Shown one piece after another: positions 1-64,000 of a stretch of 64,000 nt of DNA; the first letter of the stretch is position 1, and each line of letters starts with the position of its first letter. The translations under genes and the position numbers were made by a program. The notes below the pieces were generated by a model. It was not told the origin of the DNA and ran no database searches. It saw nothing but the letters and a program-made list of their open reading frames with translations. The DNA is from Mustelus asterias (Eukaryota), in contig NW_027590179.1 in assembly GCF_964213995.1 (NCBI RefSeq), forward strand, positions 310,001-374,000, read 5' to 3'.

Positions 1-149
1 TGCTGAGACTGCATCTTGAATACGTGCAGTTTTGTCTCCTATTTAAGAAATGATACAAATGCATTGAAAGTGGTTCAGAGGAGGTTTAATCGACTGCTTC
101 CCAATTCTTGACCCTCACAGGATAAATGTTGTCAGATTTTCCTTGTCTT

Positions 150-285
150 CACCTCTGACAAAGAGTAATCCTGACTCAAAATGTTGTCTCTATTCTCTCT
201 TTACAGATGCTGTCAGACTTGCTGAGATTGTCCAGCATTTTCTGTTTTTGTTTCAGATTCCAACAACAGCAGAATTTTGCCTTTA
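150..285 (+). mobile_element. Degenerate Penelope-like terminal repeat fragment (family 2)
   Basis: Same sequence type as 30650-30790 and 53990-54120 (ACAGATGCTGTCAGAC..GCTGAGATT..CCAGCATTTTCTGTTTTTG). Confidence 0.5.
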
Positions 286-1770
286 TACCAATTCTTGTTG
301 GATAAGGGCGTCAAAAGTATCAGGTGTAGAACGGGAATGTGGAACTCTACACAAGTAGATCAGCCATGATGTAAATAAACGGTGGAGCAGACTCAAAGGG
401 CCAAATGGCCGACTTCTGCTCCGATGTCGAATGTTGGTCACAAATTCCTGAGGATTGTGAACCAAGGCTGGAAGATTCGCCTTGCTTGTGTTCGTGGGAA
501 AATGTCCAGGAGAACCATCACTGTGAAGGACAGTTCTGGGATTAAAGGTTGCCAGACTGGAAAAGGAAAACAATGGAAATAAACCCTTGAGGAGTAAAGA
601 ATCACTTTGGACTGGTTTTTGGAGAAAGTGTGTCAACATTCCAAGGCAAAGTAAAATATATCCATTGAGTGGATATTTAGTGGTGTTAAGAGTAAAAGGG
701 CAAAGTTTAATTTTACAGTTTAAGGGCGATGTTCCCTATAAAAAAGTGTTTAATTATTGTTGCTTCTAGTTTGTTGGAGTAAACATCAGAAAACTTGAAG
801 TTTTGTCGTGTGAATCTTTAATTTACTCACTGGGTTTAGAATTCTTTTTTTTTAATTGTTGATCATCAGAGATCCTAACAGTTCATTTAAAGCCACACGT
901 TTCGACTTCCCATTTGAGCCAGGGGCATCTTTCTGTCTCTCTATTGCTCGTGTTAATGACAGCCAGGCGACAGATCTGAGGGCTGAATTTAGCTGAGAAT
1001 AACGGGGCCTGCGCCCCAGTTGGGAAACTGCCCTGGGCGTCGCACTAATAGAGAGACAGGAAGTGCTGGAGGACTGAGTGGGAAATGGGCCTCCAACCAA
1101 TTGTTATATCAGTCACTCAGAGCTAAAGAGAAACCTGTCTCTTTAATTACATATACAGGGAAGAGGCTGCACTGAAATCTGCCCTTCAAACCTGCACAAA
1201 AGCAGGAGGCTGAGATTGACAGGATGCAGGAGTCCATTCAGCCCATCGTGCCCCTGCTATCTCTTTGAAAGGACTCTCTGATTCATCCTACCACACTGAT
1301 CTGTCCCCACAGTCCTGCAAATTCTTCCCTTTCAAGTTTTTACCTTTTGGAAAGATTCTATTGAATCTGCTTTCAGGCAGATCAGAACAACTCGCTGTGT
1401 CAAAAAATAAAATCTTACCTCCTCCTCTGGCTCCTTTGCCAATTACCTTAGAGGGACTCACTTTCTGTTAAAGAGCCTGCCAACCCCTCTCACCCACTTT
1501 CCCTAAAGTGCATCAATCTCATCAGGAAAAGTCCAGCAAAATCAAATATTGTTACTGATAAAAGTTTATTAATGAAACAGAACATGGTTAAAACAAACAG
1601 AAAATGACTTGAGGATCAAAGACAACCAGAGTAAAAGGATGTTCACAATGTTCTGGACACAAATGGTTTCTCTTTATCTGTTCCCTGCCCTCTTTGTGGT
1701 AAAGGCAGAATTCTCTGGATAGTAAATTTAAAAAGAAGTTTATTGAATGAAAAAGGTTTACTGAACAACT

Positions 1771-2050
1771 GAGCACGGTGGCACAGTGGTTACTGCTGCC
1801 TTACAGCGTCCCGGCTTGGGTCCCTGTCTGTGCGGAGTCTGCACATTCTCCCCATGTCTGCATGGGTTTCCTCCGAGTCCTCCGGTTTCCTCCCACAGCC
1901 CAATGATGTGCAGGTTAGGTGGATTGGCCATGCTAAATTCTCATTCAGTGTACCTGAACAGGCGCCAGAGTGTGGCAACTAGGGGAATTTCACAGTAACT
2001 TCATTGCAGCGTGAATGTAAGCCTACTTGTGACTAATAAATAAACTTTAA
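1771..2050 (+). mobile_element. tRNA-derived SINE (HE1-type head, alternative tail)
   Basis: GCACGGTGGCACAGTGGTT A-box head, central TTCTCCCC..TCTGC..GGGTTTCCTCC domain, tail GTAACTTCATTGCAG..AATAAATAAAC. Confidence 0.85.
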
Positions 2051-2509
2051 GACATTGACTTTCACAACTTCATGCGGGTGATCAGTCCGTAGAAGAGTAA
2101 CCCTCTCTGGCTCCTTCTTTGTCAGGAATTCTTGTGGAATTCAGCCTCGGGACTCTGGCTCCTTCTTTGACAGTAATTTCCTTGGAACTCAGCCTTTGGA
2201 GGCTTCAGAATTTGGTTCACAAGGAAAACCTTCAGAACCTCTACTTTTATCCCCAAAGTGACCATTATCACACGTCAGAGTTGGGCCTGTTGTAACATGA
2301 CAATTGGTCAATTTGGTCACCAGATTAATTGAATTGGATCCTCAATTACTGACACCACTTTCTCTCATTATCTCAGACAGGAATACAAGAGAACTGGTTC
2401 ATACTATCCCTTTATCTGATTCTATACAATCCCCTTATTCACACAGTTTCAAATGTTGAGGCTAATCGGAGCTTGAAGATCTCTCTCGCCAGTACACTAC
2501 GCCAGCTGC

Positions 2510-2812
2510 GGCACGGTGGCACAGTGGTTGGCATTGCTGCCTCACAGCGCCAGGGATCTGGTTTCGATTCTCGTTTTGGGTCACTGTCCATGTGGTGTCT
2601 GCACGTTCTCCCCGTGTCTGCGTGGGTTCCCTCCAGCCGCTCCTGTTTCCTTCCCCAGTCTGAAAGACGTGCTGGTTTGGTGCATTGGTCATGCTAAATT
2701 CTCCCTCAGTGTAACCCGAACAGGCGCCGGATGTGGTGACTAGGGGATTTTCACAGTCACTTCATTGCAGTGTTAATGTGAGCCTACTTGTGACACAAAT
2801 AAATAAACTTTA
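2510..2812 (+). mobile_element. tRNA-derived SINE (HE1-type head, alternative tail)
   Basis: A box, GTTTCGATTC B box, same tail as 1771-2050. Confidence 0.85.
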
Positions 2813-3174
2813 AAAATTTATCTTCATTGCACATTCGTTACATACACAGCAATTAAGATTTTACATTTTAACAGCAAATAAAAACTCAGTCTTTTACTAT
2901 AACGACTGATTCATTAATTGTAACTCAATTAAGGATCACTGCTTATTCAATCACCATGATGCCCCTCCGTGGCCACAGGTATCCTTAATGGTAGGCATGA
3001 ACCCAGAATGTTTGAGTGATTCAGGTAGATGACTGAAAATTCAGTAAAGAAACTCTCATGTCTGTTTGAGCTACATTGCTGGAAGTAAGCTTACCAGCGC
3101 TGCTCCAATTACGTTTGCATAATGAATATGGAGTTTAGGGAATGCAGTTGATGAAAAGATCAATAATTGTCTTC

Positions 3175-3495
3175 GAATCCATACAGTGCAAAAGGAGGCC
3201 ATCAGGCTCTTCGAGTCTGCAGTGACTCTCCGACAGGGTATATTTTCCTGGTCCTCTTCCCTGCTCCATCACCGTAACCCCACAGATTTTTCGTGGCGAT
3301 TTATTCTAACCCACAAATTTCTGACAAGTTGGCATGCTGAACGCATCTAACCTGCACATCATTGAACTGTCGGAGGAAAAGGGGCACCCCACACAGACAC
3401 TGGGAGCATCTGCAAACTCCACGTAGCCTGGAACTGAACCCGGATTCCTGGAATTATGAGGCAGCAGTGCTAACCACTGTGACACCACTGTACCA
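3175..3495 (-). mobile_element. Degenerate HE1-type SINE
   Basis: Reverse complement of SINE head (GCAGCAGTGCTAACCACTGT) and CR1-like tail. Confidence 0.75.
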
Positions 3496-4007
3496 ATTAA
3501 TGACAGCCAAGCACACACGATGGGGTGAATGACCCATCGCACGATCTGCAAATGTTATGGATTTACAGGATTCCCTTGGTGGTTTACACACTTCGCTGTG
3601 CGGATGTGAGCAGTGAGGATAAGGTGGTGCTGCTCCATTGGATGACTGTCGATAAAACGCGAAATGCAGCCATGGTCTGCTCCGCTACTTTTGCTTTCAC
3701 CGTCTTTGCCCGGGTGCAGACAGCAGCGGAATGAATCGTTTCAGTAATTGCTGATGGCGGGTTGTGGGGCTGATCAACAAGGAAGGATCACTGCTTAAAT
3801 CTGGTGAACATTATCCATTTCCAACCAATCCAAGAGCAGAGAACACACGTGACCTTAAATGTATTTCGCCAACTTTAGCTTTCTGCTTCTTATTTACACC
3901 GCCAATCTCATGGTCTCTGGTAATGACGGATTCATTAAATGTGACAAATAGAAAGGGCACATTGATTGTCAGGTAGCAATGTGAAAACTCCGCAACGACG
4001 GTAAGTC

Positions 4008-4024
4008 ACGCCACCTGCTGGTGG
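4008..4024 (-). promoter_or_regulatory. CTCF-like motif
   Basis: Minus strand CCACCAGCAGGTGGCGT matches the CCASYAGRKGGCR core. Confidence 0.55.
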
Positions 4025-4416
4025 TTTCGGGTAGCTTTGTTTGTCGAGTTTGTCAAACTGTTGTCACCGCTTGAATTATTTGAATTAATTTCCAGTCATT
4101 TGATAGCGATAAGGAGGTTTACAAAAAATGAGAGGTTGGTATAACAGAGAGACGGAAGCAATGAGACAGAGTTATGATGAAAGTCACATGAGACACAGAA
4201 GGAACCAGAAAATGCGATTCTTTACAGCTCTCATTTATTGGCGGGGAATATCCATCAGTTCCGGCAGAGTAGCCAATCCTGTCTCTGGGAAATGCCCCTC
4301 AGTTCCTCAAAAAATAAAACCAGATTATAACAGGGGCTACCCTTTACACTAGATTGGAATCACCGGCAGAATTAGAGCATTTTGTTACTTCGTATCGAGA
4401 TGTATACACGGAAACC

Positions 4417-4862
4417 ATGTGTTCTCCATGCTCCTTACTGATTATAATGATCTTGCTGCCCGGCGGGTCCATTATTAAATAGTAACCATGTCATCCAGTG
4501 GTTATTTTTAAACCCTGACTTTTGAGCTAATCTGTATTTGTGTGACATGAATGAGTGGCAAAACTTCAGTGTTCCAGGTTCATTTCGAATTGACAATTGG
4601 GGAAGGACAGTGTGGACTGGACTGCCGTTACTTGATAACCTGCACTACCCTAACTCTACTCTGGTACATGCAGTATTCCGGGGAAGCTCCGCGATATTTG
4701 CTGAAGAAATGTAGCTTAGGGGGTGAAGAAAGGTCCCCAAACCGAGGTTCTCTGCAGATTTGCTGAAGGGAAACAAAACAGTTCCTTTATATCTTCTGTC
4801 GGATACTGCCGTGTATTTCCGTGCCACACATAGATACATGGAGCGGATCCAGTACGAAACTC
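4417..4862 (+). pseudogene. T-cell receptor alpha/delta-type V pseudogene
   Basis: 46-nt leader exon 4417-4462 (MCSPCSLLIIMILLP-G) with GC donor; acceptor reads CAT at 4546-4548; V framework LDC..LLWYMQYSGEAPRYLL, frameshift, RFSADL..DTAVYFRA (second Cys TGT>CGT); decayed RSS CACACAT-22-ACGAAACTC at 4825-4862. Confidence 0.85.
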
Positions 4863-6016
4863 CCCAGAATTGGAGTTCCAGTTGGTGGCCAGAGGATGGC
4901 GCTGTCACACCGATAAAGAGGGACAAGAATTAAACTCAGTGAGAGTCACAGGAATCTTCCGAAAAGAACAAAATATAATCCCCCACAAGAAGAGGTGAAG
5001 GACACGTTCGGAATTGTATTAGTTGGTTTTAACTCGCGTTCATAATTAAATTCGCCGTTATAAATCTATTTGATCTATTTCGTTGACTTAGTGTTTTGAA
5101 GCTGTTTCCGTGCCTCTCTGTAACATTAAACAACTCTTCCTCATCTCCCCTTTTAGATTTCTGGAGCCTTTGGCCCGAGACCAGTTCTCTGGTTTTATTT
5201 GATCAGAGTGTGTTGTTGGGTCAGAAACAGTTTATGAAAAATGAACAGATTTCAGAACTCATTGACTTTGATCATTCAATTGAATTTCACAATGTTTCCC
5301 AAACAGTATTCAAATATTCATCTGATTTACAGAATCACGGAGCAGCGACAAACAGATGAACAAGCCAGATATGATAAGAAGTTTAATGCTACCCTGGTAT
5401 CAGGTGGAGACAGTCAGGGAGATGTGGAAATTGGCTGCTCGGATTTATTTGAGAAATCAAAGTCACAACTTTATGAAATGTGTTCCGGATGTGCAAGCTG
5501 TCTGGAATGTAGCAATAGTGATCAAATAAACGCTATGAACAGTTCGCCCTCAAAGGCCCAGAAACTGAAAAGGGAGACGGAGCGAGTGGTGTTCAATATG
5601 GTAAGCAGGCATGGAAAAATAAGAAAAGGACAAATAGGGACTTCGGGATCAGAGGACGTCGCACAGACATGGAGAACTGTCCGTCTGCTGTGTGTGTGGC
5701 GCTTCACGGCCAGGTTTGACGGATGTTTGGGATTTTATCACCCAGGTCTGATTTTAGAGGAATACAGAGTTGATTAGCAGCAGAAGGGACGATTTAATTG
5801 ACACATTCATTATGTGATGGACTTGTCGGCCTAAAACGGTTCTGCAGTTTGTTTTCTCGGCCTCTCCTGGAAACAGTTGGGTGACAGTTGATCCGAGGTG
5901 AATATGGTTTCCTGTCGGTTTGTGTTTGAGCGGCTGACAGCGCCGCTGCTCATTGTGGCTGCATCTGCCAGAAGTTCTATACAGCAGCGAGGAGCTCTGA
6001 CTTATCTTGCTGAGAC

Positions 6017-6055
6017 AGTTTTTGTACAGGACTCAGGTTGCTTTCCATCACTGTG
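6017..6055 (-). other. Recombination signal sequence, 23-bp spacer
   Basis: Minus strand CACAGTG (6055-6049), 23-nt spacer, ACAAAAACT (6025-6017), directly after YYCAFR. Confidence 0.95.
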
Positions 6056-6514
6056 AGTCTGAAAGCGCAGTAATACACGGCCGCGTCAGACAACTGCAGA
6101 TCCGAGATCGTCAAACTGATGGATTTCTTCGGGATTTTGAGGTCAGTCGAGAAACGGATTTTAGCAAAATCTGCTTTACCTTCATTACCCCCCGAATACT
6201 TCCACAGTATGTACTCGGGCTGGGAGTCTGGATGCTGTCGATACCAGTATAAATAATAGCTGGTTTCTGCAGTATCATAGTTGCAGTTTAATATCACCAC
6301 GTCTCCTTCTGGCTTAACATCTGAGGACAGCGGCTGAGTGACAGAATCTCCATGGGTCAGACCTGGAAAATATGTTCAAATAGATAAAGAAAAGAGTGAT
6401 GTGTAATCAACAGTAAGATTCCACCCAAGTTTTGGAAATGAGAAAACTAACGTGATGCCCAGAAATACCTGTTAGAAATGCCCCCCACACAATCCAGATG
6501 CCGAGTACCCGCAT
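6056..6514 (-). CDS. TRDV: T-cell receptor alpha/delta variable gene segment, apparently functional
   Basis: Leader exon 6514-6469 (MRVLGIWIVWGAFLT-G), GT..AG intron 6468-6363, V exon 6362-6056 (DSVTQP..LNCNYDT..YYLYWYRQ..RFS..SISLTISDLQLSDAAVYYCAFR), then 23-RSS. Resembles TRDV1-like V domains; alpha versus delta use cannot be decided from the germline. Confidence 0.93.
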
Positions 6515-6610
6515 TGTCTCTGTCCGCTCTGTGAAGGCGGAATTGGTTATTTGAAGACACCCATTCTAAATCCCCACCCTTAATAATCTGACGACATTTC
6601 TCAGAGGCTC

Positions 6611-6618
6611 ATGCGTCA
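6611..6618 (-). promoter_or_regulatory. CRE-like element upstream of V leader
   Basis: TGACGCAT about 100 bp upstream of the leader ATG; CRE-like motifs are typical of TCR V promoters. Confidence 0.4.
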
Positions 6619-7262
6619 GCTCCGTGTCTCGCCAGTGGCACCCTGAGATTGGTAACTGTTCAGATGACTATCAGTGAATAGAAGCTCCCCAACCTGTACT
6701 ACATTCGGTGTCCCTGTTGGGCGAATTGTTCCGCTTTGGAAACGGGATGTCAAGAAAAAAACCTTCATTTTGTTATTGGAACGGAGGAGCAAGGAGTGTT
6801 GATACATTTGGTGGATTTCCAATCAATGTTCTGTGCACATTCTCTTAATTTTAGCATCCAAGCATTAGTGCCTGAGTCTCAGTGAGAGTCCAGAGAACGG
6901 TGGAGGCTGTGGGCCACTGAATAATTTTAAAACTGAGTGAAACCAACATTTTAACGAAAATGTATGCCACGGTTCAAGAAGATCAAGGCAGAAAAGTGGA
7001 TTTAAACGGAAAATCAGATGAACTGTAATCTGACTGAATGTTAGAGCAGATTTGCAGGCAGCCTAATTTTTATGTTCGAATGTTGAGATATCGGTGGATG
7101 GGCTGTGAATACCATGCAATCTTCTTTGTTTTACTGAAGGTACAGAGAAATCAATCAATGAAGTCTCGTTGCCTGTATATTATTCCTGAGATAATGTAAA
7201 GCGTGTACTGTGGGTGCTGTCCTGAAAGCTGGCCATGCACTGTTGGAGAACAGATATCCACT

Positions 7263-7299
7263 CCATCTGACGAAGGAGCTGTGCTCCGAAAGCTTATGG
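7263..7299 (+). ncRNA. Minimal type I hammerhead ribozyme motif
   Basis: CCAT-CTGACGA-A-GGAGC-TGT-GCTCC-GAAA-GC-TT-ATGG: stem I, core, stem II, palindromic stem III remnant. Confidence 0.7.
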
Positions 7300-7358
7300 T
7301 ATTTGCTACCAAATAAACCTGCTGGACTTTAACCTGGTGTTGTGAGACTTCTTACTGT
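7263..7358 (+). mobile_element. Penelope-like terminal repeat fragment (family 1)
   Basis: Matches the end of the GIY-YIG element at 58930-59028 (CCAAATAAACC..GGACTTTAACCTGGTGTTGTGAGACTTCTTACTG). Confidence 0.85.
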
Positions 7359-8124
7359 CTGAAATCAGCAGGGTTAGGATATGAAATTGTCATGGTGCAG
7401 CTAATTGTGACATTGCCGTTTCTTCAAAGGTCCACTCAGAGACAACCCGATGCACTGTGTGGTTGTGATCCCATTCTGATATAATGTACTGGGAAGAGTC
7501 AACTTTAAGAACTTGCGCTTTTTCTTATTAATTATTATCAACATGGGGGTCACTGGACAAGTAGTTCAAGGGCCCAGAATAATGCTTTGGGAAAATTAGT
7601 TCAAATCCCACCATATCAAATCGTTATATTTCAATTCGATTTTGGAGAAAAATGGTCAAAATTTAAATTTAGAAAAGTCAAGGTTAAATTTAAATGTGAT
7701 GATTTGATATTGAAAGCTAGTCGCATTGATGGTGCTGGAACGCTTTCACTGCAAATCCACCTAGTTCACTAATGCACTTTGTGGAAGGAAATATGCCATC
7801 CTAGCGAGGCCTGGAATGTGTGTGATTGCAGAATAACAACAATATAACGAACTCTCAAATATCCCAGCCCGGTTCGAGGACAAAACGTGATGGACAGAAA
7901 TATTGTCTTGTCACCGACGTCCAATTAATAATTTTAAAAAAGAGTTCATATCATTTGAATAATGGCAATGCCTGAGTTACAGCGGTCAGGAGAACAGCAT
8001 ATTCTTTACTTTCAATTGGGAAGGAAACGCTAAGTGAGAAGTGAGAAAATTGATGAGGAGAGGTCGGTTGTGGTTCTGCTTCCTTCTCCCCGAGTCTATG
8101 ACTACAGTTCGGAAAAAATCCCCG

Positions 8125-8330
8125 TAACACTAAGGGGCAATTTAGCATGACCAATGCACCTAACCTGCAAATTTTTGAACTGTGGGAGGAAACCGTAGCA
8201 TCTGGAGAATACCCAGGTAGACACGGAGAGAACGTGCAAACTCCGCACAGACAGTCATCCAAGGCCGGAATTGTATCTGGGTTCCTTGCGCTGTAAGGCA
8301 GCAATGATAACCACTGTGCCACCGTGCCGC
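8125..8330 (-). mobile_element. HE1-type SINE, 5' part
   Basis: Reverse complement of SINE head and central domain. Confidence 0.8.
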
Positions 8331-8487
8331 TCATTTAGTAATGCAGGACACGTGAGGTAGGCCAGAGAGAGGGGGCGACACAGAGCAGAAAAAATAGACT
8401 GTGGACTTTGTTGCCAATAGCAACGGTATGCCAATGGTACCAGAGACATTGTCCGTGTCATTTCAAGTTTGGAGAAACATGTGACGA

Positions 8488-8503
8488 CTGCGCCCTCTGA
8501 CGG
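8488..8503 (-). promoter_or_regulatory. CTCF-like motif
   Basis: Minus strand CCGTCAGAGGGCGCAG. Confidence 0.45.
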
Positions 8504-9394
8504 TGACTCAGGGTACGTGACACTGTCCGCAAGTGCAAGGTTGTCGATGGGCAGATTCCAGCGGTCTTTTATTGAGAGACGTGTTTTCAAACAATTCAAC
8601 TATGTAAACACACGCGAGGGAAATATAAATGAATTGAAAGAACAGTGCATTCTGTGTCATTTCTGAATCTCTTCCTTTCTGTCCTCCCCCCATCAGTTGG
8701 CTTTGTATTTCGCACTCGTAATGTCTCACTTTCTTTCATTTCTCCTTCCAGACTTTTCTAATTGGTTGTCCTCTGCCTGTAATCCTAAGCAGAAAACGAT
8801 TTCCAGAATTTTGACGCAAGGAACGGCGATATGGTTCAAAATGAGGATGGTTTGTGGCTTGAAGTGGTGCCGCAGAATGTGGTGTTCCCGTGCATCTGTT
8901 CCTCTTCTCCTCAGAGATGAAAGAGATTCCGGATTTCGAAGGTGCTATCGAAGCAGGCCTGACGGGTTAATTTAATCAAAGTTTCAAGTACATACATTAA
9001 CTTATAATGGAAGACTGTGGTTTTGTTGGTTAACAAATAAGGATCATTGGACACCGTTATTTTTAAGAAGGTTTGTTTATTGCTGAGAAACGTTGCGCAA
9101 ACCTGGTTATCCAGATTGCCGAGTGACATTGATTTATAGAGTCCACTCTCTAAGCCTCTTGTGTCGTCCACCTCCTCCTCTTCCAGTTACCATGCCCCAA
9201 GAGGGCATTGGTGACCATGGATGTCCATTTGATCGCTCTGTGATTTCAAAGTACTCCAGCGGTCTGTCATTGACTTCTGCAGTATTGTTGACCAGGTATC
9301 GGTTCCGTTCCCATCACCTGCCATCAGCAATACTGAAAGGATTTACAGGCTGATAATCAACGTGTTGACCTCGTTAAGAACGTGACCATCAAGT

Positions 9395-9945
9395 TTGGTA
9401 GTTTGTGTTCTGTGGAACGAAGGGAACTTGGCGGGTTTGTCCACAGATGTCTGAAAGAGGAAGGGTATGTTAGTAGGGTGGTGAAAAGGGCATACGTGAC
9501 GCTTCACTTTGTCAATCATGACATAGGTTGCAAAAGCAGGGAACTCATGTTGGAACTGTGCAGAACTTTGGTGAGGCCACAGCTTGAGTACCGTGTGCAG
9601 TTCAGGTCGCCACATTCTCGGAAGGATGTGATTGCAATGCAGGGGGTGCAGAAGATATTTACCAGGATACTACCTGGGATAGAACATTTAAGTTATGAAG
9701 CAAGGTTGGGTAGGCTTGGCTTGTTTTCGTTGGAGCAGAGAAAACTGAGGGGCGACCTGATCGAGGTGTACAAGATTATGAGATACACGGACAGAGTGGA
9801 TAAAGAGCAGCTATTCCCCTTAATTGAAGGGTCAGTCACAAGGCGAAATAGGTTCAAGGTGAGGGACAGGAGGTTTCGGGGGAATGTGAGGAAAACCTGT
9901 TTACCCAGAGGGTGGTGACAGTCTGGAGTACGCTGCCTGGGAGGA
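9395..9945 (+). mobile_element. CR1/HER1 LINE ORF2 C-terminal fragment
   Basis: RTLVRPQLEYRVQF..LRGDLIEVYKIM in ORF 9382-9918. Confidence 0.9.
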
Positions 9946-10019
9946 TTGCAAAATCTCTTCCCATCATTTTCTTCCAAGTCCCGCAGTTTGATTTGAAACA
10001 GAACAGCTTCTGTTTTTAG

Positions 10020-10211
10020 CTTCACCACAGACTCAAACTTCACACACAGACTCCAACTTCACACACAGACTCAAACTTCACCACAGACTCAAACTTCACA
10101 CACAGACTCCAACTTCACACACAGACTCAAACTTCACCACAGACTCAAACTTCACACACAGACTCAAACTTCACACACAGACTCAAACTTCACACACAGA
10201 CTCAAACTTCA
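10020..10211. repeat. Minisatellite, 18/19-bp unit, about 10 copies
   Basis: CTTCAC(A)CACAGACTC(A/C)AA units with an 18+19+19 higher-order period. Confidence 0.95.
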
Positions 10212-10680
10212 TCCTCTGGACAACATCTGTGAGGAAAACACTTTCTTTCTCCCCCTGGGAAATACAGAGACAGAGAAATTCTCTGGAACTGGAATTAGAG
10301 CCAAATATACTGAGGGGGAAAATGTTTGTGATTTTGTGGAACCTGTTTTTATTGTTTGAACTTTTAAAGTGTAATTTATCTTGTCTATTCAAATACTGTT
10401 TCTTAATGCATGATTCAGTGATGTTAATTTTAGATTAATTTTTAAAATAAAATTTTTAAAAATAAAACATTGTCTTTCAGTTTATTCCCTTGGGATTTGT
10501 GGGAATGTGTTTATTATAAGGTGACCATGAGGATCGTAACAACATTGATATGTCTGGTGTTGTTATATGCTGCATATGATGTAGAGATGCCGGTGTTGGA
10601 CTGGGGTGGGCACAGTAAGAAGTCTCACAACATCTGGTTAAAATCCAACGGGTTTATTTGGAATCACGAGCTTTCAGAGC

Positions 10681-13071
10681 TTGATTGGAACCTTTGTAGG
10701 TCAAATAGTTTGGATGGGGCAGTTTTTGTGCAGTGTGTGCGGGAGGGTTTCCTGACAGAATATGTGGATGGGCCGACTAGAGGTGAGGCCACATTGGATT
10801 TGGTACTGGGAAATGAACCGGGCCAAGTGTTAGATTTGGTTGTGGGAGAGCAATTTGGAGATAGTGACCACAATTCGGTGTCTTTTGTTATTGCAATGGA
10901 GAGGGATAGGGCCGTACGGCAGGGCAAGGTTTACAATTGGGGGAGGGGTAATTATGATGCGATTAGGCAAAAATTAGGGGGCATAAGTTGGGAACAGAAA
11001 CTGTCAGAGAAAGGAACTAATGAAAAGTGGAACTTTTTCAAGGAACAAATACTGGATGTCCTTGATAGGTATGTTCCTGTCAGGCAGGGAGGAAATGGCC
11101 GAGTGAGGGAACCATGGTTCACAAAAGAGGTGGAATGTCTTGTGAAAAGGAAGAGGGAAGCTTATGTAGGGATGAGGAAACAAGGAATGAGCTGAAAAAG
11201 GGGCTTAGGAGAGCTAGGAGGGGACATGAGAAGTCCTTGGCGGGTCGGATCAAGGATAACCCCAAGGCTTTTTACTCTTATGTGAGGAATAAAAGAATGA
11301 CCAGGGTGAGGTTAGGGCCAGTCAAGGACAGTAGTGGGAACTTGTGTATGGAGTCAGTAGAGATAGGCGAGGTGATGAATGAATACTTTTCTTCAGTGTT
11401 CACCAAGGAGAGGGGCCATGTTTTTGAGGAAGAGAAGGTGTTACAGGCTAATAGGCTGGAGGAAATAGATGTTCGGAGGGAGGATGTCTTGGCAGTTTTG
11501 AATAAACTGAAGGTCGATAAGTCCCCTGGGCCTGATGAAATGTATCCTAGGATTCTTTGGGAGGCAAGGGATGAGATTGCAGAGCCTTTGGCGTTGATCT
11601 TTGGGTCCTCGTTGTCCACGGGGATGGTGCCAGAGGACTGGAGAATGGCGAATGTTGTTCCTCTGTTTAAGAAAGGGAATAGAAATGACCCTGGTAATTA
11701 TAGACCGGTTAGTCTTACTTCGGTGGTTGGTAAATTGATGGAAAGGGTCCTTAGGGATGGGATTTACGACCATTTAGAAAGATGCGGATTAATCCGAGAT
11801 AGTCAGCACGGATTCGTGAAGGGCAAGTCATGCCTCACAAATTTGATAGAATTTTTTGAGGAGGTAACTAAGTGTGTTGATGAAGGTAGGGCAGTTGATG
11901 TCATATACATGGATTTTAGTAAGGCGTTTGATAAGGTCCCCCATGGTCGGCTTATGATGAAAGTGAGGAGGTGTGGGATAGAGGGAAAGTTGGCCGATTG
12001 GATAGGTAACTGGCTGTCTGACCGAAGACAGAGGGTGGTGGTCGATGGAAAATTTTCAGATTGGAGGCAGGTTGCTAGCGGTGTGCCGCAGGGATCAGTG
12101 CTTGGTCCTCTGCTCTTTGTGATTTTTATTAATGACTTAGAGGAGGGGGCTGAAGGGTGGATCAGTAAATTTGCTGATGACACCAAGATTGGTGGAGTAG
12201 TGGATGAGGTGGAGGGCTGTTGTAGGCTGCAAAGAGACATAGATAGGATGCAAAGCTGGGCTGAAAAATGGCAAATGGAGTTTAACCCTGATAAATGTGA
12301 GGTGATTCATTTTGGTAGGACAAATTTAAATGTGGATTACAGGGTCAAAGGTAGGGTTCTGAAGACTGTGGAGGAACAGAGAGATCTTGGGGTCCATATC
12401 CACAGATCTCTAAAGGTTGCCAGTCAAGTGGATAGAGCTGTGAAGAAGGTCTATAGTGTGTTAGCTTTTATTAACAGGGGGTTGGAGTTTAAGAGCCGTG
12501 GGGTTATGCTGCAACTGTACAGGACCTTGGTGAGACCACATTTGGAATATTGTGTGCAGTTCTGGTCACCTCACTATAAGAAGGATGTGGAAGCGCTGGA
12601 AAGAGTGCAGAGGAGATTTACCAGGATGCTGCCTGGTTTGGAGGGTAGGTCTTATGAGGAAAGGTTGAGGGAGCTAGGGCTGTTCTCTCTGGAGCGGAGG
12701 AGGCTGAGGGGAGACTTAATAGAGGTGTATAAAATGATGAAGGGGATAGATAGAGTGAACGTTCAAAGACTATTTCCTCGGGTGGATGGAGCTATTACAC
12801 GGGGGCATAACTATAGGGTTCGTGGTGGGAGATACAGGACGGATATCAGAGGTAGGTTCTTTACGCAGAGAGTGGTTGGGGTGTGGAATGGACTGCCTGC
12901 AGTGATAGTGGAGTCAGACACTTTAGAAACATTTAAGCGGTTATTGGATAGGCACATGGAGCACACCAGGATGATAGGGAGTGGGATAGCTTGATCTTGG
13001 TTTCAGATAAAGCTCGGCACAACATCGTGGGCCGAAGGGCCTGTTCTGTGCTGTATTGTTCTATGCTCTAT
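10681..13071 (+). mobile_element. 5'-truncated CR1/HER1 LINE with open RT frame
   Basis: EN tail LDLVL..SDHN, frameshifting deletion near 11185, RT motifs YRPVSLTS, DFSKAFDKV, GVPQGSVLGP, FADD, stop at 12994, CTATG tail. Confidence 0.95.
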
Positions 13072-13079
13072 GCTCCTTC

Positions 13080-13116
13080 TCACCTGATGAAGGGGCAGCG
13101 CTCTGAAAGCTTGTGA
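13080..13116 (+). ncRNA. Minimal hammerhead ribozyme motif
   Basis: TCAC-CTGATGA-A-GGGGC-AGC-GCTCT-GAAA-GC-TT-GTGA. Confidence 0.6.
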
Positions 13117-13855
13117 TTCCAAATAAACCTGTTGGACTTTAACCTGGTGTTGTGAGACTTCTTACTCTATGGTGCATATTAGGTATGTTATTTATGGATT
13201 TGTATTACAGTTGATTTTGTTTAATTCCAGAATAGTATTGTAACTACTCTGTATATTTTCCAGTTAAAGAGTCAGCAGAGCACAAGATAAATCAATTCAG
13301 CAGCTTGAGTCCGTGCCAAGTCTCTGTCGGGGAATCCACTCAGTGCCATTTTTCCTCGATATCCCTGTTCCCAGTACGTTTAATTCCTTCAAGTGCCCGA
13401 CCAATTTTATTTTGAAATCACTGGTCGTCTCCACTTCCACCACTCTCATCGTCAGTGAGTTCCAGAACATGATTGCTTGCTCCCCAAGTCAAGTTCTTCC
13501 ACACCCATCTGTATCTCTAATCATGTAATAGAGTTCTGAATATTGCATACATTTTTAGGACACTAAATATGCAAATTTTTTATATGCTTGGACACAAGCC
13601 TGTGTGAAGATTTCAGGAATATGTGTCCTGTACATGAAACAGTCAGCACGAATCTGTCGATTAGGATGAATCAGCACCCTCAGGACAATGTCTATTTCAG
13701 GTCCAGCAAAGTGAGAATGGAGGGAGAGTGTTTGGGATGGAGATTTACAAATTTTCAAGAATGAGAGGAAAGAATGTTCCACGGAAACTAGAATTGTCTG
13801 TTCTGAGTTTTTATCCTGTACTGACAGCAATGATTTTTGTGAATTTCTTTCACAG

Positions 13856-15165
13856 GCTATTAGAAGGGGAGAATTTACAGACACAAATCTCAACAAACAT
13901 GACATTAGGATCTGACAGAGTCACCCAATTATTCAGGATCTGAATACCATCGGCATTTGAAACTAGAATGGGAAATGTTTGTCTGTTCCTTCAAACTGTT
14001 TAAACATCAGTGTGACTGGAAAATCACTGAGACACATTCACTCGAGTGAGAGTATTCCAGTGACCTGACTGTGGAAAGAGCTTTAACCAGTTACACAGGC
14101 CTGGAAAAGATTGAAGGATTCACAGTGAGGAGAAAGACCATGTATGTGTTATCTGTGGGGTCAAACCTTCATCTGAACCTGGAGGTGTACAAAGACACGC
14201 AGACCATGGAAATGTAGGGACTGTGGGAAGGGATTCAATTGTCCCTCGAAGCTGGAAACCTTGATGCAGCCACACTGTGGAGACACCGTTCACCTGCTCG
14301 GAGTTTGGAAGGAGATTTCGTGATTCATCCACCCGGAGGAATCACCAGTGACTTCACATCAGGGAGAGGCCATTCACCTGCTCTGAGCGTGGGAAGAAAT
14401 TCAGCGATTCGTCTGCCCTGCTGACACACCAGCGGGTTCACAATGGGGAGAGACCATTCACCTATTGTGTGTGTGGAAAGGGATTCACTCAGTCATCTAC
14501 CCTGCAGAACCACCAGCGATTTCACACGGGTGAGGGACTGTCCCCCTGCTCAGAGCGTGGGAAGGGATTCACTCACTCATCCCTCCCGCTGACAAACCAA
14601 CGCATTCACACTGGGCCGAGGCCATTCATCTGCTCCGAGTGTTGGAAGGGATTCACTCAATTATCTAGTCTGCTGAGACACAAACGATTACACACTGGGG
14701 AAAGGCCATTCATCTGATGTGTGTGTGGGAAGTGACTCAGTCAATCATCCAGTCTGCTGGAATACTGAGGCACCTCCCCCAATAAGAAACCTGTTCAATG
14801 CTCTGACTGTGGGAGCTGCTTTAAAACCTGAGCCTACCTGAGGGTCGACCAGTGCATTCACACTGAGGAGATGCCGTTCAGGCGCTCTCATTGTGCAAAG
14901 AGGTTTAGAACATCATCTGACCTACTGAAACATCAGGGAATTCACACTGGGGAGAGACCCTGATAATTCCTACTCACTTTCAACAATTTCTCATAAAACC
15001 TACCAGATTGGAAGCTTCTGCCGGAAATGTTATTTTCCCTTAGTTTCCAAACTGAGACCATTCACCTGCTCAGTGTGTGGGAAAGGATTCACTTGTTCAC
15101 CCAAGCTGCTGAGGCACCATGCCAGTCACACCCATTAGTGATCTTTCGGATGCTCTGACTGTGGC
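13856..15165 (+). pseudogene. C2H2 zinc-finger pseudogene (copy E)
   Basis: Family acceptor at 13855; many CxxC..H..HTGERP fingers with stops and frameshifts; cut by an LTR at 15166; probable exon 1 donor at 10229. Confidence 0.9.
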
Positions 15166-15655
15166 TGTTAATTATATCAATAGAGGTTAAGTTTATTCAG
15201 ATGGAGGGCACTGATTAGATAGTTATAATGAGCAGGTAAAAAGTGGGACTCACTAATATAACTTGGAGTCAGAGTTGAACCTGTAATGTTTGATTCTGTG
15301 AACAAATCTGTACCAAATAAAGATTGACTCCACCCCAAGGCTGTCAGGATTATAACATGGTAACAGAAAATGCTTGTCTAATGGTGAAGGTTGGAAACTA
15401 AAAGAAAGTATATTTCAGACGGAAGCTTCCAATCCCAGCAGCTTTTGTGAGAAATGACGGAAAGGCAGTGGGAATTGTCAGGGTCTGATTACCTGCTGAT
15501 GCTCTCGGAGTCTGAACCATACAACCAGTGGAAGAATGAAGTGGCGATGTGGACACGGGTTACATCCCGATCAAGGAGGAAACAAGATCTGGCTTTGGCA
15601 TTGTCACTTCCTAACACAAGGAAAATCAGCAACAAAGCATTTTCTGATCAGCCAA
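15166..15655 (+). mobile_element. LTR retrotransposon 5' end (LTR, PBS, gag fragment), Copia/GalEa-like
   Basis: TGTTA..TAACA LTR 15166-15357 with AATAAA; PBS TGGTAACAGA resembling the tRNA-iMet PBS TGGTAGCAGAG; gag-like EPYNQWKNEVAMW..KQDLALALSLP. Confidence 0.7.
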
Positions 15656-16320
15656 ACTGCAAGTTGATAACTGCACTGGCACGGATGATTCATGTAAAGA
15701 ATTCACTTCAGGTGGTTGGAGGGTAGAATCCCTGTCAATTGGTCTATGGGAGAAATCCCAAATTCCCCTCTGTGCCGGGCGATCGCCCTCCTGCTTTAAA
15801 GGGATACAATTAGTTCCATTTTCAGTCATCAATTATCTGATTGTTCCATGAAAAGAATTGCTCGAAGCAACAAATTATTGGAGAAACCAGAAGAGGGTTT
15901 CTTCATGTGTAACGTTTGGACTGAAGGAGAAAAACCATCTTTTTCTTCAATTTGTTTTGAAACACTGTTTGTGTGAATTTTTGCGATCCCGGTCAGGACT
16001 GTTAACGTTTGCAGAGAAATTCGAACACCCAGTGATTAACTGAAAGAATTACATCACAAGATTCCACATTTTTAAACAAAAACAAACTTTACTGTATGTT
16101 TAAATAAAATTTAAAAAGACAACACTACAAATTGAATACTACACTCAATAAAGATTTATGATATAAACCGAGTTCTATTTTTTTACTTCACCCCAAGAGT
16201 TTCTTTATACTTAATGATATCTTGAAGTTTCATTCACTTCTGGTCCTAGGACCATCCCAAAGGTATGTCAAAGCTCTCCACAATTCACTTTAATTCTCCC
16301 CAGTACACCAGATATTCTCC

Positions 16321-16637
16321 CCAGGCAGCGGGCGATCGAGGGGGCCGTCCATCCTGACTGTCTGCCCCTCTACTGCGGCTACATTCACAGCCAGGTGTCC
16401 CTGGAGAGGGAGCATGCGGTGTCCACGGGCGCGGTTGATGCCTTCCGTGCCCGCTGGGCACCGCAGGGGTTGGGGTGCGTTATCGACCCTGATAATCACA
16501 TTTTAATTTGATGTTTTTAAGTTTCCTTTGTACTTTGATTTTTGTTCGGGCTGTTCCCCCTCCTTTTGGGGAGCTGCCCCTTTTACTTTGTCCTGACTTA
16601 ATTTGAGTTTGTTTATTCGGTTTGACCTAAAAAGAGG
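16321..16637 (+). mobile_element. Tx1/L1-clade LINE 3' fragment
   Basis: ORF2 C-terminus (VHPDCLPLY..VSLEREHA..) plus T-rich 3' UTR; homologous to 40366-40750. Confidence 0.75.
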
Positions 16638-18699
16638 CCAAGAGTTTATGGGAGTCCATCCATTATCTTTTCACTAAACAAGCCTCCAATTTTCCTTTAA
16701 GCTCTCAAACTGTGGACTCCTCAGTCTCAACATGGGCTTCACTGCATTCTTGCTGAGGGATTTAAATGTTGGAAACACCCCTGGTTTCCAACGGTCCTCT
16801 AGGCTTCTCGTCCCACAGCTGGTTCACAGCTCCTGGTCCCACAACTGGTGGCTTCCAAGCTAACTGCAGACTGTCCGCTGGAACCAGGTCACTGATTGGA
16901 AAGGACTCAAAGGTTCCGGGGAAAAGGCAGGAGAATGGGATTGAGATTTATCAGCCATGATCGAATGGCACAGCAGATTTGATGGGCCGAATAGCCTAAT
17001 TCTGCTCCGATATCTTATGGTCTAATTCTAACCGAGGCTCCACCCTGAATCACATATCCCCATGGTAACAGAGACCAGGTGGAATATCTGACAGATTTAG
17101 CTTCAAAACTAAACCCTTTTTCCCTGAGGTCTGCATGAAGAATTCACCTAACAAAAACAGTACAATAATTGTCAGACCCAATGTCTCCAGCTAAAAGATC
17201 CAGCTGACCTTTTACAGTTCTTACTTCTCGAGTTTTGACTTCTTAAACCAACATGGGCCATGCTTTGTGACTGCGAATTCCCTGAGGGTGTTCTTGTCAG
17301 ATTCTCAACCCAGGTTTTCCATTTTTTAAAAGCAATTCTTGCAACTAATTCTTATTTCTAAAACATAGGAATTATGAAATTAGATTTTTGTAACAAAAAC
17401 AGGAAGAAATGGAAATGTATCACCTTCATAATATCCCATTTAGAATATTACAATATACAACATGCTGTATATCTTAACAACAGCCATGATCTTATTGAAT
17501 GGCGGAGCAGGCTCGAAGGGCCAAATGGCCTCCTCCTGTTCCTAAATCCACTGTTTTCCTATGTTGATCTATCTTATAACCTGCAATAGACATAATAATC
17601 CCTCCATTGTCCACTTCACATTCACAAGTCCAGCTTGGTAACAGCACACTGCTGGGTTCCATGTCCAGGAATTCAGTCCACTGAAGATGGAAATTACTGC
17701 TTGCAGTCTTTTCTGAAACTTTTCTTTTTACAATAATTATAGTCCAAAGTTCCTCCTGCAAAAGGAGAGTCTTCATTGTTGTTCAGTTGTGAATTTTCAA
17801 GTTCTATTTTGAAAACAGTCTGTTCAGAGTTCACATTTTGAAATTTATTTTCTTTCATGTTTGCAGTTTCTCCACTGTTTAAATCCAGAGACAATATTCC
17901 AGTCAATTGCACATTGAAACCGACTTCTTCTTGCTCAGTTATAGCTGATTCCTTTATTGTCCAGGACAATATATTCACAATATCTTTAAAACAGAAATTA
18001 AACATTCCCATTTGATTTCAGACAGGAACATATTCTGTTAGTTTGTTCTTTATTGTCGATGTCAGGCTGGGGTTGTTCCCCTTGGAGCAAAGGAGATTGA
18101 GGGGAGATTTGATAGAGGTGGACAAGATTCTGACAGGTTTAGATAAGGTGGACAAAGAAAAGCTGTTCTCATTAGCTGGAGGGACAAGGACGAGGGGGGA
18201 CACAGATTTCTTGTTTTGGGTCAGAGATGCAGGGGGGGAGTGGGAGGGGGGGGGGGAGTGGGGGGTGGGGGGGGGGCGGTGGGGGGGAGATGTGAGGAAG
18301 AATATTCTGATGCAGCGAATGGTAATGACCTGAAACCCGCTGACTACGAGGGTGGAGGAAGTGGAGACAATAAACAATTAAAAAGGAAATTGGATGGGCA
18401 TTTGGGATGTTCCAAACAGAACGAAGAACAAAGAAAATTTTGTTTTCTTTAAACAAAAAAACCAAAACAAAACAAAAAAAAACCAAAGAAAATCCATCAA
18501 GACATCATTTGATTGAGTGTGGCAGGAAGGGACCGACACAGGGTTGGAATCGGTGGGAGTTGGGGGGGGGGCGGAACTCTCCGCCGGTTGGGGATATACC
18601 AGGTACAGACGAGGATGGCTGTGGTTGTTGGAGGTCAGTCATCACTGCAAGGGTCACTGCAGGGTTCATCTAAAACTCTGCTGGCCATGTTTAAACTCA

Positions 18700-19145
18700 C
18701 ATTAAGTGTTATTCCACTATCACCCTTGTGCACGATGATCCACCCAGTAAAGCAACAACTTAACATTAAAATTCTCATCCTTGGTTTCAAATCACTCCAT
18801 GACCTTGCCTGTCCCAATATCTATAATCTCCGATAAGCCCCACAACCCTCAATATATTACACTGCTCTAATTCTGGTCTTTAGTTTGTCCCTGACCTTGC
18901 TTCACCATTGCAAGCTCGACCTTCAGTTGCTTAGGCTCCAACCTCTGGAATACCATCCCTACACGTCTCCAACTCTCCACCTCGCTTTACTCCTTTAACA
19001 CACCCCTTAAAATCTACCACTTTGACCAAACTTTTGGTCATCTAACCAAATATCTTCTTTGTGGCTCAATATCATACTTTATTTTACAATGCTCCTTGGA
19101 TGTTTTATTACTTTCAGGCGCTATATAAATATATTTTGTTGTTCC
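18700..19145 (+). mobile_element. L2 LINE 3' fragment
   Basis: PVKQQLNIKILILGFKSLHDLA motif and GGCGCTATATAAAT..TTGTTG tail. Confidence 0.75.
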
Positions 19146-19149
19146 TCAT

Positions 19150-19605
19150 GTCTCCTGGGCCTAATCATTTTCAGCTGCTTCATTAATTACCGTCTCCCCA
19201 CCGTAGGGTGGGAAACGGGGATGTTCACTGATGATTGCAGTGTATATGACCATTCACAACTCTGAATACTGAAGCTGCCCGCATGCAGCGCAGGACCAGG
19301 ACAACATTCAGGTTGGAGCTGATTGTCAATTCATACTGACACCACATAATTAGCAGGAAATATCTATTTCCAGCAAGAAAATCTAACCATCTTCCCTTGA
19401 TATTCAATGGCATTACCATCAGTGAATGCCCCACCAGCAATAACTTTGGGGCTACCATTGACCAGTCATTTAAACACTGAGGTTACAAGAGCAGATCAGA
19501 GGTTGGGAGTTTTGTGGCAGGTTACTCACTTAATGACTCCCCAAAGGCTTGCCATGATTCACAAGGTATAAATCAGGAGTAAGGGGGAATATTCTTTACC
19601 TGGAT
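19150..19605 (+). mobile_element. Degenerate non-LTR RT fragment
   Basis: LGLIIFSCFIN..GMFTDDC RT motifs. Confidence 0.7.
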
Positions 19606-19949
19606 GAGAGCAGGAAAGGTTAAGGAAAGATTTAATCGTGATATTCAAACTTTTGAGAGGTTTTGATAAAATGCATGTCTGTTTCCACTGGTTTAGAACC
19701 AAAAGACATCGGGTGGAATTCCATGTAAAAAATTCGAAGTGCTGAATGAGTGAGAAAAGTTTCAAACTCGTTTCTTGGGCAAATTTAAAAAAGCAATCTT
19801 GTGGCACTTAGTCAAAAACAGTCACAATATAATCCTCACTGCAGGAGGAAGGGGAGGAACCTAAACTTGCTGGGGAAGCCAGCTGCTGATCTGGAGGGGT
19901 GTCATTGTGCAGGCGCTCCATCCTCCCAGTTTCCATCTTCAGTGGACAT

Positions 19950-20290
19950 CCCCCCCTCCCCACAGAAATCGCCCCACCAATCTCCTCATCTGTAGCGTTT
20001 CCCCCAAATCACCAACCCCTCCCCCCAATCAGCATCCCTGCAGAGTTCTCCCTCTCGCCCCCTCCCCGATCACCACCCCTGCAGAGTTTCTCCGATCACC
20101 AGCTCCCTCCCCCATCAGGACTCCTGCAGAGCTCCCCCCACTAACCCTCTCCTCAATCACCACCCCTGCAGAGTTTCCCCGATCACCAGCTCTCTCCCCC
20201 ATCAGGACTCCTGCAGAGCTCCCCCCCGGCCCGAGCCCCCTCCTCAATCACCACCCCTGCAGAATTTCCCAATCACCACTCCCTCCCCCG
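19950..20290. repeat. C-rich compound tandem repeat
   Basis: Recurring ATCACCACCCCTGCAGAG and ATCAGGACTCCTGCAGAGCT units. Confidence 0.8.
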
Positions 20291-20799
20291 AGTCAGCTTC
20301 ACCGTCCCACGGAGTGACCCAGGGGTCCATTGGCGCCTCGAGGGAGGAGGGGGGCCTGGGGACGGTGCTGTGTCCTTCCACCCGGGGGATTCCAGCCGAT
20401 GGGATGCAGGGCTTTCCGACTCCCCCTTTCCTGACACCGGTGCATCTCAAGAGCAGCAGGGTGAACAGCAAGGCAAGGATACATCTATATCACCAGGAAG
20501 ACGGCTGGACCCCTCTAGGTCCCAGCTCTCCAGCAGACGCCTGCCAGGGGCATCACAGGCAAATGGGTGCGGAGTGCAGCTGGCTGCCTCCAGTTCTGAT
20601 GTGCATCCTGGGGGGACGTGTTGATGTGGCGCTGGACCACGGGAGATGGAGATGTTGTGGGGTCGCCAGGAGGGCACGGGTGAAAGTCTATATGAGAAAG
20701 GTTTAGGGAATTGGGCTCTGTTGATGATTACATCCACCTGTTTTATAGCACTGTTAACTATCGGCCCTTCGTGTTATTGCATTGTTAGTTTCACCAATA

Positions 20800-20980
20800 A
20801 ATGTCCAAAGATGTGCAGGTTAGGTTGATTGGCCATACTAAACTGATCCTAGTGTCAGGGGGATTAGCAGGGTAAATGTGTGAGGTTACAGGAGTAGGGC
20901 CTGGGTGGGATTGTGGTCGGAACCGGCTCGATGGGCTGAATGGCCTCCTTTTGTACTGTAGGGATTCTATTCTATTCTCT
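20800..20980 (+). mobile_element. HE1-type SINE 3' half
   Basis: CCAAAGATGTGCAGGTTAGG..GGGATTCTATTCTATTC tail. Confidence 0.8.
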
Positions 20981-20984
20981 ATAA

Positions 20985-22030
20985 AATTACAGCACAGAAA
21001 CAAGCCCTTTGGCCCTCCAAGCCTGCAGCAACCATGCTGCCCGTCTGAACTAAAACCCCCTACCTTTCCGGGGACCATATCCCTCTATTCCTATGCTATT
21101 CATATATTTGTCAAGACACATCTTAAAGTCACTATCGTATCTGCTTCCACTACCTTCCCCGGCAACGAGTTCCAGGCACCCACCACCCTCTGTGTAAAGA
21201 ACCTGCCTCGTACATCTCCTTTAAACCTTGCCCCTCACACCTTAAACCTATGCTCCTGGGAATTGACTCTTCCACCCTGGGAAAAAGCTTCTGATTATCC
21301 ACTCTGTCCATGCCCCTCATAATCTTGTAGACTTCTATCAGGTTGCCCTCCTCAACCTCCGTTGTTCCAGTGAGAACAAACCAAGTTTCTCCAACTTCTC
21401 CTCATAGCTAATGCCCTCCACACCAGGCAACATCCTGATAAATATTTTCCGTACCCTCTCCAAAGCCTCCACATCCTTCTGGTAGTGTGGTGACCAGAAT
21501 TGAACACTAGATTCCAAGTGCGGTCTAACTAAGGTTCTATAAAGCTGCAACATGACTTGCCAATTTTTAAACTCAATGCCCCGGCCGATGAAGGCAAGCA
21601 TGCCGTATGCCTTCTTGACTATCTTCCCCACCTGCATTGCCACTTTCAATGACCTGTGTACCTGTCCACCCAGATCCCTCTGCCTATCAATACTCTTAAG
21701 GGTTCTGCCATTTACTGTACATATCCCATCTGTATTAGACCTTCCAAAATGCATTACCTCACATTTGTCCAGATTAAACTTCATCTGCCATCTCTTCGCC
21801 CAAGTCTCCAACTGATCTATGTCCTGCTGTATCCTCTGCCGGTCCCCATCACTATCCACAATTCCACCAACCTTTGTGTCATCCACAAACTTACCAATCA
21901 AACCAGTTACATTTTCCTCCAAATCATTTATATATATTACAAACAGCAAAAGTCCCAGCACTGATCCCTGAGGAATGTCACTTGTCACAGCCCTCCATTC
22001 AGAAATGTACCTTTGCACTGCCAACCTCTG
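20985..22030 (-). mobile_element. 5'-truncated CR1/HER1 LINE
   Basis: PQGSVLG, FVDD, LVRPHLE motifs in ORF 21338-22024. Confidence 0.92.
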
Positions 22031-22276
22031 TTTTCTTCTGACTAAATATCTCGAAACCTCCTAACACCCTGTCACTCTGTGATCCTTGTGACATTTGAAA
22101 CCAGGTATTCACAAAAAGACTCAAAGAGCATCAGCCCACTGGAGGCTGAGACCAGCCAGTCCAGCACAAAGAAACCCTCTGACCCTCCCCATTGACCAAC
22201 TGTGAGAATGAACAAAATGCAGCCCTGGATGTAATTGAGAGCAGAAACAATAACAGCAGAATCCTACCCCTGGGAA

Positions 22277-23455
22277 TCACTCGTGAACTTGTTGATGTCT
22301 CAGCAGCTGGGATGAAACTGTGAATCCCTTCCCACACTGAGAGCAGATGAATGGCCTCTCCCCAATGTGAACTCGCTGGTGTGTCCGCAGGCTGGATGAC
22401 TGAGTGAATCCCTTCCCACACTGAGAGCAGGTGAACGGCCTCTCCCCAGTGTGAACTCGCTGGTGTGTCCGCAGACTGGATGACTGAGTGAATCCCTTCC
22501 CACACTGAGAGCAGGTGAATGGCCTCTCCCCAGTGTGAACTCGCTGGTGTTTCTGCAGGCTGGATAACTCAATGAATCCCTTCCCACATTGAGAGCAGGT
22601 GAATGGCCTCTCCCCAGTGTGAATTCGCTGGTGTGTCTGCAAGTGGGATGACTGCGTGAATCCCTTCCCACACTGCGAGCAGATTAATGGCCTCTCCCCA
22701 GTGTGAACTCGCTGGTGTGTCTGCAGGCTGGATAACTGCGTGAATCCCTTCCCACACTGCGAGCAGATTAATGGCCTCTCCCCAGTGTGAACTCGCTGGT
22801 GTGTCTGCAGGCTGGATAACTGAGTGAATCCCTTCCCACACTGCGAGCAGATTAATGGCCTCTCCCCAGTGTGAACCCGCTGGTGAGTCAGCAGGTTGAT
22901 TGACCGAGTGAATCCCTTCCCACACTGAGAGCAGGTGAACGGCCTCTCCCCAGTGTGAACTCGCTGGTGTATCTGCAGCTGGGATGACTGAGTGAATCCC
23001 TTCCCACATTGAGAGCAAGTGAATGGCCTCTCCCCAGTGTGAACTCGCTGGTGTGTCCGCAGGTGGGATAACTGAGTGAATCCCTTCCCACACTGAGAGC
23101 AGGTGAATGGCCTCTCCCCAGTGTGAACTCGCTGGTGTCTCTGAAGGTGGGATGACTGAGTGAATCCCTTCCCACACTGAGAGCAGGTGAATGGCCTCTC
23201 CCCAGTGTGAACTCGCTGGTGTGACTGCAGGCTGGATGACCGAGTGAATCCCTTCCCACACTGAGAGCAGGTGAACGGTCTCTCCCCAGTGTGAACTCGC
23301 TGGTGTGACTGCAGGCTGGATGACAGAGTGAATCCCTCCCCACACTGAGAGCAGGTGAACGGCCTCTCCCCAGTGTGGCTGCGCCGATGAGCTTCCAGCA
23401 GAGATGGGGCTCTGTATCTCTTCCCACAGTCCCCACATTTCCATGGTTTCTCCAT
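22277..23455 (-). CDS. KRAB-less tandem C2H2 zinc-finger protein (copy A), 392 aa, 14 fingers
   Basis: ATG in ACCATGG context ([12 protein letters not shown]), 14 x 28-aa repeats with TGERP linkers; acceptor 23806; exon 1 donor 25742. Confidence 0.92.
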
Positions 23456-25119
23456 GGTGCAGGTGTCCTTGCCTCTCTCTTGGGTGGACAATCAGTTGAA
23501 GCCTCGTCCACACACAGAACACGGGTACCGTCTCTCCCCGCTGTGAATGGTGTGATAGTTATTCAGGCTGTGTAACTGGTTAAAGCTCTTTAGTCAGTGC
23601 ACTGGAACACTCTCACTCGGGTGTGGCAGTGTGTTGGTGCTTTTGCAGTCACACTGATGTTTGAAATCTTTTCAAATCAACAGACTGGACAATCATTTCT
23701 CCTTCTCGATTCAAAGGCCGATGATATTCAGCTCCCATGGAATATGACTCTGTCAGATCGAGACGTGACGTTTGAGATTTTGGCCTGTGATTCCTCTTTC
23801 AATATCCTGTAAAACGAGTTCACAAAAGTCATCAGTGTCAGTACAGGATAGAAATTCAGAACAGACAATTCTAGTTTCTATGGAACATTCTTTCCTCTCT
23901 CATTCCCCAAAAGCTGTGAATCTCCATCCCACACACTCTCCCTCCATTCTCACTCTGCTGTATCTAATATTCACCCTCCCAATTCTCCTGAAGGTGCTGA
24001 TTGATGCTGATTGACAGATCCATGCTCACTGCTTCCTGTCCTGGACACAGAGACCAGAACAAATAGGAGTTGCAGTCGGCCATTTGGCCCATCGAGCCTT
24101 TTAAACTATTCAATGAGATAATTTGTTCATCTCCCTCAGCATTATTGTCCCCACACTAAACCCATATCCCTTGATATCTTCAATATCTAGAAACCAATCA
24201 ATCTCTCTCTTGAAAATAGTTGATGACTGAGGTTTCACTGTCCTCAGGGGTTGAGAATTCCAAAGCTTTACCACATCCTTGAGTGAAGAAATCCCCCCAC
24301 ATATTAGCTTTTGCTCCATCCTCTTGTCTGTTCCCCATAACCCTTGACACCCTTGTCAGTCAAAAATCTGTCTAACTGGAATATATTCAATGATCCTCAT
24401 CCTCAACTGGTTCCTGTGGAAGAGAAATCCAAAAGACTCACAACCCTCTGAGGGAAGAGATGTCTGGAAATATATAACGTAGCAACAGTTCCATATTACA
24501 AGATATTCAGATCCCAAGGAATATGACTCTTTCTAGATTTGACGGTTGAGATTTTTGCCTGTGATTCCTCATTCAAAATCCTGTGAAATGAGTTTACAAA
24601 AGTCATCACAGTCAGTATAGGATAGAAATTCAGAGCAGACAATTCTAGTTTCTATGGAACATTCTTTCCTATTTCATTCCCAAAAAGTTGTAAATCTCCA
24701 TCCATATCTATGGATTCTATTTAAAAATGAAAGTGGATGGGCACTTGAAGGAAATAAACTTTCAGGAGAATGGGGATAGAGAGTGGGAATGGGACTGGAA
24801 TGTTATACAGAGAGTCAGCATGGACTCGAGTTACCGAATGGATTCCTTCTGTGCTGTAATGGGCTTTATGACTGGAAATGTATAACATCGCTACAGCATT
24901 ATATTACAATGCAAGAAATAATAATAAAAGTATTTTATTACAGAAACATAAATAATATATCTAATCTGGGTACCTTATAACAACACTAGACATATCTCTG
25001 TCCTATATTAACGTAAATGTCAGCCATCTCCTGGGGCAAGCTGCCCTTTAATTGTGAACATTAGAAAAAAGACCATCCTTTTAGACAGACAAATAAATGT
25101 GTCAAGCTGAGGGAGCAAA

Positions 25120-25605
25120 GGATGTTTACCAGGCTGATTCAGGGAATGGCGGGACTGATATATGAGGAGAGACTGACTCGGTTAGGATTGTTTTCGCTGG
25201 AGTTCAGATGAATGAGGGGGGATCTCATAGAGACTTATAAAATTCTAACAGGTCGAGACAGGATAGATGCAGGGAGGATGTTTCTGATGGTGGGGGGAGT
25301 CCAGAACCAAGGGTCACAGTCTGAGGATTCAGGGTAGACCATTTAGGACAGAGGTGAGGAGACGTTTCTTCACCCAAAGAGTGGTGAGTCTCTGAAATTC
25401 ATGACCACAGGAAGTAATTGATGCCAAAACATTGAATGTATTCAAAAGCATCTAGATATAGCACTTGGGGCAAATGGGATCAAAGGTTATGGGGAGAAAG
25501 CAGGATTAGACTATTGAGTTGCTTGATCATCCATGATCTTAATGAATGGCAGAGCAGGCTCGAAGGGCCAAATGGCTTCCTCCTGCTCCGATCTTCTATG
25601 TTTCT
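25120..25605 (+). mobile_element. CR1 3' fragment in ZNF A intron
   Basis: RGDLIETYKIL-type sequence and CR1 3' UTR. Confidence 0.8.
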
Positions 25606-25736
25606 CTTAAATTTCTTTAAGAGAGAGAGACCTGGGCCAACCTTTCCTGAGTCTGCACTCTCCCCGGATTCACTTCCTTTTCCTTCAGTTGTTGCAATTC
25701 TCCAATTACCCCCAGAATGAGAAAAGAAAGTGTTTT

Positions 25737-26305
25737 ACTCACAGATGTTGGCCTCTTTTAGGTTGAGACTGAAGGAAGTTTGAGTCTGTCTGAAGCTCAA
25801 TCTTCATGCACACAAAGCCCGCGCTCTGATTGGCTGGAGGACCACGGTCTTTCCGGTCCTCCAAGTCTTCCCATTGGCCAGAGCTGGTGAGCGGAAGTGA
25901 ATCAGAAGTGCGCATGTGCGGGTTTTGGGGGAATGCGCATGTGCGGGTGTGGGGCGGGGCCCGGGACACAGCCGGCGCACTGACCATTGTCTGTCTGGGT
26001 CTTCCAGCCTTTCCAATTGGACAACAGCTCAGCGCGGCTGGAGGGCAAAGTCCCGCCCACCCCACGTGGGGCTCCGCCCCTCATTGTCTGTCTGCGTGGG
26101 ATTGACCAATGGGAACTCTGGAGGACCGGAAGGCCTCTGATCCTCCAGCCAATCAGAGCTCCCACATTGTCTGAATGCGGATGTTGGACAATGAGCTTGT
26201 TCAACTGCTCATTCCTGCCCAGCGAAGCTGCTGCTGCTCTTTCTCTGAATGAAGATTGAGCTTCAGACAGGCTCAAACTTCCTTCTGTCTTCAACATCTG
26301 TGAGT
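25737..26305. promoter_or_regulatory. Bidirectional CpG-rich promoter with two mirror-image first exons (ZNF A and B)
   Basis: CCAAT boxes on both strands, GCGGAAGTG (ETS), two TGCGCATGTGCG (NRF1-like), GGGGCGGGGC; outward-facing GTGAGT donors at 25742 and 26300. Confidence 0.8.
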
Positions 26306-26379
26306 AAAACACTTTCTTTTCTCACCCTTTCCATTTTGTTTCTCATTCTGGGGGAAATTGTTGACTTGCAGCAACTGAT

Positions 26380-27905
26380 CACGAGAAATAGAAACAGGAG
26401 CGGCCACCAGGCCCTTGAAGCCTGTCCCGCCATTCAATCCGATCATAGCTGACTGATGCCGGTTTCAACTCCTTTACTGTGCCATTTCCCCATAGCCCTG
26501 TATTCCCCGATCTATCAAATATGTATCCCCCTCCACTTTAAATACTTCTAACGATCCAGCCTCCACCACCCTTTGGGGCGGGGAATTCCAGAGCTTCATC
26601 ATCCTCGATGAGAAGAAATTTCTGCACACCTCAGTTTTAAATGACTGACCCTTTATTTTGTTTGAGACTCTCCCACTCGTGACAATATCTCACCATCTAC
26701 CCTGTCAAGCCCCCTCAGGATCTGAAATGTTTCAATAACTCCCTTGTCTTCAAAACTTCAAGGAACACAGACCTTGACAATTTACTCCCTCTTGATAGGA
26801 CAACCCTCCTATCCCAGGAATTAGCCTGGTGAATTTCCTTTGGACTATGTCCAATATTACTATATCCTTGTTTAGGTAAGGGGATCAAAACTGTATGCAC
26901 TATTCCAGGTGAGGCATCACCAACACACTGTACAGTTGCAACAAAACCTCCCTGTTTTTAAACTCCAACCCCTTTGCAATAAAAGCCAAAATGCCATTTT
27001 CCTCCTTAACTCGTGTGGGACCTGCCTGCTCGCTTTTTGTGATTCATGCACAAGAACACCAAGATCCCTCTGTACTTCACTCACCGGCAGCCTCTCTCCA
27101 TTTAGATAATCTCCCTGTTGATTCCTCCTACTGAAATACATGACCTCACACTTCCCCACTTTAAACTCCATTTGCCAGGTTTAGAAGACAGAGGGGTGAC
27201 TTTATTGCATCTTCCCCAACTCTCGACTTATCTTTCCCGGCCCTATCCCTGTAGCCCTACATTTTTACCCCACTAATCCACCTAATCTACATCTATTGGG
27301 ACACAAAGGGGCAATTTAGCACGGCCAATCAGTCTAACCTGCACATCTTTGGACTGTGGGAAGAACCTGGAGAACTCAAAAATCCACACAGACATGGAGA
27401 GAATGCGCATACTCCACACAGACTGTCACCCAAGGCCGGGATTGAACCTGGGTCCCTGGCACTGTGAGGCAGCAGTGCTAACCACTGTGCTGCCATGGCA
27501 CCATATCTAAATAAACTACAGATTTCTTGCGATCTACCCTCCTTCTTATATCCTCAAACAATTCAAGCAAATTTGTCAAACATAATTTATCTTTCTTAGA
27601 ACCATGTTGACGAGGTTTGATTGTATTCAGCTTTCCTAAATGATTAGCTATTTGCTCTTTGATTATTGACTCCAGCGTCTTGCCAATAATAGATGTTAAA
27701 TTAACTGGCCTATAGTTCTCTGCCTTCTGCCTTTCTCCCTTTTTGACCAAGGTAGTCACATTGGCTGATTGCCAATCTTCTGATACTCTCCCGGAATCTA
27801 GCAAGTTACAAAAAATTTCAACAAAATTCTCCACTATCTCTTCAGCAACCTCCATTAAAAAGCTGGCACGCAGTTCATTGGGTCCTGGTGATTTGTCCGC
27901 CCTTA
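26380..27905 (-). mobile_element. Decayed CR1 LINE in ZNF B intron, interrupted by a SINE at about 27235-27497
   Basis: ENYRPVNLTS and DLGVLVHES motifs; intron similarity to the paralogs resumes at 27910. Confidence 0.85.
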
Positions 27906-28448
27906 GTCACTGAAGGGAAAGGAAGTGAGTCCAGTCTATATAATCCATACATTTTTGGTCCAGTCATATAGACATAGATCTGTCTGGCAGCCTGCATGGG
28001 GATTTCCAGCTCTCTGTGTCCAGGACAGGAAGCAGTGAGCATGGATCTGCCAATCAGTGCCTTCAGGAGAATTGGGAGGGTGAATATTAGATACAGCAGA
28101 GTGAGAATGGAGGGAGAGTGTGTGGGATGGAGATTCACAACTTTTGGGGAATGAGAGAGGAAAGAATGTTCCACAGAAACTTGATTTGTCTGTTCGGAAT
28201 TTCTATCCTGTGCTGACACTGATGACTTTTGTAAATTCCTTTTACAGCATATCAGAAGGTGAGAATTTACAGACAGAAATCTCAAACCAAACGTCACATC
28301 ACCATCTGACAGAATCACTCAATTTATCGGGGCCTGAATATCACTGACCTTTGAATCTAGAAGGGGAAATGTTTCTCTGTTCTGTCAGCTTCTGAAGATT
28401 TTAAGTATCTGTGTGACTGGAAAAGCACCAAGACACACACACACCTGA

Positions 28449-28556
<108 letters not shown>

Positions 28557-28604
28557 TGAGATTTAACTGATTGTTTAAACTACAGAGTCACAAGGACCCG
28601 AACC

Positions 28605-29277
28605 ATGGGGAAACCGTGGAAATGTGGGGACTGTGGGAAGGGGTACACGTGCCCATCTCGGCTGGAAATTCATCAACGCAGTCACACTGGGGAGAGGCCC
28701 TTCAGCTGCTGTGTGTGTGGAAAGGGATTCACTCAGTCATCCGAACTGCGGACACACCAACTAGTTCACACTGGGGAGAGGCCATTCACCTGCTCTGTGT
28801 GTAGGAAGGGATTCACTCAGTCATCCAGCCTGCAGAAACACCAGCGAGTTCACACTGGGAAGAAGCCATTCACCTGCTGCGTGTGTGGGAAGAGATTCAG
28901 TCAGTTATCCAACCAGCAGAGACACCAGCGAGTTCACACTGGGGAGAGACCATTCACCTGCACTGTGTGTGGGAAGGGATTCACTCAATTATCCACCCTG
29001 CAGACACACCAGCGAGTTCACACTGGGGAGAGACCATTCACCTGCTCTCAGTGTGGGAAGGGATTTATTGCCTCATCCAGTCTGCAGACACACCAGCGAG
29101 TTCACACCGGAGAGAGGCCATTCACCTGCCCGAAGTGTGAGAAGGGATTCACTAACTCATCCAGCCTGCGGACACACCAGCGAGTTCACACTGGGGAGAG
29201 ACCATTCACCTGCTCTGTGTGGAAAGGGTTTCAGCGTTTCATCCCGGCTGCTGAGACACCAGCAAATTCATGAGTGA
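28605..29277 (+). CDS. KRAB-less C2H2 zinc-finger protein (copy B), 7 fingers plus frameshifted 8th
   Basis: [12 protein letters not shown] start; 2-nt loss in a TG run near 29218; shifted frame ends [12 protein letters not shown] at 29277; acceptor 28247. Confidence 0.85.
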
Positions 29278-30057
29278 TTCCAGGGGTTGGATTCTGCTGT
29301 TGTTGTTTCTGCTCTCAGTTACATCCAGGACTGCATTTTGTTCATTCTCACAGTTGGTCAATGGGGAGGGACGAGGGTTTCTTTCTGCTGGACTGGCCGG
29401 TCTCACGATTTTGCCTCCAAAGGCTGGTGCTCGGTAGTTAAGAGATATTTAGTTAGTATTTCTGTTTGAAAGCCCCCCCAAATGCTCATCCAATTTCCTT
29501 TGTAATTGTTTATTGTCTCCACTTCCTCCACCCTCGTAGGCAGCGAGTTCCCGGTCATTACCATTCGCTGCATCAAAATATTCTTCCTCACATCGCCCCC
29601 CTCCCCGCCCCTCCACCCCCCATCCCACATATCTGAACCAAAATCTGCACCCCCTTCATCCTTGTCCCATCAGCTAAAGGGAACAGCTTTTCTTTGTCCA
29701 CCTTATCTAAACCTGTCAGAATCTTGTCCACCTCTATCAAATCTCCCCTCAACCTCCTTTGCTCCAAGGGGAACACCCCCAGCCTGACATTGACAATAAA
29801 GAACAAACTAACAGAATGTGTTAATACCTGAAATTAAATAGGAATGTTTAATTTCTGTTTTAAAGATATTGTGATTATACTTTCCTGGACAATAAAGAAA
29901 TTGGAATAACTCACCTTGGGTGTGGTTGAATGGAATATATCAATCTGGTATCCACCTACAGTCTAGTGAAAGTCTGGAATGTGTAGCTGGAAATCCCTCC
30001 CTAACAGCACTGTGGATGTACTTACACCTCAGGCATTGTAGCAGTTCAGGAAGGCAG

Positions 30058-30513
30058 TGTTGGGGTTGACCATGGCCGAGGCAGCTACATACAGCCACAT
30101 ATTCTGTTATAATTGAAGGACTGCAGATTGAATGTGAGGCATTATGGGACTGGACTATCTTGACCACATTCCTGTGACTGCTCAGTTTCTGCAATCACGG
30201 ACCATTAAAGCTGCTTAGCAGGGCCCTGACACAGGACCTGGTAAGAATATTTACTCAGAATGAGTGAGAATTAAACTTATTCCAGGACTGGCTGGTGTTC
30301 AGCGGCTGAGATACTTGAATCTGTAAAAAGGGGGTCTGACCAATCAACAAACGATGATAGGTAGTTGGTTCAAAGCGTTTTCAGGCATTATTTAAATTAT
30401 TTTATCATATATTTGTGACCTGATAGTCGGTGAAGTGACGGTATTCTCCAAGTAGCAATGGACTGAAAAGCGGACCTCAGAGTAGATTCTAATAGTTATA
30501 ATCTTACCCAAGC
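30058..30513 (+). mobile_element. Possible LTR
   Basis: TGTTGGGG..CCCAAGCA termini followed by TGG; inverted copy near 54258-54744. Confidence 0.35.
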
Positions 30514-30607
30514 ATGGCCAGTGAAAAATCAGAGCTCAAGTGGGGACTGGACAGGTCTCTTACCTGCCATTTGGAAACTAAGAACAAGAAACATATCGAT
30601 TAAAATG

Positions 30608-30790
30608 ATTAGAGAATAGAGCCAATCTTTCGAGTCTGGATTACATTTCAGAAGAGCTCTTATGAAGGGTCATCCAGACTCGAAACATTGGCTCTATTCT
30701 CTCTCCACAGATGCTGTCAGACCTGCTGAGATTTTCCAGCATTTTCTGTTTTTGTTTCAGATTCCAGAATCTGCAGTATTTTACTTTTAT
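30608..30790. mobile_element. Palindromic Penelope-like repeat (family 2) with decayed hammerhead
   Basis: AGAGAATAGAGCCAA..TTTCGAGTCTGGAT is inverted against ATCCAGACTCGAAA..TTGGCTCTATTCTCT. Confidence 0.6.
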
Positions 30791-31134
30791 GATAAAATGA
30801 TTAGTTCTGATTGGAATCCCCACGACCCTCCCGCAAAACAGAGGGAGTGGTGGCAGAAGGAGATAAAGGATAAAAAGGAGATAAAGGGTTTAAAATCGGA
30901 GGTTTTTTTCAAAACCGGAAGTAGGGCCAGGAGAGGCCAGGGGAAGTTTTTGGAGGGTTTAAAAGTGCACCAAAGTATACAGCGGGCAGCATCGTAGCGG
31001 GCAGCAGAGTGAGTGGGAAGTTGAGTGAGCTGTCAGGGCTTTGGCTCACAGGGCTTGGACGAGCAGGGGTGAGTTTTTGTTTCCTTACACTCTTATTAAC
31101 TTTTCACTGTCTTACTTGACATAAAGTGTCCAGT

Positions 31135-32059
31135 ATGAGTGTGAAACCAGTGTGCTGTTCCCAGTGTAGGATGTGGGAGGTCCTGGAGGCATCTGGCCTC
31201 CCGGACATCCACATCTGTGAGGGGTGTGTCGAGCTGTGGTTCCTGAGGGACCGTGTTAGGGAGCTGGAACTGCAGCTCGAGGATCTTAGGCTGATGAGGG
31301 AGAATGAGGAGGTGATAGACAAGAGCTATCATCAGGTGGTCACACCAGGGCCACGGGAGGAGGCCAAGTGGGTGACGGCCAGGAAGGGTAAGGCTAGGGT
31401 GGTTGAGAGCACCCCGGTGGATTTGCCCCTGCACAACAAGTACTCCTGCTTGAGTACTGCTGGGGGGGACAGCCCGCCTGGGGGAAGCAGCAGTGGCCGT
31501 GTCTCCGCAGTGGAGTCCAGCCCTGTAACTCAGAGGGCTAAGGAAAAGAGGAAGGCGGTATTAATCGGGGACTCGATGGTGAAGGGGACAGAGGCGTTTC
31601 TGCGGAGGTAGGCGGGATTCTCGCATGGTGGTCTGCCTCCCTGGGGCCGGGATCCAGGATGTCGCTCGTCGCGTCCCGGAAATCCTGAGGTGGGAGGGAG
31701 AGGAGCCTGAGGTAGCGGTACATATTGGTACCGCTGATGTGGGTAGGAAGGGAGAAGGGGTCATGAAAAAGGAGTACAGGGAATTAGGGAGACAGCTGAG
31801 AAAGAGGAAAGCAAAGGTAGTAATCTCAGGATTACTGCCTGTGCCACGGGAAGGTGAGGGCAGGAATGGAGTGAGGTGGAGGATGAATGTGTGGCTGAGG
31901 GACTGGTGCAGGGGGCAGGGATTCAGGTTCCTGGACCATTGGGACCTCTTTAGGGGCAGGGGTGATCTGTATACAAAAAACGGGTGGAACTTGAATCACA
32001 CGGGGACCAATATCCTGGCCGGTAGGTTGGCTAAGGCTACTGGGGAGAATTTAAACTAG
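31135..32059 (+). pseudogene. CR1 ORF1 (Cys4 zinc finger, coiled coil, SGNH esterase), one frameshift
   Basis: CSQC..CEGC, VRELELQLEDL, IGDS, frameshift near 31590, CLPGA, HIGTAD, GWNLN. Confidence 0.9.
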
Positions 32060-32064
32060 ATAGG

Positions 32065-35000
32065 TTGGGGGGAGGGGAGCTAGAAGAGTTGACCAGGATC
32101 AAGGAACTAATTGATGGGGGGGAGGATGCAGGGGAAAGGGGAATTACAAAATTAATGGTAGAGGAGAGGGTGCAAGTGAATGAAGGCGGTAATTTAGAAA
32201 AGGGAGTAGAGGGAGAGGGTGTTCGCGACTCATCAAAGCGGGTCCAGATAAAAGCTGGAATAAGGACACTTTGCCTGAATGCACGAAGCATTCGGAACAA
32301 GGTAAATGAGTTGATGGTGCAAATCAGCACAAGTGGGTACGATCTAGTGGCCATTACAGAAACGTGGCTGAAAGGTGACCAGGACTGGGAGATGAATATC
32401 CAGGGGTATCAGGCGTTTAGGAAGAATAGACAGGAAGGAAAAGGTGGTGGGGTCGCGCTATTAATAAGAGATAATATCAGGGTAGTACTGAGGGATGACA
32501 TAGGCTCTGAGGAACAAAACGTGGAATCATTATGGGTAGAGATGAGGAATAGTAGAGGGAGAAAGACACTAGTAGGTGTGGTATATAGGCCCCCAAATAA
32601 TAATGTTGAGGTAGGGAGGGCTATAAACAAGCAGATAAGGGATGCGTGTAAAAACGGAACGGCAATAATCATGGGGGACTTCAACATGCACATTGACTGG
32701 CAGACTCAAGTCAGTAAGGGTGGAATGGAGGAAGAGTTCTTAGAATGCTGTCGGGATAGTTTCCTTGAACAGCATGTTACGGAACCGACGAGGGAACGAG
32801 CTATTTTGGATCTGGTATTGTGTAACGAGGTAGGTAGAATTAAGGATCTTATTGTGAAGGACCCTCTTGGGTCTAGTGACCACAATATGGTCGAATTTCT
32901 GATTCAGATGGAAGAGGAGAAAGTTTGGTCCCAAACCAGTGTCCTCTGTTTGAACAGAGGGAAATATGATAGGATGAGGGATGAATTGGCTAAGGTAGAC
33001 TGGGAGAGCAGGCTGGCAGGTAGGATAGCTGAGGAACAGTGGAGGATTTTTAAGGAGATCCTTTTCAGTTCTCAGCAAAAATATATTCCAGCAAAAAACA
33101 AGGATTGTAAGAAAAGGGAGAACCAGCCGTGGACAACGAAGGAAATAAAGGAGAGTATTAAAATAAAAACAGCTGCGTACAGAGTGGCCAAAAATAGTGG
33201 AGAAACAAGTGATTGGGAAAAATTTAAGAAACAACAAAGAGAGACTAAGAAAGCGATAAAGAAAGGAAGGATAGACTATGAAGCTAGGCTAGCAATTAAT
33301 ATAAAAAATGATAGAATCATAGAATCCCTACAGTGCAGAAGGAGGCCATTCGGCCCATCGAGTCTGCACCGACCACAATCCCACCCAGACCCTACCCCCA
33401 CATATTTTACCCGCTAATCCCTCTAACCTACGCATCTCAGGACTCTAAGGGGCAATTTTAAACCTGGCCAATCAACCTAACCCGCACATCTTTGGACTGT
33501 GGGAGGAAACCGGAGCATCCGGAGGAAACCCACGCAGACACGAGGAGAATGTGCAAACTCCACACAGACAGTGACCCGAGCCGGGAATCGAACCCGGGAC
33601 CCTGGAGCTGTGAAGCAGCAGTGCTAACCACTGTGCTACCGTGCCGCCCAAATATAAAAGTTTTTATAAATATATAAAAAGGAATAGAGTGGCTAGAGTG
33701 AATGTTGGACCCTTGGAGGACGAGAGGGGGGAGTTAATAGTGGGAAATGAGGATATGGCTGAGTCTTTAAATAAGTTTTTTGTGTCGGTCTTCACGGTGG
33801 AGGACACAAATAGTTTGCCAAATATTAACGATAGAGGGTTGGCAGCAGGAGAAATACTTAATACAATTAATGTTACCAGAGAGGCAGTGCTGGGTAGACT
33901 AATGGGACTGAAGGTGGACAAGTCCCCGGGTCCGGATGGAATGCATCCCAGGGTATTGAAAGAAATGTCAGAGGTAATAGAGGATGCGTTAGTGATTATT
34001 TATCAAAACTCGTTGCATTCTGGGGTAGTGCCGGTTGATTGGAAAACGGCTAATGTTACGCCGCTGTTTAAAAAAGGAAGGAGACAAAAGGCGGGTAACT
34101 ATAGGCCGGTCAGCTTAACGTCTGTAGTAGGGAAAATGCTGGAATCCATTATTAAAGAGGAGATAGCAGGGCATCTGGATAGAAATGGTTCGATCAATCA
34201 GACGCAGCATGGATTCATGAGGGGAAAGTCGTGCTTGACGAACATGTTGGATTTTTATGAAGATGTGACTAGGGCGGTTGATGGAGGAGAACCGGTGTTT
34301 TTGGATTTCCAAAAGGCGTTTGATAAGGTGCCCCATAAAAGGCTGCTGAAGAAGATTAGGGCACACGGAGTTGGGGGTAGTGTGTTAAAGTGGATTGGGG
34401 ACTGGCTATCCGACAGGAAGCAAAGAGTCGGAATAAATGGGTGTTTTTCCGGTTGGAGGAAGGTAACTAGTGGCGTGCCGCAGGGATCGGTACTCGGGCC
34501 GCAACTGTTTACCATTTATATAGATGATCTGGAGGAGGGGACGGAGTGTAGGGTAACAAAGTTTGCAGACGACACAAAGATAAGTGGAAAAGTGAATCGT
34601 GTGGAGGACGGAGAAGATCTGCAGAGAGATTTGGACAGGCTGAGTGAGTGGGCGAGGATATGGCAAATGGAGTATAACGTTGAGAAATGCGAGGTTATAC
34701 ACTTTGGAGGAAATAATAACAAATGGGATTACTATCTCAATGGAAACAAATTAAAACATGCTACTGTGCAAAGGGACCTGGGGGTCCTTGTGCATGAGAC
34801 GCAAAAGCCCAGTCTGCAGGTACAACAGGTGATCAAGAAGGCAAATGGGATGTTGGCCTATATTGCGAAGGGCATAGAATATAAAAGCAGGGATGTCTTG
34901 ATGCACCTGTACAGGGCATTGGTGAGGCCGCAGCTGGAATACTGTGTGCAGTATTGGTCCCCTTATATGAGGAAGGATATATTGGCATTGGAGGGAGTGC

Positions 35001-35401
35001 AGAGAAGGTTCACCAGGTTGATACCGGAGATGAGGGGTTTGGATTATGAGGAGAGGCTGAGGAGATTGGGTTTGAACTCGTTGGAGTTTAGAAGGATGAG
35101 GGGGGATCTTATGGAGACTTATAAGATAATGCGGGGGCTGGATAGGGTGGAGGCGGAGAAATTCTTTCCACTTAGTAAGGAAGTTAAAACTAGAGGACAC
35201 AGCCTCAAAATAAAGGGGGGTCGGTTTAAGACAGAGTTGAGGAGGAACTTCTTCTCCCAGAGGGTGGTGAATCTCTGGAATTCTCTGCCCACTGAGGTGG
35301 TGGAGGCTACCTCGCTGAATATGTTTAAAGCGCGGATGGATGGATTCCTGATCGGTAAGGGAATTAAGGGTTATGGGGATCAGGCGGGTAAGTGGTACTG
35401 A
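32065..35401 (+). pseudogene. CR1 ORF2 (APE endonuclease plus RT) interrupted by a SINE
   Basis: LNARS, ITETW, GDFN, SDHN; RT GVPQGSVLGP, FADD; SINE at 33311-33649. Confidence 0.93.
33311..33649 (-). mobile_element. Full-length HE1-type SINE
   Basis: GGGCGGCACGG head, GGTTCGATTCC B box, GATTCTAT tail. Confidence 0.92.
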
Positions 35402-35889
35402 TCCACGTCAGATCAGCCATGATCTTATTGAATGGCGGGGCAGGCTCGAGGGGCTAGATGGCCTACTCCTGCTCCTATTTGTTATGTTCTTATGTTCTTA
35501 TAAGGATGATAAAGTCTGGGTTCTGATTCTCATGTAGAACTAACAAAACGAATGAATCAGTTTATAAAGAACAGAAGTGACCCATCCCTAACAAAAACTG
35601 ATCAAATTAAAATAATTCGGTTGAGGAAGAAAACAAAAAGAATAATAGATGAAGTTTAAAATTAAGATTGTTTTGTTGTTAGAGATTTTTTAAATTATGT
35701 AAAGTGATGTAATTGTGTGCCAAGTTTTTTTCTGCTCACTCCCCACCCCTTTAGGTTCAGTAGAAAAGTTAATTTGTTTTTAAATCGCCCGGAAACTTAT
35801 GTCTATTTTGCTTTATAATTGAGGATTTATGGGAACCAGTTAAATGTGGAAATTTTAAGCATAGCCACTAAGACCATATTTGCTTGCGG

Positions 35890-36385
35890 TGTGACCCCGA
35901 GTCAGGAACAGTTTCAGAGTCAGCAACCATTACTGAGAACATGGCAGAGGGTCATGCTGCTGTGGATGTTCACCAGGAAATGGTTCCAGCTTTGCCAGTT
36001 GACTCTGCTGTGGGAGTGGAAGAGGAATGTTCATGTACAGACTCTCAAACTGCCTCTTCACCTCCCATTCCAGAAACACCATTACAAGATTTACCAGTGG
36101 TATTGTACAGGTCGCAATGCAAGCACAAAGCTCCTGACAGACTTCCGTATTGTTAAAGACATTACTTTGTTGTATTTCTGTCCTGATGGGGGATTGAAAT
36201 TTAAGGGGAGGAGAAGTGTTACAGAGTGTTCTTCTCAACCTCTCTCCCTTCTGAGCACGTGCGGACTTTGGGCGGGGTTTCAGTCTGCAAGTCCAGGCTG
36301 GTTCCAATGCTCCTGTTTCCTTTTGTTTGCCAATGATTTTTAAACTTTGTTATTTATTTATATAAAGAACATCCTGCTTTTAACA
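35890..36385 (+). mobile_element. Gypsy-like 3' end (pol tail, PPT, LTR start)
   Basis: LYRSQCKHKAPDRL resembles Gypsy pol ends; PPT AAGGGGAGGAGAAG then TGTTA at 36217; TAACA at 36385. Confidence 0.55.
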
Positions 36386-36654
36386 ATGCATTTGACGACC
36401 TTATCTGTGACTGAAGTTCCCACAATTGTAAAGCAGGAGATTAGTTAAATGGACAGCCTGAATTGAGAGACAATTAAAGAATAAATGATTCATTAATACA
36501 GTTGTTAGGCTGGAAATGTAAATTTGAACACAAAAGTTTATAACGTTTAGAATTATAAAGATATAAAGAATGTTTAAAATGCTGTGGGAATTATAAAATG
36601 TTCCCTTCTGAGGCCAACAGAATAGAAAAAAAACAGATAACAAGACTTGTTAGC

Positions 36655-36960
36655 GTGGTGCGGTGCCACAGTGGTTAGCACTGCTGCCTCACAGCGCCAG
36701 GGACCTGGGTTCAATTCCCGGCTTGGGTGACTATGCGGAGTCTGCACGTTCTCACCCGTGTCTGCGTGGGTTTCCTCTGGGTGCTCCAGTTTGTTCCCAC
36801 AGTCCAAAGGACGTGCTGGTTAGGTGGATTGACGATGGTAAATTCTCCCTCAGTGAACCCGAACAGATGCCGGAGTGTTGCGACTAGGGGGATTTTCCCA
36901 GTAACTTCATTGCAGTGTTAATGTCAGCCTACTTGTGACACTAATAAATAAACTTTAAAA
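36655..36960 (+). mobile_element. SINE, alternative tail
   Basis: Same structure as 1771-2050. Confidence 0.85.
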
Positions 36961-37282
36961 CATTGTTAACATTGACTGGAGGGAATGAATCAGCTCCTGT
37001 TCAAGATGTCTCAACATTGAATGACTGATGTTAACCAATTATTGGTCAACACTCAGGCTCCCCCAAGCTAAGAGATATCGGTTGAGAGAAAGAATTGTCT
37101 TAAAATTCAGACAATTTGTGCAACTAGCTAAAAACCAAACCAGTTTCATTATTGACAAGTTATAGACCAATTGGCTAATTCCCAACAATTGGCTGAGCTG
37201 GGCTTTCTACATTCTGAAAGTATAAAAAAGGGGATTCGAGAAACCAATTTGGCAGAAGTTTTTAAAAGTTCAAGGTTTTTTT

Positions 37283-37545
37283 AAGTTTATTTATTAGTGT
37301 CACACATTCACACTGCAATGAAGTTACTCTGAAAATCCCCTAGTCGCCACTCTGGCGCCTGTTCGGGTAAACTGAGGGAGAATTTAGCATGCTCAATGTA
37401 CCTAACCAGCAAGTCCTTCGGTCTGTGGGAGAAAACCCACACAGACAGGGGGAATATACAGACTCTGCACAGACAGTGACCGAAGGCAGAACTCAAACCC
37501 GGGTCTCTGGCGCTGTGAGGCAGCAGTGCGAACCACTGTGTCCTA
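37283..37545 (-). mobile_element. SINE, alternative tail
   Basis: Reverse complement of the same family. Confidence 0.8.
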
Positions 37546-37997
37546 CAGAGAGGTGTTGGGAGCTGTTGATTTTACAAGTTATCCGTGTTTTCAGTGCCAC
37601 CACTTCATGTCCTGGTCTGAGAGGGATGGAGAGAAGTTAAAGTTAAGCTTTCTCCTTTACTGTTGATCGATACTTTGCTTTTTTAAATCTTTCTGACTTG
37701 TTACATTTTTAATGGTGAATAAACTTTCTGAATTCACCATTTAAAGTGTTCTTTCTTGCCATATGGTTAAGTCACTGGAACCTGGGTGAGTTATGATTAG
37801 GGAGGTTGTTGTAAACAAGTGAACCCCATAAATCTTAGTTCAAACAAATCAAAATTCTTACATATGGAATGCAATCCTTTATTCTGAGAGAAATTGAACA
37901 TTGAAGTAAAGACGTTATGCTTCAGTTATACAGGGCGTTGCTGGAACTGCATCTTGAATAGGGGCTGCAGTTTTTGTCTCCCATTAAACAAAGGATT

Positions 37998-38315
37998 GTA
38001 GAATCCCTACAGTACAGACAGAGGCCGTTCTGTCCATCGAGTCTGTACCAAACACCATCCCATCCAGGCCCTATTCCCATAACCACATGCATTTACTCCA
38101 GCCAGTCCGCCTGACACTAAAGGTCAATTTAACACGGCCAAATCAACCTAACCCACACATCTTTGGACTGTGGGAGGAAACTGGAGCACCCGGAGGAAAC
38201 CCACGCAGACACGGGGAGAATGTGCAAACTCCACACAGACAGTGACCCAGGCTGGAATTGAACCTGGGGGGTCCCTGGCGTTGTGAGGCAGCAGTGCTAA
38301 CCACTGTGCTGCCCC
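37998..38315 (-). mobile_element. HE1-type SINE
   Basis: Head, central domain, CR1-like tail. Confidence 0.85.
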
Positions 38316-38725
38316 ATTTTATAAATACCATGGAAACAGTTCAGAGGAGATTTACTAGATTGATTCCCAATCCAGTAGTGTGAAATATTAACACTGTTTC
38401 TCTCTCCATAAATGTTGCCAGACCTAATGCATTTTTGCAGTCCTTTCTGTATTTATTTTAGACCTACCTGTAGTGGTAGGAAAAACACTATTTACTACCC
38501 AGGATAAAATAAATGTCCTTCATCAGCTTTTGTGGATCATTTCAGTGGAAATGTGCTCTCCCAGGCTCAAAGAGCATCAGCCCACTGGAAGCAAAGTCGT
38601 GAGACTGTCCAGTCCAGCAAAAAGAAATCCTTCGACCCTCCCACTTCACCAACTGTCAGAATGAACATGGTTCAGTCCTGGATGTGATTAACAGCAGCAA
38701 TAACAGCAGAATTCAACCCCTGTCA

Positions 38726-39568
38726 TCACTTGTGAACTCGTTGGTGTCTCCGCAGGCTGGATGACTGAGTGAATCCCTTCCCACACACACAGCAGGTGAA
38801 CGGTCTCTCCCCAGTGTGAACTCGCTGGTGCTCCTGCAGGTTGGATGACGTTCTAAATCTCTTTGTGCAGTGAGAGCAGCTGAACGGTCTCTCCTCAGTG
38901 TGAATGCGCTGGTGGATAACCAGATCCCGAGAACTTTTGAAACCACTGCCACAGTCAGAGCATTTAAAGGGTCTCTCCTGAGTGTGAGTGAGATTGTGAC
39001 TCAGCAGGCTGGATGAATGAGTGAATCCCTTCCCACACACAGAGCAGGTGAATGGTCTCTCCCTGGTGTGAATTCGCTGGTGCTCCCGCAGGTGGGATGA
39101 TGTACTAAATGTCTTTGTGCAGTGAGAGCAGCTGAACGGTCTCTCCCCAGTGTGAATGCGCTGGTGGATCATCAGTTCCCGAGAGCTTTTGAAACCATTT
39201 CCACAGTCAGAGCACTTAAAGGGTCTCTCATTGGTGTGAGTGACTTTGTGTTTTGACAGGTTGGATAACTGCATAAATCCTTTCCCACACACCAAGCAGA
39301 TGAATGGTCTCTCTCCAGTGTGAACGCGCTGGTGTCTCTGCAGATCAGGTAAATGAGCGAATCCGTTCCCACACTCAAAGCAGATGAACGCTCTTTCTCC
39401 AGTGTGAACCAGTCGATGTCGCTGCAGATGATATAACCGAGTGAATCCCTTCCCACACACAGAACAGGTGTGCGGCTTCTCTCCAGTGTGAATACGTCGA
39501 TGAATTTGCAGCTCAGAGGGGGTTTTGCAACCCTTCCCACAGTCCCCACATTTCCACAGTTTCTCCAT
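38726..39568 (-). CDS. KRAB-less C2H2 zinc-finger protein (copy D), 280 aa, 10 fingers
   Basis: [12 protein letters not shown] start, 10 x 28 aa, open frame; acceptor near 39942; exon 1 donor near 40355. Confidence 0.92.
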   Translation of the reverse strand: MEKLWKCGDCGKGCKTPSELQIHRRIHTGEKPHTCSVCGKGFTRLYHLQRHRLVHTGERAFICFECGNGFAHLPDLQRHQRVHTGERPFICLVCGKGFMQLSNLSKHKVTHTNERPFKCSDCGNGFKSSRELMIHQRIHTGERPFSCSHCTKTFSTSSHLREHQRIHTRERPFTCSVCGKGFTHSSSLLSHNLTHTQERPFKCSDCGSGFKSSRDLVIHQRIHTEERPFSCSHCTKRFRTSSNLQEHQRVHTGERPFTCCVCGKGFTQSSSLRRHQRVHK

Positions 39569-39722
39569 GGTGCAGGTGTCCTTGTGTTGCTCCAGGTTTG
39601 ACCATCAGTTGAAGTCTCACACAGAACAAGATTATAGTGCCCTGCTGTGATGGTGCAATATTGTTTCAGGCTGTGTAACTGGGAGGCTCTTTCCACAGTC
39701 ACTGCATGGGAAAATCTCAGTT

Positions 39723-39725
<3 letters not shown>

Positions 39726-39758
<33 letters not shown>
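39726..39758. repeat. (TG)n microsatellite
   Basis: About 16 TG units. Confidence 0.95.
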
Positions 39759-39759
<1 letters not shown>

Positions 39760-40365
39760 AGTCCTGTTCCAGTCACACTGATGTTTAAAGACTGCTAAAG
39801 CTGACAGAACAGAGAAACATTTTTCCTTCTGGATACAAAGACCCAAGATATTCAGCTCCCGATGAATTGAGTGACTCTGTCAGATGTTGATGTGATGTTT
39901 GGTTTGAGATTTCTGTCTGTAAAATCCTCAACTTCTGATGTCCTGTAAAAGGAGTTTACAAAGGTTATTACTGTCAGTACAGGATAGAAATTCAGAACAG
40001 ACAATTCTAGTTTCTATGGAACATTATTTCCTCTCTCATTCCCCAAGAGCTGCAAATCTCCATCCCACACACTCTCCCTCCATTCTCACTCTGCTGTATC
40101 TAATATTCACCCTCCCAATTCTCCTGTCGGTGCTGATTGATAGATCTATGCTCACTGCTTCCTGTCCTGGACACAGAGAGCTGGAAATCTCCATGCAGGC
40201 TGCCAGACAGATATATGTCTATCTGACTGGACTAACAATGTGTGGAACATACTGACTGGATTCACTTCCTTTCCCTTCAGTTGCTGCAACTCCCCAATTT
40301 CCCCCAGAATGAGAAAAGAAATGGAAAGGGGGAGAAAAGAAAGTATTTTACTCACAGATGTTGGC

Positions 40366-40750
40366 CTCTTTTAAGGTCAAACCAAATAAACAAACTCAAG
40401 TTAAATCAGGACAAAGTAAAAGGGGCAGCTCCCCAAAAGGAGGGGGAGCAGCCCGAACAAAAATCAAAGTACAAAGGAAACTTAAAAACATCAAATCATA
40501 ATGTGATTATTCGGGTCGATAACACACCCCAACCCCTGCAGTGCCGAACGGGGGTGGAAGGTGTCAACCGCGCCCATGGACATCGCATGTTCCCTCTCCA
40601 GGGACACCTGGCCGCGAACGTAGCCACGGTAGAGGGGCAGACAGTCAGGATGGACGGCCCCCTCGATCGTCTGCTGCCTGGACCTATAAATGGCGCGCTT
40701 CGCCAGGCCCAGGAGCAGGTTCACGAGGAGGTCACCATCCCGACCCGCCC
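40366..40750 (-). mobile_element. Tx1/L1-clade LINE 3' fragment in ZNF D exon 1
   Basis: DLLVNLLLGLAKRAIYRSR..VHPDCLPLYRGYVRGQVSLEREHA and 3' UTR. Confidence 0.8.
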
Positions 40751-40990
40751 CTCTCTGCGTGGGTTTCCTCCGAGTGCTCCGGTTTCCTCCCACAGTCCAA
40801 AGATGTGCGGGTTAGGTCGATTGGCTATGCTAAATAAATTGCCCCTTAGTATCTTGGGATGCGTAAATTAGAGGGATTAGCGGGTAAAATATGTAGGGAT
40901 ATGGGGGTAGGGCCTGGGTGGGATTGTGGTCGGTGCAGACTCGATGGGCCGAATGGCCTCTTTCTGTGCTGTAGGGTTTCTATGATTCTA
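40751..40990 (+). mobile_element. HE1-type SINE lacking head
   Basis: Central domain and CTATGATTCTA tail. Confidence 0.85.
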
Positions 40991-41400
40991 TTGTCCCTCT
41001 GAAGACAGAGGTTCTGAACCAGCCCCTGAAACCACGCCCATTGTGACCCGCCACCGACAGCGGCGCATGCGCTCTCCTTCCCCGCTGAAACAAGATGGCG
41101 GCCGATAACCGGGGCCTGTTCCCGGGATAAAAGCCTGGGAGCTGTAAAGCCGGGACCTGCAGGGTCTTATTCGGGCCGTGCGGCCTACAGCGGATGTTTG
41201 TGAAGCCATAGCTCCCTCCCTACCCCGACTCCCGGCTCCATTTCTCCCGCAGCCCCACTGACTCACCCTCTGAAAAAAGCCGCTCCCGCATTCATAGGGC
41301 TCCGGGCAAAGTGACACTGCGCACGCTCCAGATATAGCACTGCGCCTGCGCAATAGGCTCCTGTGGAATGAATAGGACACTTTCACACCCGCAGGGGCAC
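40991..41400 (-). promoter_or_regulatory. CpG-rich promoter/first exon, duplicated at 62120-62550
   Basis: GCGCATGCGC 41063-41072 (NRF1), AAGATGGCGGC 41092-41102 (YY1), TGCGCCTGCGCA, minus-strand GTGAGT donor near 41266. Confidence 0.65.
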
Positions 41401-41908
41401 CTGGGAATTAAAGGCGTCATTGTCAATCAAAGACAATAATAGAAAATTATCTTGTGCAATTAAGATCAATTAATTTTTAAAAATGCATTCCTCGGAATTT
41501 GTGCGCTGCCATTCTCTATTTCTAAAATTGATTTAAACCAGTGCTCTCCTGTGGGAATACCCCGAGTTTTTAAAACTTTTCCCACTGGATTCCTCTTCTC
41601 TCTCTGCTCTCCTGAAGGTGCTCATGCTGGTTGGGTAAGTCCCACAGAGACTGGTTTCTTTCACTTTCTTTCTCCTGATGCTGAATATTCTGTTTTATGG
41701 AACGATACATCACAGATGGAAACCACTTGGCACATCCTGCCCAGTCGGGCTGTCTTTAAGATCTGTCCAATTAATCCCACAGCCCTGCTGGCAGAGTGAG
41801 AACAACATCTATTTATACTGCAGCAATGCAGAAGGTGAATGGAAAATGTTTTCCAGTTGCATACCTTTCAGACACACACCCCTAGAAAGATAAATTGGCC
41901 TGGTGTAC

Positions 41909-42870
41909 TAAGAACAAAGAAAATTGCAGCACAGGAACAGGCCCTTCGGCACTCCAAGCCTGCACCGACCATACTGCCCGACTTAACTAAAACCCACTAC
42001 CCTTCCAGGGACCATATCCCTCTATTCTCATCTCATTCATGTACTTGTCAAGACGCCGCTTAAAAGTCAAGACCGTATCTGCTTCCACTACCTCCCCCGG
42101 CAATGAATACCAGGCACCCACCACTCTCTGTGTAAAACATCTGCCTCATACATCTCTTTTAAACTTTACCCCTCGCACCTTAAACCTATTCCCCCCAGTA
42201 ATTGACTCTTCCACCTTGGGAAAAAGTTTCTGACTATCCACTCTTTCCATGCCTCTCATATCTTGTCGACTTCTATCAGGTCTCCCCTCAACCTCCATCG
42301 CTCAAGTGAGAACAAACCAAGTTTCCCAACCTCTCCTCATAGCTAATGCCCCCCATACCAGGCAACATCCTGGTAAATCTTTTCTGGACCCTCTCCAAAG
42401 CCTCCACATCCTTCTGGTAGTGTGGCGACCAGAATTGAACACGATATTCCACGTGCGGCCTAACTAAGGTTCTATAAAGCTGCAACATGACTTGCCAATT
42501 TTTAAACTCAATGCCCCAGCCGATGAAGGTAAGCATGCCATATACCTTCTTGACGACCTTCTCCACCTGCATTGCCACTTTCAGTAATCTGTGCTCCTGT
42601 ACACCCAGGTCCCTTTGCCTATCAATATTGTTAAAGGTTCTGCCATTTACTGTATATTTCCTATCTGTATTAGACCTTCCAAACTGCATTACCTCACATT
42701 TGTCCGGGATTAAACTCCATCTCTCCACCCAAGTCTCCAACTGGTCTATATCCTGCTGTATCCTCTGATGGTCCTCATCGCTATCCGCAAATCCACCAAC
42801 CATTGTGTCGTCCGCAAACTTACCTATCAATCCAGTTACATTTTCCTCCAAATCATTTATATATATTATA
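41909..42870 (-). mobile_element. 5'-truncated CR1/HER1 LINE
   Basis: YINDL..FADD..LVRPHVEY motifs. Confidence 0.9.
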
Positions 42871-42874
42871 TATA

Positions 42875-43650
42875 TCCTGTGTGAATTCGCTGTTGTGTCC
42901 AAAGACTGGATGGCCCAGAAAAATCCTTCCCACACAAGGAGCAGGTGAACAATCTCTCCCCAGTGTGAACTCGCTGATGTGCACTGAGGTTGGATGAACA
43001 TGAGAACCCCTTTCCACAGGTGGAGCAGCTGAACGGCCTCTCCTCAGTGTGAATTTGCTGGTGTAACAGCAGGTGGGATGAGATAGTGAATCCTTTCCCA
43101 AACACAGAACAGATGGCCTCTCTCCAGTGTGACTGTGTCTATGGTTTTCCAGCAAGTACAGATAATTGAATCCTTTATCACAATCATCACATTTCCATGG
43201 TTTCTCCATTTTCCCAGCCCCAATGTGACCGTGTCGATGGGTTTCCAACCGGGATGGATAATTGAATCCTTTACCACAATCCTCACATTTCCACGGTTTG
43301 TCCATGGTGTTGGTGTCCTTCTGTCTCTCCAGGTTGGATGATTAGTTGAAGCCTCATCCACATACAGACCATGGTGTGATGTTTTTCAGGCTATGTAACT
43401 GGTTAAAGCTCTATCCGCAGTCAGTTCACTGGAGCACTCTCACTTGGGTGTATGTGTGTGTCTCAGTTCTTTTTCTGTCACATTGAATTTTGAAATTTTC
43501 TTCCACTGACAACACAGGGAACGATTTATCCCTCCACTGTCAAAAGCAATCATATTCAGGTCATGATGAATCGAATGGCTCTGTCAGACTTTGATGTGAA
43601 GTTTAGTTTGAGTTTCCTGTCTGTGACTCTTCCTCTTCTAGTTCCCTGCA
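42875..43650 (-). pseudogene. C2H2 zinc-finger pseudogene (copy F)
   Basis: MDKPWKC and MEKPWKC fingers, frameshift, truncated at the CR1 junction. Confidence 0.85.
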
Positions 43651-44269
43651 CAGTGTTTTAAAAAACTGCTTCAGAACAGACAATTTCAGTTTCCACGAAA
43701 CATTTCTCTGTCTCATTTATCTTGAGCTGTAATCCCCATCCCACACACTCTCTCTTGTCCCTGAGCTGAAATCAAACTCATTGCCCCAACTCCACTCTGA
43801 GCCCAGCTCCCTCTCCCTCCAGCTAGATTCAATCCTCCAGACCATGTGCAGATTGAGAGTACAATCAAGGAGTCAATTATTTTCCTTCCAAGTCAGGGGA
43901 CGTGCAGCCCCACTGACTCTGTTGTTACCACAATGGGCACACGTGCTCTGCTCACCAATGAAACACCACGATGACCATTAACATGGGCCTGTTCCTTGGA
44001 AAAGCTCCATTTTATTTGTGCCACAACAGCAGGGGAATGACCTCCTGCACAGGCACAAAGGTATCATCAGTCACAGAAAATAATTGCAGCTGGTGTCTCA
44101 AACCTCATTTTACCATTTGCTCTCAGACATTCTCAATTCAATTTTGAAATGCAAACTGAAATCTGGCAAAGTGGGGTAAATTAAACACATTTTAATGGTC
44201 ATTTTCAGAATGACTATTCCCAAGAATTAATTCCTAAGTCAGTAAATTAAAATTCTCATCAGCAATGTA

Positions 44270-44598
44270 GACAGCACAGTGGTTAGCACTGCTGCCTCAC
44301 AGCTCCAGGGACCTGGGTTCGATTCCCAACTTGGGTCACTGTCCGTGTGGAGTCTGCCCGTTCTCCCCATGTCTGCGTGGGTTGTCTCCAGATGCTCCGG
44401 TTTCCTCCCATCGTCCAAAGATATGCCAGTTAGGTGCATTGGCTATGCTAAATTGCCCCTTAGTGTCCTGGGATGAGTAGGTTCGAGGGATTCGCAGGTT
44501 ACATATGTGGGGTTTTGGGAAAAGGGCTTAGGTGGGATTGTTGTCGGTGCAGACTCGATGGGCCGAATACCTCCTTCAGCACTCTAGGGATTCTATGA
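44270..44598 (+). mobile_element. HE1-type SINE
   Basis: GGTTCGATTCC B box, GGGATTCTATGA tail. Confidence 0.88.
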
Positions 44599-45039
44599 AA
44601 TACTTTGGGAGAATTGCTATTTCAATGGGCATTTTCACAAATGCTATAAAATGATTTTTCAAATCAAATTAATATTTTAATGATTAATAAATAAAAAGTA
44701 TTTAATAAAACAACCACCCAGTGTGGGGTTCAGGATTCTAACTCAGGGTTTCTGAGCTCCAGGAACCACGAACTGAACCAGCCGGGAATTGTCTCCACAA
44801 AACTTTCCCAACTCCCTCCCAAGGAAAAAGCTGCAAACCCGGGAGCTGCAGCTTTTTACTGGGGGTGTTTGGGCCTCCAGCGAGTGTTTGTGAATCCTCC
44901 CCGCCCACCTCCCAGGGTTTCCTTCCTTCCCAGAGATCAGAGTCCTCATTGATTTGAGGCCAAAGTGTAACCTCTTATTTATTGTCCCCCTCCCCCATCC
45001 TCTGATGTGAACCATCCTCCAGTGGCTGAGCCAGGATGG

Positions 45040-45760
45040 GGCCGTTAACCTGGGCCTGTTCCCGGGAGGGAGAAGCCCCGCAGCTGCAAACCAGGGAGCT
45101 GACAATGATTCTGAAGGGTTTGCGGATCCACAAAGTGTTTCCAAATCCTCCCAGCCACCGCCGAACGCTGACTCCGCTTCTCCGGGACAAACAAGCGCCA
45201 AGGACAGCAATGACACTGCGCATGCTCCACATCACAATGCCCGGGGACTGATTGACGGCAGCTCCGGACCAATAGGAATAGGGGGCGGGGCTGGAGGACC
45301 GAGCGGGAGTGGCTGGTCCTCCAACCACTCTGAGTGGATGAAGGGCGGGTCTGGAGGACCGAGCGGGAGCGACTGGTCCTCCAACCAATCGGAGTGAATG
45401 ACGAGCGGGACCTGAAGCATGCGCAGTGCGGGTAATGGCGACGGACGGTTTTAACTCGGAAGCGAGATCAATACGAGGTAGAGGGCGGCGCGCGGGGAAT
45501 GATAAATGTGACGGGTGGGTGGAGAGACTTTGTAAACATGTTGTTCAAACCCAAACCCCGGAAGTGAACTTCCCGGTCCCTCCCTTTGTACCAAATGGAG
45601 CGGCAGCTTGTAGTGTTAGACCCGGGCTGACTGCCGCCATTGAGGCTGCATGTGGGAGGCCGGCAGGGATTGTGATCGGAGAGTGAAGCCCTGACGTCAC
45701 AATGGAATGGGTGAGGGTGTGACGTCACAATGGATAGGATGAGTGTGATGTCACAATGGA
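45040..45760. promoter_or_regulatory. CpG-rich promoter, likely of ZNF F
   Basis: NRF1-like GCATGCGCA, CCAAT boxes, GC boxes, CCGGAAGTG, GCCGCCATT (YY1), two TGACGTCA, 60-bp tandem duplication 45281-45400. Confidence 0.7.
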
Positions 45761-45822
45761 ATGGGTGAGGGTTCCAGATGAGCTGAGACTGGGCTGGAGT
45801 CGGGCGATGGCACTGACATGTG

Positions 45823-46117
45823 GCCCGGTGGCACAGTGGTTAGTGCAGCTGCCTAACAGCGCCAGGGACCCGGGTTCAATTCCAGCCTCGGGTCGCTGTC
45901 TGTGCAGAGTTTCTACATTCTCCCCGTGTCTGTGTGGGTTTCCTCCGGGTGTTCCGGTTTCCTTCCACAGTCCAAAGATGTGCTGGTTAGACGGATTGGC
46001 CATGATAAATTGCCACTTGGTATCAGGGGGCTTAACAGGTAAATATGTGGATTGGGCCTGGATGGGATTGTTGACGGTGCAGGCTCGATGGGCTGAATGG
46101 CCTCCTCCTACGCTGTA
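45823..46117 (+). mobile_element. HE1-type SINE
   Basis: Head and tail motifs. Confidence 0.85.
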
Positions 46118-46299
46118 CTTTATTATTCATTATTATTAATTAATTACTATTCTGATTTACAGCTGTTTCTGAGTTTTAACTGTATCCTCTATTGTGAACA
46201 CCGAGGCAAAATACTTGTTCCATTCATCTCCCAGCTCCTTATTTTTCATTATCAATTCCTGGACTCACTTTCTATTAGACAGTAAAGAAATGAGGTCGA

Positions 46300-47365
46300 G
46301 CAAGTGACTGAAGTGTCAGTCAGGGAGCACTATTGGAAGCACCAATAGTTTCAAAATAGTTCTGGAAAAAGATAGGACAGGTCCACAGGTCAAGGCTCTA
46401 AACTGGAGCAGGGCCACTTTTGTGGACATTAGGCAGGATCGAGCAGATGTTGATTAGGTGAGTTTGTTTGAAGGCAAAGGAATGACTGGCAAATAGGAGG
46501 TTTTAAAAGTGTGATATCAAGAGTCCAGGGGCAGTATATTCCTGTTAAGATGAAGGGAAAGAATGGTAAATTTAGGGATCTCTGGCAGACAAGGGACATT
46601 GAGGCTCTGGTCGGGTAAAAGAAGGAAGCATACATTGGGTTTAGGCAATCGGGGACAAGTGAATCACTCTGACTATAAAAAGTGTCAGAAAATACTGAAG
46701 AGGGAAATCAGGAGGACAAAAAGAGGATATGATATGGATCTGGCAGGGAAGATTAAAGAAAATTCCAAGAGGTTCTGTAGCTATATTAAGAGTAAAAGGG
46801 TGGCGAGAAAGAGAATAGATCCCCTTAAAAATCAGTATGGCCATCTGTGTGTGGAGCCACAGGAGATGGGTGAGATTTTTAATGAATACTTCTCCTCTGT
46901 GTTTACTGCGGAGAGCACCATGGGTCAGAACATTGAATACAGGAGTTGGGACGTCTTACTGAAGTTGTAAAAAGCATTGATAAGGCCATGCTTGGAATAC
47001 TGTGTACAGTTCTGGTCATCCTATTATAGAAAGGATATTATTAAACTAGAAAAAGTGCAGAAAAGATTTACTTAGGATGCTACCAGAACTTGATGGTTTG
47101 AGTTATAAGGAGAGGCTGGATAGACTGGGACTTTTTTTCCCTGGAGCGCAGGAGACTGAGGGGTGATCTTATAGAGGTCTATAAAAATAATGAGGGGCAT
47201 GGATCAGCTAGATAGTCAACATCTTTTCCAAAGGTAGGGGAGTCTAAAACTAGAGGGCATAGGTTTAAGGAGAGAGGGGAGAGATACAAAAGGGGTCAGA
47301 GGGGCAATTTTTTCACACAGAGGGTGGTGAGTCTCTGGAACAAGCTGCCAGAGGTAGTAGTAGAG
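46300..47365 (+). mobile_element. Internally deleted CR1 LINE
   Basis: KENSKRFCSYIK..NEYFSSVFT joined to C-terminal ORF2 sequence. Confidence 0.85.
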
Positions 47366-48200
47366 ATGGGGGGAGAGGGGAGGAGGGGGAGGGGATGTCG
47401 GAGGGGAGGGAGGGAAGGGGAGGGGGGAGGGGAGGGGAGGGGATGCCGGAGGGGAGGTGGGGAGGGGAGGAAACCGGGAGAGGGGGGTGGGGAGGGAAGG
47501 GGGTTGGGGATTGGAGGGGAGGTGGGGGAGGGGAGGTGGGGGAAGGGAGGTGGGGGAGGGGAGGGGGGAGGAGGAGCGGGGAGGAGGGGAGGGGGAGGGA
47601 GGGAGGAGGAGAGTAGGGTGACGGGAGGGAGGGAGGGGGCGCCGTGACCCCACCCTGACACAAAGTACATGTGGGGAATCACTGCATTGGATTGAGAGGT
47701 CCTCTTCGCAAAACAGTTTGCTCCCTTCAGGTGGAAAGATTTAGTCTCCAAACTCCTGGGACTTATTCCTGAAATGGACATATGCCCATCCCAACATGCC
47801 CTTTCCTCACCCCCCCTCTCCACCTTCCCACCTCCCTGTTCACCTCACCCCATATCACTTCCCCCCCTCTCCATCTTCCCACCTCCCTGTCCCCTTCACC
47901 CCCTCTCACTTCCCGATGTCCCCCTCACCCCGTCTCACTTCCCGATTTCCCCGTCCCTTCCCCGTCCATCCCTCCCACCATCTCCCTCCTGTCTTTACCC
48001 TGTCCCCCTTTCCCACGATCACCCCTTCCCCAGACCACCCCTCCCCCACCAGCCTTCCCCACTCCTCCCCCACCAGCCTTCCCCACTCCTCCCCCACCAG
48101 CCTTCCCCCCCTCCTCCCCATTCCATCCCCACCCTCCTCTCACCTTCCACCCCCACCTTCCCCATCCCTTTCCACCCATACACAGTCCTACCCCACTCCC
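47366..48200. repeat. G-rich then C-rich low-complexity tracts
   Basis: Polypurine 47366-47640; polypyrimidine 47800-48200 including 24-bp repeats. Confidence 0.9.
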
Positions 48201-48837
48201 CTTGGAGAGAACATTCTTCATTAACCGAGGCAAGATAGATAGAAACTAAAATTCCTATCTTGCCTATGTAGGTTTATTATTAAAACTTCACCCAAAGACT
48301 TGTCTGTCATCTGGAAACTGTTTGTTCCTCAAACAAGTAAACAACCTTGCTGATATTAGAACCTTGATGTGGAGCATTTGACTAACATGTGATTTTACGC
48401 TAATGCAGGAGTGTTACATCCATCACCCCTTTTACTCAATCTATTCATTCTCTCTTTGCTCATTGGCCGAGTCCAAGTTAGCCAACTTCCATTCCCTTTA
48501 CAATCTCCTTCTCACAACTCGTTTTTAGATATAATTGAAGCGGTATAATTGGATATAAAAGCAGTGATAACATATAATTGCTGTATAAATTGTATCGAAT
48601 TAAAAATTCTCAAGCTCTCCCTTCACCTGTATCCATCTTGTAATTTATTCTTATTTATTATTTCTCCCTCGCCTTCATTTGTCCCAATCCAAAATTCCAC
48701 TTAATTTGTTCTTCCAGTCAGTTTCTCTGGAGTCTGTGTCAGTGCCTTGATCATTTCAAAATGATTTCTTACTCTTCAGGCCATATTAACCATTTCATGT
48801 CACGCTGTTAGTCAAGCAGCTGAGAAAGTCCCATTTG

Positions 48838-49162
48838 AATCATAGAATCATTACAGTGCAGAAGGAGGCCATTTGGCCCATCGAGTCTGCACCGACCACA
48901 ATCCCATCCAGGCCCTATCCCCATACACCCACTTATTTAACCTGCTCGTCCCCCTGACACTATGGGGCAATTTACTCTGGCCAATCAACCAAACACACAC
49001 ATCTTTGGACTGAGGGAGGAAACCGGAGCACTCAGAGGAAACTGACGCAGACATGGGGAGAATGTGCAAACTCCACACAGACAGTCACCCGAGGCCGGAA
49101 TTGAACCCGGGTTCTTGGCACTGTGAGGCAGCAGTGCTAACCACTGTGCCACCGTGCCGCCC
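48838..49162 (-). mobile_element. HE1-type SINE
   Basis: Full head and tail. Confidence 0.9.
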
Positions 49163-49472
49163 TTCATTCTTCAGTGCAGCTGCACCATGTACTCTCAAAT
49201 GTTAATTCATTCACAATTTACAAACCACTTCTGCAATCTCACATCACTGTTCCAATTTCTTATTTAATCCTCTGTTGGAGTCTCACCTTCATAAGCCATC
49301 TTCACATATTTTCCCACCTGTTAAATCTTGTCTCTCATTTTATTTTAAACGAGAGAGTGTTCTTTTGTCCTGCTTGTTGGCATCTCTCTGCCCTCTCCCA
49401 CAAATCGTTGTATTGCATTTGTGGAACATTTATCAGGTCTTTTTGGAATGTGCTGTGTATTTTACCAATCAG

Positions 49473-50343
49473 TTTCAGAGGATACAGCAGGATATAGATC
49501 GGTTGGAGACTTGGGTGGAGAGGTGGCAGATGGAGTTTAATCCGGACAAATGTGGGGTAATGCCTTTTGGAAGGTCTAATACAGATAGGAAATATACAGT
49601 AAATGGCAGAACCCTTCAGAGTATTGATAGGCAGAGGGATCTGGGTGTACACGTTCACAGGTCACTGAAAGTGGCAATGCAGGTGGAGAAGGTAGTCAAG
49701 AAGGCATACGGCATGCTTGCCTTCATCGGCTGGGGCATTGAGTTTAAAAATTGGCAAGTCATATTGCAGTCTTATAGAACCTTAGTTAGGCCACACTTGG
49801 AATATAGTGTTCAATTCTGGTCGCCACACTACCAGAAGGATGTGGAGGCTTTGGAGAGGGTAAATAAAAGATTTACCAGGATGTTGCCTGGTATGGAGGG
49901 CATCAGATATGAGGAGAGGTTGGAGAAACTTGGTTTGTTCTCAGTGGAACGACGGAGGTTGAGGGGCGACCTGATAGAAGTCTACAAGATTATGAGGGGC
50001 ATGGACAGAGTGGATCGTCAGAAGCTTTTTCCCAGGGTGGAAGAGTCAATTACTAGGGGGCACAGGTTTAAGGTGCGAGGGGCAAGGTTTAAAGGAGATG
50101 TATGAGGCAGATTTTTTACAGAGGATGGTGGGTGCCTGGAACTCGTTGCCGGGGGAGGTAGTGGAAGCAGATACGATAGTGACTTTTAAGGGGCGTCTTG
50201 ACAAATACATGCACAGGATGGGAATAGAGGGATATGGTTCCGGGAAGGGTACAGGGTTTTAGTTAAGTCGGGTAGCATGGTCGGTGCAGTCTTGGAGGGG
50301 CCGAAGGGCCTGTTCCTGTGCTGTACTTTTCTTTGTTCTTTGT
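49473..50343 (+). mobile_element. 5'-truncated CR1/HER1 LINE
   Basis: QRIQQDID..LVRPHLEY..RGDLIEVYKIM; CTTTGTT tail. Confidence 0.92.
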
Positions 50344-52316
50344 TCAGTTTCGTCATCCTGGATTTCACTGTCTTACAAAGGATGCACCGTTCAATAAATC
50401 TATCAGAATCTTCAGAAGAAAGTCTAAAGTCAGCGTTGAAGGGCTTCTTCATCTCAGTGTCTTATTTCCTCCTGTACAATCATAATGCCTCAGATGGTGA
50501 CTAGATTATCAAATTCAGTTCTCTCAAATAGTTCATGGACAAAGAAACAAATATCTCTAAGAGAAAACTGTCACCTCATTCATCTCATCTGGAATTTCCT
50601 TTCACTCAAATGTTCATAAACACCCAAATGTATGGATTCCTTTAAACTACACTTTCAGGAGTTCTGGAGAATGTTTAGAGTCAAATAAATCATGAAATAT
50701 TCTCATAATGTCTTTAAACTGAAACCAAACATTTCTGTTTGATTCCAGGCATTATAAATTTTGTTCTTTCCCTTAAACATCAGGTAAATTTCAGTTCAAA
50801 TGCTTGAAATAGCAACTCATGTCAGATATTTATCAACTGCAATAATCAAAAGCAGGCTTGGTGGTTTCCTGTAAAGTCTTTTATTCTCTGCTTTCATTCT
50901 CAAAACTGCTGACTTCACTCAGAGCTGGAAACCATCATCACCTGTTTAAAAAAACACAAACAATCCATCTGGCTCTGGCAGGATCCCAGTGAGTTAATGT
51001 GTCCAATCATAGGTTACATTAAAAAACAAAGGCTGTGTGGAGATTTATAAAAATCAACTGTCTACGTTTCTGTCGAACCTGGAGAGGTGGGGAGAGGAAA
51101 CTTGGCAATTGTGTCAATTTACATAATTTTAAAAATCTTCTCTCGGGTTATTTTCTTCTATTTTGCTCAAATTTCATCTCTTTTCTCTATCGTTTTTTGA
51201 ACACCAATTTCAATTTTCAATATTTGCTACTTAAAGTTGAAAGAAATACTTTGTGAAATATGTTGTTAACCGAATCTCAACAATTTTAACTCAGATGTTT
51301 TGGAAAGTTGGAACTGGTTTGCTGCCAAACTGCAGCCTGATCTTTGTGTTTTGGGAGCAAATTGGCCTTCACAATTCTAACCTTGAACAACTTAATTTCA
51401 AACCCAAATACATTCCTTTCACATTGTGGTACAGTCTGAATTTATTTCAAACAGAAACACACGGCAGTTCAAATTAAATCAATTTTTATTTCCTTTCCAA
51501 ACTAATTCTTCGAATCGATGATGCTTTCAAACAACGCCCTGCTTCAACAATTATGACTCAAATGTACAGTATTCCTTCAACTGGGCAAACAAACTTGGAG
51601 TAAGTGGTGCAAAAGTCATGGCTACCCTCACACACCGGCATTCCCTTATCACACAGGAGAGGCAGAGGAGAGGGAGGAGTGCTTTCAGTGGTCCTGGTTT
51701 TGGAGAAAACAACAACATCTGCTCGTTGGTGACTGATTTGTGTCTCAGGTTGTTTGATTTTAGCTGAACACGGAGAGGTCTGCTTCAGGGAGGTGTCTCT
51801 TTGTGGCTGAATTAACTTCCTCAAAGTCCCCACGGCATCTTCGAACTCTTCACTTGATCTGATATTTTCTGACTGTAAATCAATATCTTGTTCCAGAGTT
51901 TGGCCGAACAGCAGTAGATTGTTCTGAGCTCCACTCACCCTATCATCTGCCCCCTGTTCCCAATGTAACTAATTGCTGGCAGGAGAGCACGTCTGTCCTG
52001 GACAATCAGTTCCATTCTGCAGCTTATCTACCTGAACTCTGTATTTTTTCTCAACTATCAGGCACACAGATATGCACTGCAGTTCAACTTATTCTGGACT
52101 TTTCCAACTCTCTGTTTCCTTTCTGAACCATTAGAAAACCTTTCAAGGATCTGCTCGTAATCTCCGTCACATTCTTCGACAGCTCCCAGGACATCATTTG
52201 GTCCTGGGATTCCTGTCTCCACTGTCAAACTCTCTGTCAGTCTCATTCTGGCATATTCCAAAGCCATTGTTATCTTTGTTTTTGTGAGGCAGCAGTGCTG
52301 CTAACGTGGCATCAGG

Positions 52317-52733
52317 TAGCACGTTGGCACAGTGGTTATCACTGCTGCCTCACAGCGCTAGGGACCTGGATTTAATTCCAGCCTTGGGTGAGTGTCTGTG
52401 TGGAGTTTTCACATTCTCCCCGTGTCTGTGTGAGCTTCCTCCGGGTGCTCCAGTTTCCACCCACAAACCAAAGATGTGCAGGTTAGGTGGATTTGCAATG
52501 CTAAATTCCCTCTTAATGTCCCAAGATGTATAGGATAGATAGGTTAGCCATGGTAAATGTGTGAGATTACAGGATTTGCTACCAAATAAACCTGTTGGAC
52601 TTTAACCTGGTGTTGTTAAAACTGACTGAGATTACAGGATAGGCAGGGGAGAGGGCCTGGGTAAGATGCACTGTTGAGAGTCGGTGCAGACTGGATGGTC
52701 CGATGGCCCCTTCTGCACTGGAGGGATTCTATG
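52317..52733 (+). mobile_element. HE1-type SINE carrying a 51-bp Penelope fragment
   Basis: Insert 52576-52626 flanked by exact TSD TGAGATTACAGGAT. Confidence 0.88.
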
Positions 52734-55521
52734 AACACAGAAGTGGTCAGAATCACTTCACATATCCCAAATTTTAAATAGCCATCACAATTAAAACTCT
52801 CTCATGTTCACATGTGTGAGTTTGAATCCAGATTAAAACTCTTACAGGTTTAGCAAAGTCTCCTGGAATCATATCTCCAGTCAGTAAATCTGGCTCCAGG
52901 TTCACAACTTTTGTGAAAAAAAAGCTTTAGTAATTACACGTCCTTTATTTAAATCTGTTTGATTTAAATCACAGATGGAAAACCTCAAAACTTGAAGCAT
53001 TCAACCCACAAATATCATCCACACACAAACAGAGAAACTTAGCATGTGCTTTACAACAACAATAACCAGAATGAATTCCTTAAGTGTTCTTGTGGTTCTG
53101 TTTTTAAACTTCCAGAAATGCCTTTAATTAAAGACTCAAGATAAGGTTAGTTCCCTTGAAAGATAAACCTTAACAAATGGAGCCCAAAACAATGATAAAA
53201 CACATCTACAAAATCCACATAAAACAAACAAAACACACAAGTTCTCAATTTCATTTCAAACAATGAATCCTCAGCATTCTCTCTCGCAGCTATAGCTTCT
53301 TAAAGCAACAGAGCACTACAAGCTCACAACTCCTTGATTAAAATAAGATACAAGATCCTTCATTATAACTTAACCTTTTTAAGCCAATTTCCAAGGCCTG
53401 ATTTTATAAGCAACATCGAGTCTTTTCAAACACATTCCAAACACATTACCACCTGCAAAATCTTTGTTCTTTATCTGGGGTTGAGGTGACAACACAAAAT
53501 TCTCACAATTATTCCAAATTCCTCCAGGCTTAAAATTTCCTCATTTAACTGGTTCCCATAAATCCTCAAATATAAAATAAAATAGACACACCCAGGTGAT
53601 TTAAAAACAAATTAACTCTGCTGAAAGGGTTAACTTCTCTACAGTCTAAAGTGGTGGGGAGTGAGCAGAAAAAACTTGGCACACAATTACGTCATTCACA
53701 TAATTTTAAAAAACTTACGCAACAACGAAACAAACTTCATTTTAAACTTCATCTCTTGTTTTTTTTTATATTCCTCAACCTTATTATTTTAATTTGATCA
53801 GTTCTTGTTTGGGATGGGAATTTCTGTTCTTTATAAACTGGTTCACTCGTTTTGTCAATTCTACCTGGGCTCGGAGAATCAGAACCCAGACTTTATCATC
53901 CTTATCTTTTTTCTCCTTTTGCCACCACTCCCTCTGTTTTGCAGGAGGGTCGTGGGGATTCCAATCAGACCAAATCATTTTATCATAAAAGTAAAATACT
54001 GCGGATGCTGGAATCTGAAAGAAAAACAGAAAATGCTGCAAGATCTCAGCAGGTCTGACAGTATCTGTGGAGAGAGAATAGAGCCAACGTTTCGAGTCTG
54101 GATGACCCTTTATAAGAGCTCTTGTGAAGTGTCATTCAGAATCAAAACGTTGGCTCTATTCTCTAATCATTTTATCGCTAAGCTTCTTGTTCTTAGTTTC
54201 CAAATGGCAGGTAAGAAACCTTCTGGTATCCACTCGAGCTCTGATTTTTCACTGGCCATGCTTGGGTAAGATTATAACCATTAGAATCTACTCTCAGAGG
54301 TCTGCTTTTCAGTCCAGTGCTACTTGGATTATACCGTCACGTCGTTGACTCACGGGTCACAAGTCCCTCACAGTTCTCATCACAAATTGGTGATAAGTTA
54401 AGCAATGCCTCAGAATGCTTCTTAACTTCTTAACCAACTACCGAACACCATTTGTTGATTGGTCAGACCCCCTTTTTGCAGATTCGGGTATCTTAGCCGC
54501 TGAACACCAGCCGATCGTGGAATAAGTTTAATTCTAACTTATTCTGAGTAAATATTCTCACCAGGTCCTCTGTTGGGGCCCTGCTAAGCAGCTTTAATGG
54601 TCCGTGATTGCAGAAACTGAGCAGTCACAGGAATGTGGTCAAGATAGTCCAGTCCCATAATGCCTCACATTCAATCTGCAGTCCTTCAATTATAACAGAA
54701 TATGTGGCTGTATGTAGCTGCCTCGGCCATGGTCAACCCCAACACTGCCTTCCTGATTCTGTACTCCCATAGTGCCATTAGGGAGGGAGAATGTAGGTGG
54801 ACACCAGATTGATATATTCCATTCAACCACACCCAAGGTGAGTTATTCCAATTCCTTTATTGTCCAGGACAATATATTCACAATACATTCTTTAAAACAG
54901 AAATTAAACATTCTCATTTGATTTCAGGTATTAACATATTCTGTTACTTTGTTCTTTATTGTCAATGTCAGGCTGGGGTTGTTCCCCTTGGAGCAAAGGA
55001 GGTTGAGGGGAGATTTGATAGAGGTGGACAAGATTCTGACAGATTGAGATAAGGTGGACAAAGAAAAGCTGTTCCCATTAGCTGATGGGACAAGGACGAG
55101 GGGGCGCAGATTTATGGTTTTGGGTCAGAGATACAGGGGGGATGTGAGGAAGAATATTTTGATGCAGTGAATGGTAATGACCTGGAACTCGCTGCCTACG
55201 AGGGTGGAGGAAGTGGAGACAATAAACAATTACAAAGGAAATTGGATGGGCATTTGGGAGGTTTCAAACAAAAATGCTGACTAAATATCTCTGAACTTCC
55301 TCACACCCGGTCACTCTGTGATCCTTGTGAAATCTGAAACCAGGTATTCGCAACAAGACTCAAAGAGCATCAGCCCACTGGAGGCAAAGTCATGAGACCG
55401 GCCAGTCCAGCAGAAAGAAACCCTCTGACCCTCCCCATTGACCAACTGTGAGAATGAACAGAATGCAGTCCTGGATGTAATTGAGAGCAGAAACAGTAAC
55501 AGGAGAATCCAGCCCCTGTAA

Positions 55522-56112
55522 TCACTCGTGAACTTGCTGGTGTGTTCGCAGGGTAGATAAAACTCTGAATCCCTTCCCACACTGAGAGCAGGTGAACGGT
55601 TTCTCCCCAGTGTGAATTCGCTCATGTGTCCGCAGGTGGGATGACTGAGTGAATCCCTTCCCACACTGAGAGCAGGTGAATGGCCTCTTCCCAGTGTGAA
55701 TTCGCTCATGTCTCCGTAGGCTGGATAAGTGAGTGAATCCCTTCCCACACTGAGAACAAGTAAATGGCCTCTCCCCAGTGTGAACTCGCTCGTGTGTCCG
55801 CAGGCTGGATAAGTGAGTGAATCCCTTCCCACACTGAGAGCAGGTGAATGGCCTCTCCCCAGTGTGAACTCGCTGATGTGTCCGCAGGTCAGATGACAGA
55901 GTGAATCTCTTCCCACACTGAGAGCAGGTGAACGGCCTCTCCCCAGTGTGAACTCGCTGGTGTCTCTGCAGGTTGGATAATTGAATGAATCCCTTCTCAC
56001 ACTGAGAGCAGGTGAATGGTCTCTCCCCAGTGTGGTTGCGCCGATGAGCTTCTAGCTGAGATGGGTATCTGTATCTATTCTCACAGTCCGCACATTTCCA
56101 TGGTTTCTCCAT
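55522..56112 (-). CDS. KRAB-less C2H2 zinc-finger protein (copy C), 196 aa, 7 fingers
   Basis: [10 protein letters not shown] start in ACCATGG context, 7 x 28 aa, open frame. Confidence 0.92.
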
Positions 56113-57668
56113 GGTGCAGGTGTCCTTGCCTCTCTCTTGGGTGGACAATCAGTTCAAGGCTTGTCCACACACAGAACCCAATCCAGTCTCTCCCCGCTGT
56201 GAATGGTTAAACTGGTTAAAGCTCTTTAGTCAGTGCACTGGAACACTCTCACTCGAGTGTGGCAGTGTGTTGGTGCTTTTCCAGTCACACTGATGTTTGA
56301 AATCTTTTTAAATCGACAGACTGGACAATCATTTCTCATTCTCGATTCAAAGGCCGATGATATTCAACTCCCAAGGAATATGACTATGTCAGATCTAGAC
56401 ATGACGTTTGAGATTTCGGTCTGTGATTCCTCTTTCAATATCCTGTAAAATCCGAGTTTACAAAAGTCATCAGTGTCAGTACAGGATGGAAATTCAGAAC
56501 AGACAATTCTAGTTTCTATGGAACATTCTTTCCTATTTCAGTCCCAAAAAGCTGTGAATCTCCATCCCACACACTCTCCCTCCATTCTCACTCTGCTGTA
56601 TCTAATATTCACCCTCCCAATTCTCCTGAAGGTGCTGATTGAGGCTGATTGACAGATCCATGCTCACTGCTTCCTGTCCTGGACACAGAGACCATAACAA
56701 ATAGGAGCTGCAGTCGGCCATTTGGCCCATCGAGCCTTTTAAACTATTCAATGAGATAATTTGTTCATCTACCTCAGCATCATTCTCCCCACATTAAACC
56801 CATATCCCTTGATCTCCTCAATATCTAAAAACCAATCAATCTCTCTCTTGAAAATAGTTGATGACTGAGGCTTCACTGTCCTCAGGGGTTGAGAATTCCA
56901 AATCTTTACCACATCCTTGACTGAAGAAATCCCCCCACATATTCGCTTTTGCTCCATCTTCTTGTCTGTTCCCCATAACCCTCGACACCCTTGTCAGTCA
57001 AAGATCTGTCTAACTGGAATATATTCAATGATCCTCAGCCTCCACTGGTCCCTGTGGAAGAGAAATCCAAAAGACTAACAACCCTCTGAGGGAAGAGATG
57101 TCTGGAAATATATAACGTAGCTACAGTTCCATATTACAAGATATTCAGGTCCCAAGGAATATGACTCTGTCTAGATGTGACGGTTGAGATTTTTGCCTGT
57201 GATTCCTTGTTCAAAATCCTGTGAAATGAGTTTGCAAAAGTCATCACAGTCAGAATAGGATAGAAATTCAGAGCAGACAATTCTAGTTTCTCTGGAACAT
57301 TCGTTCCTATTTCATTCCCAAAAAGTTGTAAATCTCCATCCGTATCTATGGATTCTATTTAAAAATGAAAGTGGATGGGCACTTGAAGGAAATACTTTCA
57401 GGAGAATGGGGATATCGAGTGGGAATGGGACTGGAATGTTATACAGAGAGTCAGCATGGACTCAAGTTACCAAATGGATTCCTTCTGTGCTGTAATGACT
57501 TTGTGACTGGAAATGTATAACATCGCTGCAGCATTATATTACAATGCAAGAAATAATAATAAATGTATTTTATTACAGCAACATAAATAATATATCTAAT
57601 CTGGGTATCATATAATAACACTAGACATATCTCTGTCCTCTATTAATTTACTGTCCCCTTAAATGTCA

Positions 57669-59028
57669 TGATGTGGAGATGCCGGCGTTGGACTGGGGTA
57701 AACACAGTAAGAAGTTTAACAACACCAGGTTAAAGTCCAACAGGTTTATTTGGTAGCAAACGCCACTCTCTTTCGGAGCGCTGCTCCTTTGTCAGGTGAG
57801 TGGGAATTCTGTTCACAAACAGGGCATATAAAGACACAAACTCAATTTACAAAATAATGATTGGAATGCGAGTCTTTACAGGTGATCATGTCTTAAAAGT
57901 TGCAGACAATGTGAGTGGAGAGAGCGTTAAGCGCAGGTTAAAGAGATGTGTATTGTCTCCAGACAGGACATATACCACGACACCATACAACCCTGCCTGG
58001 TCTGCATGGCCTCCCCAATGTACCATGCCTCGGGACATCCTTTCCTGCAGCGTATCAGGTAGACAATTTTGGCCGAGTTGCAAGAGTATGTACCGTGTAC
58101 CTGGTGGATGGTGTTCTCACGTGAGATGATGGCATCTGTGTCGATGATCCGGCATGTCTTGCAGCGGTTGCTGTGGCAGGGTTGTGTGGTGTCGTGGTCA
58201 CTGTTCTCCTTAAGGCTGGGTAGTTTGCTGCGGTCTGTTTGAGGTTGTGCGGTTGTTTGAAGGCAAGAAGTGGGGGTGTAGGGATGGCCTTGGCGAGATG
58301 TTCGTCTTCATCTGTGACATGTTGAAGGCTCCGGAGGAGATGTCGTAGCTTCTCCGCTCCGATGAAGTACTGGACGACGAAGGGTACTCTGTCCACCGTG
58401 TCCATCCTCTGAGGAGGTCGGTGCGGTTTTTCGCTGTGGCGGATCGGAACTGTCGATCGATGAGTTGAGCGCCATATCCTGTTCTTATGAGGGCATCTTT
58501 CAGCATCTGGAGGTGTCTGTTGCGATCCTTCTCATCCGAGCAGATCCTGTGTATACGGAGGGCTTGTCAATAGGGGATGGCTTCTTTAACGTGTTTAGGG
58601 TGGAAGCTGGTGGCCTTCACGACACACGACAGCGCAGAGTTGCTGAGCAGAGACTAATAGCCAAGTTCTGCACACATGAGAATGGCCTCAACCGGGATCT
58701 TGGGTTCATGTCACACTATTTGTAACCCCCATGACTTGCCTGGACTTGCAAAATCTCACTAACTGTCCTGGCTGGAGACAATACACATCTCTTTAACCTG
58801 TGCTTCATGCTCCCTGCACTCACATTGTCTGTACCTTTAAGACTTGATTACCTGTAAAGACTCACATTCCAATCATTATTTTGTAAATTGAGTTTGTGTC
58901 TTTATATGCCCTGTTTGTGAACAGAATTCCCACTCACCTGATGAAGGAGCAGCGCTCCAAAAGCTAGTGGCGTTTGCTACCAAATAAACCCGTTGGACTT
59001 TAACCTGGTGTTGTGAGACTTCTTACTG
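57669..59028. mobile_element. Penelope-like element with inverted terminal repeats
   Basis: Minus-strand GIY-YIG (IVYLIRC..WYIGE) near 58000-58090; plus-strand ENGLNRD C-terminus; 57706-57970 inverted to 58760-59028; TSD CCCTTAAATGTCA; absent from the paralog near 25010. Confidence 0.9.
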
Positions 59029-59429
59029 CCCTTAAATGTCAGCCATCTCCTGCCCTTTAATTGTGAACATTTGGAAAGAGACCATCCTTTTAGACAGAAA
59101 GAAGATTAACGTTTCAGGGTGGGCAGAATGAATTACAGGGAATAAAAATATATCAGATTTTGTTGGTCAATATAAGCTCAGAAGTGGAAGGGAAATGATC
59201 TCCAGTGGAAGAGAAACAATTCCTGAACATTGTAAGACTAAGCTGGTAACTCAGCAGTGAATAGAGTTGTGAAGTGGGAAAAACCTCATCAAGACATAGC
59301 TTGCGGAAATAATAGTTAAAATACACCCATTATTAGAGGCAGGGGAAGGTAGACAATGGCAGAGAGCTGATCAGGGAGGGCAGAGGTGAAACAGAGAAAT
59401 GGATGGCCATTTAAAAATTCATACAAAGC

Positions 59430-60677
59430 ATGGTTAGCAAGTTTGCAGACGATACTAAATTAGGAGGTATCGCTGATAGTGAAGAAGGTTATCAAAAATT
59501 ACAGGGGGATCTTGATCAGTTGATCAGTTAGAGAAGTGGGCTGATGATTGGCAAATGGATTTCAGTACAGATAATACAGAGTACAGGGGCACAACCTCAG
59601 GCTAAAGGGACAATCCTTTAAAACAGAGATAAGGAGGAATTTCTTCAGCCAGAGAGTGGTGAATTTGTGGAACTCTTTGCCACAGAAGGCTGTGGAGGCC
59701 GAGTCACTGACTGTCTTTAAGACAGAGATAGATAGGTTCTTGATTAATAAGGGGATCAGGGATTATGGGAAAAAGGCAGGAAACGGGGGTGAGAAAATTA
59801 TCAGCCATGATTGAATGGCGGAGCAGACTCGATGGGCCGAGTGGCCTAATTCTGCTCCTATGTCTTATGGTCTTGAGTGGGAGTGTTGCATTTTGGAAAG
59901 TCAAACCAGGGTAGGACTTGTACAGTGAATGGTAAGGCCCTGGGGAGTGTTGAGGAACAGAGGAACCCAGGAGTACAAGTACATAGTTCATTGAAAGTGG
60001 CGTCACAGGTAGACAGAATGGTGAAGAAGGCATTTAGCACACTGGCCTTCATCAGTCAGGGCACTGAGTATAGGAGTTGGGACATTATGTTATAGTTGTA
60101 TGAGTCATTGGTGAGGCTGCACTTGGAGTATTGTGGACAGTTTTTGTAACCCTGTGATAGGAAAGACATTGATAAACTGGAAAGAGTGCAAAGAAGATTT
60201 ATGAGGATGCTGCCGGGACTAATGGGCCTGAGTGATCGCGAGAGGTTGGACAGGCGAGGGCTTTATTCCTTCGAACGTAGGAGAATATGGGGGTGACCAT
60301 ATTGAGGTGTATTAAATAATGAGGGGCATAGATAGGATGAACCCACATTGTCTTTTTCCCAGGTGAGGGGAATTGAAAACTCGAGGGCATGGGTTTAAGG
60401 TGAGAGGGGAAAGATTAAAAGGGACCTGAGGGGCAACTTCTTCATGCAGAGGGTGGTGTGTACATGGACTGAGCTGCCAGAGAAAGTGGTTGAGCCAGGT
60501 TCAAACAGGAGGTTTAAACATTTAAAACTCATTTGGATAAGTACATGAATTGGAAAGGATTAGAGGGATATGAGCCAAACATGGGCAATTGGGACTAGCT
60601 GGGAGGGCACCATGGTTGGCATGGATCAGTTGGGCCCAAGGGCCTGTTCCCGTGCTGTATTGCTCTATGACTCTATG
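59430..60677 (+). mobile_element. Decayed CR1 with a nested CR1 3' fragment (about 59580-59873)
   Basis: SKFADDTK motif and two separate CR1 3' UTRs. Confidence 0.85.
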
Positions 60678-61500
60678 TGTTGGCTGCGTCAGCATCTACT
60701 GCCCATAACTCATTGCCCTTGAACTGAGTGGCTTGCATTGCTGGGGGATGTGGTAATTTCCTTCTTTAAAAGACATTATTAAATCAGATGGATTTTTACA
60801 ACAATTGTCATCAACGGACTTCTAATTCTCGATTTTTACTGAATTCAAATTTCTTCATTTGCCATTGTGAGATTCGAACCCAGGGTTCACAGTGCATTGC
60901 CCTGGATCCCTGTATTACTAATCCAATAACACTATCACTGCACCATTGCCTCCCCATCCATGGTAAAGGAGTCATAATAGCCCGAGATCCATGGAATCAG
61001 AGCATGCTCTGAATTTAGATTAATGCTCACTAACACTCACCCCAAAACAATTTCACTGTTTTCACATTTTAAATCTGCTGCAGCTGAAAAGATCTCAGAG
61101 AGATTGGTGTCCAGGAAAAATGTTGCAATCTTCAAATCTTCTCCCTGTAAATGAGGAAAGTTATCGGTGTAATTCAAGGTTAGAAATTCAAGACAGACAA
61201 ACATTTCTTTTGGTCTGAGTTTGCTGTGTGTAAATCTTTCCCTTCTAACCCCCTGTAAAAGGAGTTTCCAAATCCATCAGCATCTGTCCAGAACAGAAAT
61301 TCAAAACATTCTCTCCTCCTCTTGCCCGGCACAGAATTACTTCAGCTGGGACAAAATTGCAGTGGAGGCAGTTCAGAGAAGGTCCAGTTGGTTGATTCCT
61401 GAAATGAGGAATTTTACCTTTCAGGTTGAGCAGTTTGGGCCTGTACTCTTTGGAGTTTAGAAGACTGAGAAGTAATCTTAATGAAACATCTGGGAATTTA

Positions 61501-61790
61501 AGGGCGGCACGGTGGCTAGCACTACTGCCTCACAGCGCCAGGGTCCCCGGTTCAATTCCGGCCTTGCGTCACTGTCTGGATGGAGTTTGCACATTCTCCC
61601 CATGTCTGCGTGGGTTTCCTCCAGGTGTTCCGGTTTCCTCCCACAGTCCAAAGACTGGATTGGCTGTGCTAAATTGACCCTAGTGTCAAATGCATGGGGT
61701 TGCGGGGATGGGGCCTGTGTGGGATTGTGGTTTGTACAGACTCGATGGGCCGAATGGCCTCCTTCTGCACTGTAGGGATTCTATGATTCA
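61501..61790 (+). mobile_element. HE1-type SINE
   Basis: Full head and tail. Confidence 0.88.
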
Positions 61791-62119
61791 TATGATATAA
61801 GGTGCTTGACAAGGTAGATGCTGAGAGGATGTTTCCTCTGGTGTGGAAATCAAGTAAAAATAAAGGATCTCAAATTTAAGATGAAGAGAGATCTTTTCTC
61901 TCAGCGGGTTGTTGATCTTTGGAACTCTGTCTTCACCAGTGAGTATTGGAGGCAGGTCATTGAATATATTCAAAGCTGAGGTTTTGATCCACAAGAAAGT
62001 CAAGGGCATGGACGGGGTGGAGGAGCAAAGTAGACATGATCTTATTGAATGATGCAGCAGGCTCGATGGGCCGAATGACTGGCTCCTGTTCCGAATTCTT
62101 ATTCCGATGTACTTGGATA

Positions 62120-62550
62120 GCTGCGCATGCGCCCTGCTCCCTATTGTCCCTCTGAAGACAGAGGTTCTGAACCAGCCCCTGAAACCACGCCCATTGTGAC
62201 CCGTCACCGACAGCAGCGCATGCGCTCCGTCTCCGCTAAAACAAAATGGTGGCCGTTCACCGGGGCCTGTTCCCGGGATAAAAGCCTGGGAGCTGTAAAC
62301 CACGGGCCTGCAGTGTCTTATTCGGGTCGTGCGGCCTACAGCGGATGTTTGTGAAGCCATAGCTCCCCCCCTACCCCGACTCCATTTCTCCCGCAGCCCC
62401 ACCGACTCACCCACTGAAAAGAGCGTCTCCCGCACTCACAGGGCTCCGAGCAAAGTGACACTGCGCACGCTCCAGATATAGCACTGCGCCTGCGCAATGG
62501 GCTCCTGTGGAATGAATAGGACACTTTCATACCCGCAGGGGCACCTGGGA
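62120..62550 (-). promoter_or_regulatory. CpG-rich promoter/first exon, candidate for ZNF C
   Basis: Paralog of 40991-41400 (similarity extends to 63050/41910); NRF1 motifs; GTGAGT donor near 62410. Confidence 0.65.
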
Positions 62551-63469
62551 ATTAACGGCGTCATTGTCAAAGACAATAATAGAAAATTATCTTGTGCAAT
62601 TAAGATCAAATAATTTTTAAAAATGCATTCCTCGGAAGTTGTGCGCTGCCATTCTCTATTTCTAAAATTGATTTAAACCAGTGTTCTCCTGTGGGAATAC
62701 CCCGAGTTTTAAAAACCTTTTCCCACTGGTTTCCTCCTCTCTCTTTGCTCTCCTGAAGGTGCTCACACTGGTTGGGTAAATCCCACAGAGACTGGTTTCT
62801 TTCACTTTCTTTCTCCTGATGCTGAATATTCTGTTTTATGGAATGATACATCACAGATGGAAACCATTTGGCTCATCCTGCCCAGTCGGGCTGTCTTAAG
62901 ATCCATCCAATTAATCCCACAGCCCTGCTGGCAGAGCGAGAACAGTGGATATATACTGCAGCAATATAGGAGATGAATAGAAAATGTTTTCCAATTGCAT
63001 ACCTCTCAGACACACTCACCCCTGGAAAGATAAATTGGCCTGTGTACTAAGCAGATATTAAGGTTCCACTTAAAATTAAAACAGAAGGTGCTGGAAAAAT
63101 GCAGCAGTCACCGGGGCCGAGTTTATGGTCAAAATGATGGTGCTGAGTTGCCGTTACAAATAACCAGCAATTCAACAAGCCACTCAAAATATTGAATCAA
63201 ACAAAATTGATCAAACATTGAGCCGAAGTATTCTGTTTTCCAACATGATGCTATGATTTTTGTGATGGTTTTAATGTTCTCACAATTACCTGGTGTAGTG
63301 CGGGTTTATTTTATACTCATTCCAACCCATCGCTGTCCATGAAGCACATTACCCCCACTCTGATTCTCCATCCCATCAGAGACAACTCAGTCACTGACTG
63401 GAAATTAGGGCTTTTAATGAGAGCTCTGACAACTGAGAATGCACCGTAGGCAGAATCAACCCGAGCGAA

Positions 63470-64000
63470 CAAACCCCAGACAATGAACATTATCCCCCAG
63501 ACCCGAATATAAAACAGTGAACATTATCCCCCCCAGACCCGAATATAAAACAGTGAACATTATCCCCCAGACCCGAATATAAAACAGTGAACATTATCCC
63601 CCCCAGACCCAAATATAAAACAGTGAACATTATCCCCCCCAGACCCGAATATAAAACAGTGAACATTATCCCCCCCAGACCCGAATATAAAACAGTGAAC
63701 ATTATCTCCCAGACCCAAATATAAAACAGTGAACATTATCCCCCCCAGACCCGAATATAAAACAGTGAACATTATCCCCCCCAGACCCGAATATAAAACA
63801 ATGAACATTATCCCCCCCAGACCCGAATATAAAACAGTGAACATTATCCCCCCAGACCCGAATATAAAACAGTGAACATTATCCCCCAGACCCGAATATA
63901 AAACAGTGAACATTATCCCCCAGACCCGAATATAAAACAGTGAACATTATCTCCCAGACCCGAATATAAAACAGTGAACATTATCCCCCCAGACCCGAAT
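63470..64000. repeat. Minisatellite, 33-35-bp unit, runs off the window
   Basis: ACATTAT(C5-7)AGACCCGAATATAAAACAGTGA, about 15 copies. Confidence 0.97.

What the first reader, a model, noticed from the sequence alone, without database searches (positions are those of the whole stretch)
22277..56112. KRAB-less zinc-finger cassette family diverging fastest in the fingers
Seen: A and C have closely similar introns and flanks, yet 14 versus 7 fingers and different recognition helices (first finger RAPSLLEA vs RYPSQLEA, last TVSSQLLR vs RVLSTLRT) on a near-invariant [16 protein letters not shown] frame. A shows recent 84-bp duplications (fingers 8-10, 12-13). Four ORFs and two pseudogenes occur in 50 kb; the proteins are fingers only. 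Known: this birth-death pattern typifies transposon-silencing KRAB-ZFPs of tetrapods. Inference: an elasmobranch effector-less analogue, possibly a transposon-recognition repertoire, next to an antigen receptor region.
Basis: partly seen in the sequence, partly recalled or inferred. Interest (0 to 1): 0.72.

Follow-up and report, generated by a model that had tools for sequence, protein, structure and literature searches.

The report
Shark fingers-only zinc-finger gene repertoire
These shark genes belong to a family of thousands of copies that carry zinc fingers but no known silencing domain and whose DNA-reading positions evolve faster than neutral DNA, so they likely form a fast-changing sequence-recognition repertoire, probably aimed at jumping genes, although neither targets nor partner proteins have been tested.

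Summary
The window holds four C2H2 ORFs (14, 7, 10 and 7 fingers) and two pseudogenes. They are a slice of a family with 2,691 exact start-motif matches in this genome and relatives in sharks and a skate.

An in-frame stop 12 codons upstream of the ATG (1,010 of 1,110 comparable starts) and a leader of decayed fingers block an upstream coding exon. No effector domain was found in flanking frames.

Across 439 internal fingers, omega is 1.69 at helix positions -1/+3/+6 (14 neutral simulations: 0.85-1.16), 0.62 in the framework and 0.03 in the zinc core. Position +6 is robust; -1 and +3 depend on the model. Genes also vary by 84-bp gain or loss, swapped 3' ends and segmental duplication. Finger 1 has diversifying contact residues on an unusually conserved scaffold, a candidate cofactor handle.

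Transposon targeting, repression and expression are untested. The family is genome-wide, so the nearby TCR V segment is probably a co-duplicated neighbour. This scan reported the family before on other DNA. Verdict: new variant of a known kind.

The parts
22277..23455 (-). Gene A coding sequence: MEKPWKC start, 14 C2H2 fingers, stop two codons after the last His; 392 aa
23456..23806 (-). Gene A 5' leader within the finger exon: predicted splice acceptor (exon begins 23806), decayed fingers, in-frame TGA at 23494-23492, Kozak-type ACCATGG
   Evidence: sequence
24502..24703 (-). Second, duplicated copy of the acceptor region inside the A intron (87% to 23723-23929); also present in C
25718..26324 (.). 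Predicted bidirectional promoter between head-to-head genes A and D: two inverted copies of a candidate non-coding first exon ending in a GTGAGT donor (25742 on -, about 26300 on +), 80% identical over 100 bp; GC 0.58
   Evidence: promoter role inferred
28605..29273 (+). Gene D: 7 whole fingers, frameshift in finger 8; its leader keeps one Pfam-recognisable finger at 28464-28526
38726..39568 (-). Gene B: 10 fingers of a more divergent subfamily with a 252-bp three-finger repeat; same in-frame upstream TGA
40990..41400 (-). CpG-rich candidate promoter / first exon upstream of B, 92% identical to 62141-63051 upstream of C; no Pfam domain in its frames
42876..43305 (-). Pseudogene F: duplicated first finger (96-bp unit), frameshift after finger 2, truncated by a LINE fragment; an intact relative lies just beyond the window (L040)
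55522..56112 (-). Gene C: 7 fingers, 196 aa, A-type 5' flank
13597..15140 (+). Pseudogene E: decayed cassette with frameshifts and stops
6017..6514 (-). Neighbouring antigen-receptor V segment (TCR alpha/delta type by recalled motifs): leader exon, V-set exon, CACAGTG heptamer, 23-nt spacer, ACAAAAACT nonamer

Best explanation
These are members of an elasmobranch family of thousands of C2H2 genes predicted to encode finger-only proteins, whose base-contacting residues are under diversifying selection; they likely act as a sequence-recognition repertoire against transposable elements and probably recruit any partner through the conserved first finger. SHOWN: the reading frame starts in a former finger linker (TGEKP became MEKP) behind an in-frame stop and a leader of decayed fingers. 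New specificities arise by point change at helix -1/+3/+6, by 84-bp finger gain or loss, by exchange of 3' halves between paralogues and by multi-kb segmental duplication. INFERRED: that the proteins are made and bind DNA (from purifying selection on the fold and on the EKP start); that the targets are transposons (by analogy with KRAB- and FiNZ-ZNFs); that finger 1 is the cofactor surface (from its extra constraint). The alternative is that binding alone blocks transposon promoters.
For: Fingers only: stop exactly 12 codons upstream in 88 of 117 sampled starts, and a stop within 64 codons in 117 of 117, while the acceptor lies about 117 codons upstream; 1,010 of 1,110 genome-wide. No KRAB, SCAN, BTB or similar hit among 92 upstream and 90 downstream sense-strand frames of 36 aa or more (the other 3 of the 185 frames were scanned). 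KRAB profile: 8 matches among 76 candidates, 7 on C20 and 1 broken on C19, none on the window's contig or on C12, C16, C23 or C71. Translation from MEKP: omega 0.02 on the E-K-P codons; purine at -3 with G at +4 in 114 of 117. Selection: 439 unique internal fingers give contact 1.69, framework 0.62, linker 0.35, core 0.03; per site -1 1.43, +3 1.55, +6 2.17. Neutral simulations with tree re-inference gave 0.93-1.07 (8 runs) and with conversion tracts 0.85-1.16 (6 runs). On a tree built from non-coding flank only (34 genes), finger-1 contact codons change 3.5 times per site, against 0.61 in the adjacent fossil fingers and 1.0 at third positions. Mosaic genes: 5' flanks 2-6% apart carry 3' ends up to 50% apart, and the 3' data reject the 5' tree (delta lnL 347). 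Finger 1: contact omega 1.9; K(x) 0.00, P+1 0.10, S+2 0.09, E+5 0.16, R 0.18, against 0.7-1.5 at the same sites in finger 2 and the last finger. The signature recurs in Heterodontus, Pristiophorus, Scyliorhinus, Cetorhinus, Chiloscyllium, Mustelus and Amblyraja records. Literature: ZNF and retroelement counts correlate across animals independently of accessory domains (PMC10547256, passages).
Against: Nothing here shows what the fingers bind, and positive selection at contact sites is expected for any moving DNA target. With site-specific synonymous rates the contact class falls to 1.40 (p=0.003), and -1 (1.06) and +3 (1.12) are not above 1; only +6 (2.18) and the non-contact +5 (1.93) are. 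Among the youngest finger pairs (2 nt or fewer apart, 73 edges) the contact class is 1.14 (p=0.64); the excess grows with pair distance (1.64 at 4 nt or fewer, 2.20 at 6 or fewer). The last finger's excess over 3' UTR was not significant (p=0.08). Only 75 of 117 starts lead to a clean array of 5 or more fingers (5 were cut by locus ends). The conserved finger-1 sites were picked after looking at the data, and their constraint could serve folding or DNA-backbone contact. A C-terminal exon added by splicing was checked only by Pfam on nearby frames.
Confidence: 0.5

Rival explanations
1. Same finger-only, positively selected repertoire, but the moving targets are not transposons: satellite or centromeric repeats, viral DNA, meiotic sites, or regulatory DNA of the immune and ZNF clusters themselves.
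For: The selection results do not identify a target. The genes are interleaved with V segments over about 10 Mb of C71, and shark MHC-Ia-like genes also sit among ZNF copies (PMC10751288). Drosophila ZAD-ZNFs expand without appearing to target TEs specifically (PMC10547256).
Against: The family also clusters on C12, C16 and C23, where none of the 150 listed V matches lie. The two vertebrate precedents with functional data, KRAB and FiNZ, both act on transposons (PMC10547256, abstract and passages).
Confidence: 0.22
2. Mostly passenger expansion: the cassettes multiply because they lie in duplication-prone, repeat-rich DNA, and finger diversity comes from unequal crossover plus relaxed constraint, with little adaptive meaning.
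For: Twelve loci match the A region at 95-98% over most of 8-10 kb, with flanking repeats co-duplicated. The V segment is multiplied in the same contigs. Many starts lead to broken frames. Framework omega is a weak 0.62, and the youngest pairs show no contact excess.
Against: Core omega is 0.03, with 0 non-synonymous changes seen against 30 expected in the youngest pairs. Contact omega exceeds all 14 neutral simulations, including those with conversion. Fossil-finger contact codons in the leader changed 1 time in 10 sites against 21 in 6 for finger 1, so sequence context does not explain the excess.
Confidence: 0.1
3. The proteins are not really effector-less: an uncharacterised domain is added by splicing, either at the C-terminus from a donor near the last finger or at the N-terminus through an acceptor in the 36 nt between the stop and the ATG.
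For: No full-length transcript was seen. AG dinucleotides exist between the stop and the ATG, and a GT overlaps the stop codon. An unknown domain would escape Pfam.
Against: The Kozak context and the EKP codons are conserved. The stop falls within two codons of the last His in 75 arrays. There are no meaningful Pfam hits in 90 downstream frames. Among 15 longer homologues, the 13 elasmobranch records list no KRAB, SCAN or BTB accession; of the four whose non-finger parts I printed, three look like retroelement or intergenic read-through and one (skate) is unassigned.
Confidence: 0.12

Closest known systems
KRAB zinc-finger proteins of tetrapods (young mouse clusters, PMC12575710, passages read)
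   Same: Single finger exon with TGEKP-type linkers, clustered paralogues, growth by segmental duplications that carry transposons along, fingerprint diversification, pseudogenes.
   Different: No KRAB exon. The upstream exons appear non-coding and an in-frame stop blocks N-terminal fusion. The start codon sits in a former linker. TRIM28 recruitment and TE binding are shown for KZFPs but not here. KRAB-domain families are reported as lost in cartilaginous fishes (PMC8455134, passage).
Cyprinid FiNZ-ZNFs (Wells et al. 2023, PMC10547256; abstract, passages, part 2 of the main text, two supplement files)
   Same: Non-KRAB, lineage-specific vertebrate ZNF expansion (684 genes in zebrafish), clustered near immune genes, with positive selection at base-contacting residues in some clades. 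The paper's table counts ZNF ORFs in shark genomes (S. canicula 3,586; C. carcharias 1,851; A. radiata 1,223).
   Different: FiNZ-ZNFs carry a 28-aa acidic N-terminal domain on its own exon and have knockdown evidence for TE repression; this family has no N-terminal domain. The main text has no occurrence of shark, chondrichth-, Scyliorhinus or cartilaginous.
Actinopterygian KRAB-like ZNFs with TRIM33 (PMC11603059, passages)
   Same: Proposed TE control by ZNFs in a lineage without canonical KRAB/TRIM28.
   Different: They depend on an N-terminal KRAB-like domain; none is in frame here. TRIM33 is only a candidate partner to test.
PRDM9 finger array (minisatellite-like evolution recalled; PDB matches)
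   Same: Near-identical 84-bp units with changes concentrated at -1/+3/+6 and finger gain or loss.
   Different: No PR/SET, SSXRD or KRAB domain, and thousands of genes rather than one or a few.

Membership tests
KRAB-ZFP | N-terminal KRAB-A domain on an upstream coding exon | tested here: not met
   In-frame stop upstream of the ATG in 117 of 117 starts; no KRAB in 92 upstream frames; genome KRAB matches only on C20 and C19
KRAB-ZFP | Tandem C2H2 array with TGEKP-type linkers in one exon | tested here: met
KRAB-ZFP | Clustered birth-and-death evolution by segmental duplication | tested here: met
KRAB-ZFP | Positive selection at helix -1, +3, +6 | tested here: met
   Class omega 1.69 against 0.85-1.16 in nulls; +6 robust, -1 and +3 model-dependent; +2 not elevated (0.78)
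KRAB-ZFP | Sequence-specific binding to transposable elements | not testable with these tools
   Needs ChIP or DAP-seq; no motif prediction was run
KRAB-ZFP | TRIM28 recruitment and H3K9me3 silencing | not testable with these tools
   Needs IP-MS and reporter assays
FiNZ-ZNF | 28-aa acidic FiNZ domain on an upstream coding exon | tested here: not met
   No upstream exon can be in frame through the conserved acceptor; no FiNZ profile search was run
FiNZ-ZNF | Expression at zygotic genome activation and TE derepression on knockdown | not testable with these tools
   No run on record as RNA was listed
PRDM9 | PR/SET methyltransferase domain with KRAB and SSXRD | tested here: not met
   No such domain among listed hits on A, B, C or in flanking frames

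The most novel reading that the evidence does not exclude
Sharks and rays run a genome-defence system of more than 2,500 zinc-finger proteins with no separate silencing domain: the first finger itself doubles as DNA reader (diversifying -1/+3 residues) and as a fixed docking surface (MEKP-W-K...D...PS-x-LE-x-H-x-R) for a corepressor, making it a third vertebrate solution beside KRAB-TRIM28 and FiNZ.
Probability: 0.25. Interest if true: 0.8.

Novelty: new variant of a known kind. Interest (0 to 1): 0.5.

Why it matters
It is an open question how vertebrates without KRAB/TRIM28 use their large ZNF expansions. Sharks have one of the largest repertoires, counted in a supplement of PMC10547256 but not described in the papers I could find. 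Here the proteins appear to be fingers only, yet they show arms-race-type selection. That narrows the mechanism to occlusion by binding, a partner docked on a finger, or an unseen spliced exon. The short, conserved first finger gives a 32-residue bait for a direct test.

Tried and rejected
Expression: no RNA holder listed (all candidate RNA runs were guesses and held at most 0.21 of the words). Contigs of six such runs were laid on the A and B upstream regions. Several pieces end near the predicted acceptor (23802-23811) and one X1 contig joins 23748 to 25664, but no DNA run was laid as control and repeats dominated the joint tables, so this is not used as evidence.

Selection on the upstream stop itself: not supported. 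It is 92-94% conserved against a mean of 84% for neighbouring leader positions (74th-87th percentile).

A mobile cassette: shared boundaries differ between subfamilies and the closest copies share flanking repeats, which fits segmental duplication. I did not run a dedicated search for terminal repeats or target-site duplications.

The long CpG-rich frames upstream of B and C (MASQTSAVGR...) have no Pfam hit and cannot join the finger frame through the conserved acceptor.

A TCR alpha constant-domain profile (PF09291) found nothing, so the V segment could not be placed relative to a constant gene. An SSXRD search found nothing, so the C20 KRAB-like exons remain unassigned.

My first CpG-corrected count over-weighted CpG-creating changes and was replaced. 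The two-rate fit failed to converge for the contact classes and was replaced. One search crashed and was rerun. The AU test used too few replicates, so only the likelihood difference is quoted.

No structure, complex or binding-motif prediction was run. A paper I recalled on shark Ig/TCR loci was not held under the DOI I tried.
Full report
ANATOMY. Six-frame scanning finds four open C2H2 arrays and two decayed ones: A (23455-22277, minus, 14 fingers), D (28605-29273, plus, 7 fingers and a frameshifted eighth), B (39568-38726, minus, 10), C (56112-55522, minus, 7), and pseudogenes E (about 13.6-15.1 kb) and F (43.3-42.9 kb, cut by a LINE fragment). A and C share intron and flanks at 92% over 2,144 bp. 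The quoted helices are correct. Fingers 8/9 and 12/13 of A differ by 1 and 3 nt of 84; finger 10 is 5-6 nt from 8 and 9. A and D are head to head around a GC-rich stretch with two inverted copies of a candidate first exon and donor. Three further CpG-rich candidate promoters lie upstream of B, F and C (CpG o/e 0.74-0.79 against 0.40 for the window). Promoter and exon roles are inferred from sequence.

FAMILY. The 761 bp upstream of A has 40 full-length matches, itself included, at 95% or more among the 40 scored of 4,254 candidates. The 21-nt start motif occurs 2,691 times (control 0); the first 100 listed places fall mainly on C12, C16 and C23, and a stricter pattern runs through 3.8-17.2 Mb of C71. 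I fetched 39 A-like loci, one stretch beside the window and 60 stretches from the listed motif places, so the sample is biased towards A. Twelve loci match the A region at 95-98% across most of 8-10 kb including repeats, so A lies in a recent segmental duplication; these copies carry 10-14 fingers. Homologues come from Pristiophorus, Heptranchias, Heterodontus, Cetorhinus, Scyliorhinus, Mustelus, Chiloscyllium and Amblyraja (11 of 13 and 15 of 16 candidates passed). Non-elasmobranch hits were weaker and lack the first-finger signature. Some hits may come from the window's own assembly and are not counted as independent.

FINGERS ONLY. The finger exon begins 351 nt before the ATG. That leader translates as decayed fingers, and the ATG occupies the G of a former TGEKP linker. 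An in-frame stop sits exactly 12 codons upstream in 88 of 117 sampled starts and within 64 codons in all 117; genome-wide it is present in 1,010 of 1,110 comparable starts. An upstream exon spliced to the conserved acceptor therefore cannot add a domain. The start has a purine at -3 and G at +4 in 114 of 117 cases, and the E-K-P codons have omega 0.02, which indicates they are translated. Pfam finds no effector in 92 upstream or 90 downstream sense frames; the hits were D's fossil finger and three sub-threshold matches. The KRAB profile matches 8 places among 76 candidates, on C20 and C19. Some shark paralogues keep the preceding finger intact (P0005, P0006, P0016, P0020, P0022), consistent with the MEKP form being a 5'-decayed derivative. 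A spliced C-terminal extension, or an acceptor within the last 36 nt, is not excluded without cDNA.

SELECTION. I fitted an MG94-type codon model of my own with a shared synonymous rate to 439 unique internal 84-nt units from the 75 clean arrays (of 117 starts). Omega: contact (-1,+3,+6) 1.69; +2 0.78; other helix 1.01; framework 0.62; linker 0.35; zinc core 0.03. Per site: -1 1.43, +3 1.55, +5 1.35, +6 2.17. Simulations with neutral contact sites and tree re-inference gave 0.93-1.07 (8 runs) and, with conversion tracts, 0.85-1.16 (6 runs). A CpG-calibrated count on spanning-tree neighbours gave 1.14 (73 edges of 2 nt or fewer, not significant), 1.64 (120 edges of 4 or fewer, p=0.006) and 2.20 (191 edges of 6 or fewer). 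On a tree built only from non-coding 5' flank (34 A-like genes), codon positions 1+2 of finger-1 contact sites changed 21 times in 6 sites. The comparators were 98 in 160 for the adjacent fossil fingers, 1 in 10 for the fossil fingers' own contact codons and 21 in 21 for third positions. Against this: with site-specific synonymous rates only +6 and +5 stay individually above 1, and the last finger is weaker (1.41, LRT 4.4). Conclusion: diversifying selection on the recognition helix is well supported as a class, firmly at +6 and less firmly at -1 and +3.

SHUFFLING. Fourteen representative genes whose 5' flanks differ by only 2-6% have largely different fingerprints and at least two unrelated 3' ends (45-50% apart). 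The 3' data need 282 steps on the 5' tree against 155 on their own. Recombination inside the arrays therefore joins different front and back halves.

FINGER 1. It differs from A's internal fingers at 31-35 of 84 nt. Its -1 and +3 sites diversify (omega 1.9 and 2.9), so it is not simply a constant module. Yet K before the first Cys, D, P+1, S+2, E+5 and the R between the histidines have omega 0.00-0.21, against 0.7-2.6 in finger 2 and the last finger and 0.7-2.4 in the penultimate finger (55, 57, 53 and 52 unique fingers). Non-contact omega overall is 0.49 against 0.78-0.81. This fits a finger that reads DNA and also carries a conserved surface. The sites were chosen after inspection, and a folding or backbone role is not excluded. 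PDB matches are ordinary C2H2 proteins. Earlier notes of this scan proposed this finger as a handle; I ran this test after reading them.

IMMUNE NEIGHBOUR. The V segment at 6514-6017 has a leader, an open V-set exon and a 23-spacer recombination signal; the alpha/delta assignment rests on recalled motifs. Thirty-nine near copies (80% identity or more, itself included) lie among the 150 scored matches, many on the contigs that carry A-like genes, and related V segments span 6.5-17.4 Mb of C71. TCR alpha/delta-type V exons outside the main translocon are described in sharks (PMC12227049, passages), as are ZNF copies around MHC-Ia-like genes (PMC10751288, passage). Co-duplication explains the proximity without a functional link; such a link is untested.

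LITERATURE. Wells et al. 2023 (PMC10547256: abstract, passages, part 2 of 9 of the main text, hits in two supplement files; files 3-5 were not searched and could hold shark analyses) argue that ZNF expansions track transposons irrespective of accessory domain, and list shark ZNF ORF counts. I read passages only of PMC8455134, PMC11603059, PMC10751288, PMC12575710 and PMC12227049; other papers were seen only as search listings. Nine searches returned no title or abstract opening that describes this shark family, its fossil-finger leader or its selection pattern; subscription journals are mostly not covered. The scan itself has noted the family in this and other genomes; those are unchecked notes and not independent support.

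VERDICT. The family works like KRAB- and FiNZ-ZNF repertoires in architecture and evolution but is a member of neither. Shown: finger-only frame, family size, duplication and shuffling, contact-site selection. Inferred: translation, DNA binding, transposon targets (about 0.5), finger-1 cofactor docking (about 0.25). New variant of a known kind; interest 0.5.

Noticed in passing
window 6017-6514 (-); G000 C71 and many small contigs: Intact TCR-type V segment with 23-spacer RSS, multiplied with the ZNF cassettes; V(D)J rearrangement could delete or invert neighbouring ZNF genes in T cells if this lies within the rearranging locus (idea also in note e1-9597341).
   Followed up: partly
window 25718-26324: Head-to-head genes A and D share a region with two inverted copies of the same candidate first exon and donor, with NRF1-like and ETS-like motifs (labels recalled).
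   Followed up: partly
L101 1462-1830 (G000:C20 about 1.39-1.71 Mb); L107: Seven KRAB-profile matches in a tandem array on C20, with a finger exon about 20 kb downstream of one; resembles PRDM9-type KRAB (recalled), but the SSXRD search was blank. A tandem PRDM9-like expansion is possible.
   Followed up: partly
window 43124-43305 (-); L040: The first finger is duplicated as a 96-bp unit, giving two MEKPWKC-type starts; in the intact relative L040 the first copy has a stop, so the start has moved one unit downstream, repeating the family's origin by 5' decay.
   Followed up: partly
window 30886-35500 (+) and 11069-12994 (+): A long LINE with GDSL-esterase-like ORF1, endonuclease and RT pieces, interrupted by a SINE at about 33.3-33.65 kb, inserted in the 3' flank that D shares with C; a second long RT frame lies at 11069-12994.
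   Followed up: no
window 57705-59028: Element with 266-bp inverted arms (92%) and Penelope-like frames (label recalled; no Pfam hit) inserted at the point where A-C homology ends.
   Followed up: no
window 63480-64000; 10020-10211; 20008-20289: Minisatellites of 36, 19/56 and 87 bp period.
   Followed up: no
P0001: A Pristiophorus annotation joins a histone H2A domain to a family ZNF, probably an annotation fusion of neighbours, which hints that histone genes lie in these clusters.
   Followed up: no
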